A stretch of DNA of 64,000 bases. It comes from a bacterium. Lineage in GTDB: Bacteria; Elusimicrobiota; Elusimicrobia; UBA1565; UBA9628. Below are positions 1 to 64,000 of the stretch, in pieces; within the stretch, counting starts at the first letter, position 1; the number at the start of each line of letters is the position of its first letter. The position numbers were made by a program, and so were the translations under genes. The notes under the pieces are model-generated. The model was given only the letters and a program-made list of their open reading frames with translations. It was not told the DNA's origin and made no database searches. The stretch spans positions 42,548 through 106,547 of the forward strand of contig JAKAQO010000005.1 in the NCBI GenBank assembly GCA_021822495.1. The letters run 5' to 3'.

Positions 1-2
1 CC

Positions 3-803
3 TTGGCCTTGGTGCGTTTCGGGTTAAGAGCTCCTAATGACCCCAAAATTCTAGATACTGTCAAAGTCATTGACGCTCTTCTCAAAAGTGAGACCAAAAC
101 GGGAGTTTCCTGGAGAAGATACAACGGAGATGGTTACGGCGAACACGAAGACGGAACTCCGTTTAATGGCACCGGAGTAGGCCGTCCGTGGCCTCTTTTA
201 GCTTTGGAGCGCGCGATGTATGAGTTGGCCTTAGGCCGCAAAGAGGCGGTTCAAGAGATAGTTAAAGCCGTAACCGCCCAAACCAGCGCCGGCGGGCTCA
301 TTCCTGAACAAATTTGGGACGAAAAAGACATTCCGGAGCGGGAACTTTTTAACGGGCGCCCCGCGGGGTCTGCCATGCCGCTAGTCTGGGCCCATGCGGA
401 ATACATCAAACTGATGAGGTCTCTGAGAGACGGAAAAGTTTTTGATATGCCGCCTCAGCCGGTTGAACGCTATCAGAAAAAACCGATGCGCCCTTGGGGG
501 CGAATGTGGAGGCTCAACCATCGTCTAAGAAGGCTTCCCGTCGGAAGAATATTGAGAATCGGCCTTTTTGACCCCGCCGTCATTCGTTATTCCTTTAATG
601 AAGGAAAAACCTGGTCTGAAATCACCGCTAAGGACTGCGGCTTGGGCATTTATTGCGCCGACCTTGAAAGCAAAGACCTTCCCATTGGTTCTAAAATTTC
701 ATTTACTTTCTTTTGGACTGAATCTCAAAAACAAGATGACCAAAATTTCGAGGTTGAAATCGTGACGGAAAAATCTTTTTCCTCCGATTGGACTCATTCA
801 TGA
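3..803 (+). CDS. Glucoamylase/glucodextranase (GH15) C-terminal fragment; the 5' end lies outside the window
   Basis: The motifs RYNGDGYGE..DGTPF..GRPWPLL..ERAMYEL and LIPEQIWDE are typical of bacterial GH15 catalytic domain C-terminal halves. The ORF is open to the window edge. Confidence 0.45.
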   Translation: MALVRFGLRAPNDPKILDTVKVIDALLKSETKTGVSWRRYNGDGYGEHEDGTPFNGTGVGRPWPLLALERAMYELALGRKEAVQEIVKAVTAQTSAGGLIPEQIWDEKDIPERELFNGRPAGSAMPLVWAHAEYIKLMRSLRDGKVFDMPPQPVERYQKKPMRPWGRMWRLNHRLRRLPVGRILRIGLFDPAVIRYSFNEGKTWSEITAKDCGLGIYCADLESKDLPIGSKISFTFFWTESQKQDDQNFEVEIVTEKSFSSDWTHS

Positions 804-1591
804 AAAGTCTTCTTAACGCTTTGCAAGAAGGCCGCCTGGTTGAACTCCCTGAAACCGATAAAGCCAAAGCCCTTGAGTATCTCGCGCATCTTATCGAGGC
901 GGTTCCCGACTTGGGAGTGCGCCCGGAACTGGCGGAAATGATGATTGCACGGGAAAAAGCTCAAAACACGGGAATCGGCCTTGGAGTCGCTTGTCCCCAT
1001 GTGCGAACCGATGGAGAAGGAGAACTTTTGTGTTCTCTCGGTTGGAGCCCGCAAGGAATTGAATACGGCTCTTCCGATGGCAAAAAAGTTCACCTGGTCG
1101 CGATGTATTATATTCCGGTTTCTCAAAAAGGCGCCTATTTAAAGGAAGTGTCTTCTTTGGTCGCATCCGTTCGCCGGGAAGGCTGGATTCAAGAAATCGC
1201 CAATGCCGCCGATATCGCGAGCGTTCGGGAAAGGCTTTTGGACTGGGTCTCAAATTCCATTGACCAAAGCGCTCCGGATACCAAAGCGCGCATGATTCGT
1301 CTGGAAGCCAAGCAAGCGGAAGCTTTTGCCGCGTCCTCGGCCTCTCCTGCCGTCGCGGAAGGACGCCCTTTATCGGTGGCGACGGTTCTTATTTTGATCG
1401 TGGCCGATAAAGCGTTCGCCTTAAGCGAAAAAAATGATTTAGTCGCGGCTTTGGAAAGCGACCGCTCTCTCAAAGAAATGGTTCTTCAAAAACAGCCTTT
1501 TTCAAAAGCCGGGTATTCTCTCACTTTCAGATCCGTGACCCACTACGGAGAGCGCTCGCTTTACGAATATCTCGCCGTCAAACCCGTCTAA
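800..1591 (+). CDS. PTS EIIA type-2 (EIIA-Ntr/PtsN-like) domain protein with a roughly 110-aa C-terminal extension
   Basis: GIGLGVACPHVRTDG contains the phospho-His consensus of PTS_EIIA_2. The ATG at 800 overlaps the upstream TGA (ATGA coupling). The ORF tracker's ATG at 788 is the alternative start. Confidence 0.5.
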   Translation: MKSLLNALQEGRLVELPETDKAKALEYLAHLIEAVPDLGVRPELAEMMIAREKAQNTGIGLGVACPHVRTDGEGELLCSLGWSPQGIEYGSSDGKKVHLVAMYYIPVSQKGAYLKEVSSLVASVRREGWIQEIANAADIASVRERLLDWVSNSIDQSAPDTKARMIRLEAKQAEAFAASSASPAVAEGRPLSVATVLILIVADKAFALSEKNDLVAALESDRSLKEMVLQKQPFSKAGYSLTFRSVTHYGERSLYEYLAVKPV

Positions 1592-1618
1592 AAAAGGGGA
1601 CTGTCCCCTTTTTTTTTC
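1590..1618. terminator. REP palindrome (core GGGGACTGTCCCC, 1596-1608) flanked by A- and T-tracts; bidirectional intrinsic-terminator-like
   Basis: A perfect 6-bp stem GGGGAC/GTCCCC with a 1-nt loop, A-run 5' and T-run 3', sits immediately after the TAA of the EIIA gene. Confidence 0.6.
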
Positions 1619-1656
1619 TGGAAAAGTAAAAAATTGGTAAAAACGGGAAAAACCCC

Positions 1657-1685
1657 TTGACAGCGGGGCCTTCGCGCTTTACACT
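1657..1685 (+). promoter_or_regulatory. Possible sigma70-like promoter: TTGACA, 17 bp spacer, TACACT
   Basis: TTGACA lies at 1657-1662 and TACACT at 1680-1685. The ORF tracker's TTG start at 1657 is in fact this -35 hexamer. If the promoter is real, the mRNA is leaderless or nearly so (ATG at 1693). Confidence 0.25.
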
Positions 1686-1692
1686 TAAGGGT

Positions 1693-4086
1693 ATGAGAAC
1701 AAAGTATTTTCTCGGGGCGTTTTTTTTAGCGACTCTTGAATTGGCAACGCTTTCTTCCTTTACGTTCGCGGATTCGGATTCAGATAACAACCAATATCTT
1801 CCGCCCCAGGTAGTTCAAAAAGAAGAGCTTAAAATTGCCGCCAAAAATGATGACATGGCGCCCATCGTGCTCCAGGTTAAAAACGACTATCAAGGCCGCC
1901 TAACGCCTGGCCAACTTCATAGTTTTGATCAATATGTCGCGTCTAGGGAAACTATTCGGGACAGTATCCGAAAATACATTCCTAATATTGATTTCAGCCA
2001 TCCCAATCAAGATCATCCTGAAATTTTGCAAGCCATTCAACAACATCCTGACCTCTATCAAAAAATGAACGTTTTTGGAAAAGAAAGCGCGCGGAATTTA
2101 GAAGCCATACAAGAAAACCCAAAAACAGGAGACCCTTTTCTTTCGGCGATTTTTAAAGCCGATGGTTTTGGACGAGATATCCTGAAGATTTACGCTCCCG
2201 GAGGCTCTCACAGTTCCGCCTCGCCGACAGCCGCCGATTACGTCCTTCAAGGGCGTTTAGCTTCTTCTTCCGGAGACAATAAGGCCGCGCTCAAAGACGC
2301 CAAGGCGGCAACGAAAATGGATCCCCAAAACGCCTCCGCCCAAACTTTACTCGCCCAGTCAGCCTTTCAAACCGGCAACTATCCCGAGGCGGCCTCCGCC
2401 GCCCAAGAAGTGTTGCAAAACCATCCCAAGGATAAAACCGCTTTGGCTATTTACGGACTCTCGGAAGGAAGAAATCCAAGAGTGGATGAACCTTCAACCT
2501 CTAACGCCGCGCCAAATTCCGCCATGCCTTTTCAATCCAACAGCTACGCCGCCGCGCAAGGCATCGCCTCTCCCGGAGATTCTCCTGCGGCATTGCCCAC
2601 AGCGCCCTCTTCCGTGCCCTTGGACGCCAATCTCGCTTTTCACATGGGAAATTACCGGGACGCCTTGGCCGGGGCCGATCAGGCGCTTAAGGCCAATCCG
2701 GCGGATATCGCGGCCAACCTCCTCGCCGCTGAGTCCTATGCGGGAATGGGAGATTACGGCAATGCCTTGAACATGGTCAAGGCGGGACTTCAGACCTCCC
2801 CGAACAGCCCCAGGCTTCTGAACCTGCGCTCGCAATATCTTTCAAGACAAGGGCGTTATCGCAAAGCTCTCGCATCTTCTGATGTAGTTCTCGAGGGGAA
2901 TCCCCAGAATGCCGAGGGATACTACAGCCGCGCCATGGCTTTAGCGGGAGTGGGAGACAGAAATGGGGTCATTGATTCTCTCAAAAGAGCCGCCGAGCTG
3001 GACATGAAATATCAGAAGCTTGCTCAAAAAGCCGCGAGCCTGCCCCTTAACTCAGACCTCAGGCTTTTATTTAACGGCCCCGGTAAAAAAGGATATTCTA
3101 GACTGGGCTTCTTGGGTCTTCCTTGGATTCCCAGGGTTAACACGCGGGGAAAAATGATTTTAGGAATTATTCTTTTGTCCTTGTCTGGCTTCATGTTTTT
3201 TGGAAGCAAAAAAACTTTTGCTCGTGCCAAATCTGAAATGCCCTTGCCTGAGTCCGAGGGAAAAACGATAATTCTCTCCGCCAATCGCATCGCCGGGCAA
3301 TATCAAATCGTTCGCCGAATTGGATCTGGAGGAATGGGCCTTGTGTATGAGGGGACCGACGTCAATTTGGGACGAAAGGTGGCCATTAAACATTTAAGAG
3401 AAGATTTAGCGGGCAACCCCCAGGAAAAAGCGCGTTTCTTGTCCGAAGCGCGTTTAGTTGCCTCCTTGGACCACCCCAATATTCTTCGCATTTATTCGAT
3501 TGCCGAGGAAAAAAATGAGGTCTATCTTATTTTTGAGTTCATCGAAGGGAAAACCTTGGAGGAATGGACTCAAGGACGCAAACTCAGTCTTTCCCAGACT
3601 TTTCAAGTCTTTAAGCCAGTAGCCCAGGCCTTGGATTATGCGCATGAAAAAGGCATTATCCACCGCGATATGAAGCCTTCCAATATCATGATTGGAAATA
3701 ACGGAGTCGTTCACGTGATGGATTTTGGAGTGGCCCGAGTAGCCAAAGACCCGTCGATGACCTCACAAATGACCAAAACCATCGTCGGCACTCCGGCTTA
3801 CATGGCGCCGGAAACCCAAGACGGGTTTGTCTCCAGGGAATCGGATATTTACGGCCTGGCGGTCTGCGTCTATGAATCTCTGACCGGCCAACTGCCTTTT
3901 GCCGCGACTCCCACGGGAACGGTCAATAAAATCAAACGCGTCTATCCCTTGCTTTCAGGCTTGGGCCTTCCCAAAACGATGGACCCTATTTTTAACCGCG
4001 CCTTTGACCCCAACCCCGCTTCGCGTTTTAAAAGCGCCAAGGAATTTATGTCGGAACTGGAGAAAACGGACGGAGTCGCGGTTTAG
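1693..4086 (+). CDS. Hanks-type Ser/Thr protein kinase with an N-terminal signal peptide and TPR periplasmic domain, one TM helix, and a C-terminal kinase domain
   Basis: Kinase motifs are all present: GSGGMGLVYEG, VAIKHL, HRDMKPSNIM, DFGVAR and GTPAYMAPE. TPR-like repeats occur upstream of the TM segment ILGIILLSLSGFMFF. The signal-peptide-like N-terminus is MRTKYFLGAFFLATLELATLSS. Confidence 0.8.
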   Translation: MRTKYFLGAFFLATLELATLSSFTFADSDSDNNQYLPPQVVQKEELKIAAKNDDMAPIVLQVKNDYQGRLTPGQLHSFDQYVASRETIRDSIRKYIPNIDFSHPNQDHPEILQAIQQHPDLYQKMNVFGKESARNLEAIQENPKTGDPFLSAIFKADGFGRDILKIYAPGGSHSSASPTAADYVLQGRLASSSGDNKAALKDAKAATKMDPQNASAQTLLAQSAFQTGNYPEAASAAQEVLQNHPKDKTALAIYGLSEGRNPRVDEPSTSNAAPNSAMPFQSNSYAAAQGIASPGDSPAALPTAPSSVPLDANLAFHMGNYRDALAGADQALKANPADIAANLLAAESYAGMGDYGNALNMVKAGLQTSPNSPRLLNLRSQYLSRQGRYRKALASSDVVLEGNPQNAEGYYSRAMALAGVGDRNGVIDSLKRAAELDMKYQKLAQKAASLPLNSDLRLLFNGPGKKGYSRLGFLGLPWIPRVNTRGKMILGIILLSLSGFMFFGSKKTFARAKSEMPLPESEGKTIILSANRIAGQYQIVRRIGSGGMGLVYEGTDVNLGRKVAIKHLREDLAGNPQEKARFLSEARLVASLDHPNILRIYSIAEEKNEVYLIFEFIEGKTLEEWTQGRKLSLSQTFQVFKPVAQALDYAHEKGIIHRDMKPSNIMIGNNGVVHVMDFGVARVAKDPSMTSQMTKTIVGTPAYMAPETQDGFVSRESDIYGLAVCVYESLTGQLPFAATPTGTVNKIKRVYPLLSGLGLPKTMDPIFNRAFDPNPASRFKSAKEFMSELEKTDGVAV

Positions 4087-4101
4087 AGTTGAGAGGAAAT
4101 T

Positions 4102-5697
4102 ATGTCTAAGGTTGATGTCATAGAAGCGAGACGAGCCCTGCGCCGAAAAAAGCGCGACAAGAAAGGCGGCGGGTTCTGGCTTTTGTGGAATAAAATTCGC
4201 TCTGCTTTGGGACTTGCCTCGGAAGAAGCGGGGGCTGGCGGCGCTTCAGCCGGAGGAAGTGCCCTATCCGGCGGTGGCGCGGCGGCCTCTGCCGCGTCAA
4301 GAGGAGCGGCGGAAGCTTTAGAAGCCGGACAAGGGCTCGGACGGGTTTCGGTTCTGAGTTCTGGCATGGCCACGCCCGCCTCTCAAAGTTCCATTTGGGC
4401 CACGCGCGCGGCTCTGGCGGCGGCGGGAATGGGGGTCGTCGCCGCGGGAGCGATTGGCTTTTCTCGCGCATTTTCAAATTCATCCGCCAAGGCCGGCCCG
4501 CATTTTGGCCCCATTGCGTCCCTAATTCATATTTTTAGGCCGCAATATGGAGCCTCAAAATCCTCCGCGAATTCCCTAGCCTCGGGAAATTCCGCCTCTT
4601 CCTTGGCTTCGCGCGCGGGCCAATCAAATTCCCCTAACTCCGGCAAAGCGGGAAAGGCCTCTTCCGCCAAAGACTCCGGAAAGACTGCGGCCTTTCCTTC
4701 CGCTTTCAACGGACTTCCTTCCGCCAAATTGAGCACGGATTTAAATGACGGCGGTCCCGTGGCCGCGCAATCTCTCAAAGAGGCAGGCCAAGGGGCGCAG
4801 GAAGCGGCCTTGGTTAAAAACGGTCAATTTAGCGCGAATAATAAAATTGCGGTCACCCCGATGGCGGCAGCGGCCTTATCGCCCTATCTTGTCGCCGGTG
4901 TCTCTATTGGAACCAAGGGCCGCGGCTTTAGCCGCTCTTACGGCGGCCTTCGCGGAATGTCGGAGTACGTTCACCCCATGGACGCTTCCGCCTCCGGATG
5001 CGCCTCGGGAGATTCTTCCTGCGATTCCGCCGCCGGGAACGCCATCAATCAATGGCAAAACGCGCCTATTGTCGAAAGCGGTCAAGGAATTTCAATGGGC
5101 GGCGCCAACGCTGGAACTTCGGATAATCCTCCACCGGCCAATTCTTCAAGCGGAGGCGGAGGGGGAAACACTGCCGGTAATTACGGCAACATGGCGGGAG
5201 ATATTTCCAATGTCTGTTCGGCCGATCAAATTCAAAAGGGATATGTCTCAAATGGCAATTCTTGCGTGCCCGGGTTTACGCCGGGTCAGAAAAATTCCAC
5301 CCCATGGCAAGCCCAGGTTGATTTAAGCAGACTTTTAACACAAATTGCCAGTGGCATTGTTATGGCAGCAGCGATTTATTTCCTACTTGCGGATATCTTA
5401 TTTGGTTCTGGATTTGGACCGCAAACCCTCATGGCAACTTATTTCCGTATGACTGCAAAGATTTTGGCCTGGGTCGCAGCCGCCATGGGAGTAGCAGTTA
5501 TTGGCCTTGGTGGATATATCGTTGCACAGGGTGGTGGAATGCAAGGTTGGACAAGCGTTATTACGGGTGGTATCATTACGACTTCGAGTGTTGTTGAAGC
5601 CATTGATCCTGCTGGTTTTACAAGCATGAATGAAACGATGCTCTTAACTTCTATCGCCTTGGGATCTGTTGTAACGATGCTCGCAAACTTACTATAG
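4102..5697 (+). CDS. Low-complexity Gly/Ala/Ser-rich membrane protein, paralog A
   Basis: A GAGAGG RBS precedes the start. The N-terminus is basic with a WLLWNKI motif, followed by a TM helix and a long G/A/S/N-rich region. A two-Cys motif GDISNVCSADQIQKGYVSNGNSCV is followed by three C-terminal TM helices. Confidence 0.6.
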   Translation: MSKVDVIEARRALRRKKRDKKGGGFWLLWNKIRSALGLASEEAGAGGASAGGSALSGGGAAASAASRGAAEALEAGQGLGRVSVLSSGMATPASQSSIWATRAALAAAGMGVVAAGAIGFSRAFSNSSAKAGPHFGPIASLIHIFRPQYGASKSSANSLASGNSASSLASRAGQSNSPNSGKAGKASSAKDSGKTAAFPSAFNGLPSAKLSTDLNDGGPVAAQSLKEAGQGAQEAALVKNGQFSANNKIAVTPMAAAALSPYLVAGVSIGTKGRGFSRSYGGLRGMSEYVHPMDASASGCASGDSSCDSAAGNAINQWQNAPIVESGQGISMGGANAGTSDNPPPANSSSGGGGGNTAGNYGNMAGDISNVCSADQIQKGYVSNGNSCVPGFTPGQKNSTPWQAQVDLSRLLTQIASGIVMAAAIYFLLADILFGSGFGPQTLMATYFRMTAKILAWVAAAMGVAVIGLGGYIVAQGGGMQGWTSVITGGIITTSSVVEAIDPAGFTSMNETMLLTSIALGSVVTMLANLL

Positions 5698-5718
5698 AAT
5701 TTTAATCTTGGAGGCTCT

Positions 5719-7302
5719 ATGAAAAAAGCCACGATTAATTTAAAAGAAATGCCGGGAAAAGTGATCAGTTCTCCGGCGAAAAAAGAGAAAAAAAGAGCCG
5801 GGCTTGCCTGGCTTTGGAGTAAAATTAAAGCCCCCTTTGTCGGCGCGACCGGCGGTGACGGCGCGGCCGGAGGTCTTGCATCCGCCTCTCGTGCGGGCGG
5901 AGTGTTGGAAGAAATCGGCAGTTCCGCCGCGGAAGAAGCCGGAGGCTTGGCCCGCGGAGCCGGAGAACTTGCGGAAGAAGCCGGAGGCTTAGGTCAACAA
6001 TTTGATGAACTCGCCGCGAGAGTCGCGGCCCGCTTAGGAGCGGAGGCTTCTCCCTGGGTCGGAAAAGCGATTATGGCGGCAATTACCGCCGGAGTCGTGG
6101 CAACCGGGGTTTTGGCCGCCCATCATTTAATGAGTGCCTCTGGAAGTTTAAAAACGCCTTACGGCGGCCCTATCGCTTCGGGAATTAACGCCCATCCATC
6201 GGGTCCCAATGCTATCGGAAACACCCCAACCGGTTATGTCGCTTCCAGAGCCAATACCGTAGCCGGAAATAATACCGCTACGCCCCAATCCGCCAAAACG
6301 CCCACTTCAGGAAAAACAGCGGTCCCCAATGTTCCTACTCCCTCAGGTGGGAAAACTCCAAATCTTGGGAGTCTCGCCATGCCTTCAAACGCCTCTTTTG
6401 GAGGCGGAGCTCCCATTGGGGGGGCGGGGGCCGCTCCTCAGTATATGGGTCAAGCCGCACAGGAAGCGGCGATGCAGAAAATTGCCTGGAAGCCTCAAGC
6501 AACAGTCACGGCCATGACTTCTCAAAACGCTAACATTAACAGGGGAAGCATGGGTTTTAGAGGCGGGCGGGCATTCAGGAATGGTCAAAGCTTGGCGGCC
6601 TTGCGCTCGGCGGTCGGCTATAATGCCGCGATGAACGGATACAGCAATGGCAATTCAGGTGCCGCGCAAAACGCCATCAATCAATTCGACAATCAGATGA
6701 CCTCGGGCGGCGGGATTTCCGCAGGAGGCATCACGACCGGAAGCGCGGATTCCGCCAATTCCGTAGGCGGACAAACTCCATCCATGATGGGGGGAGGCGG
6801 CGGAGGGAGCGGCTATGGCACGTCAAGCGCCGGAGATATCGGCCAAGTTTGCACGGCCGACCAACTTAGCAAGGGTTGGATTAGCAATGGGAGCGCTTGC
6901 GTTCAGCCGCCGGGCGCTGGTGGAGGCAACAATGCTTCCCCATGGCAATGGGCGCTTAACCTAGCTAATATGCTTCTTGGAATTGCGGGTTCACTCGTTA
7001 TCGTTGCTGGCATTCTTGTAGCGACTGGGTATGCAGACCCCGTTTTTCAAGGATGGCAAATACCAATTGGCGACATATTGGCAGGAATAGCGATTGGAAT
7101 GGGTGTTGCCGCTGCTTATTTGGCGACAAGGATCGGCTCAGCAGGCGGACATCAACAAGCTTTGATGGTTGGTCTTGAATCCATATCCGTCATCGCAGGC
7201 GGAGTTATGGTTTTCTTTGGTGGGACAGGTTGGGGTCTTTTCAATCTTGCCACGATAGCTCTTGGCGCCATGGCTGTGTTAGGGCCTCTGTTAGGTGGAT
7301 GA
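5719..7302 (+). CDS. Low-complexity Gly/Ala/Ser-rich membrane protein, paralog B
   Basis: A GGAGG RBS precedes the start. The architecture matches the upstream gene: WLWSKIK, GPIAS, NAINQF, the two-Cys motif GDIGQVCTADQLSKGWISNGSACV, and C-terminal TM helices. Confidence 0.6.
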   Translation: MKKATINLKEMPGKVISSPAKKEKKRAGLAWLWSKIKAPFVGATGGDGAAGGLASASRAGGVLEEIGSSAAEEAGGLARGAGELAEEAGGLGQQFDELAARVAARLGAEASPWVGKAIMAAITAGVVATGVLAAHHLMSASGSLKTPYGGPIASGINAHPSGPNAIGNTPTGYVASRANTVAGNNTATPQSAKTPTSGKTAVPNVPTPSGGKTPNLGSLAMPSNASFGGGAPIGGAGAAPQYMGQAAQEAAMQKIAWKPQATVTAMTSQNANINRGSMGFRGGRAFRNGQSLAALRSAVGYNAAMNGYSNGNSGAAQNAINQFDNQMTSGGGISAGGITTGSADSANSVGGQTPSMMGGGGGGSGYGTSSAGDIGQVCTADQLSKGWISNGSACVQPPGAGGGNNASPWQWALNLANMLLGIAGSLVIVAGILVATGYADPVFQGWQIPIGDILAGIAIGMGVAAAYLATRIGSAGGHQQALMVGLESISVIAGGVMVFFGGTGWGLFNLATIALGAMAVLGPLLGG

Positions 7303-7412
7303 TTGGAGTCTCGGGGGAGTCTTAGGAGTCTTAGGGACACATCACCTAATTGAATGTCCTGTCGCCGGGTTGCCGGGATTAAGTATTGTGTCCCTAGAAT
7401 TTCCCCAGAAAC

Positions 7413-7447
7413 ATGTTATACTAAAGTATAACTTTAATATAACATGT
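7413..7447. promoter_or_regulatory. Palindromic operator/promoter overlapping the start codon of the DUF4143 ATPase gene
   Basis: The sequence is CATGTTATACTAAAGTATAACTTTAATATAACATG. It contains inverted repeats CATGTTATA/TATAACATG and an inner GTTATAC/GTATAAC pair, with TATAAT-like elements. Confidence 0.4.
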
Positions 7448-8589
7448 ATAAAAGAATCCAGACTTTAAAAAATTTGGGGCGGGATTCTTGTTTTCTTTGG
7501 GGAGCCAGGCAAACCGGAAAAAGCACGCTTTTGGGACGTCTCTTTCCGGATTCTCGAAAATACGATCTCCTTCTTTCCGATGAATTCGCGCGCTTGTCGA
7601 CCCGCCCTTCGCTTCTCAGGGAAGAAATTCTGGAGTCTCCGCTCCCACATAAGCCGGTCATTATTGATGAGGCGCAGAAAATTCCATCTCTTCTTGATGA
7701 GGCTCAATGGCTCATCGTCAATAAAGGCATTCAATTTATTTTTTGCGGCTCAAGCGCTAGAAAACTTAAAAGGGGCGGGGCCAATCTTTTAGGCGGACGC
7801 GCCCTTCGTTATGATCTTTTTCCTCTTGTCTATCCGGAAATTCCGGATTTCGACCTCTTGCGCGCGCTCAATAACGGCCTCATTCCAAGGCATTACCAAT
7901 CCGATCACGCCCCGGATCTTTTGCGCTCCTATGTCGGCGATTATTTGAAAGAAGAGATTTACGCTGAAGCCGCGGTTCGGCGAATTCCGGCTTTTTCGCG
8001 TTTTCTGGAAGCCTCGGCATTCAGCAACGGAGAAATAGTTAATTTTCAGAATATCGCCGCCGAATGCGGCGTCAGCGGCCCGACCGTCAAACAATATTTT
8101 CAAATTCTTGAAGACACGCTGTTGGCGAGATTTATTTCCTCATTTCGGAAAAAGCCCAAACGACGCGTGGTGCAAGCGCCGAAGTTTTATTTTTTCGATG
8201 TCGGACTCGCCAACTTCCTTCTTAATCGCGGAAAAATCTTGCCCAAAAGCGAGTCGTTTGGAAAGGCTTTCGAACATTTTATCTGCCAGGAAATCTCGGC
8301 TCACAGCCATTACTCGGGGCTCCATTACCCAATTTATTATTGGCGAACCTCCTCTCAATTCGAAGTCGATTTTATCCTGGGAGATCATCAAGTCGCCGTG
8401 GAGATTAAGGCGGCGGAGCGGGCGGAAGAGCGGCATCTAAAGGGCATTCGCGCATTTCGAGAAGAATATAAAACCCAGAAGGCGATTCTCGTCTCCTTGG
8501 ATCCAAGGCCGCGCGTCATTGATGGGGTTTCCATTCTCCCTTGGAAAGAATTTCTCTCCCGGCTTTGGGCCGAAGAAATTATTTATTAA
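7444..8589 (+). CDS. AAA+ ATPase of the AAA_14 + DUF4143 family
   Basis: Walker A is GARQTGKST and Walker B-like is IIDEAQKIP. The C-terminal region is typical of DUF4143. Confidence 0.65.
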   Translation: MYKRIQTLKNLGRDSCFLWGARQTGKSTLLGRLFPDSRKYDLLLSDEFARLSTRPSLLREEILESPLPHKPVIIDEAQKIPSLLDEAQWLIVNKGIQFIFCGSSARKLKRGGANLLGGRALRYDLFPLVYPEIPDFDLLRALNNGLIPRHYQSDHAPDLLRSYVGDYLKEEIYAEAAVRRIPAFSRFLEASAFSNGEIVNFQNIAAECGVSGPTVKQYFQILEDTLLARFISSFRKKPKRRVVQAPKFYFFDVGLANFLLNRGKILPKSESFGKAFEHFICQEISAHSHYSGLHYPIYYWRTSSQFEVDFILGDHQVAVEIKAAERAEERHLKGIRAFREEYKTQKAILVSLDPRPRVIDGVSILPWKEFLSRLWAEEIIY

Positions 8590-8608
8590 AAAAGGGACAG
8601 TCCCTTTC
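8589..8608. terminator. REP short-stem variant (GGGACAGTCCC, 8594-8604) directly after the ATPase TAA
   Basis: The A-tract/palindrome/T-tract structure is present. Confidence 0.5.
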
Positions 8609-8649
8609 CAAACCCTAAGTCTTGTGTCCCCAGAATTTCAGAATTCCCA

Positions 8650-9828
8650 TTACAGATCAATCAGCAGGGAAGGCTGAGAGAGAATCTTCTCAACTGAAAG
8701 AACCGCAACTCCATTTCCAAGAGAATAATCTTCTTTCCCGGGGTAAAGAACATACCCCTGATCCAACTTTAAGTCCCGCATACAGGCAAAAATTCCCGGG
8801 ACATCTTCCCTGCGCGGATTTCCGTTCAATTTAATCTCAAAAGGAAGAAGGCGACTCCCATGGGCAAGAAGGAGATCAACCTCATAACTGGCCGTTCTTA
8901 AAAAATAGGCTTGTCTTGAGGGAGCGTTGAGTTGAAAGAAAGATAAAATTTCCTCGATGACGAAGGATTCCCAGCTGGATCCCCGGGCGGGGTGCGAAAA
9001 AAGAGATTCCGAACCCGCGATTCCCAGGAAATAATGCAGAAGACCGGTGTCTCGAAAATAGATTTTTGGGCTTTTGACCAAACGCTTTCCAATATTGGCG
9101 AAATAAGGCCTAAGAACGCGAATCATGAAGGCTTGCTCTAAAATTCCAACGTAGCGGTTGACGGTGTGGTAGCTGACGCCGAGACTTGAAGCCAGTTGAG
9201 ACGCGTTCCAAATCCCGCCGTTGACATGGGCCAGCATGGTCCATAACCGCCGCATATCCAAGGAAGAAACTTCGACTTTGAGAGCGGACAAGTCCCTCTC
9301 AATCCATGTGCGCGTATAAGCCTCGAACCAATCCATCCGAGCGGAAGACGACCGGCTTAAGAAAACGTCAGGAAAGCCGCCGCGAAACCAGAGATTTTCT
9401 AATGTAAAATCGCGCCTTTGCCCGCGCACCTCATCCCAGCGAAATGGAGTCAGATCAAGAAAGCCAACGCGGCCGGCCAAACTCTCGGAAATTCCGCGAA
9501 CCAAGGCCGGAGAAGCCGAGCCCAGTAAAATTAGGCGTCCGTTTTGGCGATGGCCTGAATCCAAGAAGCTTCTCAAAACGGGAAAAAGGTTGGGCTGACG
9601 CTGAGCCTCGTCCAGGATAAAACGGGAGCCAAGACGGTTTAAGGCGTCTTCCGGATCGGCAATGAAGCGAGCGGCGTCGGAGGGTTTTTCCAAATCAAAA
9701 TAAGACCAGCGCGGAAAGGCAGAACGGATAAAGGTCGTTTTTCCGCATTGACGCGGACCAAGAAGACATACGGCGGGAAATTCCCGCAGGAGTTTTTTAA
9801 GGCGCCCCTCGAAATGACGCTCAATCAT
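8650..9828 (-). CDS. AAA+ ATPase of the AAA_14 + DUF4143 family; divergent paralog, convergent with the 7444 gene
   Basis: Walker A is GPRQCGKTT and Walker B-like is ILDEAQRQP. Confidence 0.65.
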   Translation of the reverse strand: MIERHFEGRLKKLLREFPAVCLLGPRQCGKTTFIRSAFPRWSYFDLEKPSDAARFIADPEDALNRLGSRFILDEAQRQPNLFPVLRSFLDSGHRQNGRLILLGSASPALVRGISESLAGRVGFLDLTPFRWDEVRGQRRDFTLENLWFRGGFPDVFLSRSSSARMDWFEAYTRTWIERDLSALKVEVSSLDMRRLWTMLAHVNGGIWNASQLASSLGVSYHTVNRYVGILEQAFMIRVLRPYFANIGKRLVKSPKIYFRDTGLLHYFLGIAGSESLFSHPARGSSWESFVIEEILSFFQLNAPSRQAYFLRTASYEVDLLLAHGSRLLPFEIKLNGNPRREDVPGIFACMRDLKLDQGYVLYPGKEDYSLGNGVAVLSVEKILSQPSLLIDL

Positions 9829-9832
9829 ATCT

Positions 9833-9861
9833 GCATTATAGAATTTACACTTCTATAATGC
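9833..9861. promoter_or_regulatory. Perfect 11-bp inverted repeat GCATTATAGAA-N7-TTCTATAATGC immediately upstream of the minus-strand ATPase start
   Basis: The palindrome contains TATAAT on both strands, making it a candidate operator overlapping the -10 element. Confidence 0.4.
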
Positions 9862-10056
9862 AAAACGGAAGGGGGGGGGCCGCTTCTCTTACGGAATCTG
9901 GAAGCGGCACTTCCTCGCCTAGGCTCGGTCGGATTCTCGCTCATCCGTCGCTTCGCTCCTCCCTTGCGACCCGCCAGTCGCGCTGTCGCGAAATTTCATT
10001 TCGCTTTTCGTCCCCCGGACGCGCGCGACTTGGCTTCGAATCCCTTCCCATAAAAA

Positions 10057-10143
10057 CGGAAGGGGGGGGATTCGAACCCCCGATACCCTTGCAGGTATGG
10101 CAGTTTTCGAGACTGCTCGTTTCAACCGCTCACGCACCCTTCC
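10057..10143 (-). tRNA. tRNA-Ser (anticodon CGA)
   Basis: The reverse complement reads GGAAGGG TG CGTG AGCGGTTGAAA CGAG-CAGT CTCGAAA ACTGC-long variable arm-CGGGGG TTCGAAT CCCCC-CCTTCC. The anticodon loop is CTCGAAA and the long variable arm is typical of Ser tRNAs. Confidence 0.8.
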
Positions 10144-10146
10144 TTA

Positions 10147-10172
10147 AAAAAAAGGGGACTGTCCCCTTTTAA
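10147..10172. terminator. REP (core GGGGACTGTCCCC, 10154-10166) between the vapC stop and the tRNA-Ser 5' end
   Basis: The A8/palindrome/T4 structure is present. Confidence 0.55.
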
Positions 10173-10177
10173 TAAAT

Positions 10178-10606
10178 TCAAGACGGAAAAGCGAATCCTT
10201 TCGTTTCAAAGCCCATCGCCTGAGCCGCAAGGCCCATTCGAACGTCATGAGTTAAAATCGTGAGCTTATCTTTAATTTTCTGCTCGCAAAGAAGAGCGCT
10301 GGCCAAATGAATGGCGTCCAAAGAGCCGACGATGGTCGGAAAAGCCCGAGACGCCGCCTTGAGGACCGCTTCATTCAGAGAAATCGTCGAAGTTGAATCA
10401 AGAACCATCCCCAATAAGCGCGTTTTTTCCGAGACTTCCTCATCTTTTAGTTTTCCTTCCAGCCTCAGCCGGTCCAAGGTTCTTAAAGACTCAAGGCGAG
10501 TGATAGCGCTGGTGTAGCCTTCCTCCCAGCGTCCCCATTCTTTAATCGCCTCCGGTTGCCCCAGAAGTTTTCTTAGGATGACTGATGAATCTAAATAGGC
10601 CTTCAC
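10178..10606 (-). CDS. vapC: PIN-domain ribonuclease toxin VapC
   Basis: MKAYLDSSVIL..DAIHLASAL..ILTHD gives the PIN acidic residues. The start overlaps the upstream antitoxin stop by 4 bp. Confidence 0.65.
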   Translation of the reverse strand: MKAYLDSSVILRKLLGQPEAIKEWGRWEEGYTSAITRLESLRTLDRLRLEGKLKDEEVSEKTRLLGMVLDSTSTISLNEAVLKAASRAFPTIVGSLDAIHLASALLCEQKIKDKLTILTHDVRMGLAAQAMGFETKGFAFPS

Positions 10607-10863
10607 CTGCGACCCCGCTCCTCCCTCAAAAGATTGGTTACGTCAATTCTTTGCTTAACGGGCTTAATTTTAAGATTTCTAATCCGGGCGGGAGTTTTGA
10701 CAGCCGGAATTAAAACCGCCTCAAAGCCATTTCCGCCTCTAAAGGGTTCCACTTTGGCGACGGAAGTTTTTCTGTCCATGACGATCAATTCGTCCCCTTC
10801 TTTAACCCGGCTCAAATAAAAGCTAAGCCGGGCTTTTAAATCGGCAATATTAACCCAAATCAT
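10603..10863 (-). CDS. Antitoxin partner of VapC, Phd/YefM-like
   Basis: A short ORF, MIWVNIADLKARLSFYLSRVKEGDELIVMDRKTSVAKVEP, resembles the Phd/YefM N-terminus. I prefer the internal Met at 10863 over the ORF tracker's start at 10953. Confidence 0.45.
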   Translation of the reverse strand: MIWVNIADLKARLSFYLSRVKEGDELIVMDRKTSVAKVEPFRGGNGFEAVLIPAVKTPARIRNLKIKPVKQRIDVTNLLREERGRR

Positions 10864-10929
10864 GACTATAGGATAGTCATAAATAGACATATTGTCAATG
10901 GGGAGGTCCAAATTTAGTAAAATGAAAAA

Positions 10930-11703
10930 ATGTTCCGAATCGGCATCATCCAAAATAGTCCCCGCTTTCTCAAGGTCAAGGAAAACATCCTTGACGCCTT
11001 TTCCTTAATGGAAAAAAGCCGGGCGGATTTATGGGTTTTGCCGGAATTTTTCGCGACGGGATATAATTTTAAAACGAGAAAAGAAGTCTCTTCCGTGGCC
11101 GAGCCCATTTCCGGCGGGATGACTTGCGGCCTCTTAAGTTCCTGGGCGAAAAAAAACAACTGCGCCGTGGCCGCGGGTCTGCCTGAAAAATCGGGCAGCC
11201 GAATTTATAATTCAGCGATCTTGATTACCCCGTCTTCTCTCCATGTTTACCGAAAAACACACCTTTTCGGAGACGAGAAAAAATTCTTTTCTCCCGGAAA
11301 CACCGGTTTTTGGGTTAAGCCTTTTAAGAATGTCAAAATTGGAGTCATGATCTGTTTTGACTGGTTTTTTCCGGAATCCGCCCGAACCTTGGCCTTAAAA
11401 GGCGCCCAAATCATCGCCCATCCCGCCAACCTTGTTTTGCCCTGGGCGCCGGACGGAATGAAAATTCGCAGTCTTGAAAACCGGGTTTTTGCGGCCACAG
11501 CCAACCGCGTTGGAAATGAAAGAGGTCTTCGCTATATCGGCTCATCCCAAGTAACCACCCCCAGGGGAGAAGTTGTGTTTCGCCTCGGCGCAAATAAAGC
11601 CGGGATGTCGGTGGCCACAATTGACGAAAAACTCGCTCTTCAAAAAAATATCAACAAGAAAAATAATCTCTTTAAAGACCGGAGGCCGAAGTTTTATGCC
11701 TGA
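10930..11703 (+). CDS. Carbon-nitrogen hydrolase (nitrilase superfamily)
   Basis: The E-K-C triad context is present: LPEFF, RKTHLF and MICFDWFFPE. Confidence 0.7.
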   Translation: MFRIGIIQNSPRFLKVKENILDAFSLMEKSRADLWVLPEFFATGYNFKTRKEVSSVAEPISGGMTCGLLSSWAKKNNCAVAAGLPEKSGSRIYNSAILITPSSLHVYRKTHLFGDEKKFFSPGNTGFWVKPFKNVKIGVMICFDWFFPESARTLALKGAQIIAHPANLVLPWAPDGMKIRSLENRVFAATANRVGNERGLRYIGSSQVTTPRGEVVFRLGANKAGMSVATIDEKLALQKNINKKNNLFKDRRPKFYA

Positions 11704-12169
11704 AATTAAACCCAAGCCCGTGCGCGCATCCCTAACTCAAATATCGGATTTGACCAGCCCCGTCAACGCCAACATCAACGGTTCTGTTTTTGGAGGCGTC
11801 ATTTTGGCGATCGTCGATAAAGCGGCGGCTGTCTGCGCGATGCGGCATGCGGAAAAGCCCTGCGTCACCGTCGCGATGGAGAGAGTTGAATTTCTGGTGC
11901 CCCTTTATATCGGCGACTACATTATCGCGGAAGCCCAGATTAATTTCGCCGGAAAAAGTTCGATGGAGGTCGGAGTCGAGGTTTACGCCGAAAATTTAAC
12001 CAGCGGGGTTCGAAGGCATACTAACTCTTGTCTCGTCACCATGGTCGCGGTCAGTTCAGATGGGCGCCCGGCCCTGATTCCACCCCTTTTAGTCGAAACC
12101 CCGGAAGAAAAAACGCGGTTTGAAGAGGCCAAAACGCGCTACCAGCTCCGGCGCGCGCAAAAAAATTAA
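11696..12169 (+). CDS. Acyl-CoA thioesterase (hotdog fold, YciA-like)
   Basis: GGAGG lies 10 nt upstream of the ATG at 11696. NGSVFGGVILAIVDKAAAVCA is typical of hotdog thioesterases. The gene overlaps the upstream stop by 8 bp. Confidence 0.6.
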   Translation: MPEIKPKPVRASLTQISDLTSPVNANINGSVFGGVILAIVDKAAAVCAMRHAEKPCVTVAMERVEFLVPLYIGDYIIAEAQINFAGKSSMEVGVEVYAENLTSGVRRHTNSCLVTMVAVSSDGRPALIPPLLVETPEEKTRFEEAKTRYQLRRAQKN

Positions 12170-12684
12170 TTTTTTAGAGTGAGGACTTGGGTCTTCAAGG
12201 TTTTTCCCGTCTCAAGATAGGTCTTTAGCTTCGCCAGGCAGTCTTCCCATCCCGCGCGCGCGCCTATTAAATATTTAGCGAGTCTTGGACGAGTTGAAAA
12301 ACCGGGGTGAACGAGAGTCACCTCGCAATATCGGCCCTTGGCCTCGATAAAAATCGTCGAGAGAGGGGGATGTTTCCACTTGGGCTTGACCTCCCAAATC
12401 CATGAGATTTTTTTTCCGGATTCGAGATCGATAAAAACGCCTCGGACCTCTCCTTGAGCGGTGTGAGGGGGGAAAGCCCGTCGAACCTCGCCGTCTTTCA
12501 TCTTAATCCTGGGCCAAACGAGCCTCATCTTGCCCATGTTTTTCGCGTTGGTTTCCGCGCCTTCCAGCCACCAGCGGCACAAGGCCCGCGCGGAAGTCAG
12601 CGCCTCATAAATTTTTTTAGGGGTCGCCTTGATTTTGACCGTCAAGCGAATATCTTGCGTTTTAGACAAATTTTTATTTTTCAT
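12166..12684 (-). CDS. SRPBCC/Aha1-domain protein
   Basis: LTSARALCRWW, together with the size and pattern, resembles the AHSA1/SRPBCC family. Confidence 0.45.
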   Translation of the reverse strand: MKNKNLSKTQDIRLTVKIKATPKKIYEALTSARALCRWWLEGAETNAKNMGKMRLVWPRIKMKDGEVRRAFPPHTAQGEVRGVFIDLESGKKISWIWEVKPKWKHPPLSTIFIEAKGRYCEVTLVHPGFSTRPRLAKYLIGARAGWEDCLAKLKTYLETGKTLKTQVLTLKN

Positions 12685-12727
12685 AAATTATGGAACCCAA
12701 ACCGGAACCCGCTCAGACGGAAAAAAA

Positions 12728-12800
12728 AGCCCACGGGGAGAATCGAACTCCCGACCTACCGCTTACAAGGCGGTTGCTCTGCCCCTGAGCTACGTGGGCG
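12728..12800 (-). tRNA. tRNA-Thr (anticodon TGT)
   Basis: The reverse complement reads GCCCACG TA GCTC AGGGGC AGAGC A ACCGC CTTGTAA GCGGT AGGTC GGGAG TTCGATT CTCCC CGTGGGC. Confidence 0.8.
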
Positions 12801-12813
12801 ATAGTCATTTATT

Positions 12814-14319
12814 TTACCGTATTTTCAGCGATATTTCTCGAATAAGAAGAGCTTTTGCGTCTGAATCAATGAGAAGATAAGAAATTCCTAAATAAATGAG
12901 TCCTCCAATAAGAGCAAAACTAAAAAGTCCCAACCAGGTTCCAATCATTGCGTGAAAAATAAAAGCAAAGAGGCCCAAAGCCAAAGCGGCGATCAAAGGG
13001 CGCATCACCGAACTTAAAGCAAACTCAAAAACCCCAAGTTCAAGCGTCCGGCGATGAATGTAAATGAGAAATGGAATGGCCGCCAATATTTCAGCAATCA
13101 ACATCCCAATCGCCGCGCCCGTCATTTGCCAGCGGGGAATGAGAAGAATCCATAAAGGTAAAACCAGGGAAAATTTAAAAATCCAGGCATAAGCGCCCCA
13201 ATGAGGATTTCCTCTTGCGGAAGCGATTTGATTGGGCATATAGATGGAAAGGTTCAGCAAATTAGCGATGACAAGTATGCGAAAAGGCCAAGTGCAAACC
13301 TCGCTAAAAGCCGGTCCCAGCCACAAACTCATAAACTGCGGAATCAGGACAAAAGAAAATATTGACAGCGGCAAAAGCGCGAAAAAAGCGAGTTCCGAGG
13401 TTCTTAAATAAATTCTCTTTAGGCGTTCTTCATCTCCTCGTCCAACCAGTTCGGATAGAATGGGAAAAGAAACAGCGGCCACCGAAGCGGAAACTGAATT
13501 GAATTTTTGGGCGAGGCTCGCGGAAAGAGAATAATACCCCAGCTGCGTCAAGGAAAGCCAAAACCCCACCGCCGCGCGATCCCCTTGAGAGACCAAGGTG
13601 ACAAAGATTAAAGGCGCGGCGCTTTTAGCGGCAAAGGAAACAAAAGCTTTTTTGTCTTGAGAAGAAACACCAAGAGAGGGATTAAGAAAAAGCGGATAAA
13701 CCATTTTGAGTCCCAAAGCGCTCAAACACAACTGCGAAAAGACAAAAAGGAGCGCGATCGCTTTAAGCCCTAAGCCGAAATAGAGCAGCATCGAAGCGCC
13801 GCCCGTCATCAAAAGAGCCTGAACAGCGGTCAAGGCGTTGGCAAGGGAAAAACGTTTCAGGCCCCACAAAATGTTGTTTGAAAATTGCGCCGTAAAATAA
13901 AAGGGAATGGATAAAGAAAGAAGCGCAAAGACCCCCGGCCCCTCTTGGGATAAAGAGCCGTGCAAAAAGTGATGCGCGAGAAAATACCGGCTATTCCAAA
14001 CAGCCAAGGCAACCACAAACCCCGCGCCCCAGACGTAAAGAATGGTCTTTCTCAACAAAAGGGCTAAATCGCCTCGGCGCTCCTGAATTTCCTGCCATTT
14101 GGAGACAAAGTGCTGCGCGGCATAAAAACTTCCCAGATTAGCTATAAGGGCATAGCTTAAAACGCTCCACAAAAGCGTGTAAAAGCCGTATCCATCGACG
14201 CCCAATTTTTTTACGATCCAGGGAGTGAGAAGAAAAGACAGGATAAAAACCGCGCCCTGCCCTAAGAGATTGCTGAGAACGCCTCTTAGTATTTTGCGGC
14301 CAAGGGAGGATGAACTCAT
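12814..14319 (-). CDS. Polysaccharide/O-antigen flippase (Wzx, MOP superfamily)
   Basis: About 12 TM helices, with the size and N-terminal pattern of oligosaccharide flippases. Confidence 0.6.
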   Translation of the reverse strand: MSSSSLGRKILRGVLSNLLGQGAVFILSFLLTPWIVKKLGVDGYGFYTLLWSVLSYALIANLGSFYAAQHFVSKWQEIQERRGDLALLLRKTILYVWGAGFVVALAVWNSRYFLAHHFLHGSLSQEGPGVFALLSLSIPFYFTAQFSNNILWGLKRFSLANALTAVQALLMTGGASMLLYFGLGLKAIALLFVFSQLCLSALGLKMVYPLFLNPSLGVSSQDKKAFVSFAAKSAAPLIFVTLVSQGDRAAVGFWLSLTQLGYYSLSASLAQKFNSVSASVAAVSFPILSELVGRGDEERLKRIYLRTSELAFFALLPLSIFSFVLIPQFMSLWLGPAFSEVCTWPFRILVIANLLNLSIYMPNQIASARGNPHWGAYAWIFKFSLVLPLWILLIPRWQMTGAAIGMLIAEILAAIPFLIYIHRRTLELGVFEFALSSVMRPLIAALALGLFAFIFHAMIGTWLGLFSFALIGGLIYLGISYLLIDSDAKALLIREISLKIR

Positions 14320-14483
14320 GGAACCGGTCGCTAATTCCCTATTAATTGAATACCGGTCAACCCGTAAGGATTGCTGGAAGAAGGAAAATCAAATTTTCCC
14401 CGGATTTGTTGCTCTGTCGCTGATTTTATTCTTACACTTTATTAATTCAAATTAAACAAGTCAATTTATCTTATTCAAAATTT

Positions 14484-15797
14484 ATGCGATTTTTTATTGA
14501 TTGCACGCAAACCTACTTTGATGGAGGAACGACTGGAATTCCTCATGTGACCCGCGCAATAGCAAACGCATGCGCTCAAGCTGGACAAGAAACAGGATTT
14601 GAATGTTATCCTGTTGCGCGCATCAGCGACCGCGTCTTCAAAATCACAGTCATTAAAGATAAGAACGACCTGATATCTCTCTTGCGCAAAAAAAGACTCG
14701 CACTGCGAAAAAAACTTAAAACATTAATGCCATCTTCAAAAGACCGCATAATGAAGAGTAAAAATGAATTTGTAGTCACCCCGGCGCCCAGCATCATTAA
14801 AACCCTGATAGCCGGATTAAAAAAATACCAACGCAATCTAAAAAAACACATTCTCACAATTTTTGGAATGAAAATTGAATTTCAAGCGGGAGATGTTTTT
14901 TTACTGCTTGAACCAAATTGCGATCAATCTCTCCTTGATGTTGTCGACAAGGCTAAATTAAACGGCGCCAAGGTCGGATTTGTGCTGTATGATTTAATCC
15001 CACTAAAACGTCCGGAATGGCTTGACGCATCTTTTGTAGCTGAATTTAAAGACTGTTTCCAAAAAATGCTTGAAATCGCCGACTTCTGCTTGGCCATATC
15101 CGAAAGTTCTCGAAAGGAACTAGAATCCTATCTCTCCGAAGAAACAAGACTGGTCTCTCAAAAATCCCTTAAAATAGGGGCTTTCAGTCTTGGGGTGATG
15201 CGAAACAAACAGAAATATTCCAAGATTCGTTCCAGCCTTAAAGATGTTTTCTCAACCGCATCGAAACCAAAGCCTTATCTTTGCGTATCAACTCTGGAGC
15301 CTCGCAAAAACCAATCGCTTCTGCTGGATGTTTTTGAGGAATTATGGAGTAGGGATATCCATGCCAGGCTTTGCCTTGTTGGAGGAGTATGGTGGAGAGC
15401 CGATGCTCTTTTAAATCGAATCCTCCATCACCCGCAATGGCAGAAAAATTTATTTATGTTTAATGATTTGTCGGATGATGAAATCGTTTTCTGCTACCAA
15501 AACGCCAAAGCCTTGATATCCGCGTCCCTGGCCGAGGGCTTCGGTCTTCCGGTGGTTGAAGGTCTTAGCTTAGGATTACCGGTATTTGCAAGCGACATTC
15601 CGTCTCATCGAGAAATCGGGCAAGATTATTGCGCCTTTTTTGATCCAAAGGCGAGAGAACCCCTTTTCAAACTACTTGAGAATTTCGAGTTATCGGGGCG
15701 CTTTCCAAGCACTCAACCCACTTCTGGTTTTAGCTGGCCTGATTGGCTCCAAAGCGCGAAAGAACTCATCGATCAAATGCGCATCTGCGCCTCATAG
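14484..15797 (+). CDS. Glycosyltransferase family 4
   Basis: The C-terminal motif EGFGLPVVEGLSLGLPVFASDIPSHREIG is the GT-B E-x7-E region. Confidence 0.65.
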   Translation: MRFFIDCTQTYFDGGTTGIPHVTRAIANACAQAGQETGFECYPVARISDRVFKITVIKDKNDLISLLRKKRLALRKKLKTLMPSSKDRIMKSKNEFVVTPAPSIIKTLIAGLKKYQRNLKKHILTIFGMKIEFQAGDVFLLLEPNCDQSLLDVVDKAKLNGAKVGFVLYDLIPLKRPEWLDASFVAEFKDCFQKMLEIADFCLAISESSRKELESYLSEETRLVSQKSLKIGAFSLGVMRNKQKYSKIRSSLKDVFSTASKPKPYLCVSTLEPRKNQSLLLDVFEELWSRDIHARLCLVGGVWWRADALLNRILHHPQWQKNLFMFNDLSDDEIVFCYQNAKALISASLAEGFGLPVVEGLSLGLPVFASDIPSHREIGQDYCAFFDPKAREPLFKLLENFELSGRFPSTQPTSGFSWPDWLQSAKELIDQMRICAS

Positions 15798-15907
15798 GCT
15801 CTATGACTCTAAACTTTAGCGCCTTCATGAGTTGGAAAATGCAAAACTTTTGATAATATCTAAACATAAATGTCGTCTACCGTAAAATATGCCGCGTCTG
15901 CGGCTCT

Positions 15908-17017
15908 TTGGCCTTAAGCAAGGTGTTAGACCTTGGCAATCAATGTCTCCAAGGCTCCTTTGTAAAGCCCGGCATCGAGCAACCGCCTACCCGAAAAATT
16001 GCGACGACTCTTGTGCGTTGCGATCCGACAAAAGACGAGAAGGCATGCGGCCTGTTGCAAATGTCTCTTACGCTTCCGCCGGAGATACTCTATTCCGCCT
16101 ATTGGTACCGCTCTGGAACTAATCAGACCATGCGCGATCACCTGCGAAACATCGCCAGCGAAGCCACGGCAATGGTCAATAAACCCCGAGCGCGGGTTCT
16201 CGACATTGGGGCTAACGACGGCACGCTGCTTCAGAGTTATCCACCAGATTTCGTCAAATACGGCATCGATCCATCCGACGCCGCGCAAAATATCAGCGGC
16301 GATATTGCCATCATCCATGATCTATTCCCATCGGAAGAATTGTTGAAGGAAATGAAGGGGGGGAAATTCGACATTGTCACGGCAATTGCCATGTTTTACG
16401 ATCTAGAGGACCCTGTGCGCTTTGTGCGCGAAATTAAGCGCGTACTCGCCCAAGACGGGCTTTGGGTCTTTGAGATGTCTTATATGCCCTCCATGTTGCG
16501 AATGAACTCCTATGACACAATTTGTCATGAACACCTTGAATATTACAGCCTCGCGGTCATTGAAAACACCCTCAGGCGCCTACGGCAGGAGGAGTTCGAT
16601 GCGGCGTTTGACACAGATAAGCCCTACCGAAACTTCCAGGACCGCATCAATACTCACAAGCGCGAGCTGGTAGCGCTCATTAAGAAGATAAAACGACAGG
16701 GCAAGAAGATTCACATCTACGGAGCTTCAACCAAAGGAAACACGATCCTTCAGTTTTGCGGCATCGATAAAACGCTCATCCCTTATGCAGCCGACCGAAA
16801 CCCCGATAAATACGGCGCTCGAACGTTGGGAATCGATATCTCCATCATTAGCGAAACAGAATCAAGGGCCATGCAACCGGATTACTACTTGGTATTGCCC
16901 TGGCATTTTAAAAGCGAATTCGTTCAAAGAGAGCGCGAATCGTTGGAACGGGGAATCAAGTTCATCTTCCCCTTCCCTAAAATAGAAATTGTCGGCGCGA
17001 AAAAAAACAACGCTTAG
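15908..17017 (+). CDS. SAM-dependent sugar C-methyltransferase (TylC3-like) with a zinc-finger domain; 5' start unresolved
   Basis: The C-terminal methyltransferase domain is present. The conserved N-terminal CxxC (KICRVCGS) is encoded in frame upstream of the tracker's TTG start at 15908, with no canonical start after the stop at 15851. Confidence 0.55.
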   Translation: MALSKVLDLGNQCLQGSFVKPGIEQPPTRKIATTLVRCDPTKDEKACGLLQMSLTLPPEILYSAYWYRSGTNQTMRDHLRNIASEATAMVNKPRARVLDIGANDGTLLQSYPPDFVKYGIDPSDAAQNISGDIAIIHDLFPSEELLKEMKGGKFDIVTAIAMFYDLEDPVRFVREIKRVLAQDGLWVFEMSYMPSMLRMNSYDTICHEHLEYYSLAVIENTLRRLRQEEFDAAFDTDKPYRNFQDRINTHKRELVALIKKIKRQGKKIHIYGASTKGNTILQFCGIDKTLIPYAADRNPDKYGARTLGIDISIISETESRAMQPDYYLVLPWHFKSEFVQRERESLERGIKFIFPFPKIEIVGAKKNNA

Positions 17018-18072
17018 CTCAAACGACGATAGAGTTCGACAACTTGAGGAACGACTTTGTCCCAAGAAAACATTTCCATGGCGCGGGCGCGCGCTTTATA
17101 TCCTCGAACAACGCATTGTTCCTTGAAATTCCGATCTCTTAATATGTCTATGGCTTCCTCGATATTTTCATAAAGCCAACCAGCGTCTCCAACATAAAAT
17201 GAAGGCCCCTCTCCGCCATTTGTGACGACTGGAAGACCGCAGGCCATCGCTTCTAAAACAGCGGTGTTCGCCGCTCCATCCAGGAGAGGGAGAAAGAGGG
17301 CGTCTGAACCCTGAAGAAGATCAAGATATTCCTCATAAGAAAGTCTCGGCAGGATTCGGCAATGAGGATACGCTGAAAACCGGCGCGTCTCATCTTTTGG
17401 TCCCAAGATTAAAAACTCCATGACCTTTTTTTTATCCTCATTCGCCTTGACCGCCCTTTCTAATGCGGCAAAATCGCGCAAATAGGAACCTACAACGGCC
17501 AACCTTAGGATCCCCGGATTTTTTAATCGAGAATTTTTCGCCGGAAAAAAGGCCTCCGTATTAATTCCTGATGGAATAAGCGCAACATCCTTAATTTCTA
17601 GACGTAAATAAGCCGCTTCATCAGGGGTTAAAGCGATCGCGGCGCGCACGTGTTTCATGGCTTCCTTGTTCAAAAGGTATTTTTCGCGATCCCGCAGGGT
17701 AGCATGAAATGTGCAGACGATGTTTGGATGCCGAAAAAAGGAAAAAGAATTTTCCGCGCTTAGAAAATGAACGATTGAATTTTTCTTAACAATCGAGGAT
17801 AATCTTCTTTCGTCTAAAAACATGCTCGCTCCGTAGTAAGATGAAAGTCTTTTCCTCCAGAGACCAGTAGATTGCAGCCAGAAGCGGCCCATAAGGCGCG
17901 CAAGCACGGAATGAGGTTGAGGTTCCACGATGCGCGCGCCAAGAAATCTTAATCGTTCCGCCAAAACATCATAGCCGGAATTCTCGGAATGATTTTTCCA
18001 ACCTCCAGGGATGCAGATGACATTCTCGCGCAACCACTCTTCAACGGCGGCATGTCCGCTTGTCATAATCAA
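17014..18072 (-). CDS. Glycosyltransferase family 4
   Basis: VLEAMACGLPVVTNGGEGPSFYVGD matches the GT4 pattern. Confidence 0.65.
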   Translation of the reverse strand: MIMTSGHAAVEEWLRENVICIPGGWKNHSENSGYDVLAERLRFLGARIVEPQPHSVLARLMGRFWLQSTGLWRKRLSSYYGASMFLDERRLSSIVKKNSIVHFLSAENSFSFFRHPNIVCTFHATLRDREKYLLNKEAMKHVRAAIALTPDEAAYLRLEIKDVALIPSGINTEAFFPAKNSRLKNPGILRLAVVGSYLRDFAALERAVKANEDKKKVMEFLILGPKDETRRFSAYPHCRILPRLSYEEYLDLLQGSDALFLPLLDGAANTAVLEAMACGLPVVTNGGEGPSFYVGDAGWLYENIEEAIDILRDRNFKEQCVVRGYKARARAMEMFSWDKVVPQVVELYRRLS

Positions 18073-18100
18073 TTAGACTCGATCTTTAAAGGAGGTCTAT

Positions 18101-18772
18101 TTATTCCTTTCTTGCGATGAGCGCAATATTGTCAGCGAAATCACAACCCAGAACGCGCGTAATAAAAAAAGCCCTGAAGATATATCCAAACAAGGAAATC
18201 GGGTTTCTGGGCGAATCCCCAAAAACAACGCGGTAGCCTTCAACCTTCATATTGAGCGTCGTCAAATAAGCCCATAAATCAGAAATATTATAGCAGTGCA
18301 CATGCGTCATATCCCACGATAATGGATTTCGTACGCACCGCGCATTCGGGGTTTGAATGACAAGGATGCCGCCAGGCAACAAGATATCTCTGAGGCGAGT
18401 CATGAGATTGAGTCCTTCTTCGAGAGGCAAGTGTTCAATAACGTCAAGACACAAAACGGCGCCATAAGGGCGCCTAACTTCCGATAGCTCGGTATAATCG
18501 TATTCATGCTCTTTACCGATGTCTAAAGTGTGATAAACGCCGGCATAACCCGCTTTCTTTAACTTATAGAACATCCGAAAATTTCCAGCGCCAAAATCAA
18601 GCAAAGATTCCGATTTGCGTATTGCGTCAAAATATATATTTTCGATTTCGCTGAGCCCCTCTGTTGCCCACCAACGGCGCGTGGGAAAACGCGGAACATT
18701 GCCTGATAAAATCTCCTTGCGTCGCCAAAAGCTCAAATAACCGAGCTTGTTTTTCACGCCGTCTTTTTGCAT
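18101..18772 (-). CDS. Class I SAM-dependent methyltransferase
   Basis: LDFGAGNF and VLCLDVIEHLP are the expected motifs. Starting at the internal Met abuts the stop of the upstream response regulator; the longest ORF would start at 18844. Confidence 0.5.
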   Translation of the reverse strand: MQKDGVKNKLGYLSFWRRKEILSGNVPRFPTRRWWATEGLSEIENIYFDAIRKSESLLDFGAGNFRMFYKLKKAGYAGVYHTLDIGKEHEYDYTELSEVRRPYGAVLCLDVIEHLPLEEGLNLMTRLRDILLPGGILVIQTPNARCVRNPLSWDMTHVHCYNISDLWAYLTTLNMKVEGYRVVFGDSPRNPISLFGYIFRAFFITRVLGCDFADNIALIARKE

Positions 18773-18773
18773 C

Positions 18774-19490
18774 TCATATTCCGCGCGGAGACTTCCCAAG
18801 AGAAGCATCCGCTTGCGGCGCCGGAGCCAAGAGGCCGAGTTCAATGCCCTTGACTACGGCTTCCGTGCGGTTGGTCACGCGCAATTTCTGAAACATATTA
18901 TTGAGATGATTTTTAATCGTTTTAACCGCGCAGCCCATGTTCGCGGCCATCTCTTTGTTAGAAAGCCCCTGACTTAAATAAAGAAGAGCCTTGATTTCTG
19001 ATTGGGTCAGGGCCGCGGAGGAGGGACGCTTAAGCCCCTCGGAAAGTTGACGAAGGCCTTGCAAAATAATTTTAACAATTGAATGGGGAATGAAAACTCC
19101 GTCTTTGGCGAAAATTCTCAGAGCCGCCAATAGTTCGGATGCGGGAAGCATCTTTGAAAGATATCCGTTCGCCCCGGCCTGAACCGCTTCCAAAACATGC
19201 TCTTCATCTTCGTAGCTTGAAAGCATCATGACCAGCGCCTGCGGACAAGACTTTCGCACTTCCCGGGTGGCGGCGATTCCGTCCAGAAGCGGAAGCTTGA
19301 TGTCCATCAAAATAATATCGGGGTTGAGTTTTTTAGCCAGACGCACCGCTTCATGCCCATCAGAAGCCGTTCCAACGACTTGAAGGGTTTTGTCATTGGC
19401 CAAAACGTCCTCGATGCCTTCCCTAAAGAGGGTTTGATCATCCGCGATAAGAACCCGGACTCTTTTTCCAGTCTGATTTTCATTTGCCAT
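18774..19490 (-). CDS. Response regulator, NarL/FixJ family (REC + LuxR-type HTH)
   Basis: VLIADDQ and ILMDIKLP give the receiver Asp residues. The C-terminal LuxR helix is EMAANMGCAVKTIKNHLNNMFQKL. Confidence 0.75.
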   Translation of the reverse strand: MANENQTGKRVRVLIADDQTLFREGIEDVLANDKTLQVVGTASDGHEAVRLAKKLNPDIILMDIKLPLLDGIAATREVRKSCPQALVMMLSSYEDEEHVLEAVQAGANGYLSKMLPASELLAALRIFAKDGVFIPHSIVKIILQGLRQLSEGLKRPSSAALTQSEIKALLYLSQGLSNKEMAANMGCAVKTIKNHLNNMFQKLRVTNRTEAVVKGIELGLLAPAPQADASLGKSPRGI

Positions 19491-19536
19491 AACCCTAACA
19501 GGATGCCATATCCTTTTAAAAAAAACAAGGGGTGAG

Positions 19537-21714
19537 TTACGGAATGGAAATCCGGCCGCCAGAAAGGGTTAATCCAGCTGGAATAATTTTAAAGGGATGA
19601 ACGGAATCAGCTTCCAAGGGGAATTTCTCTTTCGCCCACATCTCAAGCAAAAAATGGGGTATCGGCGCCCGCCACAAGCGCAACGACTCCAACGAAACAA
19701 TTAAATCTTGCCCGCCTTGCGCCGAATCTCCTGAAATCCTTGCGCTCACTTTGGCCTGGATTGGAATTTTTCCCCACTGAGCGCTTAAATTTAAATTTTT
19801 GTCAATGGACAAACTCTTCACAGCCATATTCGGGAGGAGGCCTTGGATAAAGCCGGATAAATCAGCGGATGAGATTTGGGCCGAGGAAATGTCTGCCTCA
19901 TTCATCTTCAGAAAACGAAAATCCCCGTTCCATTTTTCTTTCTCATTGAGGACTGGAATGAGAGAAAGGTCTTTCATCTCGATTCTCAAATTCGAAACAG
20001 CAACCCCCTTGACGCGAATGAGCGCGGCCGAAAGTTCCGCATGAGGATAAGAAGCGCTTTGAAAGTCCCAATCTCCTAAGTTCAGCGTCACATCTTCAGC
20101 TTCCGCGTTCTTGGTGGAATAAAGTTGAAAGTGAATCTTTTTTTCGCGAAAAGGCGGCGCTTTGAGCTGCTTTTGCTTAAACAAAATAGCCAGGCTGTCA
20201 TCTGGAAGCCGCCACTGAGCGGCCTGTTCATAATTTAAGAGAAACCAGCCGTCCGGATCAAAAACAGTTTTTCGCGCGTCTTTAAGCCCGCCAGACGCAG
20301 GCCCTAAATGTCCATTCTTAAGCAAAAGAAATTCCGAGAATTCGCATAATCTTTTTTGAGGGAGAACGACGCTCATCTGTTTAAGCCCCAAAACGTCTTT
20401 CATCCATTTCAGATTAAACTCGTTAAAATAAGCGGCATTGGAAACGAGGGTTATGGGGTTGATAATTCGTTTTGAATCTGAAAGCTGGGCGGCGGTTTCC
20501 AAGACGCTTTTGAGATACCAGCGCTGATTAAGCGGCGGGTTCTGGGGAAAAAGAGAAATTTCGTGGATTGGGGTCGGAATATCCAAGGGCGAGACCCAAT
20601 GCGTATTAAAATTGGCGATGGTCAGAATTTGAAACCCGGCGGCAAGCCATAAAACCGTATTGGGCCAAGCGGATACCGCGGCAACCACAAGGCCTGAAAG
20701 CCCTGGAAGCAAAAACCCCAATTCTTTATCAGGAACGAGCGTCCAGAAAATATAGGAAGAAACGACCATCGCTAAAATCACCCAGCCCCAATCCCGGTGG
20801 CGCTTATATTGCGCCGTTAAAATTCCTGCCAGTCCCAAGGCCCAAACCAGAGGGCCCAAGCCGTCCATCATTTTAAAAAGATAAGCGATGACCCCGCCGT
20901 TTAGAAAAGGAATCGCTAAAGAATGAGCGGCTTCAAAAAAGCCAGATATGACAAACGGAAAATGGTAGAGATACCAAGGCGAAAAAAAGAGAAGAGACAG
21001 CGCCATGGCGGAGGTAATTTTCCAGCGCTTATTTGGGAATTTAAGATTCCCCGCAGCCGCCACAAGAATGGGGATGAAATAAGAAAAAAAGCTTTCCTTC
21101 ATCAACATCCCGGCGGCAAAGAGAACGCCGAAAAGAAGGCTTCCAACCCATTTTGAAAAACCCTCCGAAACCAGAAACGCCCATAACGCCGCCGCGGCCA
21201 AAGCCGACACCGGCAAGTCCCAAACCCGGGTTGTCATCATTCTCCAAATAACAGGAGAAGCGCAAAAAGAAACGACGGCCAAAACCGCGGTATAATCTGG
21301 CCTAAAAAAATAGGAGGAAGCAAAAATTGAAAGGCACAAGAGGATAAAGTAAGCGTAATTGACCCACAAGGCCGCCTGCGCGGGATGGGCGCCAGAACAA
21401 GCGAAAATCAAGCTGAGAGGATAAAGCGGGGGAGTTTCGCCGCCCGCAGATGGAGACAAGGAAATAACTTTTTTAAGGCTGAGATTTCCGTTCTGATAGT
21501 CCCGCCAGTAGTTCCAGGCAAAGTCCAGCTGCCGCGATTCAGTCCAAGAGGGGGGAAGCGAGTCTTCGGCGATAAAAGACTTAAGAAGAAGGCCCTCCCA
21601 AAAAATAAAGGCGAAAAGCCCGGCAAGGCTCAGGCCCAGCATTAGAATTTTTTTGTTGCGGGCTTTCTTAAGGGCGACTAAGTCTTCCTCATACCCGGCT
21701 ATTGAGTTGGACAT
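19537..21714 (-). CDS. Polytopic membrane glycosyltransferase (GT39/GT83 ArnT/PMT_2-like) with a C-terminal soluble domain
   Basis: About 11 N-terminal TM helices in a PMT_2-like arrangement, followed by a roughly 330-aa soluble C-terminal region. Confidence 0.4.
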   Translation of the reverse strand: MSNSIAGYEEDLVALKKARNKKILMLGLSLAGLFAFIFWEGLLLKSFIAEDSLPPSWTESRQLDFAWNYWRDYQNGNLSLKKVISLSPSAGGETPPLYPLSLIFACSGAHPAQAALWVNYAYFILLCLSIFASSYFFRPDYTAVLAVVSFCASPVIWRMMTTRVWDLPVSALAAAALWAFLVSEGFSKWVGSLLFGVLFAAGMLMKESFFSYFIPILVAAAGNLKFPNKRWKITSAMALSLLFFSPWYLYHFPFVISGFFEAAHSLAIPFLNGGVIAYLFKMMDGLGPLVWALGLAGILTAQYKRHRDWGWVILAMVVSSYIFWTLVPDKELGFLLPGLSGLVVAAVSAWPNTVLWLAAGFQILTIANFNTHWVSPLDIPTPIHEISLFPQNPPLNQRWYLKSVLETAAQLSDSKRIINPITLVSNAAYFNEFNLKWMKDVLGLKQMSVVLPQKRLCEFSEFLLLKNGHLGPASGGLKDARKTVFDPDGWFLLNYEQAAQWRLPDDSLAILFKQKQLKAPPFREKKIHFQLYSTKNAEAEDVTLNLGDWDFQSASYPHAELSAALIRVKGVAVSNLRIEMKDLSLIPVLNEKEKWNGDFRFLKMNEADISSAQISSADLSGFIQGLLPNMAVKSLSIDKNLNLSAQWGKIPIQAKVSARISGDSAQGGQDLIVSLESLRLWRAPIPHFLLEMWAKEKFPLEADSVHPFKIIPAGLTLSGGRISIP

Positions 21715-21792
21715 GGATAAAAGTATACCAATCTTTTTTTAAAAATTTTTGTAGAATGAACCCAGTGGATCATAAATTAAGGGGTTTAAATC

Positions 21793-23202
21793 ATGGAAAA
21801 AGTCTTTGAGATTAGATTTGGCACCGATGGTTGGAGAGGCGTTATCGCAAGAGAATTCACCTTTCAGAATGTGCGCCGCGTTTCCCAGGCGATGGCGCAA
21901 TATATGAAGGAAGAAGCCCAAAAGGACAAAAAATCCGTGCCGCCCATTATCATTGGGTACGACCGCAGGTTCCAGTCGGAAATTTTCGCCAAGGAAGCGG
22001 CGAAAGTCTTTGCTGGCAATAAAATTAAAACCATTCTCTCTTCCGAGGTTCTGACGACTCCGGCCGTGAGTTTCTTGACTCACAAGCTCAAATCTTGGGG
22101 CATGGTCATTACCGCCAGCCATAACCCGCCGAATTACAACGGAATTAAAATCAAGCATGACGGCCGCGGGGCGATGGAAACCATTACCCGGTCGGTCGAA
22201 GAATACATCGACAAGGATTCTCCAGCTTATGGAACTGACTTTGAAGAGAAATCTTTTAAAAAAGAATATTTGGCCTATCTTAAATCCCGCGTTAATTTAG
22301 CCAAGATAAAAAAAATTAAAAAGCCCATCGTCATTGATTATATGCACGGAGCGGCAGGGGGGCTTCTGGAAGAGATTTTATCTGGAAACAAAATCATATC
22401 CCTCCGCAGCCAAAGAGACCCGCTTTTTGGCGGGCAAGCCCCGGAACCGGTTGAAAGCCATCTCAAAGAATTGTCGGAAACTGTCGTTTCCCAAAAAGCT
22501 GTTTTAGGGATCGCCGTGGACGGAGACGCGGACCGCTTCGCTCTCGTTGACGACAAGGGAAAATATTTGACTCCGTGTCAGATATTTCCGCTGATCATTC
22601 GCTATTTAGTGGAGAAAAAAAAGATTAAGGGAAAAATCGTTCAATCGGTCTCCATGGGATATTTGGCCGAGCGCATGGCCAAAGATTACGGCGTTGAGTT
22701 TGAGGAATTGCCGGTCGGCTTTAAGCATGTCGCGGAAGCTCTAGCCGTCGGCGGCGCCGCGATCGGAGGCGAGGAATCCGGGGGATATTCCTGGACCAAG
22801 ACCATCGCGGAAAGAGACGGACTTTTGACCGCTCTCCTTTTTCTTGAGATGATCGCAACCGAAAACAAATCCATTTCTCAAATGTGGAATGAAATTTCGG
22901 CGAAACACGGAAAATCTTTCTTTAAACGGGTTGATTTTCACCTTCACAAACCCGTGGCGGACAAAAATCTTTTTGTTTCCCGCTTAATTAAAAAATTGCC
23001 AAAAAAGATATTAGGGTCTGAAATTAAGAACTTAATCCAGATTGACGGGCTTAAGATTTCCCTGGATGGGGGGCACTGGCTTCTCATGCGCCCTTCTGGG
23101 ACGGAATCCTTAATGCGGGTTTACGCGGAATCAGATTCTGCCGAGCGCACGCAATCTCTCTTGGAATTGGCCAAAAAATGGGTCGCCCCCAATCTGAACT
23201 AA
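21793..23202 (+). CDS. Phosphoglucomutase/phosphomannomutase (alpha-D-phosphohexomutase)
   Basis: GTDGWRG, the active-site Ser loop TASHNPPNYNGIK, the metal site DGDADR and GEESGG are all present. Confidence 0.8.
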   Translation: MEKVFEIRFGTDGWRGVIAREFTFQNVRRVSQAMAQYMKEEAQKDKKSVPPIIIGYDRRFQSEIFAKEAAKVFAGNKIKTILSSEVLTTPAVSFLTHKLKSWGMVITASHNPPNYNGIKIKHDGRGAMETITRSVEEYIDKDSPAYGTDFEEKSFKKEYLAYLKSRVNLAKIKKIKKPIVIDYMHGAAGGLLEEILSGNKIISLRSQRDPLFGGQAPEPVESHLKELSETVVSQKAVLGIAVDGDADRFALVDDKGKYLTPCQIFPLIIRYLVEKKKIKGKIVQSVSMGYLAERMAKDYGVEFEELPVGFKHVAEALAVGGAAIGGEESGGYSWTKTIAERDGLLTALLFLEMIATENKSISQMWNEISAKHGKSFFKRVDFHLHKPVADKNLFVSRLIKKLPKKILGSEIKNLIQIDGLKISLDGGHWLLMRPSGTESLMRVYAESDSAERTQSLLELAKKWVAPNLN

Positions 23203-23252
23203 AAAAGGGGACAGTCCCTTTTTTTGAGGGAAAAGGGGACTGTCCCCTTTTG
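23201..23252. repeat. REP inverted doublet (REPIN-like); cores 23207-23218 and 23235-23247
   Basis: GGGGACAGTCCC, an 18-bp spacer, then GGGGACTGTCCCC. The doublet follows the TAA of the phosphohexomutase. Confidence 0.6.
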
Positions 23253-23257
23253 TTTTT

Positions 23258-24295
23258 ATGAAAGCCATGCTTCTGGCCGCGGGCGCGGGAACGCGGCTTC
23301 GGCCGCTCACCTATCAAATCCCCAAGCCCCTTATTCCCGTCGTCAACCGCCCGGTCATTCATTTTGTTCTGGACAATTTAGCCCGCCATGGGATTAAAGA
23401 AATCATGATTAACCTGTTCGCCCACGCCGATCAAATTCGCTCTTATTGCGGAGACGGATCCAAGTGGGGGCTTAAACTTCAATACTCGCAAGAGCCGACT
23501 CTTCTGGGAACCGCCGGCGGAGTTAAAAGAGTGGAATCCTTTTTCAAAGGCGCGCCCTTTTTAATCATGTCGGGGGACGGCCTTTCCGATATTGATTTAT
23601 CCGCCATGATCGCTTTTCATAAAAAAAAGCGCGCGATGGGAACGATTGCGGTCAAAAAGGTCGACTCCCGTTTTGAATACGGAATCACGCTTCTTAAACC
23701 TTCCGGGCGCATCACGCAGTTCGTCGAAAAACCTTCCTGGGGGGAAATTTTCTCCAATACCGCCAATACCGGAATTTATCTCTTTGAGCCGGAGGTTTTG
23801 AAATATATCCCTAAGGGAAAACCTTATGATTTCGGGCATGAGCTTTGGCCCAAACTTTTGAAACTTAAAAAGCCCATCTTCGCCTATCCCCTCAAATCCT
23901 ATTGGACCGACGTCGGAAATCTCGCGGAATACCGCAAAAGCCAAATTGACTGTTTGGACGGAAAAGTCAATATCGCTCTTCCCGGACGGCAAATTTCCAA
24001 GGGAATCTGGATTGAGGAACCGGTCTCTATTTCTCACGACGCGGTTTTAAAAGCGCCTTGCCTTATCGGCAAAAACGTCCAAATTGCCGCCTTCGCGGAA
24101 ATCGGCCCCTACAGCGTGATTGGAGCCGACTCAAAAATATCCTCGCGCGCCGTGCTTAAAAATTGTATGCTTTTTGATAACGTGATCGTGGAAAAAGAAG
24201 CTCATTTATCCAACTGCATTCTAGGCCCTAAAAGCGTGGTCAAGGAAAGCATTACCGCTTATGAAGCCGCTGTTCTCAATATGCCGCAACAATAG
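23258..24295 (+). CDS. Sugar-1-phosphate nucleotidyltransferase (mannose-1-P guanylyltransferase-like) with a C-terminal hexapeptide beta-helix
   Basis: LLAAGAGTRLRPLT is the NTP_transferase signature. Confidence 0.65.
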   Translation: MKAMLLAAGAGTRLRPLTYQIPKPLIPVVNRPVIHFVLDNLARHGIKEIMINLFAHADQIRSYCGDGSKWGLKLQYSQEPTLLGTAGGVKRVESFFKGAPFLIMSGDGLSDIDLSAMIAFHKKKRAMGTIAVKKVDSRFEYGITLLKPSGRITQFVEKPSWGEIFSNTANTGIYLFEPEVLKYIPKGKPYDFGHELWPKLLKLKKPIFAYPLKSYWTDVGNLAEYRKSQIDCLDGKVNIALPGRQISKGIWIEEPVSISHDAVLKAPCLIGKNVQIAAFAEIGPYSVIGADSKISSRAVLKNCMLFDNVIVEKEAHLSNCILGPKSVVKESITAYEAAVLNMPQQ

Positions 24296-24304
24296 GAGAA
24301 AATC

Positions 24305-25516
24305 ATGGAACGAAAGGGAAGACATTTTTTCACCTCGGAATCAGTCACCGAAGGCCATCCGGACAAAGTTTGCGATCAGATTTCCGACGCCGTTTTAGAC
24401 GCCGTCCTTAAAGAAGATCCCATGGGGCGCGTCGCCTGCGAGACCTTTGTGACGAGGGGAATGGTGATTGTCGGCGGAGAAATCACGACTAAAAGCTATA
24501 TTGACATTGATGAACTGGCCCGCAAGGTTATTCGCGGAATTGGCTACGATCATCCCAAATACGGCTTTGACGCCACTTCCTGCGCGGTCTTAAACGCCAT
24601 CGGAAGGCAATCCCCCGACATCGCCCAAGGAGTGGACACCGGCGGCGCCGGAGACCAGGGCCTCATGTTTGGATATGCCTGCCGGGAAACGCCGGAACTG
24701 ATGCCGCTTCCCATCATGCTCGCCCACAAACTCATTCGCCGCCTTTCCATGGCCCGCCGGGAAAATATTTTGCCCTATCTCGGGCCCGACGGCAAAAGCC
24801 AGGTCACGGTTGAGTATCTGGACGGACGCCCCTTGCGTGTCGACACGGTCGTTTTGTCCACTCAACACACGGAAGAAATTTTAGACAAAACCGGAAAACA
24901 AATTACGGCGAAAGCCAAGGAAGAAATCATTAACGCCGTCATTCGCCCGGTTTTGGGAAAACGCCTTTTGGATGAAAAGACGCGCTTTTTCGTCAACCCC
25001 ACCGGAAAATTTGTGGTCGGCGGCCCGGCCTCGGACACCGGAGTGACGGGGCGGAAAATTATCGTTGACACCTACGGTGGATACGCTCCGCACGGCGGGG
25101 GGGCCTTCTCCGGAAAAGATCCGACGAAAGTGGACCGCTCGGCTTGCTACATGGCCCGCTATATCGCCAAAAACGTGGTCGCGGCGGGTCTTGCCGAAAG
25201 ATGCACGGTGCAGTTGGCTTACGCGATCGGGGTCGCTGAACCGGTGGGTGTTTATTTTGACACTCATGGAACCGGGGTTTGCGAGGAGTCAAAAATCGAA
25301 GCGGCGGTTCGCAAACATTTCTCCTTGACTCCGAAGGGGATTATCCAAACCCTGAAACTTCGGCGCCCCATTTATCAAAAAACGGCGGCCTACGGGCATT
25401 TTGGACGCGAGGAAGAAGGCTTTGATTGGGAAAAAACCGACCGGGCGGAAAACCTCAAGGCCGAGGTCGTTGGGCGTTCAAGCGCAAGGCCCAAACGCTC
25501 GGCTGTTTTGGCTTAA
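24305..25516 (+). CDS. metK: S-adenosylmethionine synthetase
   Basis: [16 protein letters not shown] and [17 protein letters not shown] are the MetK signatures. AGGAG lies 8 nt upstream. Confidence 0.9.
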
Positions 25517-25522
25517 GAGATT

Positions 25523-26284
25523 GTGAACAAAACAATCAAGAATGCCCCAGAAGCCTTATCCGGCCTTTTTGATGGGGCCACGATCATGATCGGCGGGTTT
25601 GGTTTATGCGGGCTTCCAGAAAAAATGCTGGAAGAAATTCAAAACATCAGCGCTAAAAATCTCACCATCATTTCCAACAACGCGGGAACCGACAACTACG
25701 GAATTGGGCTTCTCATCAAAAAAGGCCGGGTCAAAAAAATGATCATGTCTTACGGCGGAGAATGCAAGGCTTTTGAGGAAGCGGCTCTCAAGGGCTTAAT
25801 TGAAGTTGAGTGGACGCCGCAAGGGACCTTGGCCGAGAGAATCCGCGCGGCGGGGGCCGGAATCGGCGGTTTTTTTACGCCTACGGGATACGGCACGGTC
25901 GTCGCCGAAAGAAAAGAGACCCGCAACATTGACGGAAAAAATTATGTCTTTGAAAAACCGCTCTTTGCTGATTTCGCCTTGATTAAAGCCTGGAAGGGGG
26001 ATACGCTCGGAAATCTCATTTACCGTAAAACCGCGCGCAACTTTAATCAGGCCATGGCCACCGCCGCGAAAACGGTCATCGCGGAAGTTGAGACCTTGGT
26101 CAAACCCGGCGATCTTGAACCCGACGCCGTTCACACGCCGGGAATTTATGTTGATAAGATTTTCCAAGGCGCAAGCTACTTAAAACCCATTGAGAAACTA
26201 ACCGTCCAAGAGCCCTCCGAAAAAGGGGACAGTCCCCTTTTTCATGAAAATGGAGGAAAAAGGGGACTGTCCCCTTTTCTATAA
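25523..26284 (+). CDS. 3-oxoacid CoA-transferase subunit A (ScoA/AtoD-like), with a repeat-encoded C-terminal extension
   Basis: GTG start. MIGGFGLCGLPE is characteristic. The ORF has no stop before 26282 and reads in frame through both REPs (tail ..KGDSPLFHENGGKRGLSPFL). Confidence 0.7.
   Translation: MNKTIKNAPEALSGLFDGATIMIGGFGLCGLPEKMLEEIQNISAKNLTIISNNAGTDNYGIGLLIKKGRVKKMIMSYGGECKAFEEAALKGLIEVEWTPQGTLAERIRAAGAGIGGFFTPTGYGTVVAERKETRNIDGKNYVFEKPLFADFALIKAWKGDTLGNLIYRKTARNFNQAMATAAKTVIAEVETLVKPGDLEPDAVHTPGIYVDKIFQGASYLKPIEKLTVQEPSEKGDSPLFHENGGKRGLSPFL
26221..26280. repeat. REP inverted doublet; cores 26225-26237 and 26262-26274
   Basis: GGGGACAGTCCCC, a 24-bp spacer, then GGGGACTGTCCCC. The doublet lies inside the 3' end of the scoA reading frame. 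Confidence 0.6.
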
Positions 26285-26941
26285 ATGGATAAACGAATCG
26301 TCATCGCCAAAGCCGCGGCCAAACTTCTTAAGGATGGAGATTACGTCAATCTCGGCATCGGAATTCCGACTCTCATTCCCAATTTTCTGCCGCAAAAGGT
26401 TCATATCGTTTTACATACTGAGAATGGAATGCTCGGCTACGGCCCTTACCCCATTCGCGGCACGGAAGACCCCGATATCATTAACGCAGGAAAAGAAACG
26501 GTAACCGAAATGGAGGGTTGTTCTTATTTCGGATCTCACGAGTCTTTCGCCATGGTCCGCGGCGGACACATTGACGCCAGCGTCCTTGGCGCGATGGAAG
26601 TCTCTGAAAAAGGGGATATCGCCAACTGGATGATTCCGGGAAAAAAGGTCAAGGGAATGGGCGGCGCCATGGACATGGTAGCCGGCGCCAAAAAAGTCAT
26701 TGTCGCGATGGAACATGTGAGCAAAGAAGGCGCGCCCAAGATTTTAAAAAATTGCCAGCTGCCTCTCACTGGAAAAGGGGTGGTTTCCGCAATCGTGACC
26801 GATCTTGCCGTTTTTGAGATTACGCCCGAAGGACTTCTCTTAAAAGCCCATCATCCGGAGACGACGATTTCTCAAATTCAGAATTTGACGGACGCGAGTT
26901 TTAAAATCGCGCCTCAACTGGACGCTTCCTTTTTTCAATGA
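26285..26941 (+). CDS. 3-oxoacid CoA-transferase subunit B (ScoB/AtoA-like)
   Basis: NLGIGIPTL and the ENG catalytic Glu context (HTENGMLG) are present. Confidence 0.75.
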
Positions 26942-27321
26942 GAAGAGCCTCTTTTTGGATGTTTGTTATTGGATCAGCAGCCCTTTTCGCCTATTTGTTT
27001 GATTTAGTTTTTCTCTCAACGCCTAAACTTTCAAGCGCGGTTCCTCGCCCGCTTTCCAAAGCCCCCGGAATCCCCATTTTTTCTCCGCTAAAAATGCCCG
27101 CCCCGCCAAATAAAAATGAGCGCAATTACACCAACGAAGAACTTTACCACAATCTCCAAAAACAGACCGTCAAAATGGGAATCCAAGATATCGTCAGCCC
27201 TAATGAAAAAAATTCCCAAAATGATTCGCTCCCGCCTTGGCTCAAGAAAGAAGACAAGGGCGTCTATTTGGAGGGGAAAACGCCTTCCCTTTTGAAGGAC
27301 AAGACCAAGAAACCTCAATAA
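26938..27321 (+). CDS. Hypothetical small secreted protein
   Basis: An N-terminal TM/signal segment is present. The ATGA start overlaps the scoB stop. No recognisable domain. Confidence 0.3.
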
Positions 27322-27340
27322 TTGAGGGCAGTCACAAGCC

Positions 27341-28495
27341 CTAACTATTTAAAATCGCCTGCTCCAAATCCGCAGTTAAATCTTCGGCGTCTTCAATGCC
27401 GATGGAGAGGCGAATGAGACCATCGGTGAGGCCGCGCTTGAGCCTTTCTTCCCTGGGGATGGCCGCATGGGTCATGGTGGCGGGATGCCCGATCAGGGAC
27501 TCGACGCCGCCGAGACTTTCGGCTAAGGAAAATACTTTCATTTGAGAGGCCATTTTCTTAGCCGCCTCAAAGCCGGCTTTGAGTTCAAAAGAAATCATCC
27601 CGCCAAAAGCGCGCATCTGTTTTTTGGCCAGCGCATGGCCCGGGTGAGATTCAAGCCCCGGATAATAAACCTTGGAAACCTGGGAATGATTCGAAAGAAA
27701 GCGCGCGATTTTAAGGGCATTCTCCGAATGCCTCTCCATTCTTAAAGCGAGGGTTTTGGTTCCGCGCAAAAGAAGGAAACAATCCATCGGCCCCGGAACG
27801 GCTCCCACCGAATTTTGAATGAATTTAAGCCGTTCATGCCAGGATTTATCCGATGTAATGACCGCGCCTCCCACGACATCGGAATGCCCGCCGATATATT
27901 TAGTGCTCGAATGAACCACCAAATCAGCCCCGAGGCTCAAGGGTTCTTGAAGATAAGGCGTTGCGAAGGTGTTGTCCACCGCGACCGCGACATTTTTTTC
28001 GTGGGCTAGTTTTGAAATTTCAGCGATATCAGTGATATTTAAAAGAGGGTTAGTCGGAGTTTCCAGCCATAAAAGCTTGGTCTTGGGCGTAAGCGCTTGA
28101 GAGACGGCCTCGGCATCCGTCGTATCCACAAAATCAAAAGAAATCCCAAAACGCTCAAACACTTTTGTAAAAACCCGGTAGGTCCCGCCGTAGAGATCGT
28201 TTCCACTCACGACGTGATCGCCGGAGTTGAGCGTGGAAATAACGGCGCTGATGGCGGCCATGCCGCTGGCAAAGCAAAGACCGTAATCTCCGCCTTCCAA
28301 GGCCGCGAGATTTTCTTCAAGAGCCTTTCGGGTCGGGTTTTGAGTCCTGGAATATTCAAAGCCCTTGTGAACCCCCGGGGCTTCCTGGACATAAGTCGAG
28401 GTCAGATAAACCGGGGTCATGACGGCCCCGGTTGAGGGATCCGGCTTTTGACCGGCATGAACGGCGCGGGTTGCGAACTTTCCTTTCGTATTCAT
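27341..28495 (-). CDS. Cys/Met-metabolism PLP-dependent enzyme (cystathionine gamma-synthase/beta-lyase or O-acetylhomoserine sulfhydrylase family)
   Basis: AVHAGQ, the PLP-Lys region VVHSSTKYIGGHSD, and size about 384 aa. Confidence 0.75.
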   Translation of the reverse strand: MNTKGKFATRAVHAGQKPDPSTGAVMTPVYLTSTYVQEAPGVHKGFEYSRTQNPTRKALEENLAALEGGDYGLCFASGMAAISAVISTLNSGDHVVSGNDLYGGTYRVFTKVFERFGISFDFVDTTDAEAVSQALTPKTKLLWLETPTNPLLNITDIAEISKLAHEKNVAVAVDNTFATPYLQEPLSLGADLVVHSSTKYIGGHSDVVGGAVITSDKSWHERLKFIQNSVGAVPGPMDCFLLLRGTKTLALRMERHSENALKIARFLSNHSQVSKVYYPGLESHPGHALAKKQMRAFGGMISFELKAGFEAAKKMASQMKVFSLAESLGGVESLIGHPATMTHAAIPREERLKRGLTDGLIRLSIGIEDAEDLTADLEQAILNS

Positions 28496-28502
28496 GATTG
28501 AT

Positions 28503-28566
28503 AAAAAAAGGGGACAGTCCCCTTTTCTTCCATTCTACAAAAAAAAGGGGACTGTCCCCTTTTTTA
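28503..28566. repeat. REP inverted doublet; cores 28510-28522 and 28547-28559
   Basis: The doublet sits between the mgtA stop and the start of the PLP-enzyme gene. Confidence 0.6.
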
Positions 28567-31212
28567 AGCGTCGGCTTGATGAAGGTTGAGAAAACGCATC
28601 TTGACCTGATGAGCCAGCATCGCATACGCCAAAAGAGTCAAAAGAAGCCAGGGCCAAAAAGCCCAGGGAAGCGGCACAAGGCCGATGTAGGAAGCGATGG
28701 GGGAATACGGAAGAAGGGCCGCGATGGCGGCAATGCCGCCGGTCGTCAAAAAGAGCCCGGGACTGGCCCAACTTTGAATAAAGGGAATATGGCGAGTTCG
28801 AATAATATGAACCACCAAGGTCTGAGTAATCAAGGATTCCACAAACCATCCCGTATGAAACAGGCGTTCTAAATATTCCTTAGTCGCCTGCGGGGTTCCG
28901 GGAACGGAAAAAAGGTGACAACCAAAAAACCACATCATCAAGGCAAAAGTCGTGTAATCAAAAAGAGAACTCACCGGTCCTAACCACAGCATGAATTTTT
29001 TAATGAGCGAAATATCCCATTTTCGGGGTTTTTTCAAATAATCCTCATCCACGCGGTCAAAAGGAATTCCGACCTGGGAAAAATCATAAAGAAGATTGTT
29101 GACAAGGATTTGAATGGGTTCCATGGGAAGAAAGGGGAGAAGATAAATCGCTCCCAGCATGCTAAACATATTCCCAAAGTTAGAGCTTGCCCCCATGCGG
29201 ATGTATTTGATGATGTTTCCAAAAACCTTCCGGCCTTCAATGATCCCATCGTCCAAGACCATGAGGCTTTTTTCAAGCAAAACGATGTGGGCCGATTCCT
29301 TGGCGACGTCTGAAGCGGTGTCGACCGAAATTCCCACGTCCGCGCTTTTAAGGGCGGAAGCGTCGTTAATTCCGTCGCCTAAAAAGCCGACTACATGTCC
29401 ATTCTCTCTTAAGGTCGTGATGATTTCTTCTTTTTGAGTCGGAGACAAGCGGGCGAAAACTGAATGTTTTAAAACCATCTCCTTAAATTCCTGGGGTTCC
29501 ATTTTTTGAAGAACGTCTCCCGTCATAATTTCAGAAACCTCAAGCCCGACGTCCTTGCAGACTTTTTTGGTCACGAGAGAATTGTCTCCGGTCAGAACCT
29601 TAACCGCGACCCCGGCCCGGTTGAGAGCCTCAATGGCGACCGCGGCCGAATCTTTCGGCGGATCAAAGAAGGCGATATATCCCAAGAGAATCAAATCTTT
29701 CTCGTCAGCGGATGAGAAATTTTCCTTGGCGGTGGAAAAATCTCGGTAGGCGACGGCCAAAACGCGGTAGCCGTCCGCGCTGAGGCTTTCATACTCCTCC
29801 AACAAATCGCGCTTGAGCATATCGATTAGAGGATAAACGGCGTCATCGACTTGATAGCGGTTGCAAACGCTAAAAATTTCTTCGACCGCGCCCTTGCAGA
29901 TAAGAACGTGATCTCCCTCGTAATCGATAACCACCGACATTCTCCGGCGCACGAAATCAAAGGGAATTTCATCTACTTTTCGGCAGCTACGCTCAACATC
30001 TAAATCCGAGTGGGCCAAAATCGCCTTGTCGAGCAGATTGCGAAGCCCGGTCTGATAAAAGCTGTTCATGTAGGCGTATCTTAAGACGTCGTCTGATTCG
30101 CGATTAGTAACATCCACATGTTTTTCAAGAATAATGCGGTCTTGAGTTAAAGTCCCCGTCTTGTCGGTGCAGAGAACATCCATCGCGCCCAGATTTTGGA
30201 TGGAGCTTAAGCGTTTGACGATGACTTTTTTTGAGGACATCATTAAAGCGCCCTTGGACAAATTGACGGTGACAATCATCGGAAGCATTTCAGGAGTAAG
30301 TCCCACGGCGACGGCCAGCCCAAACATCAAGGCGTCCAACCATCCGCCGCGGGTAATTCCAACCAGGAAAAAAACGACCGCGACCATCACGATCATGAAG
30401 CGAATCATCAGCCAGGTAAAATCCGATATGCCGCGGTCAAAGCTGGTCAAAACTTTTTGCGCGCCCAATTTTTTGGATATTTCGCCAAAATAAGTTTTTC
30501 CTCCGGTCACGACCACAACGCCCTTGGCGCTGCCGCTAAGAACATTCGAGCCCTGAAAGCAAAGGTTTCCCAACTCAAGGCTGGTCTTGCCCGCCGAATC
30601 ACAAGGCAAGGTATTTTTTTCAACCGGCATCGATTCGCCGGTCAAGGCCGCCTGGCTGACGAAAAAATCCTTGGCGGAGACGAGCCTCAAATCGGCCGGG
30701 ATAATCGAACCCGCGGCCAAAACGACAACGTCTCCGGGGACCAGGTTTTCTGGGGGAATGGAATGTTCCTGCCCGTTTCTCAAAATAAGGCAAGTGGTCT
30801 TCACCATCGCGATCAGTTTTTCGACCGCGTTATTGGAACGAGTTTCCTGGACATAGGACAAAATGACGCTCAAAAAAAGCATTCCAAAAACGACTACGGC
30901 GGACCTCAAGTCTCCCATGAAAAGAGAAATGGCGGCAATAACCGTTAGCTGGATAATGAGAGGATTTTTAAAACGCGCGAGAAAATCAAGAACTAAATTT
31001 TTTTTCCGGGGGTCTTGCGCGAGATTGGGTCCAAAAAATTCGAGACGTTTTTGCGCCTCTTCTTCCGTCAGACCTTGTTCGCTGGAATTAATTTGGTTTA
31101 AAAACTCAGGCGCCGGAAGAGAGGCCGCCTCCGCAAGCGATGGATAATGTGGAAGAGCCTCTTGTTCCGCATTTAACATTTGGGAACTTTCGCTTATTTC
31201 CAATGAATTCAT
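28564..31212 (-). CDS. mgtA: Magnesium-importing P-type ATPase (MgtA/MgtB family)
   Basis: The P-type ATPase motifs are present: the phosphorylation site CTDKTGTLT, TGDN, and GDGINDASAL. The long N-terminus matches the MgtA type. Confidence 0.8.
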   Translation of the reverse strand: MNSLEISESSQMLNAEQEALPHYPSLAEAASLPAPEFLNQINSSEQGLTEEEAQKRLEFFGPNLAQDPRKKNLVLDFLARFKNPLIIQLTVIAAISLFMGDLRSAVVVFGMLFLSVILSYVQETRSNNAVEKLIAMVKTTCLILRNGQEHSIPPENLVPGDVVVLAAGSIIPADLRLVSAKDFFVSQAALTGESMPVEKNTLPCDSAGKTSLELGNLCFQGSNVLSGSAKGVVVVTGGKTYFGEISKKLGAQKVLTSFDRGISDFTWLMIRFMIVMVAVVFFLVGITRGGWLDALMFGLAVAVGLTPEMLPMIVTVNLSKGALMMSSKKVIVKRLSSIQNLGAMDVLCTDKTGTLTQDRIILEKHVDVTNRESDDVLRYAYMNSFYQTGLRNLLDKAILAHSDLDVERSCRKVDEIPFDFVRRRMSVVIDYEGDHVLICKGAVEEIFSVCNRYQVDDAVYPLIDMLKRDLLEEYESLSADGYRVLAVAYRDFSTAKENFSSADEKDLILLGYIAFFDPPKDSAAVAIEALNRAGVAVKVLTGDNSLVTKKVCKDVGLEVSEIMTGDVLQKMEPQEFKEMVLKHSVFARLSPTQKEEIITTLRENGHVVGFLGDGINDASALKSADVGISVDTASDVAKESAHIVLLEKSLMVLDDGIIEGRKVFGNIIKYIRMGASSNFGNMFSMLGAIYLLPFLPMEPIQILVNNLLYDFSQVGIPFDRVDEDYLKKPRKWDISLIKKFMLWLGPVSSLFDYTTFALMMWFFGCHLFSVPGTPQATKEYLERLFHTGWFVESLITQTLVVHIIRTRHIPFIQSWASPGLFLTTGGIAAIAALLPYSPIASYIGLVPLPWAFWPWLLLTLLAYAMLAHQVKMRFLNLHQADA

Positions 31213-31237
31213 CGCTCATTAGCTTAGCAAAATAATT

Positions 31238-31249
31238 GGGGACTGTCCC
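31238..31249. repeat. Degenerate solitary REP core (GGGGACTGTCCC) without A/T tracts, in the divergent region between mgtA and the 31256 gene
   Basis: A 12/13 match to the REP core. Confidence 0.4.
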
Positions 31250-31255
31250 TGATTA

Positions 31256-32233
31256 TTGATAGAATTACCTAGCATGACGAAAGAACAGAAGACCTCTTAT
31301 ATCCTTTTTGGACTGTGGGCCGCGCTGATTGTTTGGCTTCAACTGGGAGCGGCATTGCTGGCGGGTCTCATTTCCCTGATGATTTTGGAAGCCGCCAAGA
31401 AACCTTGGTCAAAAAAGTTGGGAGAGACCTCTTCTAAAACCCTGGCTTTATTTATTTTTATCGTCATTTCCCTGGCCTTTTTCTGGGTGCTGGCCGCTTT
31501 CGTGCGCCTGGCCGCCATTCGCGCTCCCATGATTGCGTCCCTCTTTATTCCAAAGATTAAAGCCTTGGCGGATTACTGGGGGATTTCTCTCCCGTTTGAC
31601 AACCTTGACGACATTCGCGCCTTGATCGCCAATTCCGCGAAAGACAATCTCAGGCAGATTACCCATGCCAGTTCTCTTCTTACGAAAGGTTTTCTCCAAA
31701 TCGCTCTTTCAATTTTCGCCGCCATCGCGGCCTTTTGGAGAAATCCAAATAAAGAATCGTCCCACGCCACGTTTAACGACAAGCTCCGCGCGGAAATGTC
31801 CAAGCGAATGGAACTCTTCATGGACGGTTTTAAAAGAGCCTTCGGAGCGCAATTTACGATTTCCCTCATCAACACCGGGCTGGTTTCTTTTTTACTTTTA
31901 ATTCTCCAAATTCCTTACATCCGTTTTTTAATGACGGCAACTTTCGTTTTGGGGCTTTTACCCGTCATTGGAGGCGCGATCACCAACGCCGCGATTTTAG
32001 CGGCAGCCTTGACTGTTTCAACCCGAACCGCGATTTTAGCCTTGATCTCTCTCTTGGTTTTACATCACGCGCAGTATCCCATCCAAGGCCAAGTTCTCGG
32101 CGAACAAATGAAGGTTCCCGCTTGGGAAATTCTCGTGGGTCTAATTTTAGGAGAAGCGATTTTGGGAGTCGCCGGAATGGTTTTGGCTCCGGCTTTGGTT
32201 TTTTATCTTCACTCGGAGTTAAGCCAGTCGTAA
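31256..32233 (+). CDS. Polytopic membrane protein, possibly an AI-2E/PerM-like transporter
   Basis: Eight or more TM helices. The family assignment is weak. Confidence 0.3.
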   Translation: MIELPSMTKEQKTSYILFGLWAALIVWLQLGAALLAGLISLMILEAAKKPWSKKLGETSSKTLALFIFIVISLAFFWVLAAFVRLAAIRAPMIASLFIPKIKALADYWGISLPFDNLDDIRALIANSAKDNLRQITHASSLLTKGFLQIALSIFAAIAAFWRNPNKESSHATFNDKLRAEMSKRMELFMDGFKRAFGAQFTISLINTGLVSFLLLILQIPYIRFLMTATFVLGLLPVIGGAITNAAILAAALTVSTRTAILALISLLVLHHAQYPIQGQVLGEQMKVPAWEILVGLILGEAILGVAGMVLAPALVFYLHSELSQS

Positions 32234-32260
32234 AAAAGGGGACTGTCCCCTTTTTTAGTT
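32233..32260. terminator. REP (core 32238-32250) between convergent genes
   Basis: taAAAAAGGGGACTGTCCCCTTTTTT directly follows the TAA. Confidence 0.55.
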
Positions 32261-32848
32261 GCCGCGGAGAAAAAGCTTGATCATCTCCGCTCCCGCGTAA
32301 AAATAAAGCTCGCAGCGAATGGTAAAATCAGATTTAGACATTACGACATTGGAGACCACCAGCAAATTAGCGCCGTCGACTTTCTTGAATCCCTGTTCAA
32401 TAAGGTTTCGGCGATTTCCCTCCGATATCTCCGGCACGGACAAGATTAGAAGAGTCGAAAATAATTCCCCCAACTCCCCGCAAAAGCCGTGCGCGACGAT
32501 GTTCGATATCTCCTTGACCACGTCCTGGGGGGGAAACTGAGCGCTTGCGCCCACCTGCCGGTAATTTTTGCTCCAAGCCTGCCCTAGCAAAGCGACGCTG
32601 TCAGGAGACATAATCATATGGACGCCCAGGGGAATCCCATCTTGAAGGGGAAGATACGCCGACCAATACGGCTTGTCAGATTCCGGAAAAGTTGAAAAAA
32701 GCGGGGTCGCGAAATTGTGATAAATGGAGGAAGCCGTACATTTCCAGGGTTCTTGGCTTAATTTAGAAAGGTAATCCGCTGTTTTTTGCGCGCCCATATC
32801 CAAGGCGCTTAAAAGCAACTTCTGTTCTCTTGCCGAGAGAGCGTCCAT
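32255..32848 (-). CDS. CheC/CheX/FliY-family CheY-P phosphatase-like protein
   Basis: It contains the phosphatase consensus E-x2-N-x22-P: EISNIVAHGFCGELGELFSTLLILSVP. Confidence 0.55.
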   Translation of the reverse strand: MDALSAREQKLLLSALDMGAQKTADYLSKLSQEPWKCTASSIYHNFATPLFSTFPESDKPYWSAYLPLQDGIPLGVHMIMSPDSVALLGQAWSKNYRQVGASAQFPPQDVVKEISNIVAHGFCGELGELFSTLLILSVPEISEGNRRNLIEQGFKKVDGANLLVVSNVVMSKSDFTIRCELYFYAGAEMIKLFLRGN

Positions 32849-32851
32849 GAC

Positions 32852-33214
32852 TTAAGGGAAAACTTGCGCCAAAGCGGCCTTAATATCATCAACCACAAAG
32901 GGTTTGAGCAAAATTCCTGAAGCTCCCATTAACAAGGCCTGCTTTTGGAGCATTTTTTGATCATTGGCGGTCACGATCAAAATTTTTGCTTGGGGATGTT
33001 TGAGCCGCAATTCTTTTAGAACGAAAAGACCGTCCATATCTGGAAGGGAAATATCCAGGGTCATTAAATCCGGGTTGTGCTTGGCGTAATTGGCGATGGC
33101 GTCTTTGCCATTTTCGGCAAAGCCGACCACCGTGTGCCCCAAGCCTTCAAGAGTCGTAGTTAATAGGTCTCGCATCATCGGCAAGTCTTCGACGACGAAA
33201 ATATTTTTTCCCAT
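32852..33214 (-). CDS. CheY-like single-domain response regulator
   Basis: VVEDLP, the phospho-Asp context LMTLDISLPDMDG, T in LIVTAN, and K in LLKPF. Confidence 0.75.
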   Translation of the reverse strand: MGKNIFVVEDLPMMRDLLTTTLEGLGHTVVGFAENGKDAIANYAKHNPDLMTLDISLPDMDGLFVLKELRLKHPQAKILIVTANDQKMLQKQALLMGASGILLKPFVVDDIKAALAQVFP

Positions 33215-33273
33215 GACTTTTTCTTTTTGATTTCCTCTCTGAACGCCTTATTCTATGCAAAACCCCGCGAAAG

Positions 33274-33651
33274 TCAAGCGTTCAAACGGCGTTCCAGCGC
33301 CTTGACCCGCGCCAGAAGAACTTCTCGTTCAAAGGGCTTGGTCACGTATTCATCCGCGCCCCGGTTGTATCCGCGAATTTGCTCGACAAGCAAAGCCCGG
33401 ACGGTCAGCATGAGAATCGGCAATTGGGCAAAACGAGGATCTGTGCGAATGCGCTCGGTGAGTTGAAGTCCGTCAAGCCTCGGCATATTAAGGTCAAATA
33501 TTCCCATGTCAATTTTATTTTTTTCCAGCTTTTCCCAGCCTTCCTGGCCGTCCACGGCCTCGACCACCTCATAGCCGTCTTCTTCAAGCATCATGCGAAG
33601 GATGTCCCGCACGCTCGCATCGTCATCCGCGATTAGAATTTTTTTAGCCAT
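33274..33651 (-). CDS. Single-domain receiver (CheY-like) response regulator
   Basis: ILIADDD, GIFDLNMPRLDG and VTKPF. Confidence 0.75.
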   Translation of the reverse strand: MAKKILIADDDASVRDILRMMLEEDGYEVVEAVDGQEGWEKLEKNKIDMGIFDLNMPRLDGLQLTERIRTDPRFAQLPILMLTVRALLVEQIRGYNRGADEYVTKPFEREVLLARVKALERRLNA

Positions 33652-33653
33652 CG

Positions 33654-34346
33654 CTATTTTTTCCTCCGCTGGATGACATTGGCGCTGTCCAACTCCCAGA
33701 CATAACCAATGCCGTGAACGGTCTTGATATAGAAGCCTGATTCCCCCAGCTTTTTACGCAGGGCCTCGATATGTTTGTCAACGGTCGAGGCTTGAACGCT
33801 ATCGGAGTCAGAACGAATCATCTGAAGGAGAGTTCTTCTTTCCAAGGCAACCCCGGGGCGTTCCAGGATAAACGCGAGGAGATCAAACTCCGTTTTCGTC
33901 AAATCGAGGGGTTTTTGATTTAAAACCGCAATTCGCCCCAGGCGGTCGATTTCGATTTTTCCGTCTTGAGATTTCAGCGTTCCAACAGCTTCCGGTTTAA
34001 CGAAGCGTCGAAACACCGCCTCAAGCTTAGCCGACAAAAGCTCTCCCGGCATATCCGGAGAAACCACGTCATCGGCCCCGGCGTTTAAAAGTTCGATGAG
34101 GCGCGCCGCATTTTGAAGACGGGAAGAAACTAAAAGAGAAAGCCGTGTTTCTTTCTCCCGAATAAGGTTTAAGCTTTGGGCATCGGGCAAAATTGATTCG
34201 AAGATAATGACGGTTCCCGGGGGCTTCGGCAAAAGGGCCAAAGCGCTTTTAAAATCCGTGCTTCTTAAAACTTTCCAGCCCCGGAGTAAAAATGCCTCCT
34301 CCCAGTTTTTTCCCAGCAATTCCGGCCCCGCGATTAGGATTTCCAT
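33654..34346 (-). CDS. OmpR-family winged-helix regulator with a degenerate (pseudo-)receiver domain
   Basis: The C-terminal trans_reg_C domain is intact (LTKTEFDLLAFILERPG...HGIGYVWE). In the N-terminal receiver, the acidic pocket is replaced (ILIAGPE instead of DD), the phospho-acceptor position is Glu (IIFESILPD), and the conserved Lys is absent. Confidence 0.55.
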   Translation of the reverse strand: MEILIAGPELLGKNWEEAFLLRGWKVLRSTDFKSALALLPKPPGTVIIFESILPDAQSLNLIREKETRLSLLVSSRLQNAARLIELLNAGADDVVSPDMPGELLSAKLEAVFRRFVKPEAVGTLKSQDGKIEIDRLGRIAVLNQKPLDLTKTEFDLLAFILERPGVALERRTLLQMIRSDSDSVQASTVDKHIEALRKKLGESGFYIKTVHGIGYVWELDSANVIQRRKK

Positions 34347-34372
34347 TTATTTAAATTAATCTAGCAAATTGC

Positions 34373-34497
34373 GGAAGAAAAAAAAGGGGACAGTCCCCTT
34401 TTCCTCATAAACTTAAGGTCGGGGACAGTGCCGTCCCTAAGAATTATGAAGAAGAGGCACAGTCCCCTTTTTTCTTCGTTATTTCTTCGTGATTGAT
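34373..34497. repeat. Composite 120-bp REP-containing leader element (copy 1), near-identical to 47086-47210
   Basis: Three REP-like cores (34386-34398; the variant GGGGACAGTGCCGTCCC at 34421-34437; GGCACAGTCCCC at 34456-34467) plus conserved flanks TTCTTCGTYATTTCTTCRTGATT. Confidence 0.6.
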
Positions 34498-34524
34498 CCC
34501 GGCATTTAGACTACACTCTTAAGG

Positions 34525-37500
34525 ATGCGAAAAAAGAACATTTGTGAACTCGTCTCCGAAGGCGCCCAACAAAAACGTTCCCAAAAATTAGGAAGATGGG
34601 GACTCTCCCTAACTCTCCTCATTTTTCTCGCCGCCCAAGCAAAAGCACAGGTGCAAAATATTATCTCGACGCCGACCTATCCAGCCAACGGCTCTTATTT
34701 TAATCTGCAAAACCAAACGCCGAACTTTAACTGGTTCGGCCCTTCCACAACGACAATTCAATTAGCGACTTCTCCTGTTTACAATCTTCAGGTCGGCACT
34801 GACCCCACCTTTGCCGCCGGCCTTGTTATTAACGTGCAAATTGCCGCCGTGATCCCAAGCACCGGCCTCCCAAACGCTTATGGCTCCTACCTGTCTGGAA
34901 CTTCTCTAACCAATAACACCACTTATTATTGGCGCGTCTATGCGACAGATAGCTCCGGAGGCGAAAGTATGTCTTGGAGCACATTTAGCTTTGTGACTGA
35001 TTTTGCCCCTGATTCTAACCTTTCAGCATCTTACTCGGGAACGTTGAACTCTTTAGGACAGACTACTCCAGAAAACCAGTTTGTTTCTTTATCCAATGGC
35101 GCGACATCTCAATTATCCGTTTCGGCTTCATTCAGTGGGATTGCGGTTTCAAGCTCCGCCGTACCGTTAACCGGGGATAGCGCTAGTTTTACACAAGGAA
35201 CCAGCGGCTACGGTGTCCTCTATTCGACCAATTCCGGCACGACCTGGGAGGATTACTCCTCATTAGGCATAAATGTTCCAGCAGCTGGCGGTGGAGCTAC
35301 GATCTGGAATTTAGCTGTTTTTAACGGTTTTCTCTACGCTGGTCTAAGCAACGGTTCTATCATTCACACAAATAATGGAACGAGTTGGAATACGGATTAT
35401 ACTGGTTCAAATTATGGAATTGGTGGTTTTACCATATATAAAAACACTCTTTACGCCTCAAACCACGACGGTAGTAATGCGTATATGGTCTCAATTACCA
35501 ACGCTGGAACGGTCAACCGAGCCACTGTATTCAACTCTGGAGCGGGTGTGAGTAAACCAGTCGTTCTTAATAATACTCTTTTCGTCGAAGCTTCTTATAC
35601 TGGAATCCCCGCAGGAGATCCTGGAGCTGGCAACGCTGGAGGCGGAATTTTTGCGTCACAAGACGGCATCCATTGGGTTCAAACGTCCGGTGTTGGCGTA
35701 TGTAGCGACAACTTTGACCAGCTTTTTACATTTAATGGAGAGCTTTATGCAAATGTACAATCAGGGGGTTTTGGATGCAGCGGGTTATTCGTAAGCCCAG
35801 ATGGGGTCAATTGGACAACAATTGACAATCAAAGCGTTCCAGGAACTGTTAATACCGCCACAGTTTTTAATGGAAAACTTTATATTGGAGTAAACAATGG
35901 AGGCTCAAACCCGCTCCTCTATTCATCCACTAATGGGCAAAGCTGGTCAGCGGACAATGGAACACTGACCCAACCTTCCTTGGGGGGCAGTGTCAACGAT
36001 CTTAATGTGGTCAATGGCAAGCTTTACGCCGGTATTTCCACGACCACTGCCAGAATATATGTGACCGAGGATGGAAACAACTGGTTTCCATCAATTTCAG
36101 GCGGCACAGGACAAACAGGAGCAGGAGCGCCCGTTTATTTTAATGGGAATTTTTATGCCGCCGCTGGTCCCGATATCATCACCATCTCGCCCTTTAGCGC
36201 CTCTCTACCTGGTTCTAATGGAGAGCCTTCTGGAACGCTTTCTGCCGTCAGTCCGCAACTTGCCGCTTCAACCACGACAACTACTTGCGGCGGAGTGTCT
36301 CCTTGCAACGCAACCAACCAAGTCATATTTACCGCAAGCGATATGGCAGGAAACACCCTCATGTCTGGTCCTTATGCTATTTTAGTTGACACCGAGGTCG
36401 GGGTCGCCATTTCAACGCCCAGCTATCCGGGAACGCCGACAGTGGGACAGTCTCCTCCGGGGACAGTCCCTTACGTGAACGTTCAGCCCAATTTCGACTG
36501 GATTGGGCCTTCAACCGGGGTCGCTTCGGCTTTGCAGCAGCCCGCCAATTTTTTTCTTGAGGTCTCATCCAACGATCCAACTTTTTCGCCTTCTAATATT
36601 GTGATTAGCACCTCGACTCCGGTCGTCGTTTATTCCACCAATGTCCCCACCGCCAACGGAGCCTACCTTTCGCCTTACGTGCTGGGAAATAACACCACTT
36701 ACTATTGGCGCATCTATATAAAGGATAATCTGGGCGGAACCAGCCCCACATCCCCAACCTATAAATTTATCACGGATTTTGCTCAACCCGCAGTGTCCAC
36801 CTCCAGCTTTCAGAGCATCAATGCCCAAAGCTCGCTCTTACCGGAAAATCAGTTTAACGATCTCGCTTCGGGCGTCACCGCCCAAATTACGGTCCAAGAT
36901 ACTAATTCAGGCCTTGCCGTTTCGACCAGCGCGCTTTCTTTCGCGGGGGATGGACATGATGACCCTCCAATAACCTCGGGGTTTGGAATTATCTATTCCA
37001 CAAATGCCGGGTTCTCATGGATAGTGCAGTCCACCTCCGCTGAAGCCAACAACGGCAGCGCGGTGGGAACGGGAATTCGCTCATTAGCTGTATTTAATGG
37101 GGATATCTACGCTGGGGATTACAGCGGTCATGTCTATTACAGCGCCGACGGCAACACCTGGAGCGCGGGAACTCCCGGGACAAACCCCATTCAATCTTTA
37201 AGCGTCTTCAATGGAATCTTATACGCCGGAGACGGCGGAGGATATATTTACTCAAGTTCAAACGGCAGCACTTGGAGTACAACTAATGGCGGCTCTGCCG
37301 TTGGGGCAGGCATACTCGCAATGACCGTCTTTAACGGACAACTTTATGCCGGAGATAATTTTGCCCGCGTTTTTGTCATGGATGCAAGTGGAAATTGGCA
37401 TAACGTAGACGGCGGAACTGTTGGAACGAGTTCCATTGAATCCTTGGCCGCGTTCAACGGCCAACTCTATGCCGGAGATTATTATGGAAATATCTATGCC

Positions 37501-40500
37501 AGCACAAACGGAAGCTCTTGGAACAGTCTTGGAACTATCGGCAACTCCGGCTCTCTAATTGAGACCATGGCTGTTTTCAATGGAAAGCTTTACGCTGGAG
37601 ACAGTAATGGGTTTATTCATTTTAGCGCTAATGGAGCGTCATGGACCACCAGTAATAATGGAAGCGCTGTTGGATCTGGAATTACCGCTTTAACTGTCTT
37701 TAACGGCCAACTTTACGCTGTAGACGCTCTTGGTTATGTTCATATCAGCGCAGACGGAGTTCATTGGAACTCAATCAAGGTCGCTACGCAAGGAACGGGA
37801 TTAGCTGGATTTAATGGAAACCTCTATGTTGGCGACTATTACGGCGCCGTCTACAGAGCCATCCCTCTTGCCGCGACGCTTTCCGGGTCCGACGGGACAA
37901 CGGCCAGCCAAACCTTGTCGGCAAACAACCTCAATCTCGTTCAATCCACCACAACCGCGACCTGTGGCGGGACTTCGCCTTGCAGCGCGACCGATCAAAT
38001 CATATTTACCGCCTCTGATTTAGCAGGAAATGTCGTCGAAAGCGGGCCGTACGCGATTTTGGTAGACACCACCGTGGCGCCGGCGATTTCGACGCCTTCC
38101 TATCCTTTAAACGGAGCTTACCTCAATTTCAACCCTAATTTTAACTGGACCGGACCCTCAACCAGCATCGTCTCCGGGCTTTTGGCCCCTTCCTATTATC
38201 AACTTGAGGTTTCAAGCAATGATCCCACCTTCGCGACGGTCTTCGTCAATATTTCCACGCCCATTCCGCCGGTCAATACCGGTCTTTCCACCGATAACGG
38301 CGCCTATATTTCTACTTATACGTTTGCCAATCTGACCACTTATTATTGGCGCGTAAGAACTATTGATGGGTTCGGCGGAACCAGCCCCTGGTCCACAACC
38401 TTTAGTTTTACCACTGATTTCTCAAGTCCAACGGCCGTCGGCGGAAGTTTCGCGACGCTCAACAGTCTCGGGGGGCTTGTTCCAGAAAATCAGGTCACGG
38501 TTCTCCAGTCAGGCGTCACTGCTCAGATTAATATTACCGATATCGGTAGCGGGTTCTCCGCCTTTAATTCCTCAAATTATTCCGTCAGGTATTCCACCAA
38601 CGCCGGCCTCTCCTGGATTTCAGAACCCTTTTCCGCGCTCGCTTTTACGGGCTCTATCGGCCAAACCTCGACTCAAACCTTCACGGCCTACGGTCTTAAT
38701 CTCGCCGCCTCAACCAATTCTTATGTCTGCGGGGGAATTTCTCCTTGCGGCGCAACCAACCAAGTTGAATTTACTTTTTCCGATCAGGCCCTCAATTTCA
38801 GCACGGCCGGCCCTTTTGCCGTCATTGTAGATACTCATTCAACCGATGTTTTGGTCTCCACGGCCAATGTCGCGCCTTTGGGAATCCCCCAAAACACCTC
38901 GGTTGCCTTTATCCGCCTGACCTTGAACAGTCTCACTGGAACCGCACCCTGGACCGGGCTCACGGTTCAAAGGCTCGGCAGTGGAACGGACGCGGATGTT
39001 CAAAACGTCGCCATCTACCGTGATAACGCGGGAACCGGAATATTTTCTCCCTCGGATACTCAAATCACCCAAAATGCGGTCTTTTCGGGGGGAATCGTCA
39101 ATTTAACAATGACCAATCCCGAGAGTATTACGACCTCGACCAAGACCTATTTCCTTGTCTATACCGCGGCCCCGGGGGCGCTGGTCGGAGATGGGCTCGC
39201 GGCGGAAATTACATCAACCGCCTCTTTTACCTTCAGCAACGGATACCAGATGAGTTCGGCCCAGACGACGATTTATCCCTTGATCTCCAGCACCGCCACC
39301 GTGGTCGACGGTCCCAATTATCTCTACATCACTCCGGCGAGCCAAGCCCCCAACGATGCCCCGCCCGGAACAGCCAACATCGAGATGCTTTCTTTAAAAG
39401 CCTATACGAATACTGGAACAAGCACTCTTTCCAAAATTGTATTTCATCTCCTAGGAACCGGGGCTTCTAATGACATCAGCTCCATCTCCATCTACAGAGA
39501 CTCAAACGGCACTGGGGTTTATGCCCCCAATGACAGTTTGGTGACCAGCGGCTCGGACTCCTTTTTTAACGGAGTCTCAACCGTCGCTTTCACGACCACC
39601 ATCGCCTCCGAAACCGTGACCACCTCTCCCATTTATTATTTCGTCCTCATCAGCTTGTCTCCGAACGCGCCATTAGGAGATACCTTAGGAATATCTATTT
39701 CCACTACCTCGGACGTCGAGCTGATAGACGTCTTAGATACGACTACTTTTACGACCAGCCCCGCGGCCTCCTCTCTTTTGACCATTGAATACATCAATAC
39801 CTTGAACGTTCAGGGAGTCAACCAAATCCCGTCCTCCCTTTTACAGGGTCAGCAATACGCCATTTTAAAAGCGAGTTTTACGGTTTCGACTGGGGAAACT
39901 TCGTTTAACGGAATCACTATCACGCGCATAGGACTCGGCCATGATTCGGATGTTTCGGCCGTCAGGGTGTGGCAGGACCCCGCTCCACCCGAGACCTTTA
40001 ACCCCGCGACCTTTTTGCAGTTGAGTTCAGGAACCTTTGTGAACGGAAACGCGCAGCTAAACTTCCCGCTTCAAACCTTGTCCGCCGGAACCACCTACGT
40101 CTATTACGTGACCTATAACATTAGTCCCACCGCCCTTCAGGGAGACACCTTGGGCGGAAGAATTACCAGTAATCTCGATATCTCAGACACCAATCCCGGA
40201 ACGACGATTGTCGGCAATTTCTCGATTAATTCGGCCACTTCCCCCGTGGTTCCAACAACCGCAGGGCTTTTTGTCAGCGCTCAAAATGTCGCCCCGAGTG
40301 ATCTCTTGCAAGGCGCGACCAATCAACAAATGCTCAATTTGACGATGGATACCACTCAATACTCAGTTCTTTTGGGAGCTTTGACCTTTAATTCCTTGGG
40401 AACGGCTTCTTCTTCCGATATTTCGCGGGTGGAAGTCTACCAAGACCTCGTGGGAAACGGAATTTTAAATACATCGACCGACCCGCTTTTAAGCGCGGTT

Positions 40501-42159
40501 TCATACCCCTTTATCTCGGGAACCGGCATCATTCCCTTTTCGCCGGGAATCACCATCAGCACTATTCCCATCCGGCTTCTGGTCGCGGTAGACGTTTCAA
40601 CCGGAGCCAATTATCTCAACAATGATTTTGGAATCGGAATTTCAACTCCCGCCAATATCTCAATCAACGCGCCCAATTTTGTCGTTCCCTCAACCACCAC
40701 ATTCCCGGCCGATTCAAGTATTATTCCCATTACGAAAGCCCCGGATGTCATGAGCGTTTTCCCGACTTCCTTGATGGATGTCAACGGCGTCGTTCAAGGC
40801 CAAAACGCGCCGGCGGCGAAACTGAGTTTAGTCACCCAGCACAGTTCCGTGACCTGGACGACGATTTCCGTTCAAAGAAGCGGCACCCTGCCGGATTCGG
40901 GAGTTGATTCCGTCAATATTTATGACGACGTAGATCAAAATGGTGTTCTTGACTCTTCGGATGTCCTAGTGGGAAGCGCGCCCTTTGTTTCCGGAACAGC
41001 CAATATTTCTTTCTCCACCGCGCAACTGGTCAGCCCCGCAGGAGCGGATTATCTCATTACGCTTCAAATTGACCCTAACGCTACTCCGGGAGACACCATT
41101 GGAATTTCCTTGTCCGGCGTGTCCAACTTTACCGTGTTGCCCCCGGACACCGTCTCGGGTTCAAGCCTTCCGTTTAACTCGGCCTTAGGGCCGGTTCTCA
41201 ATATTAAAACTCCCACTCAACCCATCGTCACTTTCCCGAACGGAGATTATTCCAGCTCCTTTGATTCGGTCGGCTTTATCTGGTATTCAACGGTCGCCGT
41301 CGGTTCCATTTCCAGCGCGGCCTATGCCGTGGGAACGACTCCCGGGGGAACCGATATCGCGCCGTATACCGCCATTCCTTTTGCGGCGTCTAGTTTCACC
41401 GCGACCAATCTTCTCCTCTCTAACGGGGCCACTTATTATGTCTCGGTGGAAGCCACCTCTAACTACGGCTTTACCAGCCCGCCGGGAATCAGCCCCGGGT
41501 TTTTGGTTGATTTAATCACCCCAGGGTCGCCGACCAATCTCAGCGCCAATGTCGGCGTAAGCTCGATTTATCTGACCTGGGATCCGGGAACAGTCGGGCC
41601 CTCAGGCGCTTCGGGATATCTTCTCGAATATTCAGACGTCGAACATCCGACCTGGTATAACGCCAAGACCGGAGCGGTCACCGCCCTGGCCGCCGGCCCC
41701 CATGGAACTCTTTCGGCCAATTTCATTCCCTCTTCGCCGTTTTTGTTCAACAATCCGCCGCAAGGAACCCTTCTTTTCCGCGTTAGTTTAGTCAACGGCG
41801 CGGGGGTTCAAAGCGCCCCGTCCAATTCGATCAGGGTTCTCTTTGGAACGCAGTCAAACGCTGGAATATCGAACGTCTCATCCTATCCCAATCCCTTTAA
41901 CTCAAATTCCGGAGTCGCGACTATCGTCTACACCTTGGATACTCCGGGGAATGTCTCCATTCAAATCTACAGCGTCTTTGGGAGTCTCGTCAAAAGCCTC
42001 TCTTATTCTGGTGGAAGCGTGGGGGGGCAAGCCGGCGTCAATACCGTGACCTGGGACGGAACCGACTCAGGCGGACGCAAAGTCTCCAAGGGCATCTACA
42101 TCGCCGTCCTCAAAGCCAATGGTATGAGCGTCCAATACAAAATCGGGGTCAATCACTGA
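34525..42159 (+). CDS. Giant (2544 aa) secreted repeat-rich surface protein with Asp-box/BNR-like beta-propeller repeats, FN3/Ig-like modules and a T9SS-type C-terminal sorting domain
   Basis: A signal peptide is present. There are three super-repeats of about 560 aa, each with TTYYWR(V/I), S-x-(D/N)-G-x-(S/T)-W propeller repeats and the Cys motif CGG.SPC.AT.Q..FT.SD. Five repeats of about 125 aa follow (..IYRD.NGTG..). An FN3 domain is next (IYLTWDPG), and the protein ends in a C-terminal domain of type PNPFN..ATI.Y.L....V.I.IY...G.LV..L..G..WDG.D..G..V..GIY. Confidence 0.75.
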   Translation: MRKKNICELVSEGAQQKRSQKLGRWGLSLTLLIFLAAQAKAQVQNIISTPTYPANGSYFNLQNQTPNFNWFGPSTTTIQLATSPVYNLQVGTDPTFAAGLVINVQIAAVIPSTGLPNAYGSYLSGTSLTNNTTYYWRVYATDSSGGESMSWSTFSFVTDFAPDSNLSASYSGTLNSLGQTTPENQFVSLSNGATSQLSVSASFSGIAVSSSAVPLTGDSASFTQGTSGYGVLYSTNSGTTWEDYSSLGINVPAAGGGATIWNLAVFNGFLYAGLSNGSIIHTNNGTSWNTDYTGSNYGIGGFTIYKNTLYASNHDGSNAYMVSITNAGTVNRATVFNSGAGVSKPVVLNNTLFVEASYTGIPAGDPGAGNAGGGIFASQDGIHWVQTSGVGVCSDNFDQLFTFNGELYANVQSGGFGCSGLFVSPDGVNWTTIDNQSVPGTVNTATVFNGKLYIGVNNGGSNPLLYSSTNGQSWSADNGTLTQPSLGGSVNDLNVVNGKLYAGISTTTARIYVTEDGNNWFPSISGGTGQTGAGAPVYFNGNFYAAAGPDIITISPFSASLPGSNGEPSGTLSAVSPQLAASTTTTTCGGVSPCNATNQVIFTASDMAGNTLMSGPYAILVDTEVGVAISTPSYPGTPTVGQSPPGTVPYVNVQPNFDWIGPSTGVASALQQPANFFLEVSSNDPTFSPSNIVISTSTPVVVYSTNVPTANGAYLSPYVLGNNTTYYWRIYIKDNLGGTSPTSPTYKFITDFAQPAVSTSSFQSINAQSSLLPENQFNDLASGVTAQITVQDTNSGLAVSTSALSFAGDGHDDPPITSGFGIIYSTNAGFSWIVQSTSAEANNGSAVGTGIRSLAVFNGDIYAGDYSGHVYYSADGNTWSAGTPGTNPIQSLSVFNGILYAGDGGGYIYSSSNGSTWSTTNGGSAVGAGILAMTVFNGQLYAGDNFARVFVMDASGNWHNVDGGTVGTSSIESLAAFNGQLYAGDYYGNIYASTNGSSWNSLGTIGNSGSLIETMAVFNGKLYAGDSNGFIHFSANGASWTTSNNGSAVGSGITALTVFNGQLYAVDALGYVHISADGVHWNSIKVATQGTGLAGFNGNLYVGDYYGAVYRAIPLAATLSGSDGTTASQTLSANNLNLVQSTTTATCGGTSPCSATDQIIFTASDLAGNVVESGPYAILVDTTVAPAISTPSYPLNGAYLNFNPNFNWTGPSTSIVSGLLAPSYYQLEVSSNDPTFATVFVNISTPIPPVNTGLSTDNGAYISTYTFANLTTYYWRVRTIDGFGGTSPWSTTFSFTTDFSSPTAVGGSFATLNSLGGLVPENQVTVLQSGVTAQINITDIGSGFSAFNSSNYSVRYSTNAGLSWISEPFSALAFTGSIGQTSTQTFTAYGLNLAASTNSYVCGGISPCGATNQVEFTFSDQALNFSTAGPFAVIVDTHSTDVLVSTANVAPLGIPQNTSVAFIRLTLNSLTGTAPWTGLTVQRLGSGTDADVQNVAIYRDNAGTGIFSPSDTQITQNAVFSGGIVNLTMTNPESITTSTKTYFLVYTAAPGALVGDGLAAEITSTASFTFSNGYQMSSAQTTIYPLISSTATVVDGPNYLYITPASQAPNDAPPGTANIEMLSLKAYTNTGTSTLSKIVFHLLGTGASNDISSISIYRDSNGTGVYAPNDSLVTSGSDSFFNGVSTVAFTTTIASETVTTSPIYYFVLISLSPNAPLGDTLGISISTTSDVELIDVLDTTTFTTSPAASSLLTIEYINTLNVQGVNQIPSSLLQGQQYAILKASFTVSTGETSFNGITITRIGLGHDSDVSAVRVWQDPAPPETFNPATFLQLSSGTFVNGNAQLNFPLQTLSAGTTYVYYVTYNISPTALQGDTLGGRITSNLDISDTNPGTTIVGNFSINSATSPVVPTTAGLFVSAQNVAPSDLLQGATNQQMLNLTMDTTQYSVLLGALTFNSLGTASSSDISRVEVYQDLVGNGILNTSTDPLLSAVSYPFISGTGIIPFSPGITISTIPIRLLVAVDVSTGANYLNNDFGIGISTPANISINAPNFVVPSTTTFPADSSIIPITKAPDVMSVFPTSLMDVNGVVQGQNAPAAKLSLVTQHSSVTWTTISVQRSGTLPDSGVDSVNIYDDVDQNGVLDSSDVLVGSAPFVSGTANISFSTAQLVSPAGADYLITLQIDPNATPGDTIGISLSGVSNFTVLPPDTVSGSSLPFNSALGPVLNIKTPTQPIVTFPNGDYSSSFDSVGFIWYSTVAVGSISSAAYAVGTTPGGTDIAPYTAIPFAASSFTATNLLLSNGATYYVSVEATSNYGFTSPPGISPGFLVDLITPGSPTNLSANVGVSSIYLTWDPGTVGPSGASGYLLEYSDVEHPTWYNAKTGAVTALAAGPHGTLSANFIPSSPFLFNNPPQGTLLFRVSLVNGAGVQSAPSNSIRVLFGTQSNAGISNVSSYPNPFNSNSGVATIVYTLDTPGNVSIQIYSVFGSLVKSLSYSGGSVGGQAGVNTVTWDGTDSGGRKVSKGIYIAVLKANGMSVQYKIGVNH

Positions 42160-42827
42160 TATGAAAAAAAGGGGACAGTCCCCTTTTTGGGGGAAATCTC
42201 GAAAAAGGGGACTGTCCCCTTTTTTGGCCGCCCGATGCGGCGCTCAAGCCCCATTTCCTCTCTTATCTCTTGCTCACGCTCACCACCATACACTATTTCT
42301 TTATAAAAATAAGCCCTCTCCTGGGCAGAATTTCCAAGAGATAAATAACCTGGGCTTTCCTCCAGAAAAGGGGACTGTCCCCTTTTTCCTGTATAGAATC
42401 CATAGCTGGACCAAGAGTAATCTTCCGGTTTTTTCACGATGGCTGCGCGAACGGGGTTTAACTCAATATAACGGCCACAGAAAAGCAGGCTTCTCTCCGT
42501 TGGCAACAAGACGCTTTTATAACGCCCCTGCCAGAGATGACCCACCAGAGAATTTTTTCCTCGGAAATAATCGGAATATCCCTGCAAAAGTCTTTGCATC
42601 GCCTTACCCAGGTCTTCCGCTTTTTGAACTTGAGCTAAGAAATGAACATGATTTGGCATTAGGACATAATGATACAGGTGAAAAGGATTTTTTTTCTTCG
42701 CCCATTTCAGAAGAGCTAAGAATTTTTCATAATCTAAATCTTCCTGAAATATCTTCTGTCGGTTATTCCCACGAGCCATCAGATGATAAAACATTCCCTC
42801 AAGCACATTTCTCCTCTGTCTTGGCAT
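42153..42827 (-). CDS. IS200/IS605-family Y1 tyrosine transposase of the REP-associated type (RAYT)
   Basis: The HuH motif is MPNHVHFL and the catalytic Tyr context is GHLWQGRYKS. One REP (42370-42382) is inserted in frame, giving GKRGQSPF. The ORF has no stop until it has read through the downstream REP doublet (..KKGTVPFFEISPKKGTVPFF). Confidence 0.7.
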   Translation of the reverse strand: MPRQRRNVLEGMFYHLMARGNNRQKIFQEDLDYEKFLALLKWAKKKNPFHLYHYVLMPNHVHFLAQVQKAEDLGKAMQRLLQGYSDYFRGKNSLVGHLWQGRYKSVLLPTERSLLFCGRYIELNPVRAAIVKKPEDYSWSSYGFYTGKRGQSPFLEESPGYLSLGNSAQERAYFYKEIVYGGEREQEIREEMGLERRIGRPKKGTVPFFEISPKKGTVPFFSYQ

Positions 42828-42960
42828 ATCACCCCTCCTTTCCGCCTAGATTCTCTGCTATATTTCATACGGCAGAAACACAAAAAAAGTTCCCTCAAAA
42901 AAAGGGACAGTCCCTTTCTCGGTTAAAATTCCTAAAAAAAGGGACTGTCCCTTTTTTCTT
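42161..42960. mobile_element. RAYT-REPIN unit: RAYT gene flanked by inverted REP doublets (42165-42235 and 42897-42960)
   Basis: Downstream doublet cores are at 42171-42183 and 42207-42219. Upstream doublet cores are at 42904-42914 and 42941-42951. This is the classical genomic context of REP-associated tyrosine transposases. Confidence 0.6.
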
Positions 42961-44485
42961 ATTTCTACTTCTCTCTTCCATATCGGCTTCCGCAGCCAGC
43001 AGCTTCTATGCCGGTTCTCCTAACGAAATTTTCCAGTTCGGAGCTGACGCCAGGGCCATGGGAATGGGAAACGCTTATACCGCAATCGCTGGCGGCGCGT
43101 CTTCTCTTTACTACAACCCCGCAGGACTCGGCCTTCTCAATGGTCCCGATATCAGCGCCATGCAGGCCAGTCTCATTGGCGGCGCGGCTTATGAAAATTT
43201 ATCCTATGCCCAGAATTTTTCAAAGATGCCTGGAGCTTGGGGAGTTGAAGCCCTCAACATGGGCGTTGGAGGGGCCGAGCAAAGGGACTCTCAAAATAAT
43301 TTGACCGGAAGTTTTGGCTTTCAAGAAACCGGATATGGAGCGGGATTTGGATTGCGAAATGTCGTCATTCCAGGTTTATCATTGGGAGGATCTTTCCAAG
43401 GGCTCAGCCGAAGCTTAGGTGGAAGTTCTTCCGACATGCTCTATGGAGCCAATCTCGGCGCCCAATACGGCCCTTTTTTTGATAATATGGTGACCGCCGG
43501 ACTCGTTCTCCAAAACGGCTTTAACGGAGCGCAAAACACCTTTGACCGGTTGCCTACGGTTCTACGCGCGGGCCTGGCCGTCACTCCCATCGACAATCTT
43601 CTTATCTCCGCGGACTATGGAAACGACGGAGATTATGGAATAGGCGCGGAATATAGAATATGGATGTTCGCCCTGCGAGCCGGATATATGCCGGAAGGCC
43701 TCACCTTTGGCGCTGGAATCTATTATAAATCAATGGAAGCCGATGTCGCGATGGTCAATGATCCGATTTTTGGAATGGGGGAGCGGTTTTCGATCAACTA
43801 CCGATTCGCGGGGAAGAAAAAAGAAAAGCCTCTCCAGACTTATACCAACAGTTATCTTGACGCCGCGAAAAAAGAACTTAATATTCGCAATTACCTCAGC
43901 GCGCAACTGGCTCTTGAAGAAGCGATGGGGATTGATCCAACCCAGATTCCCCAAATATGGAAGGAAAAACTCAAACTTCTTCAAGCGTTCAATCAATATT
44001 TAGATCTCAAGAATCGACCGGATGAGGTTAAGACTCTTCTCGCTAATGATCCGGCGGCGATACTCGCCCAAAAATCGATTTTTTCTTATTTAGAGGGGCG
44101 TGACGGCGATGCGATGATTTGGGCCTCCGTGGCCGCTGGAACGGCTCATAAATCCATGCCCTATATTGACTTTATCAAGACAATGGCTTATCTTACGAGT
44201 ATGAAGGTTTCGGAAGGAGATTTGTTGCCGCCGGCCGAATATGTTTCCAAAAAAATGGAGACTGCTCTTCAGGACATTTATCAAAAACGCTTCGCGAATT
44301 CAGTCAGAGATTGCCAACAGGCCATTGTGGTCAACCCGAAAGAATCTTCCGCCTGGACTCGTCTTGGCAGCGCTTATTTTGCCTGGGGACACAAACAAGA
44401 AGCCAAAAAGGCTTATCAAAAAGCCCTGGAGCTCGATCCCAAGGATGAAAATCTTAAGAAATTCATGGAGATCTATATCAAATGA
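42956..44485 (+). CDS. Outer-membrane beta-barrel protein with a PorV/PorQ-like N-terminal motif and C-terminal TPR; 5' start unresolved
   Basis: The signal-peptide-like segment KKGTVPFFLFLLLSSISASAASS is partly encoded by a REP. It is followed by FGADARAMGMGNAYTAIAGGASSLYYNPAGLG and Gly-rich beta-strands, with TPR at the C-terminus. No ATG/GTG/TTG start exists between the REP doublet and this segment. The frame is open back to 42161, antisense to the RAYT gene. Confidence 0.45.
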   Translation, partial: FLFLLLSSISASAASSFYAGSPNEIFQFGADARAMGMGNAYTAIAGGASSLYYNPAGLGLLNGPDISAMQASLIGGAAYENLSYAQNFSKMPGAWGVEALNMGVGGAEQRDSQNNLTGSFGFQETGYGAGFGLRNVVIPGLSLGGSFQGLSRSLGGSSSDMLYGANLGAQYGPFFDNMVTAGLVLQNGFNGAQNTFDRLPTVLRAGLAVTPIDNLLISADYGNDGDYGIGAEYRIWMFALRAGYMPEGLTFGAGIYYKSMEADVAMVNDPIFGMGERFSINYRFAGKKKEKPLQTYTNSYLDAAKKELNIRNYLSAQLALEEAMGIDPTQIPQIWKEKLKLLQAFNQYLDLKNRPDEVKTLLANDPAAILAQKSIFSYLEGRDGDAMIWASVAAGTAHKSMPYIDFIKTMAYLTSMKVSEGDLLPPAEYVSKKMETALQDIYQKRFANSVRDCQQAIVVNPKESSAWTRLGSAYFAWGHKQEAKKAYQKALELDPKDENLKKFMEIYIK

Positions 44486-44552
44486 AAAAAAGGGGACAGT
44501 CCCCTTTTGGGGACATTTCTTTAAAAAAGGGGACAGTCCCCTTTTTTCTTTG
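44483..44552. repeat. REP doublet in direct orientation (cores 44492-44504 and 44529-44541, both GGGGACAGTCCCC)
   Basis: Both central bases are A, whereas the other doublets are inverted (A...T). The doublet follows the stop of the outer-membrane protein gene. Confidence 0.55.
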
Positions 44553-44561
44553 GAGGTTGTC

Positions 44562-47075
44562 ATGGACATATTAATGATTATTTTTATCCCAAGTCTTTTT
44601 CTTGTGTTGGGAGCCCTGATGTTTATCGTCAGCCGGGTCATGGAGTTTTCACAATCCAACCGTTATTTCGCAAAACAACGAGGAAACAGTCTTATGTTTA
44701 CACGTTTCATGACTCAAATCGCCATAGCGAAAAGCCAACTGGGAAAAAGGGCCCAGGAACTGGAAGCCCTCTCCATGCGTCTTCAAATGAACAATGAAGA
44801 GCTCGCGAGGCTCAACAATCTCAAGATGAAATTTCTTTCCATGGCGGTTCATGATATTCGAAACCCCTTGACCGCCATTACCGGCTATAGCGATATCCTG
44901 TCTCGCAACAAAAATATTGGTCCGAAAGAACAAGTCCTCTCGAAAATGATCTTGACCGCGACGCGGCAAATCAACCACCTCATGGGCGACTTGACCGATC
45001 TGGCCGTCATCGAAGCGGGAAAATTCAAGATGGAAATGGCGCCCTTTGATCTGGCCGGACTCATCCAAGAAGTCGGCGCGACGCTGGCTCCTGGAGCCTC
45101 TAACAAAGGCGTCATTCTTTCTGTTCTGGAACCTCCGTCGGGAATCATCATCACCGCCGACCGCTACCGCATTTGGCGCGTTTTGACGAATCTTTTAGGC
45201 AACGCCGTCAAATTTACTCCCTCGGGCGGCCGCGTTGAACTGAGAGCCGAAGTCGCGGCGGGAATGGCCATGATTTCCGTTCAAGATAATGGTCCCGGAA
45301 TTCATCCCACCGAACGCCGAAAAATTTTTGAAAAATTCTACCAGTCAAAGCACATCAAGGATGAAAAGGCCCGCAAGGGCGGCTGGGGGCTGGGACTCGC
45401 CATCGCCCAAGAAATTGTTCAAGCTCACGGAGGGGAAATTGGGGTTGACAGCCGCGGTCTCGGGCATGGATCCACTTTTTGGGTTCGCATTCCTCTTAAA
45501 GCTCGGCGCCCCATTCGCTCTAGCCCCATGCGCCTTTCTCTTGCTTTAATCGGGTTTTTAGCTCTTTCTTTTATTCCGAAAAAAACTGGGGCTCAAACTG
45601 TTCCCTTTCTTGAAAAATCCAAGTTCGAGAAATCCCTAGAAACCAAGGTGGACGGGGTTCTCCTCAATATCCTGGGGCCCAATCGGGCCAAGGTCATCAT
45701 CAACGCGACCTTAAACTTTACCAAGACGGAAAGTTTTCAAACCGAAGGCGCAAGCGTCACAACCACAAAAACCTCGGGGCTACCTTATCTCTGGCAAGAG
45801 CCCAGCAAAACGGCGCAGCCCGAAGAACTTCTTCCTGGAGTGCCGCTTGATTCCGGAGGCCCTGCTCTTCCCATGCCACCGCCGTCAATTAAGGGATATA
45901 AAAAAGAAGATTCCTTTCCCGCCGAATTTATCAAGAGGTTGGATGTCACTCTCATTTTGGACAATTCCGTTAAGGGAAATCGCAGCGCCGAAATCGGCAA
46001 AATTACATCCGACCTTCTCAATCTCAATCCCAAACGGGGGGATTCTTTAACCGTGGTCCACACCGAGTTTTCTCCTATTTGGAAAACCGTCTGGTATTCT
46101 CCGGCCACTGCGGGCATGCTTCTTAAATATATTTTGACCGGGTTTCTCTTTTTCATGGCCTTGATCGTCATCGCTATCGGATTCATAAAAATCGCCAACG
46201 CCATGCGCATGATGGCTAACGCCCAAGCTCAGCAAATTTCCATGGAAATGAAGGGACTCGATGGCGAGGGGGGAAGCGGACCAGGAGGGCTTTTAGGACA
46301 CAATACGCTCATGATTGGGGATCAAAAATCAGGAGAAAACGTCCCTGAGAATAAAAATGAACCCGTCATGTTCGACGTAGGGATGGATCAGGTAGAAACC
46401 CTGGCTCAAATGCTTCTCCCCGAACCGGCCAATAACATTGCCATTGTCGCGTCCCGCCTAACCCCGGATGTTTCGAAAAGACTCATTGAGGCCCTTCCCC
46501 CGGAACTGGCGACGCAAGTCATCAGCCAACTCGCTCGTCCGCGCTTTATCGATCCGGAAATTATCGTCAACTTAAAGGAAGAGCTGGAACGGCGTCTTTC
46601 CGGCGCGGTGGGAGGCGTTCATTATCTCTCGGAACTCATGTCGGCCGCCAGCCAAAAGAGGCGCCATGAGATGCTCGAAGCCGTTCGCGCGCAAAACCCG
46701 AACCTCGCGGAAGAACTTAGAAAAAGAGTCTTTTTCATCGAGGATCTTTCAAAGCTGAGCCAACAGGAATGGTCATACCTCTTATCCTTGGTCACCTATC
46801 AAGAATGGAGTGCGGCCCTTCATGAGGGACCCCAAGTGGTCGTCGAAGCCATTAAGCAAAATCTATCGGAAAAAGCCTGGGGGGTTCTTAGCGAAATGAT
46901 TGAAACGGCTTCTCCCAGCATAGAACAAGCGGAAATAGCGCAAGACAAAATCGGTCAAAGCGTCTCGGAACTCATCAAGGAACAGAGAATCAAGACCATC
47001 GCACCACAATTGGGACTTCAGGTTCATGAATCTCCAATTGAGGAAGAAAAAGGCGCAGAAAGCAACAAAAAGTAA
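44562..47075 (+). CDS. Multidomain fusion of a membrane histidine kinase (HisKA + HATPase_c), a FliF/SctJ-like periplasmic ring-building segment with a TM anchor, and a FliG (rotor/switch protein) middle + C-terminal domain
   Basis: GGAGG lies 6 nt upstream of the ATG at 44562. The kinase motifs are the H-box AVHDIRNPLTAITGYSDIL, the N-box LLGNAVKFT, and the G-boxes DNGPGI and GWGLGLAIA. There is no stop after the kinase. A signal/TM-like segment MRLSLALIGFLALSF (ATG 45528) is followed by about 200 periplasmic residues, then the TM segment LLKYILTGFLFFMALIVIAIGF. The FliG-like region is LPPELATQVISQLA...EELERRLSG.VGG...NPNLAEELRKRVFFIEDLSKLS..E..YLLS.V....AL......V.EAIKQNLSEKAW.VL.E.....SIEQAEIAQ. 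Alternatively these are two genes, with the second starting at 45528. Confidence 0.6.
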   Translation: MDILMIIFIPSLFLVLGALMFIVSRVMEFSQSNRYFAKQRGNSLMFTRFMTQIAIAKSQLGKRAQELEALSMRLQMNNEELARLNNLKMKFLSMAVHDIRNPLTAITGYSDILSRNKNIGPKEQVLSKMILTATRQINHLMGDLTDLAVIEAGKFKMEMAPFDLAGLIQEVGATLAPGASNKGVILSVLEPPSGIIITADRYRIWRVLTNLLGNAVKFTPSGGRVELRAEVAAGMAMISVQDNGPGIHPTERRKIFEKFYQSKHIKDEKARKGGWGLGLAIAQEIVQAHGGEIGVDSRGLGHGSTFWVRIPLKARRPIRSSPMRLSLALIGFLALSFIPKKTGAQTVPFLEKSKFEKSLETKVDGVLLNILGPNRAKVIINATLNFTKTESFQTEGASVTTTKTSGLPYLWQEPSKTAQPEELLPGVPLDSGGPALPMPPPSIKGYKKEDSFPAEFIKRLDVTLILDNSVKGNRSAEIGKITSDLLNLNPKRGDSLTVVHTEFSPIWKTVWYSPATAGMLLKYILTGFLFFMALIVIAIGFIKIANAMRMMANAQAQQISMEMKGLDGEGGSGPGGLLGHNTLMIGDQKSGENVPENKNEPVMFDVGMDQVETLAQMLLPEPANNIAIVASRLTPDVSKRLIEALPPELATQVISQLARPRFIDPEIIVNLKEELERRLSGAVGGVHYLSELMSAASQKRRHEMLEAVRAQNPNLAEELRKRVFFIEDLSKLSQQEWSYLLSLVTYQEWSAALHEGPQVVVEAIKQNLSEKAWGVLSEMIETASPSIEQAEIAQDKIGQSVSELIKEQRIKTIAPQLGLQVHESPIEEEKGAESNKK

Positions 47076-47085
47076 AAGAAGAAAA

Positions 47086-47210
47086 AAAAGGGGACAGTCC
47101 CCTTTTCCTCATAAACTTAAGGTCGGGGACAGTGCCGTCCCTAAGAATTATGAAGAAGAGGCACAGTCCCCTTTTTTTCTTCGTCATTTCTTCATGATTA
47201 AATGCCGCTT
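47086..47210. repeat. Composite 120-bp REP-containing leader element (copy 2), near-identical to 34373-34497
   Basis: About 115 bp are near-identical to copy 1, including the variant core GGGGACAGTGCCGTCCC (47125-47141). Confidence 0.6.
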
Positions 47211-47228
47211 TTGTTCTACCCTATAACT

Positions 47229-48173
47229 ATGAGTGAAAGTCCAAAAGGTTCTATCTTTTCCTCATTAAGGGCATTAGAGGAAGTTCTGGAAGAAACTCCC
47301 ACTGCAATACCTACTCCGCAAAACGTTTCTCCCGCTCCTGTTCAAGCCGCACCACCGCCACCCACTCCCACGCCCATGAGTTCAACGCCGCCCGTTGATT
47401 CTTCAAGCGAAGCTCTCAAATCCGTGGAAGCAAAGATTGAAAAAATCGATCAAAAAATTCAGGAATTAGGAAATCTCCCAATCTCGCCAAATCTTGATCG
47501 CATTGAAGCTCTTGAGAAAAACCTACAACAGATGCAGGAGCGGGCCATCCAGGCAGAAGTTGCGCTCAGAGAACGAGAAAAATCCCAAGAAGCCGCAAGA
47601 CGTGAGACAGAATCTCTTCTTCAAAATCTAGCATCCCAAAGACGACTCGAAGAATCCGACAGGCAAATGAAGGAGAACCTGTCCTACTGCCGGCACCGCA
47701 TCGAGGAATTAGAAGAGCGGCAAGCCTCTCTCAAAATTTCAGATACGCAACAGTCGGAGCATGAGTTTAAATCGCTCTTAAAAAATTTTATGGAACAAAT
47801 CGACCTTAAAACAGCCCCGATTTTAACGTCTCTCCTTGAACTCAAGAAAGAGAATCAAAACCGCGAAAAAGAGAGTCTCAATATGGAAAAAAGGATAGGC
47901 CATCTTGAAACCAAAACCGCTAATAAAAGCCAAGTTGACGCTCTGCGCGAAGACTTCCTCCATTTAAAACAGTCCGTGGAAAAAATTAATTTGGAAACAT
48001 CGGAAAAGCTCGATAAAATAACCGCGGCATTAAGCCTATTGTCGCTTAAACTCCACAAAGATAAGGCAACAGAAGAATTAATCATTCTCGATAAAGAGTT
48101 TCAAAAAATACACTCTATTCTCAACGCCAATATTTCCAACTCTCCCAAACAAACAGGAATAGCCCCTGATTGA
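47229..48173 (+). CDS. Pro-rich N-terminus plus long coiled-coil protein (function unknown; placed in the motor-like cluster)
   Basis: A PAPVQAAPPPPTPTP segment is followed by heptad-rich sequence with abundant E/K/L/Q. The start at 47229 is the second in-frame Met; the ORF tracker starts at 47202. Confidence 0.4.
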   Translation: MSESPKGSIFSSLRALEEVLEETPTAIPTPQNVSPAPVQAAPPPPTPTPMSSTPPVDSSSEALKSVEAKIEKIDQKIQELGNLPISPNLDRIEALEKNLQQMQERAIQAEVALREREKSQEAARRETESLLQNLASQRRLEESDRQMKENLSYCRHRIEELEERQASLKISDTQQSEHEFKSLLKNFMEQIDLKTAPILTSLLELKKENQNREKESLNMEKRIGHLETKTANKSQVDALREDFLHLKQSVEKINLETSEKLDKITAALSLLSLKLHKDKATEELIILDKEFQKIHSILNANISNSPKQTGIAPD

Positions 48174-48211
48174 TTTGGAATTCTCTTTTCTTTCCTTATA
48201 TAATAGGCATC

Positions 48212-48949
48212 ATGGAACTGACATCGATTATCGGCCTTGGAGCAATTTTAACTCTAACCGCAATTGGGCTCGCCACGGGAGGGCTCCCGGCGGTTTTCAT
48301 CAACTGGCACGGAATCGGCATCGTCCTGGGCGGCACTTTTTGCGCCTTGATGATTAACACTCCCCTGGATATCTTGCTCAGAACTGGAGCGGCTATAACA
48401 GATTTAGTTTCAGCCGATCCTTACGTCGATCGCATCGCCCTTGTGGACGCGATCATGGCCTTGGCTCAAGAGGTTCAATCCCGAGGAATCAGCGCCTTTA
48501 ACAACGTCAACAAAACGGTTGCCGCTGGGTATCTCGCTTATGCCGCTCAAATTGCCGTCGAATACAATAATCCTGAAACCCTCCGGCAGGTCCTGGAAAA
48601 TGAGATTATTCAAAACTCCGATTTACAAAATGAAGCGGTCAACGTTTTTAGAACCGCAGGAATTTTGGCGCCGATGTTTGGGCTTTTAGGGACCTTGATC
48701 GGAATTGTCGAAGTTCTGCGCCAAATCGCCAACCCCGCTCAAGTAGGCTCCGCCATGGCAGTCGCCATTACTACCGCTTTTTATGGTATTGCGACGGCTA
48801 ACGTTTTTTGCGTGCCAATAGCTGGGAAATTGAGAATCAGGTATTGGAGAGAAACGCAGGCTAAAACCATGGTTTTAGAAGGCGTCTATGAAATTCTTCA
48901 ACGAACGCCCACCGTCATCATCTCCAGGAAACTAAAATCTTATTTATGA
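48212..48949 (+). CDS. motA: MotA/PomA-type proton-channel stator subunit
   Basis: Four TM helices with a large cytoplasmic loop. The TM3-TM4 core is APMFGLLGTLIGIVEVL...AMAVAITTAFYGIATAN. I chose the ATG at 48212; the ORF tracker's TTG is at 48170. Confidence 0.65.
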   Translation: MELTSIIGLGAILTLTAIGLATGGLPAVFINWHGIGIVLGGTFCALMINTPLDILLRTGAAITDLVSADPYVDRIALVDAIMALAQEVQSRGISAFNNVNKTVAAGYLAYAAQIAVEYNNPETLRQVLENEIIQNSDLQNEAVNVFRTAGILAPMFGLLGTLIGIVEVLRQIANPAQVGSAMAVAITTAFYGIATANVFCVPIAGKLRIRYWRETQAKTMVLEGVYEILQRTPTVIISRKLKSYL

Positions 48950-48975
48950 TAAAAAAGGGACAGTCCCCTTTTTCT
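48950..48975. repeat. REP (core GGGACAGTCCCC, 48957-48968) between motA and motB
   Basis: An intra-operon copy, so perhaps an attenuator rather than a full terminator. Confidence 0.5.
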
Positions 48976-48980
48976 TGATT

Positions 48981-49673
48981 ATGAGACGATCACGGCACGA
49001 AGACCTCGAAAATCAACTCGCGAAATCCGCCCAATGGGCTATTACCTACGGCGATTTCATGAGCTATCTCATGATTTTCTTTCTCATCATGTTCTCTTTT
49101 ACGCTCTCCAAATCCGGAGGGAAAACCACGGAAAACGTTAAATATCAGGAATCCTTGATTAAAATCCAGAAAGTCTTTGGGGGAAAAGGAAGCTCCCTGG
49201 ATTACGATCGCCTCATTAAGCGCGAAAAAGAAGAGTCCATGGTGACCCAACTCAAACAGGCTCTGGACAAGAAAGACTTGTCCAAATACGCGAAAATAGA
49301 AACCTGGGATAAAAAAATTCGATTAATTCTCGCTAGCGCGGTTCTTTTCGATTCAGGGCGAGCGACCTTGGCCCCGCGCTCGGAAAAAATTCTGGCCGCC
49401 GTCGCCCAACAGCTTAAGACTTTGGACAACCCCATTCAAATTGAAGGCCATACCGACAACGTGCCAGTTCGCGGCGGACGTTATAAGTCCAACTGGGAAC
49501 TTTCGATGGCGCGGGCTTATTCCGTGCTGGTCTTTTTGGAAAAGCAGGGCATCGCGCCTCAGCGCTTATCCGCGATTGGCTACGGCAAGTATCATCCCAT
49601 TGCCGACAACAACACCGCGGAAGGACGCGCTAAAAATCGTAGAATCGAGATAGATTTATTACGGACAGAATGA
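48981..49673 (+). CDS. motB: MotB-type stator subunit (single TM with a conserved Asp plus an OmpA-like peptidoglycan-binding domain)
   Basis: AITYGDFMSYLMIFFLIMF carries the channel Asp. The C-terminal OmpA-like region is ILASAVLFDSGRATL...IQIEGHTDN...NWELSMARA...NRRIEI. Confidence 0.7.
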   Translation: MRRSRHEDLENQLAKSAQWAITYGDFMSYLMIFFLIMFSFTLSKSGGKTTENVKYQESLIKIQKVFGGKGSSLDYDRLIKREKEESMVTQLKQALDKKDLSKYAKIETWDKKIRLILASAVLFDSGRATLAPRSEKILAAVAQQLKTLDNPIQIEGHTDNVPVRGGRYKSNWELSMARAYSVLVFLEKQGIAPQRLSAIGYGKYHPIADNNTAEGRAKNRRIEIDLLRTE

Positions 49674-49686
49674 GGAGAAATTAAAT

Positions 49687-50706
49687 ATGAAAAAGTCATT
49701 TGCGGTTCTATCTTTGAGCCTAGTTTTGTCGACGCTCGCTTTTTCAGCAGTCTCATCGCAAGCGAATAATTCAACAAGCTCTCCCGCCCAAGGGGCCACG
49801 GTCCCACATCCAAAAATTCCTCAGGATCCTTATCTGACAGCTCTTGACGATATCAAAAGTCCCATTCCCTCGGTTCGCTTAGCAGCCGTTCAAGTCTTGT
49901 CCCAAAACCGCAATCCCGCCTCTATCGCGCCTTTGACAAAAGCCCTTTCCGATAAAAGTCCGGCTGTCTGCGCCGCCGCGATTCACGCCTTGGGCCTTTT
50001 GAGGGTTAAAGCCGTGGCTCCAAAAATCGCGCAACTGCTCGCCACTTCCCCGTCTTCCCAAGTGAGGCAAAATGCGGCCGTCGCCTTGGCTTATCTGGCT
50101 GACCCGGCGGCCATCCCCACTTTAATTTCCGCCATATCCGATTCGCATCAAAGCGTTCGCTATGCGGCAATCAAAACTTTGGGCAGTCTCCACGCCCAGG
50201 CCGCGGTACCCGCCCTCATCAACACGCTCAAAAGTTCCAACGCTAATATTCGAGAGACTGCCGCCGCGGCCTTGGGGCAAATTCAATCTCCTCAAGCCTC
50301 CTCCGCTCTTGCCGGTTTGACGACCAATCCCAACATCCAGGTCCGGGAAGCCGCCGTCATCGCGCTGGGCTCGACCGGAGGCAAGGCCGCTATTTCTCCA
50401 CTTCTCAAGGCGCTTAAAGACGCGAATTTTTCCGTCAGCCTTGACGCAGCGCGTTCTCTTTCAAAACTGGGAAATTTTAAGGGAAAAAGCGTCGCTCTCA
50501 AAGGACTTAGCCAAAAAGATCCCTTTCTTAGGCAAGAAGCCGTTACAATTTTAGGAATGACCGGAGGGAAAAAATCTCTCCGGGCTATTGAAAAGCTCTC
50601 TAAAAAAGAAAAGGATCCCGCGACGATTAGCCTGATTGGCTTTGCCGAAGCCCAGATTAAGGGACGCCTCGGAATCAAACCCGCACCGCAATCGCGTAAG
50701 AAATGA
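49687..50706 (+). CDS. Secreted HEAT/PBS-lyase-like repeat protein
   Basis: A signal peptide is present, followed by about nine repeats of type VR..A..AL....A...L...L.D.... Confidence 0.55.
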   Translation: MKKSFAVLSLSLVLSTLAFSAVSSQANNSTSSPAQGATVPHPKIPQDPYLTALDDIKSPIPSVRLAAVQVLSQNRNPASIAPLTKALSDKSPAVCAAAIHALGLLRVKAVAPKIAQLLATSPSSQVRQNAAVALAYLADPAAIPTLISAISDSHQSVRYAAIKTLGSLHAQAAVPALINTLKSSNANIRETAAAALGQIQSPQASSALAGLTTNPNIQVREAAVIALGSTGGKAAISPLLKALKDANFSVSLDAARSLSKLGNFKGKSVALKGLSQKDPFLRQEAVTILGMTGGKKSLRAIEKLSKKEKDPATISLIGFAEAQIKGRLGIKPAPQSRKK

Positions 50707-52718
50707 GACGCCTCTTTGGCCTTTTCTTTTCGTTGGCCCTGAGTTTCCTTTTTATTTTTCTTTATCGGCCGCCCTTATTTAGAATCCAGGCCAACGATGT
50801 CTTCAATAATTTGGAGAATTCCTGGCAGGATTTTCTTTTTCGCCTTAACAAGGATCATTTAAGACGCGGAGACCCCCGCATTATCATTGCCGCTATTGAT
50901 GACCCGACCCTCCATCAGTACGGATATCCTCTCCCTCGAATAGTGTACGCGAAACTCCTAGATCGTCTTCGCGAACTTAAAGTCAAAACCGTGGCCTTTG
51001 ACGTTCTTTTTCCCGAGCACAGAAAGGGAGATTTTGAATTCGCTCAAGCTCTAGGAAAATTTAAAGAAAACGTTCTCGCTTATGCTTATGATAAAAATAG
51101 TTCCCAACATTTCGTTTTGCCCGCGCCTCCGCTTTATCAAGCCGCAAAAAGTCTTGGGTATGTCAATGTAGGAGATTCCATAGACCCTGATGGGCATATC
51201 CGACAGTTTCAGATTTTTCAATCTTCTTTTAAAAACCCGAAAAAAAATTCCATGGGAGAAGCTCTCTCGGTTCCGACGCTCGCCTATTTTACCGGGCAAC
51301 TCTTTCAAAAGACGACCGGCATCGCCCCAACGGATGCGCATTTCTATCTTAATGTCAGGCCTCCAACTTATGCCAATGATCAGAACGTGTTTTTTTCTTA
51401 TCCCGTTTTTTCCATCGCTAAGATTTTAAACAATAAGCTTCCGCAAAAAGAGAAAGACGCCTTGAAAGGCTCTTTGGTTTTAGTCGGTTCAACCGCTCTT
51501 TCCGCTTTCGATCATTATCCATCTCCCTTTAGCGACGTCAGCCCCGGAGTGGAATATCACGCTAACATTCTGGATAATCTTCTTCATCGCGACTGGATGC
51601 GCTTCTTTTCTCCTTTCTATCAGATTCTCATCATCCTCTTATTTATCTGGATTCCCTTTTTCCTAAGACGCGCGCCAACGCAGTGGGAAACGCTCTCGGT
51701 TTTCGGAGTTTTTCTGGCCTGGACTGGTTTTTGCGAATGGCAATTTCTGAAAGGCGTTCGCGTGGAATTCGTCCTTCCCTCCACAGCTCTTCTAACCTCT
51801 TTTATCGGCGAAACTATCCATCAGGCCTTGACCGAGGGGCGCGAGAAAAAATTCATCAAGAACTTATTCGCTCAATTTGTTTCTCCCGAAGTAGTCGAGG
51901 ATCTCGCAAAGAATCCGGATAAAATCAAGCTAGGGGGAGAGAAAAAAGACATGACGGTTCTTTTTCTCGATATCGCCCATTTTACCAGCATCTCGGAAAA
52001 GATGTCGCCGGAAGAGCTCATCAAATTTCTCAACCGCTATCTTTCGCGTTTAAGCCAGGTCATTCACGATCACGGCGGTGTCGTTGACAAATACATTGGA
52101 GATTCCATCATGGCTTTTTGGAACGCGCCCCTTGAGGTCAAATCCCATCGCGTCAAGGCCTGTCTTGCGGCCCTGTCTCTTCAAGACGCCGTTTTGGAAC
52201 TCAATAAGAACCTTCCTTCAAGCATCCCTCATCCGCCTCAAGTCAGAATTGGAATAAACTCCGGCTTTGTCACCGTGGGCCTCACTGGAAGCGAACACAA
52301 ACTTCAATATACCGTTATCGGAGACGAGGTTAATTTAGCCTCTCGCCTTGAAGGAGCCAATAAGTTCTTCAAATCACAGACGATGATCAGCGAAGCCGTT
52401 TACGCCGAAGCCAAAGCAGAAATTGAAGTCCGGGAAATCGGAATTATCCGCGTTCTGGGTAAGGAAACTCCCATCAAGACTTATCAGATTTTAGCTCGAA
52501 AAGGGGCGTTGTCTCGCGCCTGGAAAACAGCTCTTCCTATCTACAATCAAGCGCTTCAGGATGTCCGCAATAAAGAATACGTCAATGCCATCGCCCTCTT
52601 TGAGACTTTCCTTAAAATTATTCCCAATGATGGGACCGCTTCGTTTTATCTCTCCGCATGTAAAAAAGCTCAAGAGAGCACTCCCTGGGACGGAATTATT
52701 CATTTGACCGCCAAATAA
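50703..52718 (+). CDS. CHASE2-sensor class III adenylate/guanylate cyclase
   Basis: An N-terminal periplasmic CHASE2-like domain is followed by TM helices. The cyclase motifs are TVLFLDIAHFT, YIGDSIMAFWNAP, RIGINSGFVTVG and VIGDEVNLASRLEG. Confidence 0.75.
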   Translation: MRRLFGLFFSLALSFLFIFLYRPPLFRIQANDVFNNLENSWQDFLFRLNKDHLRRGDPRIIIAAIDDPTLHQYGYPLPRIVYAKLLDRLRELKVKTVAFDVLFPEHRKGDFEFAQALGKFKENVLAYAYDKNSSQHFVLPAPPLYQAAKSLGYVNVGDSIDPDGHIRQFQIFQSSFKNPKKNSMGEALSVPTLAYFTGQLFQKTTGIAPTDAHFYLNVRPPTYANDQNVFFSYPVFSIAKILNNKLPQKEKDALKGSLVLVGSTALSAFDHYPSPFSDVSPGVEYHANILDNLLHRDWMRFFSPFYQILIILLFIWIPFFLRRAPTQWETLSVFGVFLAWTGFCEWQFLKGVRVEFVLPSTALLTSFIGETIHQALTEGREKKFIKNLFAQFVSPEVVEDLAKNPDKIKLGGEKKDMTVLFLDIAHFTSISEKMSPEELIKFLNRYLSRLSQVIHDHGGVVDKYIGDSIMAFWNAPLEVKSHRVKACLAALSLQDAVLELNKNLPSSIPHPPQVRIGINSGFVTVGLTGSEHKLQYTVIGDEVNLASRLEGANKFFKSQTMISEAVYAEAKAEIEVREIGIIRVLGKETPIKTYQILARKGALSRAWKTALPIYNQALQDVRNKEYVNAIALFETFLKIIPNDGTASFYLSACKKAQESTPWDGIIHLTAK

Positions 52719-52719
52719 C

Positions 52720-53433
52720 ATGATTATATTTTGGCGCCTCTTATTTGGGCATTTATTGGCGGATTTTACGCTCCAAACCAATGCCGTCAATCGCTGGAAA
52801 AGAAAAAATATTTTTGGGATGCTGTTTCACTGCGCCATGCACCCCGTTCTCTACGCGCTTTTAACCTATCCCTATCTTTCCCGTCCCTGGATTGAATGGA
52901 AAAGTTTCAGTCTAAACGGATGGGCTTGCGTAATCATTCTTTTTTTAGTTCATTGGCTTGAGGATGAATGGCGGGTTTTCACTATCTTTAAATACCGCAC
53001 TCCGGACAATACGCTTTACTTTCTCTGGGATCAAGTCATCCACGTCGCGCTGATTTTCGCGGTAGCGCCTCTTTTGGCCTTTTCCAACCCTTCCCAAGGG
53101 TTTATCCCCGAGAAATGGCCTATCCTAGGATGCCTGTTTGTTATCGCGACTCATTTCAGCGCCATTCTGATTTATTTCATCGAACAAGATTTTTTCGGGA
53201 CGCCCTTTCCAGGAACTTTCAAAAAATATTCCCAGATGGCCGAACGCCTGGGGCTTGTCCTTTGTTTTTTCGCGCCTCATGATCTCTGGCCTGTATTAGC
53301 CTCGGCTTGGATCGGAAGCATGGCTTTTCTCCGCATAAAAAAACGCGATCAATTCTCATGGACCAGCTTCTTGATTGGCGCTCCTCTCGCCGGGATTTGC
53401 GGTTTTCTCTCCAGAATCTTGTATTATCATTAG
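52720..53433 (+). CDS. DUF3307-family membrane protein
   Basis: The N-terminal HLLADFTLQ signature is present, with multiple TM helices. Confidence 0.5.
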   Translation: MIIFWRLLFGHLLADFTLQTNAVNRWKRKNIFGMLFHCAMHPVLYALLTYPYLSRPWIEWKSFSLNGWACVIILFLVHWLEDEWRVFTIFKYRTPDNTLYFLWDQVIHVALIFAVAPLLAFSNPSQGFIPEKWPILGCLFVIATHFSAILIYFIEQDFFGTPFPGTFKKYSQMAERLGLVLCFFAPHDLWPVLASAWIGSMAFLRIKKRDQFSWTSFLIGAPLAGICGFLSRILYYH

Positions 53434-53439
53434 TAGGAA

Positions 53440-53462
53440 AAAGGGGACAGTCCCCTTTTTCA
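53440..53462. terminator. REP (core 53443-53455)
   Basis: It lies between the DUF3307 gene stop and the thiolase RBS. Confidence 0.55.
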
Positions 53463-53473
53463 AGGAGGCATTT

Positions 53474-54619
53474 ATGGAAGATATTTTTATTCTCTCAGCC
53501 GCAAGAACACCGATTGGCTCATTAAACGGTTCTCTCGCCGCCTACAGCGCGCCGCAACTAGGAGGAAAAATTTTAGCTGAGGCGGTCAAACGAGCCGGAA
53601 TTTCGCCGGAAGTTTTAAGCGAAGTCGTCATGGGAAACGTATTATCCGGAGGAGTCGGTCAAGCCCCGGCCAGGCAAGCGATGATGGCGGCCCAATTTCC
53701 CGTTTCGGTGGGGGCGACAACTGTCAATAAGGTTTGCGGTTCCGGACTTAAGGCGGTCATGATGGCTGCCCAATCCATCGCCTTGGGCGAAGAAGATTAT
53801 GCCGCCGCGGGAGGAATGGAATCCATGTCCCAATCTCCCTTCCTGCTTGAAAAAGCTCGAAGCGGATACCGTTATGGAAACGGGGTTTTGATCGATTCCA
53901 TTTTAAAAGACGGTCTCATCGATCCCTATTCCAATTGGCACATGGGGGAATGCGGAGAATTGTGCGCGGAAACCCACTCCATCAGCCGTGAAATGCAGGA
54001 CGCTCACGCCGCCGAAAGTTACGCGCGGGCTCTTAAGGCTCAGCAAAGCGGCGCTTTTTCAGAGGAAATTTTCGCCATTGACGGAATCGCCTTGGATGAG
54101 GAGCCGGGCCGGGGAAAGCCGGAAAAAATAGCGCGTCTTAAACCCGCCTTTAAATCCGGCGGAACCATTACCGCGGCTAACGCCTCAAAACTCAACGACG
54201 GCGCCGCGGCTCTCGTTTTGGCCAGCGTCAAAGGCGCCGCCGGGAAAAAACCTTTAGCCCGCATCGCGGGATGGGCCACTTTTTCGCAAGAGCCCAAATG
54301 GTTTACGACCGCGCCAGCCGGAGCCATCGAAAAACTTCTCAAAAAGACGGGCTGGCCCAAGGAATCAGTTGATCTTTTAGAGGTGAACGAAGCCTTTAGC
54401 GTGGTCGCTTTAGCCGTTCAAAAGCTCGCGGGCCTTCAACCAGAAAAAATCAATGTCAACGGCGGGGCGGTCGCTTTAGGACATCCCCTGGGAGCCAGCG
54501 GAGCGCGAATTTTAGTCACGCTCTTATACGCTTTGAAAGCGCGGCAAGGAAAACGCGGAATTGCGGCCATTTGTCTGGGAGGGGGAGAATCCGTTGCCGT
54601 CGCCATCGAAAGAATTTAA
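53474..54619 (+). CDS. Acetyl-CoA C-acetyltransferase (thiolase II)
   Basis: AAGGAGG lies 6 nt upstream of the ATG at 53474. The active-site Cys region is NKVCGSGLKA and the C-terminal region is GHPLGASGARI...CLGGGESVA. The ORF tracker's upstream ATG at 53375 would translate through a REP. Confidence 0.85.
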   Translation: MEDIFILSAARTPIGSLNGSLAAYSAPQLGGKILAEAVKRAGISPEVLSEVVMGNVLSGGVGQAPARQAMMAAQFPVSVGATTVNKVCGSGLKAVMMAAQSIALGEEDYAAAGGMESMSQSPFLLEKARSGYRYGNGVLIDSILKDGLIDPYSNWHMGECGELCAETHSISREMQDAHAAESYARALKAQQSGAFSEEIFAIDGIALDEEPGRGKPEKIARLKPAFKSGGTITAANASKLNDGAAALVLASVKGAAGKKPLARIAGWATFSQEPKWFTTAPAGAIEKLLKKTGWPKESVDLLEVNEAFSVVALAVQKLAGLQPEKINVNGGAVALGHPLGASGARILVTLLYALKARQGKRGIAAICLGGGESVAVAIERI

Positions 54620-56096
54620 GCTTCCAAAAAAACTTTCGCTTTTCGATTTGAGGCTTTTGGACGGTTCGGTTCGGGCCGCCTTAGACCCTTTAAGCGCAAA
54701 AAAAATCAAAAAATCGCGCGCCATCGTCGAAAAAATTGCCGCTGGCCAAAACCCGGTCTATGGAATAAACACTGGTTTTGGCAGTCTCGCCTCCCAAAAA
54801 ATCCCCAAAGAAAACCTCCTCGAACTTCAAAAAAATCTCGTTCTCAGCCACGCCTGCGGGGTTGGGGAAATTTTAAGCGAAAAAGAAGCTAAGGCCATTC
54901 TGTTTTTACGGCTTAACGAGCTTTGCCGGGGTTATTCCGGCGTCAGAATGAATCTTGTCGAACATATGCTTCGAATTTTCAATTCCCCGGCTTCTCCGCG
55001 AATTCCCTCTCAAGGTTCCGTCGGGGCAAGCGGAGATTTGGCTCCTCAGGCGCACATGGCGATTCTTCTTCTTGGAGAGGGAGACGCATTTTTCAATGGG
55101 AAACTCATGCCCAGTAGGGAAATTTTGCGCGCGCTCAAACTATCGCCGCTCCAACTGGAAGCAAAAGAAGGCCTTTCTTTGATTAACGGAACGCAGGCCA
55201 TGCAAGCCGTGGGGGGACTGGCCCTATCCTCCGCCTATCGAATTTTTGAGACCGCGCAAAAAACCGCCGCGCTCAGCCTTGAGGCTCTCACCGGAAGCCC
55301 GGTTCCCTTTGAAGAGAAAATTCAAAAACTCAAACCCCACCCGGGTCAAATTGAAACGGGACGAACACTCACACAACTTTTGAAAGACAGCCCTCTCCGG
55401 AAATCTCACCTGCTCAACGATCTGCGCGTTCAGGACCCTTACAGTCTTCGTTGTCTTCCTCAAGTCCACGGCGCGGTCTTAGACGCGCTTGAGTTTTCCA
55501 GAAAAACCGTCGAGCGCGAAATGGAGAGCGTGACCGATAATCCTCTCGTCTTTCCTGACGGCAAAATTATTTCCGCCGGAAACTTTCATGGGCAAGCCTT
55601 GAGCTTCGCTTTTGATTTCGCGGCCATGGCCCTGACCTCCCTGGGAAACATCTCCGAACGAAGAACTTTCCAACTAATTTTAGGTCAAGCTCCGCGGCTT
55701 AAGCCTTTTTTGGCCCAAAGACCCGGACTTGAGTCTGGTTGGATGATTGCCCAAGTCGCGGCGGCGGCCCTGGCCTCTGAAAACAAAACCCTCGCCCACC
55801 CCGCCTCCTCCGATTCAATACCGACCTCGGCCAATCAGGAAGACTTTGTCAGCATGGGAATGAACGCGGCGCTCAAACTTAAGCGAATTCTCCAAAACGT
55901 TTCCCGCATCGTCGCTATTGAAATGCTTTGCGCGGCCTGCGCGATGGAATCGCATAAACCCCTCAAGCCCGGAAAAGGAATTCGCGATTTTATCAAGAAA
56001 CTGAACGCTCAAATAGACACCTCGCCCAGAGAGCGCCCTTTATCTCCTGAAATTGAAAAAGCCCATCTTTTAATTTTAGATGGATATTTCGATTGA
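54561..56096 (+). CDS. hutH: Histidine ammonia-lyase
   Basis: The MIO-forming ASG triad is in GSVGASGDLAPQAH, and YGINTGFG is present. The ATG start at 54561 overlaps the thiolase by 59 nt. An alternative TTG at 54648 gives an N-terminus (M-RLLDGS) that aligns better with known HutH N-termini. Confidence 0.7.
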   Translation: MRPFVWEGENPLPSPSKEFKLPKKLSLFDLRLLDGSVRAALDPLSAKKIKKSRAIVEKIAAGQNPVYGINTGFGSLASQKIPKENLLELQKNLVLSHACGVGEILSEKEAKAILFLRLNELCRGYSGVRMNLVEHMLRIFNSPASPRIPSQGSVGASGDLAPQAHMAILLLGEGDAFFNGKLMPSREILRALKLSPLQLEAKEGLSLINGTQAMQAVGGLALSSAYRIFETAQKTAALSLEALTGSPVPFEEKIQKLKPHPGQIETGRTLTQLLKDSPLRKSHLLNDLRVQDPYSLRCLPQVHGAVLDALEFSRKTVEREMESVTDNPLVFPDGKIISAGNFHGQALSFAFDFAAMALTSLGNISERRTFQLILGQAPRLKPFLAQRPGLESGWMIAQVAAAALASENKTLAHPASSDSIPTSANQEDFVSMGMNAALKLKRILQNVSRIVAIEMLCAACAMESHKPLKPGKGIRDFIKKLNAQIDTSPRERPLSPEIEKAHLLILDGYFD

Positions 56097-56127
56097 CAAA
56101 AGACTCAAACTTCTCTAAGATAAAACC

Positions 56128-56802
56128 ATGAACGCCTATACAAGCTTGATCCTTGATCCGTTAAGCGACGCCTTAACACGTTTTGCGTCGCATCTGCCGC
56201 AGCTCGCGGCGGCGATTGTCTTATTGATTATCGGAATGTTCGTGGCCAGAGCTTTGCGCACGGTCGTTGACAAGCTCTTTGAGCGCGCTCATCTTGACGA
56301 GTATACCAGCAGAATCGGGCTCAACGAGGTTTTCTCGCATTTGGGCTTTGGGAAATCTCCCGCTTATGTGGCCTCGTTTCTGATCTACTGGTTTATTTTG
56401 TTTATCTTCATTATTTCCGCGGCCAATGCGGTGAACATGACGGTGGTTTCAAATCTCCTTGAGAAATTCGCGCTTTTCCTGCCCACACTGGTCGCAGCCC
56501 TTCTCATTCTGTTTGGAGGACTTTTTTTCGCGCGTTTTCTCTCGACCGTCGTTGAGAACGCGGCAAAGTCAAACGGCATAGCCGGAAGCGCTTTTATCGC
56601 TGAGATTGCCTATACCTTCGTTCTTGTATTCACGGCGATGACCGCTCTTCAACAGTTGGGATTTAAAATGGAACTCTTAACAGTCGCAATCGAAATTATT
56701 TTTGCCTCGGTAGGCCTGGCTGCGGCCATCGCTTTTGGTTTGGGCGGAAAAGAAGCGGCGGCTGATTTAATCCGCGATTTTGTCAAGAAATCAAAAGGTT
56801 AA
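56128..56802 (+). CDS. Membrane protein with repeated conserved TM-helix motifs (TM_helix/MscS-N-like)
   Basis: Four or five TM helices. The family assignment is weak. Confidence 0.3.
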   Translation: MNAYTSLILDPLSDALTRFASHLPQLAAAIVLLIIGMFVARALRTVVDKLFERAHLDEYTSRIGLNEVFSHLGFGKSPAYVASFLIYWFILFIFIISAANAVNMTVVSNLLEKFALFLPTLVAALLILFGGLFFARFLSTVVENAAKSNGIAGSAFIAEIAYTFVLVFTAMTALQQLGFKMELLTVAIEIIFASVGLAAAIAFGLGGKEAAADLIRDFVKKSKG

Positions 56803-56807
56803 AAGAT

Positions 56808-56880
56808 TGGGCCGTAGAGGATTTGAACCTCTGACATCTGTCGTGTGAGGACAGCGCTCTACCGCTGAGCTAACGGCCCG
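56808..56880 (-). tRNA. tRNA-Val (anticodon CAC)
   Basis: The reverse complement reads GGGCCGT TA GCTC AGCGGTA GAGC G CTGTC CTCACAC GACAG ATGTC AGAGG TTCAAAT CCTCT ACGGCCC A. Confidence 0.8.
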
Positions 56881-56904
56881 ATTTTCTAATTTTACAAAAT
56901 TTAG

Positions 56905-56925
56905 ATAGTTAGGGACAGTCCCTAA
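56905..56925. repeat. REP variant with an extended 8-bp stem, TTAGGGAC-A-GTCCCTAA (56910-56926)
   Basis: The core GGGACAGTCCC lies upstream of the tRNA-Val 5' end and the next gene. Confidence 0.45.
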
Positions 56926-56933
56926 TTCTCATT

Positions 56934-57971
56934 ATGAAGCTTTTAAGTTTTGAAATTTCAACGCCATTAGGACCTCAGGAGCGCCTCGGGGTTTTATGGG
57001 GCGTTCATATCGTCGATCTCAACCTCGCCGCCCGTCTTAGATTTAAAGCGGAAGAGAAATCCAATCCTGAAAGACTGGCCAATGCCTTCGTTCCGCCGGA
57101 AATCATCGCTTTTTTAGAGATGGGAAATGAATCTTTCTTGGCCGCAAAGGAAACGCTTAAATTTTTGGAGACTCAATTTTCCCAAAAAACGCCTTTGGGG
57201 ACGAAAGGCGAAAAGATATTTTATTTAGAGACGGAAATCCGTTATCTTCCGCCCGTTCCTCATCCCGGCGCGCTAAGAGATTTTTTCGCTTTTGAAGATC
57301 ACGCCCTTAAGGCCTCCGAGCGCCGCAACGAGCCCCTGAGCCAATCTTGGTATGATCAACCCATTTATTATAAAGGAAATCACCGGGAAATTTATGGGCA
57401 TAGGGCGATGATTCCCTGGCCTAGTTATACCCGGCGTTTTGATTTTGAACTTGAAATCGCCTGCATCATTAAAAAGAAGGGCCGCGACATTCCGGTTGAA
57501 AAAGCGGGCGACTATATCGCCGGATATTCGATTTTAAACGATTTTTCCGCCCGCGATATTCAAAAAAACGAGATGGTTTGCCGCATGGGCCCCGCCAAGG
57601 GCAAAGATTTCGCGACCGGCCTCGGGCCTTATCTGGTGACGCCTGATGAAATCAAAAACCAAAATAATCTCCCGATGTCTGTTTCCATCAACGGGGAAAA
57701 ATGGAGCGAGGGAAATTCCGGCGGCCGGTATTGGAGTTTTGAGACCATGATTTCCCACATCTCCCAGGAAGAAACGATTTATCCCGGAGACATTCTGGGA
57801 TCGGGCACCTATTACCGCGGTTGCGGGCTGGATTTAGACCGTTGGGTCAAAGCTGGCGACATCATCGAACTTGAAGTCGAAGGCCTTGGAAAACTCATCA
57901 ACACCGTTGGAACGCCCAAAGAGCAAAAACAGCTAAAATACCCGAGAAAAGAACATGCCCTTGATCGTTAA
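56934..57971 (+). CDS. Fumarylacetoacetate hydrolase (FAH) family protein
   Basis: The FAH-fold C-terminal region: GYSILNDFSARDIQ...MGPAKGKDF...PGDILGSGT. Confidence 0.6.
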   Translation: MKLLSFEISTPLGPQERLGVLWGVHIVDLNLAARLRFKAEEKSNPERLANAFVPPEIIAFLEMGNESFLAAKETLKFLETQFSQKTPLGTKGEKIFYLETEIRYLPPVPHPGALRDFFAFEDHALKASERRNEPLSQSWYDQPIYYKGNHREIYGHRAMIPWPSYTRRFDFELEIACIIKKKGRDIPVEKAGDYIAGYSILNDFSARDIQKNEMVCRMGPAKGKDFATGLGPYLVTPDEIKNQNNLPMSVSINGEKWSEGNSGGRYWSFETMISHISQEETIYPGDILGSGTYYRGCGLDLDRWVKAGDIIELEVEGLGKLINTVGTPKEQKQLKYPRKEHALDR

Positions 57972-59163
57972 GCGCGGAGAAGTTCCCAAAACCCCGCACA
58001 CCGAATTTTACGGGCGGAAAAATATTTTATCCCTTGAAGAGATTCATGGAACCTATGGTTTTTCCGGGGCCTTTTCAAGAAAAATGCACTTGCGCCGCTA
58101 TCCTACGGTTCAAACGGAAAGCCCAAAACTTTTGCCTTTAAGTCTCACAAGTCCGCTTCTTCAAAACGCCCCGCTCAGCCCTTATCATCTCCTGACCGGT
58201 AAAATTCCCTATCAAGAAACTTTCGAGTGTTCAAGGCATTGTCTTCTCAAAGGTCTCACCGCATCAATTTCAGTTTCCAAACCCCTCCTTTCATCCCCAG
58301 AAAACGAGTTTTTTAGGAACGCGGAAAGACATGAATGTCTTTTCGTCCAGGAGGGAAACGGGATTTTAGCCAGCGAATACGGAGAACTTAAATTTAAAGA
58401 AAGACAATATCTCGTGATTCCCAAGGGAACGACCTATCAATTCCGCCTTTCAACAAAGCGCGCTTTTTTTCTCATCATCGAATCTCTTTACCCCATTCGG
58501 TTCGCGCCGCACTACCTCAATTCCGACGGTCAGGCGACCTTGATGTCTCCGGTCATTGAAACTGAAATCGGAATTCCCGATTTTAAAGAGCCTTTAGATA
58601 TCTCGGGGAAATTTAACATTCTTTCCAAACACAACGATGGGCAAGTCACAAAAATCGTCTTGGGCCATCATCCCTTTGATCTCATCGGCTGGGAAGGGGC
58701 GCTTTACCCCTTTAGCTTTGACTCATCCGATCATCATTCCATCGCCCGGGAAATTCACACCGCGCCTCCAGTTCGGCAAACCTTTCAGGCTGGAAACGCG
58801 CCGCATAGCGGTTTTTCCATCTGCACCTTCCGAGCTCAAATTGAGGGTTGGAATCCCAAGGACGTGCCTGCGCCCTACGCGCATTATAACGTCGATTCCG
58901 ATGAAATGATGTTTTTTTCAAACACGACTTACGAAGCCAGAAAAGGAATTGTTGAACCGGGATCCATTACCTTTCATCCGGCCGGGCTTCCGCACAGCCC
59001 GCATGGAGACGCCGCCAAAAAATCGTTTAGCTCCCGCGGAAAGCTTTCGAATTATTTAGCCGTCATGTTGGATACTTTTTTTGAATCTCTTCAGCCTACC
59101 AAAGAAGCCCTCAAATACCACGACCCCCAATATCCGCTCAGTTGGGCTAGGGCGCAAATATGA
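57955..59163 (+). CDS. Cupin-type dioxygenase, homogentisate 1,2-dioxygenase-like
   Basis: The size, the C-terminal ITFHPAGLPHSPHG, and the adjacent FAH gene suggest the homogentisate branch of aromatic amino-acid catabolism. The N-terminus is atypical. Confidence 0.35.
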   Translation: MPLIVKRGEVPKTPHTEFYGRKNILSLEEIHGTYGFSGAFSRKMHLRRYPTVQTESPKLLPLSLTSPLLQNAPLSPYHLLTGKIPYQETFECSRHCLLKGLTASISVSKPLLSSPENEFFRNAERHECLFVQEGNGILASEYGELKFKERQYLVIPKGTTYQFRLSTKRAFFLIIESLYPIRFAPHYLNSDGQATLMSPVIETEIGIPDFKEPLDISGKFNILSKHNDGQVTKIVLGHHPFDLIGWEGALYPFSFDSSDHHSIAREIHTAPPVRQTFQAGNAPHSGFSICTFRAQIEGWNPKDVPAPYAHYNVDSDEMMFFSNTTYEARKGIVEPGSITFHPAGLPHSPHGDAAKKSFSSRGKLSNYLAVMLDTFFESLQPTKEALKYHDPQYPLSWARAQI

Positions 59164-59169
59164 AAACAG

Positions 59170-59222
59170 AAAAAGGGGACAGTCCCCTTTTTAGCAAAAA
59201 AAGGGGACTGTCCCCTTTTTTT
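59170..59222. repeat. REP inverted doublet; cores 59175-59187 and 59203-59215
   Basis: The doublet lies between the dioxygenase stop and the GTG start of the flavin reductase. Confidence 0.6.
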
Positions 59223-59225
59223 CCC

Positions 59226-59825
59226 GTGGATGTGGACAACTTAAGCGTCCGGGAGCGCTACCATCTTCTGGTTTCAACCGTTATTCCGCGCCCCATCGCC
59301 TGGGTTTCAAGCGTTAATCAAAAGGGGCAAACCAACCTCGCGCCGTTTAGTTTTTTTAATGCCATCGCGGCCAACCCCATGAGCGTCTGTTTTGCTCCCG
59401 TCAACGATCGGAACGGAAAGCCCAAGGATACGCTTCTCAATATCAAGGAAACCAGACAATTCGTCGTCAATATCGCCAATGAAGATAATGCGGAAAAGAT
59501 GAACGCGACTTCCGAAACCTATCCCTACGGAGTCAGCGAATTTGAAAAGGCGGGACTCACCCCGCTTCCATCTTTAAAGGTTAAGCCGCCGCGTGTTTTG
59601 GAATCGCCCGTCCAGATGGAATGCGAACTGCTCCAAATTGTCACTTTAAGCGAAGGCCCCTTGGGCGGGAATCTCGTTATCGGCAAAGTCGTTATGTTTC
59701 ACGCCGATGAAAAAATATGGAATAATGGGGATATTCGGCATCAAGATTTAAAAGCCGTGGGCCGCATGGCGGGAAATTGGTATGCGAGAACCCGAGACGC
59801 TTTTGAGCTGATAAGGCCCAAATAA
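59226..59825 (+). CDS. Flavin reductase-like FMN-binding domain protein
   Basis: RPIAWVSSVNQKGQTNLAPFSFFNAIAANP is typical of Flavin_Reduct. I chose the GTG start at 59226, after the REPs; the ORF tracker's ATG at 59160 would translate the REPs. Confidence 0.6.
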   Translation: MDVDNLSVRERYHLLVSTVIPRPIAWVSSVNQKGQTNLAPFSFFNAIAANPMSVCFAPVNDRNGKPKDTLLNIKETRQFVVNIANEDNAEKMNATSETYPYGVSEFEKAGLTPLPSLKVKPPRVLESPVQMECELLQIVTLSEGPLGGNLVIGKVVMFHADEKIWNNGDIRHQDLKAVGRMAGNWYARTRDAFELIRPK

Positions 59826-59840
59826 AGAGGAGAAACTTTA

Positions 59841-60599
59841 ATGAAAAAACCATTCATGAATTTTGTCGTGGACCACATGACTTTTCTGGTTGAACCTCGG
59901 TTTTATCCCGTAACCTACGCCCTCTTTAGAATTATCTTTGGGCTTGGAGATGAGGATATCATCTACAACAAACGCCGCAAATGGCCAGGGGAAAATCAGG
60001 AAAAATCCATGACCTTTGCCGCGCGCCTGGGGAAATACGAGGGAAAGCCCGGACTCGATCAATCCATCGTCGCCGTCGTTCAGCCTTCCGAGCCTGATTC
60101 CCAACCTTCTCATGTCCGGGAAATGCTCAAAACTCGGGGAGGCTCGGCCCATTGGCAGCATATCGCGCTCAGAACGCCGGATTTGATGGCCTTTCACAAA
60201 TACGCGCTTGAGCGGGGGGTCAATTTCATCACGCCCATTCTCAAGGACGCGGAAGAAGATTTAATTCAGGTTTTTAGCGGAGAGTGGAAGCTCCCCGGAA
60301 TGCCGCCGAGCGGCATCTTTTTTGAGTTCGTGCAAAGAAACCCTTCAAAAGAACTTCTTGAAAAGATTTCTTCCAACCGCGAGGCCTTTTTCCGCGATAA
60401 AACATTTTTGGGACTTTATCAAGAAAAAGAAGCTGAATATCAAAGCAAAAAAGTCCGTCCTTTCATTGACGACGAACTTTTCTTTGAAATCGAGAAATCG
60501 CTGGCGGGAAAACCCATCTGGGAATTGGGCGAAAAAGATTTTCGCGTGGTTGAAGAAAAAATGAAAAACTACGCGCGCGCCCTGCTTGCCCATTCCTAA
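59841..60599 (+). CDS. VOC/glyoxalase-fold protein with a 4-hydroxyphenylpyruvate dioxygenase-like C-terminal motif
   Basis: HIALRTPD...FFEFVQR resembles the HPPD C-terminal domain. Supporting context is the nearby homogentisate-dioxygenase-like and FAH genes. Confidence 0.3.
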   Translation: MKKPFMNFVVDHMTFLVEPRFYPVTYALFRIIFGLGDEDIIYNKRRKWPGENQEKSMTFAARLGKYEGKPGLDQSIVAVVQPSEPDSQPSHVREMLKTRGGSAHWQHIALRTPDLMAFHKYALERGVNFITPILKDAEEDLIQVFSGEWKLPGMPPSGIFFEFVQRNPSKELLEKISSNREAFFRDKTFLGLYQEKEAEYQSKKVRPFIDDELFFEIEKSLAGKPIWELGEKDFRVVEEKMKNYARALLAHS

Positions 60600-60611
60600 G
60601 AAAACCGTCGT

Positions 60612-61382
60612 TTATTTCCGCGGAGAGAGTAGGCCGCGCAAAGAGAACTCAGCGCTCACATCGCCTAAAATAGCGTCTTCTCCAAAGGCGGCCATTTCAA
60701 GCCTGGCCGAATTAAAAGTTTTTTTCCCTGGACGGATATCAAGACCAGCGATATAAATTTTTCCAGAACTCGCATAATTTTCGCCAAAGCTTATTTTTTG
60801 CCTATCTAGTTGATGAGAATCCAGGAACTTTTCCGCTTGGTTTTTATCGAGAATAGAAACAATGACCGGCTGAACCTTGATTAAGCGCTTTTGGGAAATA
60901 AAAAATCTCAATTCCAGATGTTTGCGCAATTCTTTCAATGATTTGGGAAACAGCGAAATAATGAGTTCTCCCTTGACTGGATTTCCGTAAAGCGCGGCAA
61001 GAACCTTGGCGGAAGACTCCTCACCCTTGAGAACCTTTTTAAGCGTCACTTTCTTAGTCTTTTTATTTTTAATTTTCTCAACCACATTTTGAATCTGGCG
61101 AATAAATAGCGCGGATTTAAACTTTTTCTTTTTTTCTTTAAAAACCGAAATAGGCTTCCAATGCGCTGAATCTTTTGGAATAAAAACACCTGAAGACGCT
61201 TTGTGTTTTTTCGCCTTTTTCTTTAATTTTTTTTTATTTTTTTTGTTTGAGCTCTTCGGCAAGGCCTTATGATGGGGTTTTGATTGCAGCGGAGCGTTTT
61301 GAGAGTTTTGAGCCGGCAAATTCATGGAAAACGCAGCCGATAAAAAAAGCCCAAGCGTCAAAAGCGAAAAAAGTTTTTTCAT
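60612..61382 (-). CDS. Secreted Lys-rich hypothetical protein
   Basis: A signal peptide is followed by a poly-K stretch (KKNKKKLKKKAKKHK). No recognisable domain. Confidence 0.3.
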   Translation of the reverse strand: MKKLFSLLTLGLFLSAAFSMNLPAQNSQNAPLQSKPHHKALPKSSNKKNKKKLKKKAKKHKASSGVFIPKDSAHWKPISVFKEKKKKFKSALFIRQIQNVVEKIKNKKTKKVTLKKVLKGEESSAKVLAALYGNPVKGELIISLFPKSLKELRKHLELRFFISQKRLIKVQPVIVSILDKNQAEKFLDSHQLDRQKISFGENYASSGKIYIAGLDIRPGKKTFNSARLEMAAFGEDAILGDVSAEFSLRGLLSPRK

Positions 61383-64000
61383 ACAAGAACCTTAATCAAA
61401 TCCTCAAGACGCGCTTTTTTAGACCGCGCCGTATCATAAAGCAAACGAGTTTCAGAGACGTCTTCCGGCGCCGCCTTTGAAAGGTAATTGGAATCGGAAA
61501 GCTTTTGAGACAATTTACTCAAGTCGCTTTCAACTTTTTGAAGCTCTTTTCCCAGGCGTTCGGCTTCTTTTTTAAAATCAATCAAACCCTCAAGCGGGAC
61601 ATAAAAGCTAAAGCTTGAGGAAACCGCGGAAGCGACCTTGGCGGACAACCCACCATTTGTGGAGTTAAGAAAAGAAACCTCTTTCCCACCGGTTAACGCG
61701 ACCAAATAAGAGAGGTTCTGTTTTAGGAATTTCAGCTCCAAGGAATGTTCGCCTTGACAGATGATTGGAATCTTAAGCCCCGGCGAAATCCCAAGTTGAG
61801 AGCGCAAAGATCTTAAAGAGGCAACCGCTTCAATTAAAGCGCTCATTCCTTTTTGAGTTTCTTCCGTAATTTTAGTTTCCGGAACGCTCGGGAAACGGGA
61901 ATTCATCAAAAAATCCGCCGGTTGAATATCCCATCTCTTTAAGACCGAATAAATTTCTTCCGTCACAAAAGGCATCAAGGGATGAAGCATTTTGACCACG
62001 CCAATCAAAATTGTCACTAAAACGCGAAAGGCCGTTTTTCGAGCGTTTAAATCAGAACCTTGAAGCCTGAGTTTGGCAAGCTCCACATACCAATCGCAGA
62101 ATTTATCCCACAAAAATTCATACATTTGCTCCGCCGCGCCGGCGAGATTGTAAGCTCCCACCTCTTCTCGAACAGAGGCAATCATCTTTTGATACTCCGA
62201 TAAAATCCAAAGATCCGCCGCCTCCAACGGAAAATCCTGGAGATCGCCCAATTCTTCCGGGCTCACCGCGTTCATCAAGGCAAAGCGCGCCGTATTCCAC
62301 AATTTGTTGGTGAAATTACGCCCAGCAATCAGCGAATCTTCCGAGAAAATGATGTCTTTCCCGGGACGGGCCTGGGAAATCAAGGAGAAACGAAGAGCAT
62401 CGGTTCCGTATTTCTCCATCATTTGGAGGGGATCCACCACATTCCCCAGGGATTTAGACATTTTTTTTCCCTTTTTATCACGGACAATGCCGTGAATAAA
62501 GGCTTCCGAAAAGGGAACCTTCCCGGTAAAATAGAGGCCCATCATCTGCATCCGGGCAACCCACAAATAGATAATTTCATAGCCCGTGACGAGAATTTGA
62601 GTCGGATAATAGCGCGCGAGATCATCAGTCTTATCCGGCCAGCCAAAAACTGAAAAAGGCCAGAGGGCGGAAGAAAACCAGGTGTCTAAAACATCGGGGT
62701 CCTGGATAAACTCAGAGCCTCCGCAAGCAGAACAGGTTTTTGGTTTTTCGCTCGCGACCACTCCCTTGAGATTAGGAATTTGATGGAAAGGAGTATCTTT
62801 CGAAATAGCGTTACATTTGAGGCAATACCAGACGGGAATTTCATGCCCCCACCAAATCTGGCGGGATACGCACCAATCGCGAATATCAAGCAACCAATCC
62901 CGATAAGGCTTTTCCCAGGACACAGGATAAATTTTAAATTGCCCGGCGTCCAGCGCCTTTAAAGCCTCTGCGGCCAAGTCCTTGGTTTTGACAAACCACT
63001 GCTGAGAGAGTAACGGCTCTATAATTTCCTGACAACGGTAGCAAACCCCGACCGCGTGGGGGTGGGGTTCGGTTTTTTCCAAAAGACCTTGGGATTCCAA
63101 GTCCTGAAGAATTTTTTTGCGCGCCTCTTCTCTGGATAAACCGGCATAAACACCGCATTCTTCCGTCATCTTTCCCGCGGGAGAAATGACTTTAAGGCGG
63201 GGAAGCTTGTGGCGAAGCCCCATTTCAAAGTCATTGGGATCATGGGCCGGAGTGACTTTAACTGCGCCTGTTCCAAAAGAGGAATCCACAAAACCATCAG
63301 CAATGACCGGAATTTCCCGGTTGACGAGAGGCAAGCGCAGTTTTTTTCCAATTAAGGCTTGATAGCGCCGATCGTCTGGATGAACGGCAACAGCCACGTC
63401 TCCCAGCATGGTTTCGGGCCGAGTCGTGGCCACGACTAACCCCGCGCCGCCTAAAACCTCCGGGTAGCGGATATGCCAGAGATTTCCCTTTCTTTCCTCA
63501 TGTTCTACTTCAATATCGGATAAAGCCGTTCCGCATCTCACGCACCAATTGACCAAACGCTCTCCGCGGTAAAGAAGTCCATCGTCCCACAATTTTTTAA
63601 ACGCATGAAAAACGGACGTTTTCCGTTTTTCATCCATGGTAAAAGCCTCGCGGCTAAAATCAAGCGAACACCCCAGTTTTTTCAGCTGGCCTAAAATTGT
63701 TTCTTTGCAATGAACCGTCCAATCTTCCATGCGACTGGTAAAAGCCTCGCGGCCAAGCCGAATCCGGGAGGTGTTTTCCGTCTTTAAAATTTTTTCCATC
63801 ACGGTTTGAGTCGCAATGCCGCCGTGATCGGTTCCGGGAACCCAGCAGAGGTCTTTCCCCGACATTCTCTTTGAGCGAGCCAAAAAATCCTGAATTGTGT
63901 TATTAAGCGCGTGCCCGATATGAAGCGCTCCCGTTACGTTCGGAGGGGGGATGACCAGGGAATACGGCTCTCGATTTAAATCGGAATGAGAGTTAAAAAT
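61379..64000 (-). CDS. valS: Valyl-tRNA synthetase; the N-terminal end lies beyond the window
   Basis: KMSKSLGNV is the class I KMSKS motif. The HIGH motif (NVTGALHIGHALNN) is encoded at 63900-63940, upstream of the tracker's ATG, so the ORF continues to the window edge. The C-terminal coiled coil is typical of ValRS. Confidence 0.85.
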   Translation of the reverse strand: MFNSHSDLNREPYSLVIPPPNVTGALHIGHALNNTIQDFLARSKRMSGKDLCWVPGTDHGGIATQTVMEKILKTENTSRIRLGREAFTSRMEDWTVHCKETILGQLKKLGCSLDFSREAFTMDEKRKTSVFHAFKKLWDDGLLYRGERLVNWCVRCGTALSDIEVEHEERKGNLWHIRYPEVLGGAGLVVATTRPETMLGDVAVAVHPDDRRYQALIGKKLRLPLVNREIPVIADGFVDSSFGTGAVKVTPAHDPNDFEMGLRHKLPRLKVISPAGKMTEECGVYAGLSREEARKKILQDLESQGLLEKTEPHPHAVGVCYRCQEIIEPLLSQQWFVKTKDLAAEALKALDAGQFKIYPVSWEKPYRDWLLDIRDWCVSRQIWWGHEIPVWYCLKCNAISKDTPFHQIPNLKGVVASEKPKTCSACGGSEFIQDPDVLDTWFSSALWPFSVFGWPDKTDDLARYYPTQILVTGYEIIYLWVARMQMMGLYFTGKVPFSEAFIHGIVRDKKGKKMSKSLGNVVDPLQMMEKYGTDALRFSLISQARPGKDIIFSEDSLIAGRNFTNKLWNTARFALMNAVSPEELGDLQDFPLEAADLWILSEYQKMIASVREEVGAYNLAGAAEQMYEFLWDKFCDWYVELAKLRLQGSDLNARKTAFRVLVTILIGVVKMLHPLMPFVTEEIYSVLKRWDIQPADFLMNSRFPSVPETKITEETQKGMSALIEAVASLRSLRSQLGISPGLKIPIICQGEHSLELKFLKQNLSYLVALTGGKEVSFLNSTNGGLSAKVASAVSSSFSFYVPLEGLIDFKKEAERLGKELQKVESDLSKLSQKLSDSNYLSKAAPEDVSETRLLYDTARSKKARLEDLIKVLV

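Follow-up and report, generated by a model that had tools for sequence, protein, structure and literature searches.

The Four-gene Locus and Its Surroundings

In a 64-kb stretch of DNA from an uncultured Elusimicrobia bacterium (the window), which covers part of a ∼145-kb contig, we analyzed four co-directional minus-strand genes encoding an OmpR-type regulator (RR1), two single-domain receivers (RR2 and RR3) and a CheC-like protein (Table 1). All their parts belong to known kinds, and the reading frames lie exactly where a preliminary description had placed them. RR1 and RR2 are separated by 2 nt, RR2 and RR3 by 59 nt, and RR3 and the CheC-like gene by 3 nt. The same order is kept in all orthologous loci (79–100% identity), and all four reading frames are intact in every one of them. 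Protein identities among relatives are 72–90% for the four genes but only 52% for the adjoining giant surface protein (homologues in L005, L006 and L009, the first two located by tblastn). For the close relative L004, no giant gene turned up in the 3.6 kb upstream of RR1. The genome scan for relatives yielded only three close relatives, and a narrower-alignment scan of metagenome loci yielded only two loci, one of them already known.

Table 1. Features of the locus and its surroundings (window coordinates)
Feature	Position	Strand	Size or placement	Basis
AI-2E family transporter	31256..32233	+	convergent with CheC-like gene	Pfam
REP palindrome between A and T runs	32238..32250		4 nt after CheC-like stop; probable terminator	
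CheC-like protein (fourth gene)	32255-32848	-	197 aa	ORF
Active-site codons D109-x3-E113-x2-N116-x22-P139	32432..32524	-		read from sequence
RR3	32852-33214	-	120 aa	ORF
Promoter-like TTGACT-16-TAGAAT	33250..33277	-	RR2-RR3 gap; 10/12 consensus matches	
RR2	33274-33651	-	125 aa	ORF
RR1	33654-34346	-	230 aa	ORF
Shared divergent leader	34347..34524		178 bp; three REP copies (34386, 34421, 34455)	
Direct-repeat box TTCTTCG-TTA-TTTCTTCGTGA	34472..34492	+	repeats 11 bp apart; 33 nt upstream of giant-gene ATG	
Giant surface protein, C-terminal T9SS-type sorting domain	34525..42159	+	2544 aa	Pfam
HisKA+HATPase_c+FliF_C+FliG_M+FliG_C kinase	44562-47075	+		Pfam; start read from sequence
Second box copy, 1 mismatch	47177..47197	+	between kinase gene and unknown-MotA-MotB genes	
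MotA and MotB homologues	48170..49673	+		MotA_ExbB, MotB_plug, OmpA

The four genes diverge from the giant surface-protein gene and share a REP-containing leader with it, as had been described. Three copies of the REP palindrome GGGGACWGTCCCC are located in this leader, and the window contains 40 strand-wise matches at ∼22 places, compared with 0.07 expected. The copy behind the CheC-like stop codon folds into an RNA hairpin of −14.5 kcal/mol (z −4.5); it was folded separately, as the terminator scan does not list it, and probably serves as a bidirectional terminator common to the CheC-like and the convergent AI-2E transporter genes. The neighboring P-type ATPase (28564-31212) was assigned from precomputed matches, and an IS200-like gene is present near the locus. 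The earlier observation that CheA, CheW and MCP are missing from the window holds among its plausible genes: none of these domains was found in ∼50 of the 74 listed reading frames of ≥110 amino acids, the frames left unscanned being those that overlap longer ones. Flagellar-type domains in the window are confined to the kinase fusion and MotAB.

RR1 Is Predicted to Be an OmpR-type Pseudo-receiver

RR1 had been described as an OmpR-like protein with an intact winged helix but with a receiver that lacks the DD pocket, the acceptor aspartate and the conserved lysine, and both parts of this assignment stand. The sole Pfam domain in RR1 is Trans_reg_C (PF00486, E = 2.8e-19), and Response_reg (PF00072) is not found in it at E ≤ 0.1. 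Full-length OmpR/PhoB models from NCBIfam cover residues ∼20 to 216. The AF2 model (pLDDT 79.7) reveals a (βα)5 fold followed by a wHTH, and in full-length Foldseek comparisons it matches DrrB, PrrA, KdpE and CosR. RR1 thus has the OmpR/PhoB arrangement of a winged-helix Trans_reg_C domain behind a receiver-fold domain.

We mapped the five conserved receiver positions by alignment to CheY, PhoB and OmpR. Gly-7 and Pro-8 occupy the positions of the DD pair, Glu-50 that of the acceptor aspartate, Ser-75 that of the threonine and Pro-97 that of the lysine. No acidic-pocket residues are recovered by these alignments, and the serine is the sole residue compatible with the quintet (DD, D, T/S, K). 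All seven RR1 orthologues contain a glutamate at the acceptor position and lack both the DD pair and the lysine. They form only 7 clusters of ≥72% identity, and the next matches are canonical OmpR regulators of ≤43% identity. Judged from the model, RR1 is an OmpR-type pseudo-receiver that has kept its fold and lost four of the five residues of phospho-chemistry, in agreement with the published definitions of aspartate-less and pseudo-receivers (PMC4395418, PMC12632262).

ChxR from Chlamydia and CmrT from Clostridioides difficile are OmpR-type aspartate-less regulators with a glutamate at the acceptor position (PMC4395418, PMC3960148, PMC12548384). RR1 shares their OmpR/PhoB architecture, the glutamate in place of the phospho-aspartate and further pocket changes, but it additionally lacks both acidic pocket residues and the lysine. 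Also in contrast to these systems, RR2 has no DNA-binding domain and the window operon holds no kinase gene.

RR2 Is Encoded with RR1 beside a Conserved FliG-Kinase Cluster

RR2 and RR3 are both canonical receivers, each with a Response_reg score above threshold (cut-off 30.2 bits) and a complete quintet. RR2 (1.7e-29, 102.6 bits) contains Asp-10/Asp-11, Asp-53, Thr-83 and Lys-105, and RR3 (3.7e-28, 98.3 bits) contains Glu-9/Asp-10, Asp-54, Thr-82 and Lys-104. The preliminary description of two CheY-like receivers is correct in that both are canonical and stand alone, and it fits RR3; RR2, however, is of the OmpR/PhoB type. Among the NCBIfam matches listed for RR2, 24 of 25 are OmpR-family models and the remaining one is PleD, and its best alignments are with the receiver halves of PhoB, CseB, RpaB, VanR and OmpR. 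An unusual valine (Val-84) follows the conserved threonine of RR2, at position T+1. In the Streptomyces regulator BldM, the residue at T+1 is thought to hinder phosphorylation (PMC12632262), and because RR2 also has a valine there, it may itself act without being phosphorylated.

The association of RR1 with RR2 is found in close relatives and in one distant Elusimicrobia genome (L025), where a gene for an OmpR-like pseudo-receiver overlaps the next receiver gene by 4 nt. This second receiver shares 55% sequence identity with RR2 and has an isoleucine at T+1. The RR1-like proteins are 14% identical in the active-site half of the receiver, 43% in the segment from β4 to α5 and 35% in the wHTH. 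The tight coupling of the two genes and the conserved α4-β5-α5 dimer face argue for a partnership of RR1 and RR2. Directly downstream of the pair, L025 encodes a giant protein (2250 aa), a TPR protein, an HK-FliG kinase, an unknown gene, MotA and MotB, whereas RR3 and the CheC-like gene do not accompany the pair.

The window's counterpart of this cluster includes the histidine kinase fused to FliG that had been noted near the locus, now assigned as HisKA, HATPase_c, FliF_C, FliG_M and FliG_C in one polypeptide. It is 40% identical to the L025 kinase, and the order of the cluster is kept in L021, L022 and L025. The kinase fusion occurs in ∼70 full-length clusters, the named ones nearly all from Elusimicrobia, and thus in far more lineages than the high-identity RR1 orthologues (7 clusters). 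Pfam domains of the giant protein include DUF6242, Ig_Rha78A_N, FlgD_ig and fn3, and its TIGR04183 score of 23.0 bits equals the cut-off. The best NCBIfam models for MotA and MotB are flagellar stators, all with scores below their cut-offs. Within the library searched, nothing relevant came up on the kinase-FliG fusion or on FliG or MotA in Elusimicrobia. The RR1/RR2 pair seemingly serves as control arm for an unusual gene cluster whose kinase is fused to flagellar-rotor parts, and this kinase is the putative cognate kinase of the locus. In Campylobacter jejuni, the activity of the FlgS kinase depends on FliF and FliG (PMC3760246), which provides a functional precedent for the fusion; there, however, the three are separate proteins in a cell with a real flagellum, whereas in the window a single polypeptide combines them and other flagellar genes are absent.

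The Fourth Protein Belongs to the CheC/CheX/FliY Superfamily

The fourth protein contains the E-x2-N-x22-P CheY-P phosphatase consensus that had been read from its sequence (Glu-113, Asn-116 and Pro-139). With Asp-109 it conforms to the [D/S]-x3-E-x2-N-x22-P active-site pattern, and this motif is invariant in seven homologues. When we aligned 43 diverse family members, Gly-19, Glu-113 and Asn-116 were the sole invariant columns and Pro-139 was kept in ≥90% of the sequences; the catalytic residues remain invariant down to ∼18–20% identity within the family. Among 1.84 billion proteins, the sub-family has 57 representatives at 50% identity. Across 63 proteins, E-x2-N-x20-24-P is found at the second site in 61, whereas only one protein (P0174) shows the full consensus at the first site. 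In the window protein, this first site is degenerate, with Ser-14 and Asp-17 replacing the glutamate and asparagine.

As a single sequence, the protein returned no match in a PDB search, nor in Pfam and NCBIfam at E ≤ 0.1; the Pfam CheC and CheX models (PF04509 and PF13690) do not recognize it. A 7-sequence profile retrieved CheC at an E-value of only 1.2, and the assignment comes from structure prediction and a wider family profile. The predicted structure has the CheC-type α/β fold with two pseudo-symmetric lobes, and the profile built from 43 members (A3) matches CheC (2.6e-19 and 2.9e-17) and FliY (3.7e-8) in the PDB. By fold, profile and motif, the fourth protein belongs to the CheC/CheX/FliY (CXY) phosphatase superfamily. 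CheC, FliY and CheX hydrolyze CheY∼P using the same kind of active site. On this basis, the fourth protein is of the CheC class, with a single intact active site (the second) and a predicted phosphatase activity.

CheC from Thermotoga maritima and Bacillus subtilis and a CheC-like protein from Haloarcula marismortui (PDB IDs 1xkr, 2f9z and 3qta) share this two-lobed fold of ∼200 amino acids and carry the E-x2-N-x22-P helix in the second lobe, as does the window protein, and the profile match to them is significant. The Haloarcula protein also lacks the Glu/Asn pair in the first helix in our alignments. Identity with CheC amounts to only 12–15%, however, the first site of the window protein is degenerate, and no CheD, CheA, CheW or MCP is encoded nearby, whereas members of its family are coupled or fused to their own receiver in the contexts seen. 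The protein is thus not a class I chemotaxis CheC, its first site being degenerate and che domains being absent from the window and from the homologous loci. Nor is it a CheX, a class of ∼150-residue proteins with a single lobe pair and one site, recognized by CheX as the closest fold match. Nor is it a FliM middle domain: the catalytic Glu/Asn are present and invariant, matches to FliM are weaker, and neither FliN nor flagellar genes are encoded nearby. That the protein acts chiefly as an adaptor in the manner of FliM, recognizing RR3∼P and attaching to the FliG part of the kinase so as to couple RR3 to MotAB/FliG, is highly improbable.

One might also regard the four genes as decaying remnants that are now functionless, as the active site of the RR1 receiver is lost, REP elements are abundant and the IS200-like gene is close. 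We find this scarcely credible, given intact reading frames in every orthologous locus, the 72–90% identities compared with 52% for the giant protein, and the invariance of the catalytic residues across the family.

RR3 and the CheC-like Protein Form a Separately Conserved Pair

RR3 is 38–84% identical to receivers that adjoin or are fused to CheC-like homologues, but 28% identical to RR2. These partner receivers form a family of their own with a ‘TANDQ’ signature (‘VTANDQ’ in RR3). Outside the window's own clade, a receiver gene is found immediately 5′ of the CheC-like gene in 8 of 8 contexts, which represent seven distinct loci since L020 encodes P0128 (L007, L008, L012, L016 and L020, with L015 and L018 truncated). 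The two genes mostly overlap by 4 nt. In four natural fusions, the receiver precedes the CheC-like domain (P0142, P0161 and P0176) or follows it (P0150), indicating that receiver and phosphatase form a self-contained unit. A ‘CheC-like’ class in a census of Pseudomonas syringae response regulators (PMC2222644), which we take to mean a receiver attached to a CheC-like domain, resembles these fusions by its description, whereas the window has separate, tightly coupled genes. The genome of one orthologue contains a paralogous receiver/CheC-like pair elsewhere.

RR3 and its partner might simply be an ordinary CheY and CheC, with CheA, CheW and MCPs encoded elsewhere in the genome, of which our 64 kb covers only part of one contig. 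The JGI name of a 79% identical orthologue is ‘CheY-P-specific phosphatase CheC’, and the best NCBIfam match of RR3 is an archaeal CheY model. Its scores, however, fall far below the curated cut-offs (76.4 versus 200 for CheY_Halo and 52 versus 189 for the Escherichia coli-type CheY), and it lacks a che context, such that we do not class it as a chemotaxis CheY. No che gene was found among the plausible genes of the window or within 6–10 kb of any homologous receiver/CheC-like pair, and CheD is likewise missing. The failure of the Pfam CheC/CheX models, the receiver-phosphatase fusions and the restriction of flagellar-type domains to the kinase fusion and MotAB also speak against this explanation, which we regard as very unlikely.

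The RR3/CheC-like pair occurs without RR1 and RR2 in five or more loci whose flanks are informative. The distant homologues lack RR1, RR2, the giant gene and the kinase within the DNA recovered, some of these contigs being very short. As the pairs reside in unrelated neighborhoods, nothing ties them specifically to the FliG-fused kinase. The link to this kinase drawn in the preliminary description gains support for RR1/RR2 from the conserved gene order in L025, but not for RR3 and the CheC-like protein.

The 59-nt gap between RR2 and RR3 contains a promoter-like site whose −35 hexamer and flanking ‘AAGGCG’ are invariant in the orthologous gaps (79–100% protein identity). The hexamer includes the RR2 stop codon, and it is only by consensus match that we recognize the site as one from which RR3 and the CheC-like gene might be transcribed separately. 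A single operon under the FliG-fused kinase had been envisaged. On this reading, both receivers would be phosphorylated, the CheC-like protein would reset them, and RR1 would be constitutive, controlled by its expression and independent of a partner. The genes are indeed co-directional and tightly spaced, with their order kept in all orthologous loci and one clear hairpin terminator, at the end only; moreover, a glutamate at the acceptor can mimic the phosphorylated state, and phosphorylation is not needed for ChxR and CmrT to act (PMC4395418, PMC12548384). Yet the evolutionary ranges of the two pairs differ, RR3/CheC-like being found alone in the loci described above and RR1/RR2 alone in L025. 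The L025 counterpart of RR1 has retained the acceptor aspartate although its acid pocket and lysine are missing, and thus the glutamate is not the conserved feature. The coupling to RR2 and the conserved dimer face favor a partnership over an RR1 that acts on its own. We therefore consider the single-operon model unlikely. The four genes of the proposed operon are better described as a clade-specific juxtaposition of two separately conserved, tightly coupled pairs.

A Conserved Direct-repeat Box Precedes the Giant Gene

The shared leader contains a direct-repeat box, a candidate operator for RR1. Its consensus TYCTTCR-N3-TYTCTTCGTGA precedes the giant gene in four lineages, L025 among them, and it is absent from 13 other fetched loci, among them all those that contain only receiver/CheC-like pairs. 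At ≤2 mismatches, the window has two matches compared with 0.06 expected. L021 and L022 have an exact copy at the position equivalent to 47177..47197. We rejected the second box as independent evidence, because it lies inside a ∼110-bp REP cassette duplicated from the leader (34380-34492), and in relatives both boxes follow similar arrays with a 10–11-bp period. Two box copies in duplicated repeat cassettes of any one genome are not independent; only conservation across genomes counts.

A Model with Two Signaling Modules

On balance, we lean toward two signaling modules that stand side by side in one clade: a split regulator formed by RR1 and RR2, and a receiver with its phosphatase, formed by RR3 and the CheC-like protein. 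In the split regulator, RR2 would hold the phospho-chemistry and RR1 the DNA-binding domain, behind a decayed receiver with a conserved dimer face. This module would be part of the deeply conserved cluster of T9SS-tailed giant protein, TPR protein, HK-FliF_C-FliG kinase and MotAB. The FliG-fused kinase most likely phosphorylates RR2, and RR2∼P may then pair with RR1, which would bind the direct-repeat box before the giant gene and before the unknown-motAB genes.

Pseudo-receiver/receiver partnerships have precedents in CmrT/CmrR and WhiI/BldM (PMC12548384, PMC12632262). CmrT (with Glu-53) is co-transcribed with CmrR, a canonical regulator that can serve as its pairing partner (PMC12548384). 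In Streptomyces, BldM, a regulator with a complete quintet and a valine at T+1, as in RR2, pairs with the atypical WhiI to give a new DNA specificity (PMC12632262); unlike RR1 and RR2, both proteins have NarL-type DNA-binding domains and their genes are not adjacent. RR1/RR2 would represent a natural split of phospho-chemistry and DNA binding onto separate, co-translated proteins, and a directly testable case for how bacterial pseudo-receivers are controlled, a question raised in PMC12632262.

In the second module, RR3 would be phosphorylated on Asp-54 by a kinase encoded away from the pair. The CheC-like protein would bind RR3∼P, with Glu-113 and Asn-116 positioning a water molecule for hydrolysis of the acyl phosphate. 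As a dedicated phosphatase would act on RR3∼P, the pair could be a short-lived switch or a phosphate sink, operating outside any chemotaxis pathway. In this clade, it may drain phosphate from the same kinase that serves RR2. DifE of Myxococcus xanthus is drained in this way by DifD and DifG, a CheY-like phosphate sink and a CheC-like phosphatase that restrain exopolysaccharide production (PMC4671073). The two systems share a stand-alone receiver with a CheC-type phosphatase, the Dif output is non-flagellar and at the cell surface, and the Dif kinase also passes phosphate to another single-domain receiver, EpsW (PMC4671073), a situation we liken to that of the window. The Dif proteins, however, are encoded together with an MCP, CheW and a CheA-type kinase in one chemosensory cluster, whereas the window has none of these and its candidate kinase is of the HisKA type with FliF/FliG parts.

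A speculative and rather improbable extension is that the rotor-built kinase faces MotAB, such that ion-driven torque, or load from the giant adhesin, would trigger phosphorylation and, via RR2/RR1, act on the box of the adhesin and stator genes, with RR3 and the CheC-like protein setting the decay. If correct, such a two-component system would serve mechanosensing or surface motility without a flagellum and without chemotaxis proteins, and RR1/RR2 would provide the transcriptional output of a machine that is common in Elusimicrobia but has not been described before. Apart from this extension, our analysis would connect both modules with the conserved kinase-FliG-MotAB cluster of this group, and it offers experimenters a concrete candidate operator and possible partners for phosphotransfer.

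The CheC-like proteins define an unannotated CheC sub-family that has a single site, lies outside chemotaxis clusters and is missed by standard domain libraries, its members being paired with or fused to a receiver of their own. This sub-family would add to the notion that ordinary two-component pathways have phosphatases devoted to their tuning. In L007, where the CheC-like protein is 57% identical, a convergent AI-2E transporter gene is located beside the RR3/CheC-like pair, as in the window.

Organization of the four-gene locus

The four genes had been described as co-directional on the minus strand, and their ORFs indeed lie head to tail, at exactly the stated coordinates (see table), separated by spacers of 2 (RR1-RR2), 59 (RR2-RR3), and 3 nt (RR3-CheC-like). 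The window comes from an uncultured member of the Elusimicrobia, and close relatives of the locus are found in MAGs titled 'Elusimicrobia bacterium'. The 59-nt gap contains a sigma-70-like site (TTGACT-16-TAGAAT), the first half of which is kept in relatives and whose -35 hexamer takes in the RR2 stop codon. A perfect REP palindrome between A and T runs is located 3' of the CheC-like stop codon (fold -14.5 kcal/mol, z -4.5). This palindrome, GGGGACWGTCCCC, is a REP-like intergenic element that occurs at ∼22 places in the window, giving 40 strand-wise matches where 0.07 are expected. The reported divergence from the giant surface-protein gene across a common REP leader is borne out by a leader of 178 bp that contains three REP copies and by the 2544-aa gene opposite. 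The giant and TPR genes are separated by an ORF for an IS200-like Y1 transposase that may be REP-associated; the ORF is missing from the corresponding place in L021, a relative with 83% identity.

Coordinates of features in the window
Feature	Position	Strand	Size	Remarks
RR1	33654-34346	-	230 aa	ORF
RR2	33274-33651	-	125 aa	ORF
RR3	32852-33214	-	120 aa	ORF
Fourth gene (CheC-like)	32255-32848	-	197 aa	ORF
Kinase (HisKA, FliG fusion)	44562-47075	+
Unassigned protein, MotA, MotB	47202-49673	+
HEAT-repeat protein, CHASE2 cyclase	49687-52718	+
Candidate box, TTCTTCG-TTA-TTTCTTCGTGA	34472-34492			two direct repeats 11 bp apart, 33 nt 5' of giant-gene ATG
Second box copy	47177-47197			5' of uncharacterised-motAB genes; exact copy there in relatives
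Duplicated cassettes	34380-34492, 47086-47200		∼110 bp
GGGGACWGTCCCC sites, e.g.	1596, 10154, 23235, 26225, 28510, 32238, 34386, 42171, 44492, 47090, 53443, 59175
Y1 transposase ORF	42153-42827	-
NarL-type regulator	18774-19490	-
Polysaccharide-export cluster	12814-21714
TPR-Ser/Thr protein kinase	1657-4086	+
Two DUF4143 AAA ATPases	7444-9828			opposite orientation
PIN gene	10178-10953	-		weak Phd/YefM antitoxin match upstream

RR1 carries a degenerate receiver

Pfam detects the winged-helix Trans_reg_C domain alone in RR1 (E 2.8e-19) and recognizes no receiver domain, and NCBIfam full-length OmpR-family models span most of the protein. In the AF2 model, the winged helix, which had been called intact, comes after a regular (beta-alpha)5 domain with pLDDT ∼85. 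With this model, Foldseek aligns ∼225 columns to DrrB, PrrA, KdpE, CosR, and other family members. An alignment with canonical CheY, PhoB, and OmpR sequences places G7, P8, E50, S75, and P97 at the phospho-chemistry positions. Alignment with canonical sequences, as proposed in the preliminary description, did not recover the acidic pocket, and the DD pocket and Lys are absent and the acceptor is Glu, as described there. All three features recur in seven of seven orthologue clusters (72-100% identity), beyond which the next database matches are canonical OmpR regulators with ≤43% identity. Because the acceptor is Glu and the acidic pair and Lys are missing in all seven clusters, RR1 fits both published definitions, that of a pseudo-receiver and that of an aspartate-less receiver. 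The Asp is absent from about 4% of receivers, Glu being the commonest substitute (26%), and the aspartate-less kind accounts for ∼2% of OmpR-type regulators (PMC4395418). Aspartate loss of the RR1 type is not rare in itself, and the characterized Glu-bearing examples include ChxR and CmrT (PMC3960148, PMC12548384).

RR2 and RR3 are complete receivers of different types

Both single-domain proteins are full receivers, as proposed, with Pfam scores of 102.6 (RR2) and 98.3 bits (RR3) at a cut-off of 30.2, yet they share only 28% sequence identity with each other. RR2, previously considered CheY-like, aligns best with the receiver halves of PhoB, CseB, RpaB, VanR, and OmpR and is of the OmpR type. 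The best alignments of RR3 are to CheY, RssB, CheB, and NarL types, all with curated cut-offs far above its scores. The T+1 residue of RR2 is Val (codon 84, 33400-33402), and Ile in its counterpart (1127-1510) at the distant related locus L025. Ala or Gly occupies this position in 74% of receivers, and in BldM a T+1 Val is suspected of hindering or blocking phosphorylation (PMC12632262).

The fourth protein is a CheC-class protein with one active site

As a single-sequence query, the CheC-like protein matched nothing in Pfam, NCBIfam, or the PDB, and a word-indexed search returned only seven clusters, one of which carries the JGI name CheC. The reported E-x2-N-x22-P consensus is present in all seven, as D109-x3-E113-x2-N116-x22-P139. 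CheC structures are the first Foldseek matches of its AF2 model (pLDDT 84.5, pTM 0.82), with E values of 8e-13 to 4e-10 and TM scores of 0.69-0.76. When 1.84 billion representatives were searched exhaustively with a profile, 57 relatives emerged. Among the 43 that were aligned, down to ∼18-20% identity, only G19, E113, and N116 are invariant, and W35 and P139 are conserved in ≥90%; selection has thus maintained the catalytic pair E113/N116. The 43-member profile matches solved chains of CheC (2.6e-19 and 2.9e-17) and FliY (3.7e-8). Of 63 proteins, 61 have the active-site motif at the second site, and only one has a full consensus motif at the first. Given this fold, family profile, motif position, and set of invariant residues, the fourth protein is of the CheC class with one active site, in the second lobe. 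The earlier assignment to the CheX/CheC type holds for the phosphatase superfamily, and the class is CheC.

RR3 and the CheC-like protein form a module of their own

A receiver gene is located directly upstream of every CheC-like homologue with readable context (L007, L008, L012, L016, and L020), the two genes mostly overlapping by 4 nt, and receiver C-termini are seen upstream of the CheC-like genes on two truncated contigs (L015 and L018). Four representatives are receiver/CheC-like fusions, in either domain order. The partner receivers share 38-84% identity with RR3 and a common 'TANDQ' signature, compared with 25-30% identity with RR2. Within the DNA recovered, these pair loci contain no RR1, RR2, giant gene, kinase, or che genes. 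A receiver-coupled CheC sub-family, missing from annotation, is new here. One genome holding an orthologue of the window pair also contains a paralogous receiver and CheC-like pair (5636-6594 in L012/L013/L014; GCA_027326945.1 and others), whose CheC-like protein has 35% identity to that of the window by tblastn. This pair has a DUF192 gene on one side and a gene for a cNMP-binding patatin-like phospholipase on the other; a canonical OmpR regulator is encoded convergently downstream.

RR1 and RR2 are tied to a kinase-FliG-MotAB cluster

The FliG-fused histidine kinase reported nearby combines HisKA and HATPase_c domains, two predicted membrane segments, a FliF C-terminal piece, and FliG middle and C domains; we found no description of this fusion in the literature searched. 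About 70 full-length clusters (37-100% identity) contain it, those with names being nearly all Elusimicrobia. The cluster of kinase, giant protein, and TPR gene is retained down to 40% kinase identity (L021, L022, and L025), and in close relatives the gene order of the window is retained all the way from the four genes to the kinase and MotAB. In L025, at 40% kinase identity, all cluster genes are on one strand, in the order OmpR-like protein (weak receiver match), 127-aa receiver, giant protein, TPR protein, kinase-FliF_C-FliG, uncharacterized gene, MotA, and MotB, and no CheC-like ORF was found. The 127-aa receiver shares 55% identity with RR2. The OmpR-like protein shares 30% with RR1; it retains the Asp but lacks the acidic pair and Lys. 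Identity with RR1 is 14% in the receiver active-site half, 43% in beta4-alpha4-beta5-alpha5, and 35% in the DNA-binding domain, the conserved part of the RR1 receiver being the dimerization face. The genes of the proposed single operon comprise two modules with different histories, RR1+RR2 (module A) and RR3+CheC-like (module B), the former being tied to the cluster. Such a conserved association of a pseudo-receiver/receiver split pair with an unusual cluster is new here, although all of the individual parts belong to known kinds.

For the kinase and TPR genes, the mechanical ORFs begin too early, by REP read-through ('KKGTVPF', 'KKGDSPLF'; 44241-44561 and 42161-42770), the true kinase start being 44562; the TPR protein has 571 aa in a relative versus a 774-aa ORF in the window. 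The giant protein (34525-42159, + strand) has at its C terminus a T9SS type A sorting domain, whose TIGR04183 score of 23.0 bits exactly reaches the cut-off, and is fast-evolving, with 52% identity to relatives in which the neighboring ATPase shares 93-95%. In L004, the closest relative (87% CheC-like identity), no giant-gene homologue was found in the 3.6 kb upstream of RR1; this region (1-3600) appears rearranged or poorly coding. The HEAT-repeat/CHASE2 adenylate/guanylate cyclase order after MotB is kept in L021 but not in L025, which has a FlgO/CsgG-like gene instead.

A candidate operator upstream of the giant gene

OmpR/PhoB dimers usually target tandem repeats one helical turn apart, and no winged-helix protein other than RR1 is conserved in the cluster. 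Relatives carry the pattern TYCTTCR-N3-TYTCTTCGTGA upstream of the giant gene, as does L025, whose leader is otherwise unalignable; this pattern is a candidate operator. The window contains two matches at ≤2 mismatches (0.06 expected). Both copies end near-exactly duplicated cassettes with three REP copies, and independent support therefore comes only from conservation across genomes. L021 and L023 have arrays of 10-11-bp 'TTTCCGTT'-type repeats at the same two places, also inverted towards RR1, and L004 has an exact box copy at 1250-1270 (-).

Proposed mechanism

No CheA, CheW, MCP, CheD, CheR, or CheB domain was detected in the plausible genes of the window (∼50 of 74 listed ORFs ≥110 aa scanned), as reported for the first three, or in any related locus, and the locus is probably not a chemotaxis system. 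The gene structures, folds, motifs, conservation patterns, and neighborhoods are observed directly. On this basis we consider a two-module mechanism most likely, and infer its phosphotransfers and its protein and DNA contacts. RR2 would be phosphorylated, most plausibly by the adjacent-cluster kinase, and pair via alpha4-beta5-alpha5 with RR1, which would then bind the box as part of a split regulator. CmrT/CmrR and WhiI/BldM are precedents for such pairing (PMC12548384, PMC12632262). By analogy with CheC, FliY, and CheX, phosphorylated RR3 would be hydrolyzed via E113 and N116 of the CheC-like protein; with this private phosphatase, RR3 would therefore act as a short-lived switch or phosphate sink. 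The whole arrangement resembles the Myxococcus Dif system, in which one kinase serves both an output receiver and a sink of the CheY-like type, the latter drained by a CheC homologue, to control a surface polymer (PMC4671073). The first observation is confirmed; its interpretation was largely right, and is refined by the single-site CheC class, the OmpR-type RR2, and the two modules.

Other genes in the window

Within a glycosyltransferase/methyltransferase/polysaccharide-export cluster lies an orphan response regulator of the NarL type, which has a canonical receiver and no adjoining kinase. The PIN gene and its upstream neighbor are a probable toxin-antitoxin pair.

Follow-up and report, generated by a model that had tools for sequence, protein, structure and literature searches.

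Why would a bacterium from a phylum in which flagella are mostly lacking encode a flagellar-type stator and a FliG-bearing protein beside a PorV-like outer-membrane barrel and a giant secreted adhesin? The question is raised by a 21-kb block (32255-53433) within a 64,000-nucleotide stretch of an Elusimicrobiota contig (JAKAQO010000005.1, hereafter the window). A preliminary description proposed, as a hypothesis only, that the block is a gliding or surface-translocation machine not recognized as a described system. The results presented below point to an undescribed proton-powered envelope machine, in which a stripped-down flagellar rotor and stator are retained in a conserved gene cluster with an outer-membrane barrel and often a giant surface adhesin.

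Gene content of the locus

The observation itself is confirmed: every listed gene is present. The block contains the following features, in some cases with revised boundaries or assignments.

32255..32848 (-), CheC/CheX-like putative CheY-P phosphatase; lineage-specific accessory
32852..33214 (-), second CheY-like receiver (RR1); lineage-specific accessory
33274..33651 (-), single-domain response regulator (RR2) with canonical DD/D/T/K residues; conserved partner receiver of the system
33654..34346 (-), OmpR-type DNA-binding regulator with a pseudo-receiver; conserved with the system
34374..34473, copy 1 of a 100-nt exact repeat, upstream of the giant gene
34525..42159 (+), giant secreted repeat protein (2544 aa), with a T9SS type-A-like C-terminal domain (CTD) at about 41884-42156
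42153..42827 (-), RAYT-like IS200/Y1 transposase; mobile element, not part of the machine
42935..44485 (+), outer-membrane PorV/FadL-type β-barrel with a C-terminal (periplasmic) TPR domain
44562..47075 (+), rotor-kinase fusion (837 aa)
47078..47177, copy 2 of the 100-nt exact repeat, upstream of the coiled-coil/motAB genes
47202..48173 (+), cytoplasmic coiled-coil protein of unknown function
48212..48949 (+), MotA, flagellar-type stator A subunit
48975..49673 (+), MotB, stator B subunit (alternative ATG start at 48981)
49687..50706 (+), secreted HEAT-repeat protein
50703..52718 (+), CHASE2-sensor class III nucleotide cyclase
52720..53433 (+), DUF3307 membrane protein

The OmpR-type regulator matches Trans_reg_C (E 2.8e-19) but gives no Response_reg hit, and its degenerate receiver lacks the DD pocket and the phospho-accepting Asp. 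RR2 and RR1 are canonical single-domain receivers (Response_reg, E 1.7e-29 and 3.7e-28, respectively). The 197-aa protein encoded at 32255-32848 has only a weak Pfam CheC hit (E 0.1, below cutoff) but carries an exact D-x3-E-x2-N-x22-P CheC/CheX phosphatase motif. As there is no CheA, CheW, or MCP, the designation of these genes as a chemotaxis-like operon is an overstatement.

The giant protein consists of a signal peptide, three β-propeller-like/Ig modules, about 1100 aa of conserved Ig-like repeats, fn3, and the CTD (hits to DUF6242, Ig_Rha78A_N, fn3, and FlgD_ig). The isolated CTD scores 30.6 bits against TIGR04183 (cutoff 23). The PorV-like open reading frame, 42161-44485, is real only from about 42935: its first ~260 codons are read-through of REP elements and the antisense of the transposase gene (Y1_Tnp, E 2.9e-14), and the start codon is uncertain because a REP copy encodes part of the signal peptide. 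The protein scores 71.5 bits against NF033709 (PorV_fam), below the cutoff of 90, and contains a TPR domain not mentioned in the preliminary description. In its AlphaFold2 model (pLDDT 90.7), the barrel spans residues 72-290 and the TPR domain residues 300-514; the best PDB fold match is PorV (6h3i_F, E 6e-10), followed by FadL.

MotA matches MotA_ExbB (E 2.4e-22); its best NCBIfam hits are flagellar MotA/PomA, with TolQ/ExbB only marginal, and PDB MotA/PomA entries are matched at E 1e-27 to 1e-23. MotB contains the plug, the transmembrane Asp (YGDFM), and an OmpA-like peptidoglycan-binding domain (MotB_plug and OmpA; MotD/MotB families). The coiled-coil protein matches no Pfam family above its curated cutoff. 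The remaining genes are assigned by HEAT_2 (E 2.3e-75), CHASE2 (E 3.7e-42) with Guanylate_cyc (E 2.5e-25), and DUF3307 (E 3.7e-13).

The duplicated leader noted upstream of two of the genes is also real, as 34374-34473 equals 47078-47177 at 100/100 nt. It is a composite of REP-like palindromes, made of AAAAGGGGACWGTCCCCTTTT, which gives 48 strand-hits in the window against 0.08 expected, and it matches no Rfam family above threshold. It is a mobile REP-type repeat and not evidence of co-regulation.

Conservation of the cluster

Conservation of the whole block in related genomes, proposed beforehand as the test of a functional link, holds for its core but not for its periphery, and the preliminary interpretation is therefore only partly supported. 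The core comprises the giant CTD protein, PorV-TPR, the kinase/FliF-FliG rotor, the coiled-coil protein, MotA, MotB, one receiver, and the OmpR-like regulator. The core order recurs in 71 loci from species-representative genomes (all named ones Elusimicrobia/Elusimicrobiota), at 30-45% protein identity; the adjacency is therefore not due to chance. The PorV-TPR gene precedes the rotor gene in 56 of 56 evaluable loci, and MotA (58/64) and MotB (42/46) lie beside it. A histidine kinase is fused to the rotor (19 loci, including the window) or adjacent to it (41/42). A giant CTD protein lies upstream in 14 of 14 loci of the fused type (type A), but in only 4 of 32 type B loci, which constitute the majority. 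The CTD is found at the exact C-terminus of every type A giant protein, and the C-terminal 1100 aa are 33-37% identical in four of the fetched loci (L001, L004, L006, and L007). Orthologs of RR2 (49-55% identity) lie next to MotB in the same four loci, while orthologs of the OmpR-type regulator are found in L001 and L007 (35-37% identity) and in further loci. The N-terminal half of the coiled-coil protein is conserved (35-41% identity in L001, L004, and L006), and a gene of this class is present in most loci, between the rotor gene and motA or motB. Genes overlap or abut in relatives, which suggests one operon, and all core genes are under purifying selection (dN/dS 0.03–0.15).

By contrast, the cyclase, HEAT, and DUF3307 genes are found only in the two closest relatives (L009 and L010), although a HEAT-FlbD-MotA-MotB operon occurs in one distant lineage (L084). 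The CheX-like gene has no homolog in any fetched locus, and RR1 has no clear ortholog there, only weak receiver-domain similarity. The transposase is absent at the corresponding position in L011 and in distant loci. No other conserved neighbor family emerged from clustering all unassigned open reading frames: the largest cluster covers only nine loci, and the recognizable ones look like housekeeping genes.

The rotor protein and the stator

The rotor protein comprises an N-terminal transmembrane helix, HisKA/HATPase kinase domains (about 44823-45500), a second transmembrane helix, a FliF RBM3-like periplasmic domain (about 45603-46097), a third transmembrane helix, a disordered linker, and the FliG middle and C domains (about 46383-46979). 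The kinase has no sensor domain of its own: one transmembrane helix is followed by a coiled coil running into the H-box. The FliG region matches 1lkv (E 3.6e-21). A Foldseek search with the predicted structure retrieved FliG, the FliF RBM3/collar (6sd1_A, E 1.9e-6), and FliG_C in the MotAB complex (8ucs_H, TMt 0.79); however, the model has only moderate confidence (pLDDT 68.5, pTM 0.31). The FliG N domain is absent and the FliM-binding EHPQR motif is degenerate, as expected if there is no C-ring.

The helix-MC/Gly-Gly hinge of FliG is the most invariant motif in the family (75/75), and the torque helix keeps a basic residue at the R281 position (60/75) and an acidic residue one turn on (57/75). 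In MotA, the equivalents of P173 and P222 are invariant and that of E150 is present in 68/69 sequences, while the YGD[LF]M motif with the channel Asp is found in 48/57 MotB orthologs. The canonical charge pairs, however, are not preserved: the MotA E98 equivalent is Lys or Arg in 56/69 sequences (Asn in the window), the R90 equivalent is Gln or His in the fused subtype, and the equivalents of FliG D288/D289 are Gln and Ser/Thr/Met. The stator-rotor interface may be rewired or may work differently.

Functional interpretation

The locus is best explained, with roughly even confidence, as a conserved non-flagellar envelope machine found almost only in Elusimicrobiota and built around a minimal flagellar-type rotor-stator pair. 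The data establish its composition: one inner-membrane protein combining the FliF RBM3-like domain with the FliG middle and C (torque) domains, a sensor-less histidine kinase fused to it or encoded next to it, MotA/MotB and the PorV-TPR barrel at the frequencies given above, the giant CTD protein in the fused subtype, and one receiver and an OmpR-like regulator that travel with the cluster. Its operation, in contrast, is inferred, with no experiment or imaging behind rotation, ring formation, or any link to the outer membrane. In this view, the RBM3/FliG protein would oligomerize into a membrane ring, and MotA5B2 units anchored to peptidoglycan would turn it, or be gated by it, using the proton gradient. 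The motion or force would be passed through the periplasmic ring and the TPR arm to the PorV-like barrel, which would hold the CTD of the giant adhesin, so that the adhesin is exported, positioned, or moved on the cell surface, as a functional analog of GldLM-driven T9SS/SprB gliding. The rotor-attached kinase would report motor state to the receiver and OmpR-like pair or be controlled through them; the kinase-rotor gene fusion implies physical coupling. The cyclase, HEAT, DUF3307, and CheX-like genes are local additions. A role in gliding or adhesin handling is plausible but remains an inference, and the scarcity of CTD cargo near type B loci means that adhesin handling cannot be the universal output. 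Moreover, no SprA-like translocon, PorK/N, PorU, or PorZ is seen in any locus, and the model leaves unexplained how a 2544-aa protein would cross the outer membrane. The non-flagellar context is indicated by the lack of any flagellar export, rod, hook, or filament gene in the window or in any gene table of the related loci; for the genomes as a whole it rests on the literature.

Alternatively, though less likely, the module could be a signaling device, in which the MotAB channel and the RBM3/FliG ring act as a proton-motive-force or envelope-stress/load sensor gating the attached kinase, which then controls transcription (e.g., of the adhesin) through the receiver and the OmpR-like regulator. 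The near-universal fusion or adjacency of a sensor-less kinase in the core (type A and B) loci, the conservation of the two regulators, and the lack of conservation of the canonical torque-generating charge pairs agree with this possibility. Yet a pure sensor would not need a ring-building domain, a full FliG middle and C region with an invariant hinge, a plugged and peptidoglycan-anchored stator, and a dedicated barrel-TPR partner in 56/56 loci; moreover, one distant subfamily locus (L082) has a TPR protein, rotor, MotA, and MotB with no kinase at all.

It is more doubtful that the module serves another apparatus encoded elsewhere, for example by modulating type IV pili (twitching) or energizing a phylum-specific secretion route, with the PorV-like protein and the adhesin being only loosely related neighbors. 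One type B locus is followed by PilB/PilT/PilC genes, twitching has been speculated upon by Uzun et al. (bioRxiv 10.1101/2022.07.08.499144), type B loci mostly lack a CTD cargo, and pairs of cargo and PorV genes occur independently of the rotor in one locus (L083). However, Pil genes are adjacent in only one of more than 80 loci examined, and both the universal PorV-TPR linkage (56/56) and the lack of other conserved neighbor families speak against this reading. A decaying relic of a lost flagellum, or a chance juxtaposition, is very unlikely. A few Elusimicrobiota lineages are flagellated, so that flagellar genes were available to be left behind, and REP elements and a transposase have invaded the cluster in the window; nevertheless, this reading is effectively refuted by the conserved gene order and purifying selection. 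The open reading frames are intact, the family has diversified into 156 clusters (50% identity) at E≤1e-30, and novel fusions (kinase, RBM3-FliG, and PorV-TPR) are maintained.

Relation to known systems

The claim that the system has not been described holds as far as the searchable literature goes, in which only a passing remark on these genes was found. Uzun et al. report that most free-living Elusimicrobiota lack structural flagellar genes yet carry motAB, flbD, and fliG of unclear role, which are most likely the same or related gene families. Theirs is a KEGG-level gene census only, and it does not describe the cluster, the FliF-RBM3/FliG fusion, the kinase fusion, the PorV-TPR partner, or the CTD adhesin.

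The rotor-stator core of the flagellar motor (FliF MS-ring, FliG, and MotA5B2) shares flagellar-type MotA and MotB with the plug, channel Asp, OmpA-like anchor, and conserved Pro and Glu residues, the FliG middle and C domains with the Gly-Gly hinge and torque helix, and an RBM3-like periplasmic domain followed by a transmembrane helix. An engineered FliF-FliG fusion, solved as an MS/S-ring (PDB ID: 8z4d), appears among the sequence hits. The Elusimicrobiota cluster differs in having no export apparatus, rod, hook, filament, FliM/FliN, or FliG_N, a degenerate EHPQR motif, only one RBM, a rotor covalently joined to FliF-like transmembrane segments and to a histidine kinase, altered charge pairs at the MotA-FliG interface, and a PorV-TPR protein and a giant CTD adhesin as operon partners.

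With the type IX secretion and gliding apparatus of Bacteroidota (GldLM/PorLM motor, PorV, SprB with SprF, and the PorXY two-component system), the cluster shares its logic: an inner-membrane 5:2-type proton motor, a PorV-family barrel, a giant repeat adhesin ending in a TIGR04183-type CTD, a two-component system encoded with it, and an adhesin gene directly followed by its barrel partner, as with sprB-sprF. The motor, however, is MotAB acting on FliG rather than GldLM, no GldK/N ring, SprA/Sov translocon, PorU, or PorZ is present in any locus, the PorV-like protein scores below the family cutoff and carries an extra TPR domain, and the phylum lies outside the FCB group. In the Myxococcus Agl-Glt gliding machinery, a flagellar-stator relative (the AglRQS TolQR-type motor) likewise powers a trans-envelope complex (Glt) that acts on a surface adhesin (CglB). 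AglRS is listed as a gliding-motility stator homolog (PMC12505986). Agl proteins belong to the TolQR/ExbBD-like clade and have no FliG partner, and the components are unrelated apart from the stator superfamily.

Gene content of the locus

All genes named in the preliminary description were confirmed by ORF listing and by Pfam and NCBIfam scans, so the observation itself held. Two ORF boundaries were corrected: the "774-aa" PorV ORF is real only from about 42935, its upstream part being read-through of repeats and the antisense of a transposase gene, whereas the rotor gene starts at 44562 (ATG preceded by GGAGG) and not at 44241. The features are, in order:

32255-34346, minus strand: four proteins, namely an OmpR-type regulator whose receiver lacks the acidic pocket, two canonical single-domain receivers, and a 197-aa protein with a CheC/CheX-type motif
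34374-34473: first copy of a 100-nt exact repeat
plus strand: a 2544-aa secreted repeat protein with a T9SS type A sorting domain
42153-42827, minus strand: a RAYT-type Y1 transposase gene
from about 42935, plus strand: a PorV-like barrel with a C-terminal TPR domain
from 44562, plus strand: a histidine kinase/FliG fusion, the putative rotor protein
47078-47177: second copy of the 100-nt exact repeat
plus strand: a coiled-coil protein
48212-50706, plus strand: MotA, MotB and a secreted HEAT-repeat protein
plus strand, following: a CHASE2-class III cyclase and a DUF3307 protein

The 197-aa protein scores only E 0.1 against Pfam CheC but carries an exact D-x3-E-x2-N-x22-P phosphatase motif. The regulators had been described as a chemotaxis-like operon; only receiver domains and this CheC/X-motif protein are present, and no CheA kinase, CheW adaptor or MCP receptor was found within the window. 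The isolated C-terminal domain (CTD) of the giant protein passes the T9SS type A sorting-domain model (TIGR04183, 30.6 bits against a cutoff of 23, E 2.4e-7). A self-BLAST of this protein for repeats gave nothing useful; its internal repeats are seen at the DNA level instead (repeat families D6/D7).

The PorV-TPR gene has no ATG, GTG or TTG in frame between the transposase gene and its signal peptide (42828-42960), because a REP copy (42936-42956) encodes "KKGTVPFF", the n/h region of that peptide, and the nearest in-frame start is a TTG at about 42818. The related loci L009 and L010 share this arrangement, while L011 does not.

The duplicated leader and the REP/RAYT repeats

The "duplicated leader" pointed out in the preliminary description is real, in that 34374-34473 and 47078-47177 are identical over 100 nt. 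Both copies are composites of the palindrome AAAAGGGGACWGTCCCCTTTT, which gives 48 strand-hits in the window against 0.08 expected and sits in nearly every intergenic gap, including the one between motA and motB. The palindromes form a dense family at about 24 intergenic sites (e.g., 1592, 10150, 23203/23231, 26221/26258, 28506/28543, 42167/42203, 44488/44525, and 59171/59199), often in doublets about 37 nt apart. The RAYT-type transposase gene (Y1_Tnp, E 2.9e-14) is inserted between the giant gene and the PorV gene, and RAYT homologs also flank the same motor cluster in 14 other fetched loci (e.g., L017, L028, L032, L040, L049, L057, and L073). Thus, both elements of a REP/RAYT system, dispersed short palindromes and a Y1 (IS200-like) transposase, are present. 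An Rfam scan of 32-54 kb gave only sub-threshold hairpin-like hits on the repeats, and no riboswitch or leader family was found. Since the shared leader is one of about 24 REP sites accompanied by a RAYT gene, it is a REP/REPIN-like, putatively mobile repeat and not evidence of co-regulation, a reading that was rejected.

The putative rotor protein

The C-terminal 515 aa of the fusion align to the middle and C domains of Thermotoga FliG (PDB ID: 1lkv, E 3.6e-21). In an AlphaFold model of moderate confidence (18-sequence alignment, pLDDT 68.5), a periplasmic alpha-beta-beta-loop-beta-beta-alpha-beta domain is followed by a long TM helix, a disordered linker and the FliG helices. The loop of this RBM3-like domain carries a conserved ELLPGVP. 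Foldseek matches this model to FliG_MC (E 1e-11), to the RBM3/collar region of the FliF MS-ring (PDB ID: 6sd1_A, E 1.9e-6, TMt 0.55), and to FliG_C as bound to MotAB (PDB ID: 8ucs_H, TMt 0.79). The N-terminal half is a TM-anchored HisKA/HATPase kinase with no sensor domain. The protein is thus kinase – TM – FliF(RBM3) – TM – FliG_MC, and behaves like a natural FliF-FliG fusion that lacks FliG_N, RBM1, and RBM2. Neither FliG nor FliF is complete: FliG is represented by its M and C domains only (TIGR00207, 66.6 bits against a cutoff of 226.7), and FliF by a single periplasmic domain of about 165 aa (TIGR00206, 29.5 bits against a cutoff of 129.75) that matches only the RBM3/collar fold.

The predicted outer-membrane partner

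An AlphaFold model of the PorV-like protein (52-sequence alignment, pLDDT 90.7) shows a β-barrel (residues 72-290) followed by a TPR domain of about 215 aa, which by general barrel topology should be periplasmic. The best PDB match is PorV from the SprA-PorV translocon complex (PDB ID: 6h3i_F, E 6e-10, TMt 0.62), ahead of FadL; however, the protein scores 71.5 bits against NF033709, below the cutoff of 90, and the TPR domain is not seen in the matched PorV structure.

Conservation of the cluster

A word-indexed protein search found 21 relatives of the rotor, which understated the family. A pattern scan of one genome per GTDB species found 71 loci, and all named ones are Elusimicrobia/Elusimicrobiota, while an exhaustive HMMER search found 156 clusters (50% identity) at E<=1e-30. 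Of 30 sampled, the named ones are Elusimicrobiota apart from one Saganbacteria MAG; this full-length member of the RBM3-FliG family (P0194), labelled Candidatus Saganbacteria, could reflect horizontal transfer or a binning error. A scan of viral contigs found no relative of the rotor protein.

Gene order falls into two architectures. In type A (19 of the 71 scanned loci, plus the window), the giant CTD protein is followed by PorV-TPR, the kinase-rotor fusion, the coiled-coil protein, MotA, and MotB, then by a receiver and/or an OmpR-like regulator. In type B (52 loci), the order is PorV-TPR, kinase, MotA, rotor, coiled-coil protein, and MotB.

Table. Features of the cluster, counted over evaluable loci
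PorV-TPR upstream of the rotor gene: 56/56
MotA nearby: 58/64
MotB nearby: 42/46
Kinase adjacent (type B): 41/42
Giant CTD protein upstream, type A: 14/14
Giant CTD protein upstream, type B: 4/32

The CTD lies at the extreme C-terminus of all type A giants. In some loci (L001 8040-8432, L019 6965-7369, L046 468-878, and L054 7004-7381), small ORFs of about 130 aa between the giant gene and the PorV-TPR gene consist of little more than a second copy of the same sorting domain. In locus L083 (1-5327), two independent pairs of a CHU_C/Por_Secre_tail-tailed cargo gene with a gene for a 300-aa PorV protein suggest that the pairing of a cargo with its cognate PorV is a general habit in these genomes, as with SprB-SprF.

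More distant subfamilies keep the theme: a giant FlgD_ig-tailed protein followed by the rotor; a TPR protein followed by the rotor, MotA, and MotB; and a TPR protein followed by a rotor-TPR gene with HEAT-FlbD-MotA-MotB nearby. The last of these operons (L084 17633-20397, minus strand), together with MotA-MotB-HEAT in the window (48212-50706), shows that an association of HEAT-repeat proteins with MotAB recurs in two distant lineages. PilB-, PilT-, and PilC-like genes lie about 2.5 kb downstream of one type B cluster (L002 15621-19695), after an intervening 754-aa gene, and were seen in this one locus only.

Conservation across related genomes, the check proposed for a functional link between the genes, supports the preliminary interpretation only in part. 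The core recurs, whereas the HEAT, cyclase, and DUF3307 genes of the window recur only in its two closest relatives, the CheX-like gene has no homolog in any fetched locus, and the second CheY gene has only weak receiver-domain matches and no clear ortholog. Clustering of all unassigned neighboring ORFs across 79 loci revealed no further conserved component; the largest cluster covers only 9 loci, and the recognizable ones (e.g., an aminoacyl-tRNA-synthetase-like ORF) look like housekeeping genes. Against the relative L010, dN/dS is 0.03-0.15 for every core gene.

Conserved residues of the stator and rotor

The stator is of the flagellar type, as reflected by Pfam matches to MotA_ExbB, MotB_plug, and OmpA; flagellar MotA/PomA/MotD families are the best NCBIfam hits, though below equivalog cutoffs. 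The channel Asp motif YGD[LF]M is kept in 48/57 MotB orthologs, and in MotA the equivalents of P173 and P222 are kept in 69/69 sequences and that of E150 in 68/69. The most invariant stretch of the rotor family is the helix-MC/Gly-Gly hinge (LKEELERRLSGAVGG; GG in 75/75). In contrast, the FliM-binding EHPQR motif is degenerate: across 75 sequences EHPQ becomes E-D-P-A and R160 becomes N/S/H, while the window has E-P-A-N and Q at these positions, which fits the absence of FliM/FliN.

In the flagellar motor, MotA R90/E98 pair with FliG D289/R281 (PMC7564593; PMC12505986). Here, these classical charge pairs appear not to be preserved: the R90 equivalent is R in 43/69 sequences (Q/H in type A, Q in the window) and the E98 equivalent is K/R in 56/69 (N in the window), as mapped on an E. 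coli MotA sequence that was written out rather than taken from a database record, although it did show the expected residues at positions 90, 98, 150, 173, and 222. On the FliG side, the R281 equivalent is K/R in 60/75 sequences, and the D288 equivalent is Q in 64/75, with a conserved Glu at the preceding position in 57/75. The interface appears charged but rewired, and any torque generation by it would be an inference beyond what the sequence can decide.

Comparison with known systems

The cluster would work most like a hybrid of two known systems. Its inner-membrane half is homologous to the flagellar rotor-stator core, while its outer half follows the logic of the Bacteroidota T9SS/gliding apparatus (PorV-family barrel, CTD-tailed giant adhesin, and two-component control). 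It is not a flagellum: FliG_N is absent, there is no C-ring, the fliG and fliF equivalog scores are far below cutoff, and no flagellar type III export, rod, hook, or filament gene was found within the 64-kb window or in the gene tables of related loci. It is not a T9SS either, as no PorL/PorM (GldL/GldM) motor, PorK/N (GldKN) ring, SprA/Sov translocon, or PorU/PorZ attachment complex appears in the window scans or in any locus gene table, the motor present is MotAB, and the PorV model score is below cutoff. Zorya anti-phage defence (ZorAB) was also ruled out, since PADLOC gives no ZorA hit for MotA and only generic ZorB/MotB-OmpA hits for MotB; the hits of the cyclase to PycC reflect generic class III cyclase similarity.

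No paper describing this cluster was found in literature searches on FliG in Elusimicrobia, FliG with PorV, non-flagellar or FliG-like proteins, PorV/T9SS in Elusimicrobia, and MotA/MotB in Elusimicrobiota. Uzun et al. (bioRxiv 10.1101/2022.07.08.499144) state that most free-living Elusimicrobiota lack structural flagellar genes yet carry motAB, flbD, and fliG homologs whose role is "unclear" and "enigmatic". A 2025 survey of MotAB evolution (PMC12505986) does not mention Elusimicrobia anywhere in its text.

Inferred mechanism and its significance

The analysis establishes a conserved operon-like unit under purifying selection, which encodes a FliF-RBM3/FliG_MC membrane protein, a flagellar-type MotAB, a PorV-like barrel with a TPR domain, a rotor-linked kinase with its receiver and regulator, and (in type A) a giant CTD-tailed surface protein, in a phylum reported to be mostly non-flagellated. 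What such a unit does can only be inferred, as no functional data exist. The rotor protein might form a ring to which MotAB applies PMF-derived force; the force, or a conformational signal, would reach the PorV-TPR barrel, which would bind the C-terminal domain of the adhesin, so that the adhesin is exported, positioned, or moved, while the kinase would couple motor state to gene expression or control. That the genes form a conserved functional unit is nearly certain, and genuine rotor-stator mechanics are somewhat more likely than not, whereas adhesin translocation or gliding, the latter proposed in the preliminary description as a hypothesis, remains doubtful.

Other explanations are less favored. 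The module could be a signaling device that senses the PMF or load, which is considered unlikely, and it is still less likely to be an accessory of pili or another apparatus. A relic or a chance juxtaposition is very improbable, being contradicted by the conservation and the dN/dS values.

In its boldest form, which is possible but tentative, the cluster would encode a previously unknown kind of bacterial rotary machine, in which a flagellum-free FliF(RBM3)-FliG ring is turned by MotAB and mechanically drives an outer-membrane PorV-TPR/giant-adhesin module, giving gliding or adhesin export, with the histidine kinase built into the rotor acting as a torque or load sensor. This would be the first use of the FliG-MotAB torque interface outside the flagellum, and either a snapshot of how the flagellar rotor can work as a stand-alone module or an exaptation after flagellar loss. 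As far as could be found, FliG and MotAB have been shown to work together only inside flagella, while here a conserved module keeps just the torque-generating pair, joined to a single FliF ring-building domain and a kinase, and linked to an outer-membrane barrel and a giant adhesin. If it rotates, it is a new way of coupling the proton gradient to the cell surface, and a natural minimal rotor for studying torque generation, ring assembly without a C-ring, and the modular evolution of the flagellar motor. It could explain how uncultured, non-flagellated Elusimicrobiota, including the magnetotactic ones, move or attach. Even if it proves to be a sensor, a kinase fused to a FliG rotor would be a new signaling architecture.

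Other genes in the window

Outside the cluster, a TPR-Ser/Thr protein kinase gene is followed by two ORFs of about 530 aa (4102-5697 and 5719-7302) with no Pfam match, the whole spanning 1657-7302. Two convergent AAA_14/DUF4143 ATPase genes at 7444-9828 are separated by a REP site.

Follow-up and report, generated by a model that had tools for sequence, protein, structure and literature searches.

Recently copied REP cluster beside an older promoter motif as the probable make-up of a duplicated 120-bp upstream sequence in a bacterium labelled Elusimicrobia

The stretch of DNA analysed here (the window; 64,000 nucleotides) carries nearly the same sequence of 120 bp upstream of two different genes, one encoding a giant surface protein of 2,544 aa and the other the coiled-coil protein of a motor cluster. 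The cluster is of an unusual, non-flagellar, FliG/MotAB-like kind and comprises kinase-FliG, coiled-coil, MotA, MotB, HEAT and cyclase genes. A first-pass annotation had pointed out that the similarity of the two upstream sequences extends past their REP cores and had suggested a shared cis-regulatory RNA or DNA element, such as a leader, an attenuator or an sRNA, rather than two independent REP insertions. The question is then whether the repeat is one regulatory element common to both genes or whether its parts have different origins. The analysis favours, with good confidence, the latter: the 120-bp repeat would consist of a selfish or neutral REP cluster of ~100 nt, which has been copied recently, and of an old, native promoter element of ~25 nt.

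Pairwise alignment within the window matched positions 34374-34496 (copy A) with positions 47078-47201 (copy B). The repeat search of the window (family D6) identified within these an exact stretch, 34374-34473 and 47078-47177, with 100% identity over 100 nt, and an exact repeat of this length is far in excess of what would be expected by chance. Beyond the exact stretch the similarity continues to about 34494-34496 and 47199-47201, where the T-run of copy B is longer by one T and the copies differ by two substitutions (T/C and G/A). The near-identical duplicate reported by the first-pass annotation upstream of both genes was thus confirmed. Also the small number of differences holds, but the two substitutions are located in the promoter motif and are old and specific to each locus, with the same bases in the sister species, and the recent duplicate covers only about 34374-34480.

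Copy A occupies the space between two divergent genes, the regulator gene on the minus strand, starting at 34346, and the giant gene, starting at 34525, and copy B begins 3 nt past the TAA stop codon (47073-47075) of a histidine-kinase/FliG-fusion gene. The end of copy A is 28 nt from the ATG of the giant gene, and the end of copy B about 28 nt from the ATG at 47229, so the similar spacing noticed earlier stands. Of the two starts that had been proposed for the gene following copy B, 47202 and 47229, the latter is the one backed by the data, being the start in the public gene calls (P0001, 314 aa) and in agreement with the alignment of orthologues.

Short-read contigs frequently break within the composite, and four short contigs terminate inside it, which is expected of repeats in short-read assembly. 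A chimeric join or a duplicated contig end could in principle produce such a pair of copies, but this explanation is hardly credible. At least three independent assemblies (L001, L002 and L003) span copy A and at least two (L012 and L013) span copy B, with unique flanks agreeing on both sides, and the two copies differ from each other at three positions. Because the junctions are identical in independent assemblies, the duplication is not an assembly artefact. The composite is present in every assembly of the window species covering the sites.

The composite consists, in this order, of GAAG, a run of eight A's, a REP, a linker, a variant REP with a GCC insertion, a second linker, a half-REP and a run of six or seven T's (Table 1). 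The canonical REP, the variant core with its GCC insertion and the half-REP that had been recognised in the first-pass annotation were all three located in both copies. The cores are near-perfect palindromes with the same central base in all three, while the arms are inverted. Because the two linkers are inverted copies of one another, the whole composite is predicted to fold as a single hairpin, ~104 nt long and tipped by the variant core. Folding z-scores were -4.0 and -4.4 for the plus-strand RNA with flanks, -7.8 for the minus-strand RNA and -5.9 for single-stranded DNA, and none of the shuffled sequences folded equally well. One long hairpin formed of inverted, REP-bearing arms is a trait of REPINs. 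No target-site duplication was found at either copy, and a transposon producing such duplications was rejected on this ground.

Table 1. Positions in the window of the features discussed in the text, and the three copies of the composite in the sister species.
Feature	Position	Strand	Remarks
Composite REP cluster, copy A	34374..34473	.	100 nt identical to 47078-47177; ends in T6 run
Composite REP cluster, copy B	47078..47178	.	From repeat search and alignment; ends in T7 run
Canonical REP core GGGGACAGTCCCC	34386-34398 / 47090-47102		Core search
Variant core GGGGACAGTGCCGTCCC	34421-34437 / 47125-47141		Core search
Half-REP AGGCACAGTCCCC	34455-34467 / 47159-47171		Core search
Direct repeat, locus A: TTCTTCGT TAT TTCTTCGT GATT, 11-nt period	34472..34494	+	26-nt exact match in sister species; motif kept in species 2 and 3
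Direct repeat, locus B: TTCTTCGT CAT TTCTTCAT GATT	47177..47199	+	Present in sister species, L026 and L027
-10-like hexamer TACACT, putative promoter role	34512..34517	+	17 nt past repeat, 7 nt before ATG 34525
-10-like hexamer TACCCT, putative promoter role	47217..47222	+	17 nt past repeat, 6 nt before ATG 47229
OmpR/PhoB-family winged-helix regulator gene	33654..34346	-	Divergent from giant gene; PF00486 Trans_reg_C, E = 2.8e-19
RAYT (REP-associated tyrosine transposase) gene, 224 aa	42153..42827	-	Between the two copies; PF01797 Y1_Tnp
Inverted REP doublet	42171..42219	.	RAYT 3' side, right past giant-gene stop; family D2
Inverted REP doublet, AGGGACAGTCCCT type	42903..42952	.	RAYT 5' side; family D2
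Sister-species copy 1 of composite			Directly past cation-ATPase stop codon
Sister-species copy 2 of composite			Between DUF3307 and thiolase gene
Sister-species copy 3 of composite			Near HicB; decayed

At the gathering threshold the Rfam search of the window yielded three tRNAs only and left the composite unmatched. The permissive search of positions 34250-34650 yielded only sub-threshold miRNA-precursor and sRNA models, as any long hairpin gives. Compensatory changes were found in none of the 19 predicted pairs, a result that is uninformative and not negative, as it comes from four sequences only and RNAalifold missed the long hairpin.

The REP family to which the composite belongs has the core GGGGAC[A/T]GTCCCC, bordered by A and T runs. 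With at most two mismatches, the core produced 56 strand-hits in the window versus 1.2 in shuffles. In 77.3 kb of the source contig, consisting of the window stitched to two flanking loci, 26 REP sites were placed on the public gene calls, approximately 23 of them between called genes, and many of the sites form inverted doublets with ~37 nt between them (families D1, D2 and D7). The features by which REPs are recognised were thereby seen as a short GC-rich palindrome, a high and mostly extragenic copy number and a cognate RAYT gene flanked by REPs. According to passages in PMC3733652 and PMC3333891, most described REPs carry, at one end of their palindrome, a conserved tetranucleotide, GTAG or CGTC. 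Such a 5' tag is absent from the canonical REPs of the present family, where the A-run leads directly into GGGG, and CGTC is found only within the variant core GCCGTCCC.

The protein encoded by the RAYT gene passes the NCBIfam equivalog NF047646 REP_Tyr_transpos with 82.4 bits (cutoff 80) and has both the HUH motif, in the form HVH, and the tyrosine motif YIELNPV. Its C-terminal KKGTVPFF, occurring twice, is translated REP sequence. The sister species, too, has the gene between the giant gene and the TPR gene, and outside the group the nearest RAYTs are those of Omnitrophota. A RAYT gene with REPs on its flanks is an arrangement described for REP/BIME-RAYT systems in passages of PMC2817692, PMC3333891 and PMC3116915.

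In the sister species the composite was found at three unrelated loci, being 91-95% identical to that of the window with the linkers included. To their left these copies are bordered by TTAAATAATTA and to their right by unrelated sequence, and the promoter motif does not adjoin them. At the corresponding sites the window has a plain REP doublet (28510/28547) or a single REP (53443). The ATPase locus of the sister species shows copy-number variation at the level of strains, with the 72-nt unit occurring twice in tandem in L016 and L018 but singly in L017. REP variants with conserved linkers and tandem amplification, the latter in the sister species, are both traits of BIMEs; no tandem amplification of the unit was seen in the window species.

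The window species has just the two known copies in 77 kb and the sister species three loci in about 60 kb. Extending the contig by ~13 kb revealed no further composites and no further REPs. The exact scan with the variant core CGGGGACAGTGCCGTCCCTAAG gave 0 matches in 185,579 species-representative genomes, a collection to which the assemblies of the window species evidently do not belong, and the degenerate variant-core scan of JGI metagenomes likewise 0 matches, the window species apparently not being among them. The variant-core pattern is present in the window-species assemblies GCA_027319695.1 and GCA_021842185.1. When the composite was searched with BLAST against 1.54 Mb of fetched loci, including 80 loci of RAYT homologues, it was found in the window and sister species only. 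The first-pass annotation had itself named many additional copies at unrelated genes, that is, a composite mobile repeat, as the observation that would speak against a shared regulatory element, and in a sense this is what was observed, with the extra copies in the sister species and not in the window genome. These sequence comparisons identify the ~100-nt cluster as mobile and BIME/REPIN-like, and not as a leader.

Exact-protein look-ups supplied the orthologous loci of related populations. The regulator of the sister species is 82% identical to that of the window and the 314-aa motor-cluster protein 65%, and the synteny is complete, the RAYT gene included. At locus A the composite is missing in the sister species, in species 2 (L020) and in species 3 (L023), and at locus B in the sister species, in L026 (species 3) and in L027 (a further lineage). 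The motif is kept at all these composite-free orthologous sites. Locus A of the sister species reads ...CCCGCCGTTTTCTTCGTTATTTCTTCGTGATTG..., with the 26 nt that exactly match copy A at its right end standing there without the composite. At locus B of the sister species 68 bp separate the kinase-FliG stop from the next gene. They read CAAAATAATAACAGTCTCTATTTACTTCGTCATTTCTTCATGATTC and contain the right-hand motif and an apparent decayed single REP; REP1, the linkers and the variant core are all missing.

In species 3 a REP adjoins the conserved upstream box of the regulator, in the place where REP1 sits in copy A. The intergenic region between the regulator and the giant gene is 178 bp long in the window versus 536 bp to 2.4 kb in the relatives, and in the relatives the direct repeat extends upstream as long arrays of CTTTCCGTT-like units. 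The two copies of the window are identical save for the T-run, whereas orthologous intergenic DNA is heavily diverged between the window and sister species, so the duplication must be very recent.

The motif at the right-hand end of both copies is a direct repeat of the form TTCTTCGT-N3-TTCTTC(G/A)T-GATT, with the consensus TTCTTCGTyATTTCTTCrTGATT, and includes two 8-mers with a period of 11 nt in ~25 nt overall. Its only matches in the window are the two given in Table 1. The degenerate 21-mer was found once in each related A or B locus and twice on L029, the contig spanning both. Altogether, all sampled lineages (four for each locus) have the motif in front of both orthologous genes, and the sequences examined contain no other occurrence of it. 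In the alignment of eight promoters, comprising loci A and B from four lineages each, the columns of the repeat are invariant, a TTT is conserved and a T-A-n-n-n-T box is invariant 17 nt past the repeat. Seven of the eight promoters have the box 6-8 nt before an ATG; the remaining one is locus A of the sister species, where the corresponding ATG is now ATT and the next ATG follows 22 nt on. The simple sigma-70 scan listed no promoter at A or B, the -35 being weak. The motif together with the TAnnnT box suggests a nearly leaderless, activator-dependent promoter with a poor -35.

The window and the sister species agree in the bases that distinguish the motif of A from that of B (T vs C and G vs A), and the motif is therefore an old paralogous similarity outside the recent copy. 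A single segmental duplication of promoter and REP together was also considered and rejected, since the locus-specific motif bases are older than the divergence of the window species from the sister species.

The regulator encoded beside copy A (230 aa) gave full-length, sub-threshold alignments to PhoB, BaeR and OmpR-type models, and its gene adjoins the giant gene in all species examined. Direct repeats with an 11-bp period that overlap the -35 are the classical site type of the OmpR/PhoB family. The features of such sites seen here are direct repeats at or overlapping the -35 and conservation in orthologous promoters. The direct repeat is probably an OmpR/PhoB-type activator site, most simply for the regulator beside copy A, and the putative target of this candidate regulator can be written TTCTTCGTYATTTCTTCRTGATT. 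It is plausible that the giant and motor-cluster genes would be co-regulated through this motif, not through the REP cluster. The conservation beyond the REP cores noticed in the first-pass annotation is real, as every species sampled keeps the last ~25 nt in front of both genes, and the shared cis-regulatory element inferred from it remains plausible as a short DNA site predating the REP insertion, but not as the composite.

It has to be weighed against this whether the whole 120 bp could act as a shared cis-regulatory RNA (5' leader, attenuator or sRNA) of the giant and motor-cluster genes. The strong structure, the T-run past the hairpin on both strands and the same placement relative to both starts would suit such a role, but the role is very improbable, as the composite is missing at the orthologous A and B sites of four related lineages although genes and motif are kept, and is in the sister species located at unrelated genes, varying between strains. 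Neither an Rfam match nor compensatory pairs were found for it. Moreover, the -10-like TAnnnT box is downstream of the composite, 6-8 nt from the ATG, and the composite is thus probably outside the 5' leader; the leader, attenuator or sRNA claim was abandoned for these reasons. The shared regulation can do without the composite, since the relatives have it at neither site, and in all likelihood it has no specific function. As a side effect, copy B may end or stabilise the transcript of the preceding kinase-FliG gene shortly before the following promoter, and passages in PMC3333891 and PMC2817692 report such terminator-, stabiliser- or insulator-type roles for REPs and BIMEs elsewhere, including E. 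coli. A composite of mobile origin could also have been kept as an exapted insulator or terminator that blocks read-through or binds a nucleoid protein, thereby isolating the activator-dependent promoter. The transcription blocked would be that of the kinase-FliG gene at B and antisense or divergent transcription at A. This is unlikely though by no means negligible: past the hairpin there is a T-run on each strand (plus, T6-7; minus, T8), REP1 at B was listed as terminator-like on the minus strand by a simple scan, copy B extends from 3 nt past a stop codon to the promoter motif, and all window-species assemblies covering the sites have the composite. However, related species do without it at both sites, copy A is between divergent genes, where a terminator would have no evident use, and no gene reads into it from either side, the plus strand of REP1 has four T's only and was not flagged by the scan, and two copies are too few to show selection.

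How the two copies came to be placed alike is a related matter. The two insertions do not differ at all in their placement with respect to the motif, the right junction falling inside TTTTCTTCGT; random transposition would not be expected to give this, and targeting or selection might have played a part. In the elements of the sister species each REP is followed by ATTTCTTCAT, and there is a microhomology of ~9 nt between element and motif. IS200/IS605-family Y1 transposases insert beside a specific short sequence, and a RAYT/REPIN system might in a similar way have inserted the composite beside TTCTTCGT in two independent events. Both the shared junction and the RAYT gene between the copies fit targeted transposition, but strict targeting is argued against by the three sister-species copies that have no adjoining motif, and the explanation is given little probability. 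We know of no direct demonstration of RAYT-mediated REP transposition. It is likewise improbable that a hairpin mobilised by RAYT was recruited, by targeting or selection, against the activator repeat of both promoters as a portable insulator or terminator tuning a shared regulon. That the composite would, in this recruitment, replace the long arrays of 10-11-nt repeats of the relatives is a speculation of similarly low probability. A relationship of RAYTs to the IS200/IS605 family is described in passages of PMC3333891.

The likelier course, as far as can be inferred, is homology-anchored copying from one site to the other. The composite would have been propagated presumably by the RAYT encoded 5-8 kb from each copy, by REP-REP recombination or by both. 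The sequence following the REP (CCCC-TTTCTTCAT) shares microhomology with the motif (TTTCTTCGT), and this may have anchored a site-to-site copy by gene conversion or template switching. Copying of this kind would result in the same junctions at both loci, retention of the locus-specific motif bases, the short intergenic region of A and the lack of target-site duplications. The direction from B to A appears the likelier one because the sister species keeps a REP relic at B.

For annotation, these results tell a selfish repeat apart from a regulatory signal, and masking is advisable for the REP cluster, a mobile element of BIME/REPIN-like type. The motif, for its part, suggests that one OmpR-family regulator controls both the surface protein and the motor cluster in several species. 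With this RAYT gene, which has Omnitrophota-like relatives, the range of REP/RAYT systems comes to include an uncultured lineage that bears the label Elusimicrobia. More generally, conservation past a repeat core can arise where a mobile repeat abuts an older shared promoter motif and is copied via microhomology.

Among the known systems, the composite resembles the enterobacterial BIMEs, and especially BIME-2, in being an extragenic mosaic of two REP variants, one canonical and one with a longer loop, joined by conserved linkers. Also the tandem 72-nt units of the sister species (one vs two) share a REP at their junction as in BIME-2, and the association with a Y1 transposase is that described for BIMEs in passages of PMC3333891 and PMC2817692. 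It differs from them in its unrelated REP sequence, in the flanking A and T runs and lack of a GTAG tag, and in the host phylum, the genomes concerned being MAGs labelled Elusimicrobia; furthermore, the near-perfect palindromic core prevents the usual scoring of orientation. With the REPINs and RAYTs of Bertels and Rainey (PMC3116915, PMC3337134) the composite shares the inverted REP arms, the one long hairpin and the dispersed near-identical copies, and its RAYT gene is similarly flanked by REPs and at a conserved chromosomal position in the sister species. Unlike REPINs, it has a third, variant REP at the tip of the hairpin and measures ~100 nt, the window species has so far yielded only two copies of it in 77 kb, and one of its ends merges into a native promoter motif.

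ERIC/IRU, Correia and MITE-like palindromes are also imperfect intergenic palindromes of ~100-125 bp near promoters, with possible terminator- or promoter-like ends. The composite, by comparison, is built of REP units, lacks target-site duplications and is associated with a Y1/RAYT and not with a DDE transposase. Finally, the promoter motif differs from Pho-box and OmpR-type sites in having a sequence unrelated to the E. coli Pho box, in the repeat arrays of the relatives and in the apparently leaderless mRNAs, but it is similar to them in its period of 11 nt, its distance of 17 nt from the TAnnnT box, the poor -35 and the adjacent gene of the OmpR/PhoB family.

The region between the regulator gene (divergent, OmpR/PhoB family) and the giant gene for the 2,544-aa surface protein differed markedly in content among the related species. 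The interval of the window species was only 178 bp long and included the composite, a cluster of REPs (palindromes of the GGGGAC[A/T]GTCCCC family). In the sister species, approximately 2.3 kb separated the regulator from the giant-gene operon, and this stretch included DUF2442, two genes for HicB-like antitoxins, a HicA toxin gene (in L019, one of the sister-species loci) and small ORFs, while in species 3 the interval held a 104-aa ORF. Judged from these sequences, the intergenic region is a hotspot of gain and loss. The promoter motif, a direct repeat with an 11-nt period, extended upstream in the related species as long arrays of approximately 10–11-nt CTTTCCGTT-like repeats, and towards the regulator or upstream there was a second such array, inverted in orientation. 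The length of the arrays varied greatly between the species: L020 (species 2) had approximately 15 units, the window species the two proximal ones only.

One NCBI MAG, GCA_021842185.1, was the source of both L003 (window species) and L018 (sister species). Since one of its contigs carried the regulator of the window species (100% identical) and another that of the sister species (82%), this bin is, on regulator identity, a mixture of two related populations.

Locations of the features in the window and in related loci
Feature	Sequence	Position (nt)	Remark
Called 104-aa ORF	window	9858-10172	
tRNA gene	window	10057-10143	strand opposite to the ORF
REP	window	10154	
CoA-transferase subunit gene, as called	window	25523-26284	253 aa
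REP doublet	window	26225-26274	
Regulator-giant gene interval	window	34347-34524	
Regulator-giant gene interval	L016 (sister species)	6818-8849	
Internal repeats of giant gene	window	34912-38795	
Repeat family D3	window	37322-37843	123-nt period
Repeats D4, D8, D12	window		86-nt and 30-47-nt segments recurring 1.6-1.8 kb apart
REP-like pair in giant gene	window	36443-36471	
RAYT ORF across three REPs	window	42153-42405	
Motor-like gene cluster	window	43058-52718	
Kinase-FliG call, part with REPs	window	44445-44560	start 44445; REPs 44492/44529
CTTTCCGTT-like arrays	L020 (species 2)	9530-9660, 9830-9940	
CTTTCCGTT-like array	L023 (species 3)	9500-9560	
CTTTCCGTT-like array	L026 (species 3)	2440-2580	

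Several called genes included REPs. The ORF of the RAYT (REP-associated tyrosine transposase) read across three of them, its C-terminal tail ...KKGTVPFFEISPKKGTVPFFSYQ being REP sequence in translation; the RAYT model matched residues 3–140 only, and the ORF and the giant-gene stop codon overlapped by 7 nt. A REP doublet was located inside the final 60 nt of the CoA-transferase subunit gene, the orthologue of which has 240 aa in the sister species, and in species 2 and 3 both subunits are fused (459 aa). The 3' end of this gene seems, from the sequences compared, to have been remodelled by the REPs. The called ORF that overlaps both a tRNA gene and a REP is probably spurious. Apart from those at gene ends, the only clearly intragenic REP-like sites were the neighbouring TGGGACAGTCTCC and GGGGACAGTCCCT in the coding sequence of the giant gene, the internal repeats of which would fit recurring modules of the propeller or Ig type.

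Immediately after the giant gene, a motor-like cluster was found, also present in L006, L026 and L027 and kept across at least four related lineages. Its products are a TPR protein, a fusion of a histidine kinase with FliF_C/FliG_M/FliG_C domains, a coiled-coil protein of 314 aa that matched no family, MotA-like and MotB-like (OmpA) proteins, a protein with HEAT repeats and a CHASE2-nucleotide cyclase. The public call of the kinase-FliG gene (876 aa) takes in a REP pair; because the orthologue in the sister species has 838 aa, the true start probably lies downstream of the pair. As no further flagellar genes were seen within the window, the cluster looks like a non-flagellar motor module of the FliG/MotAB type.
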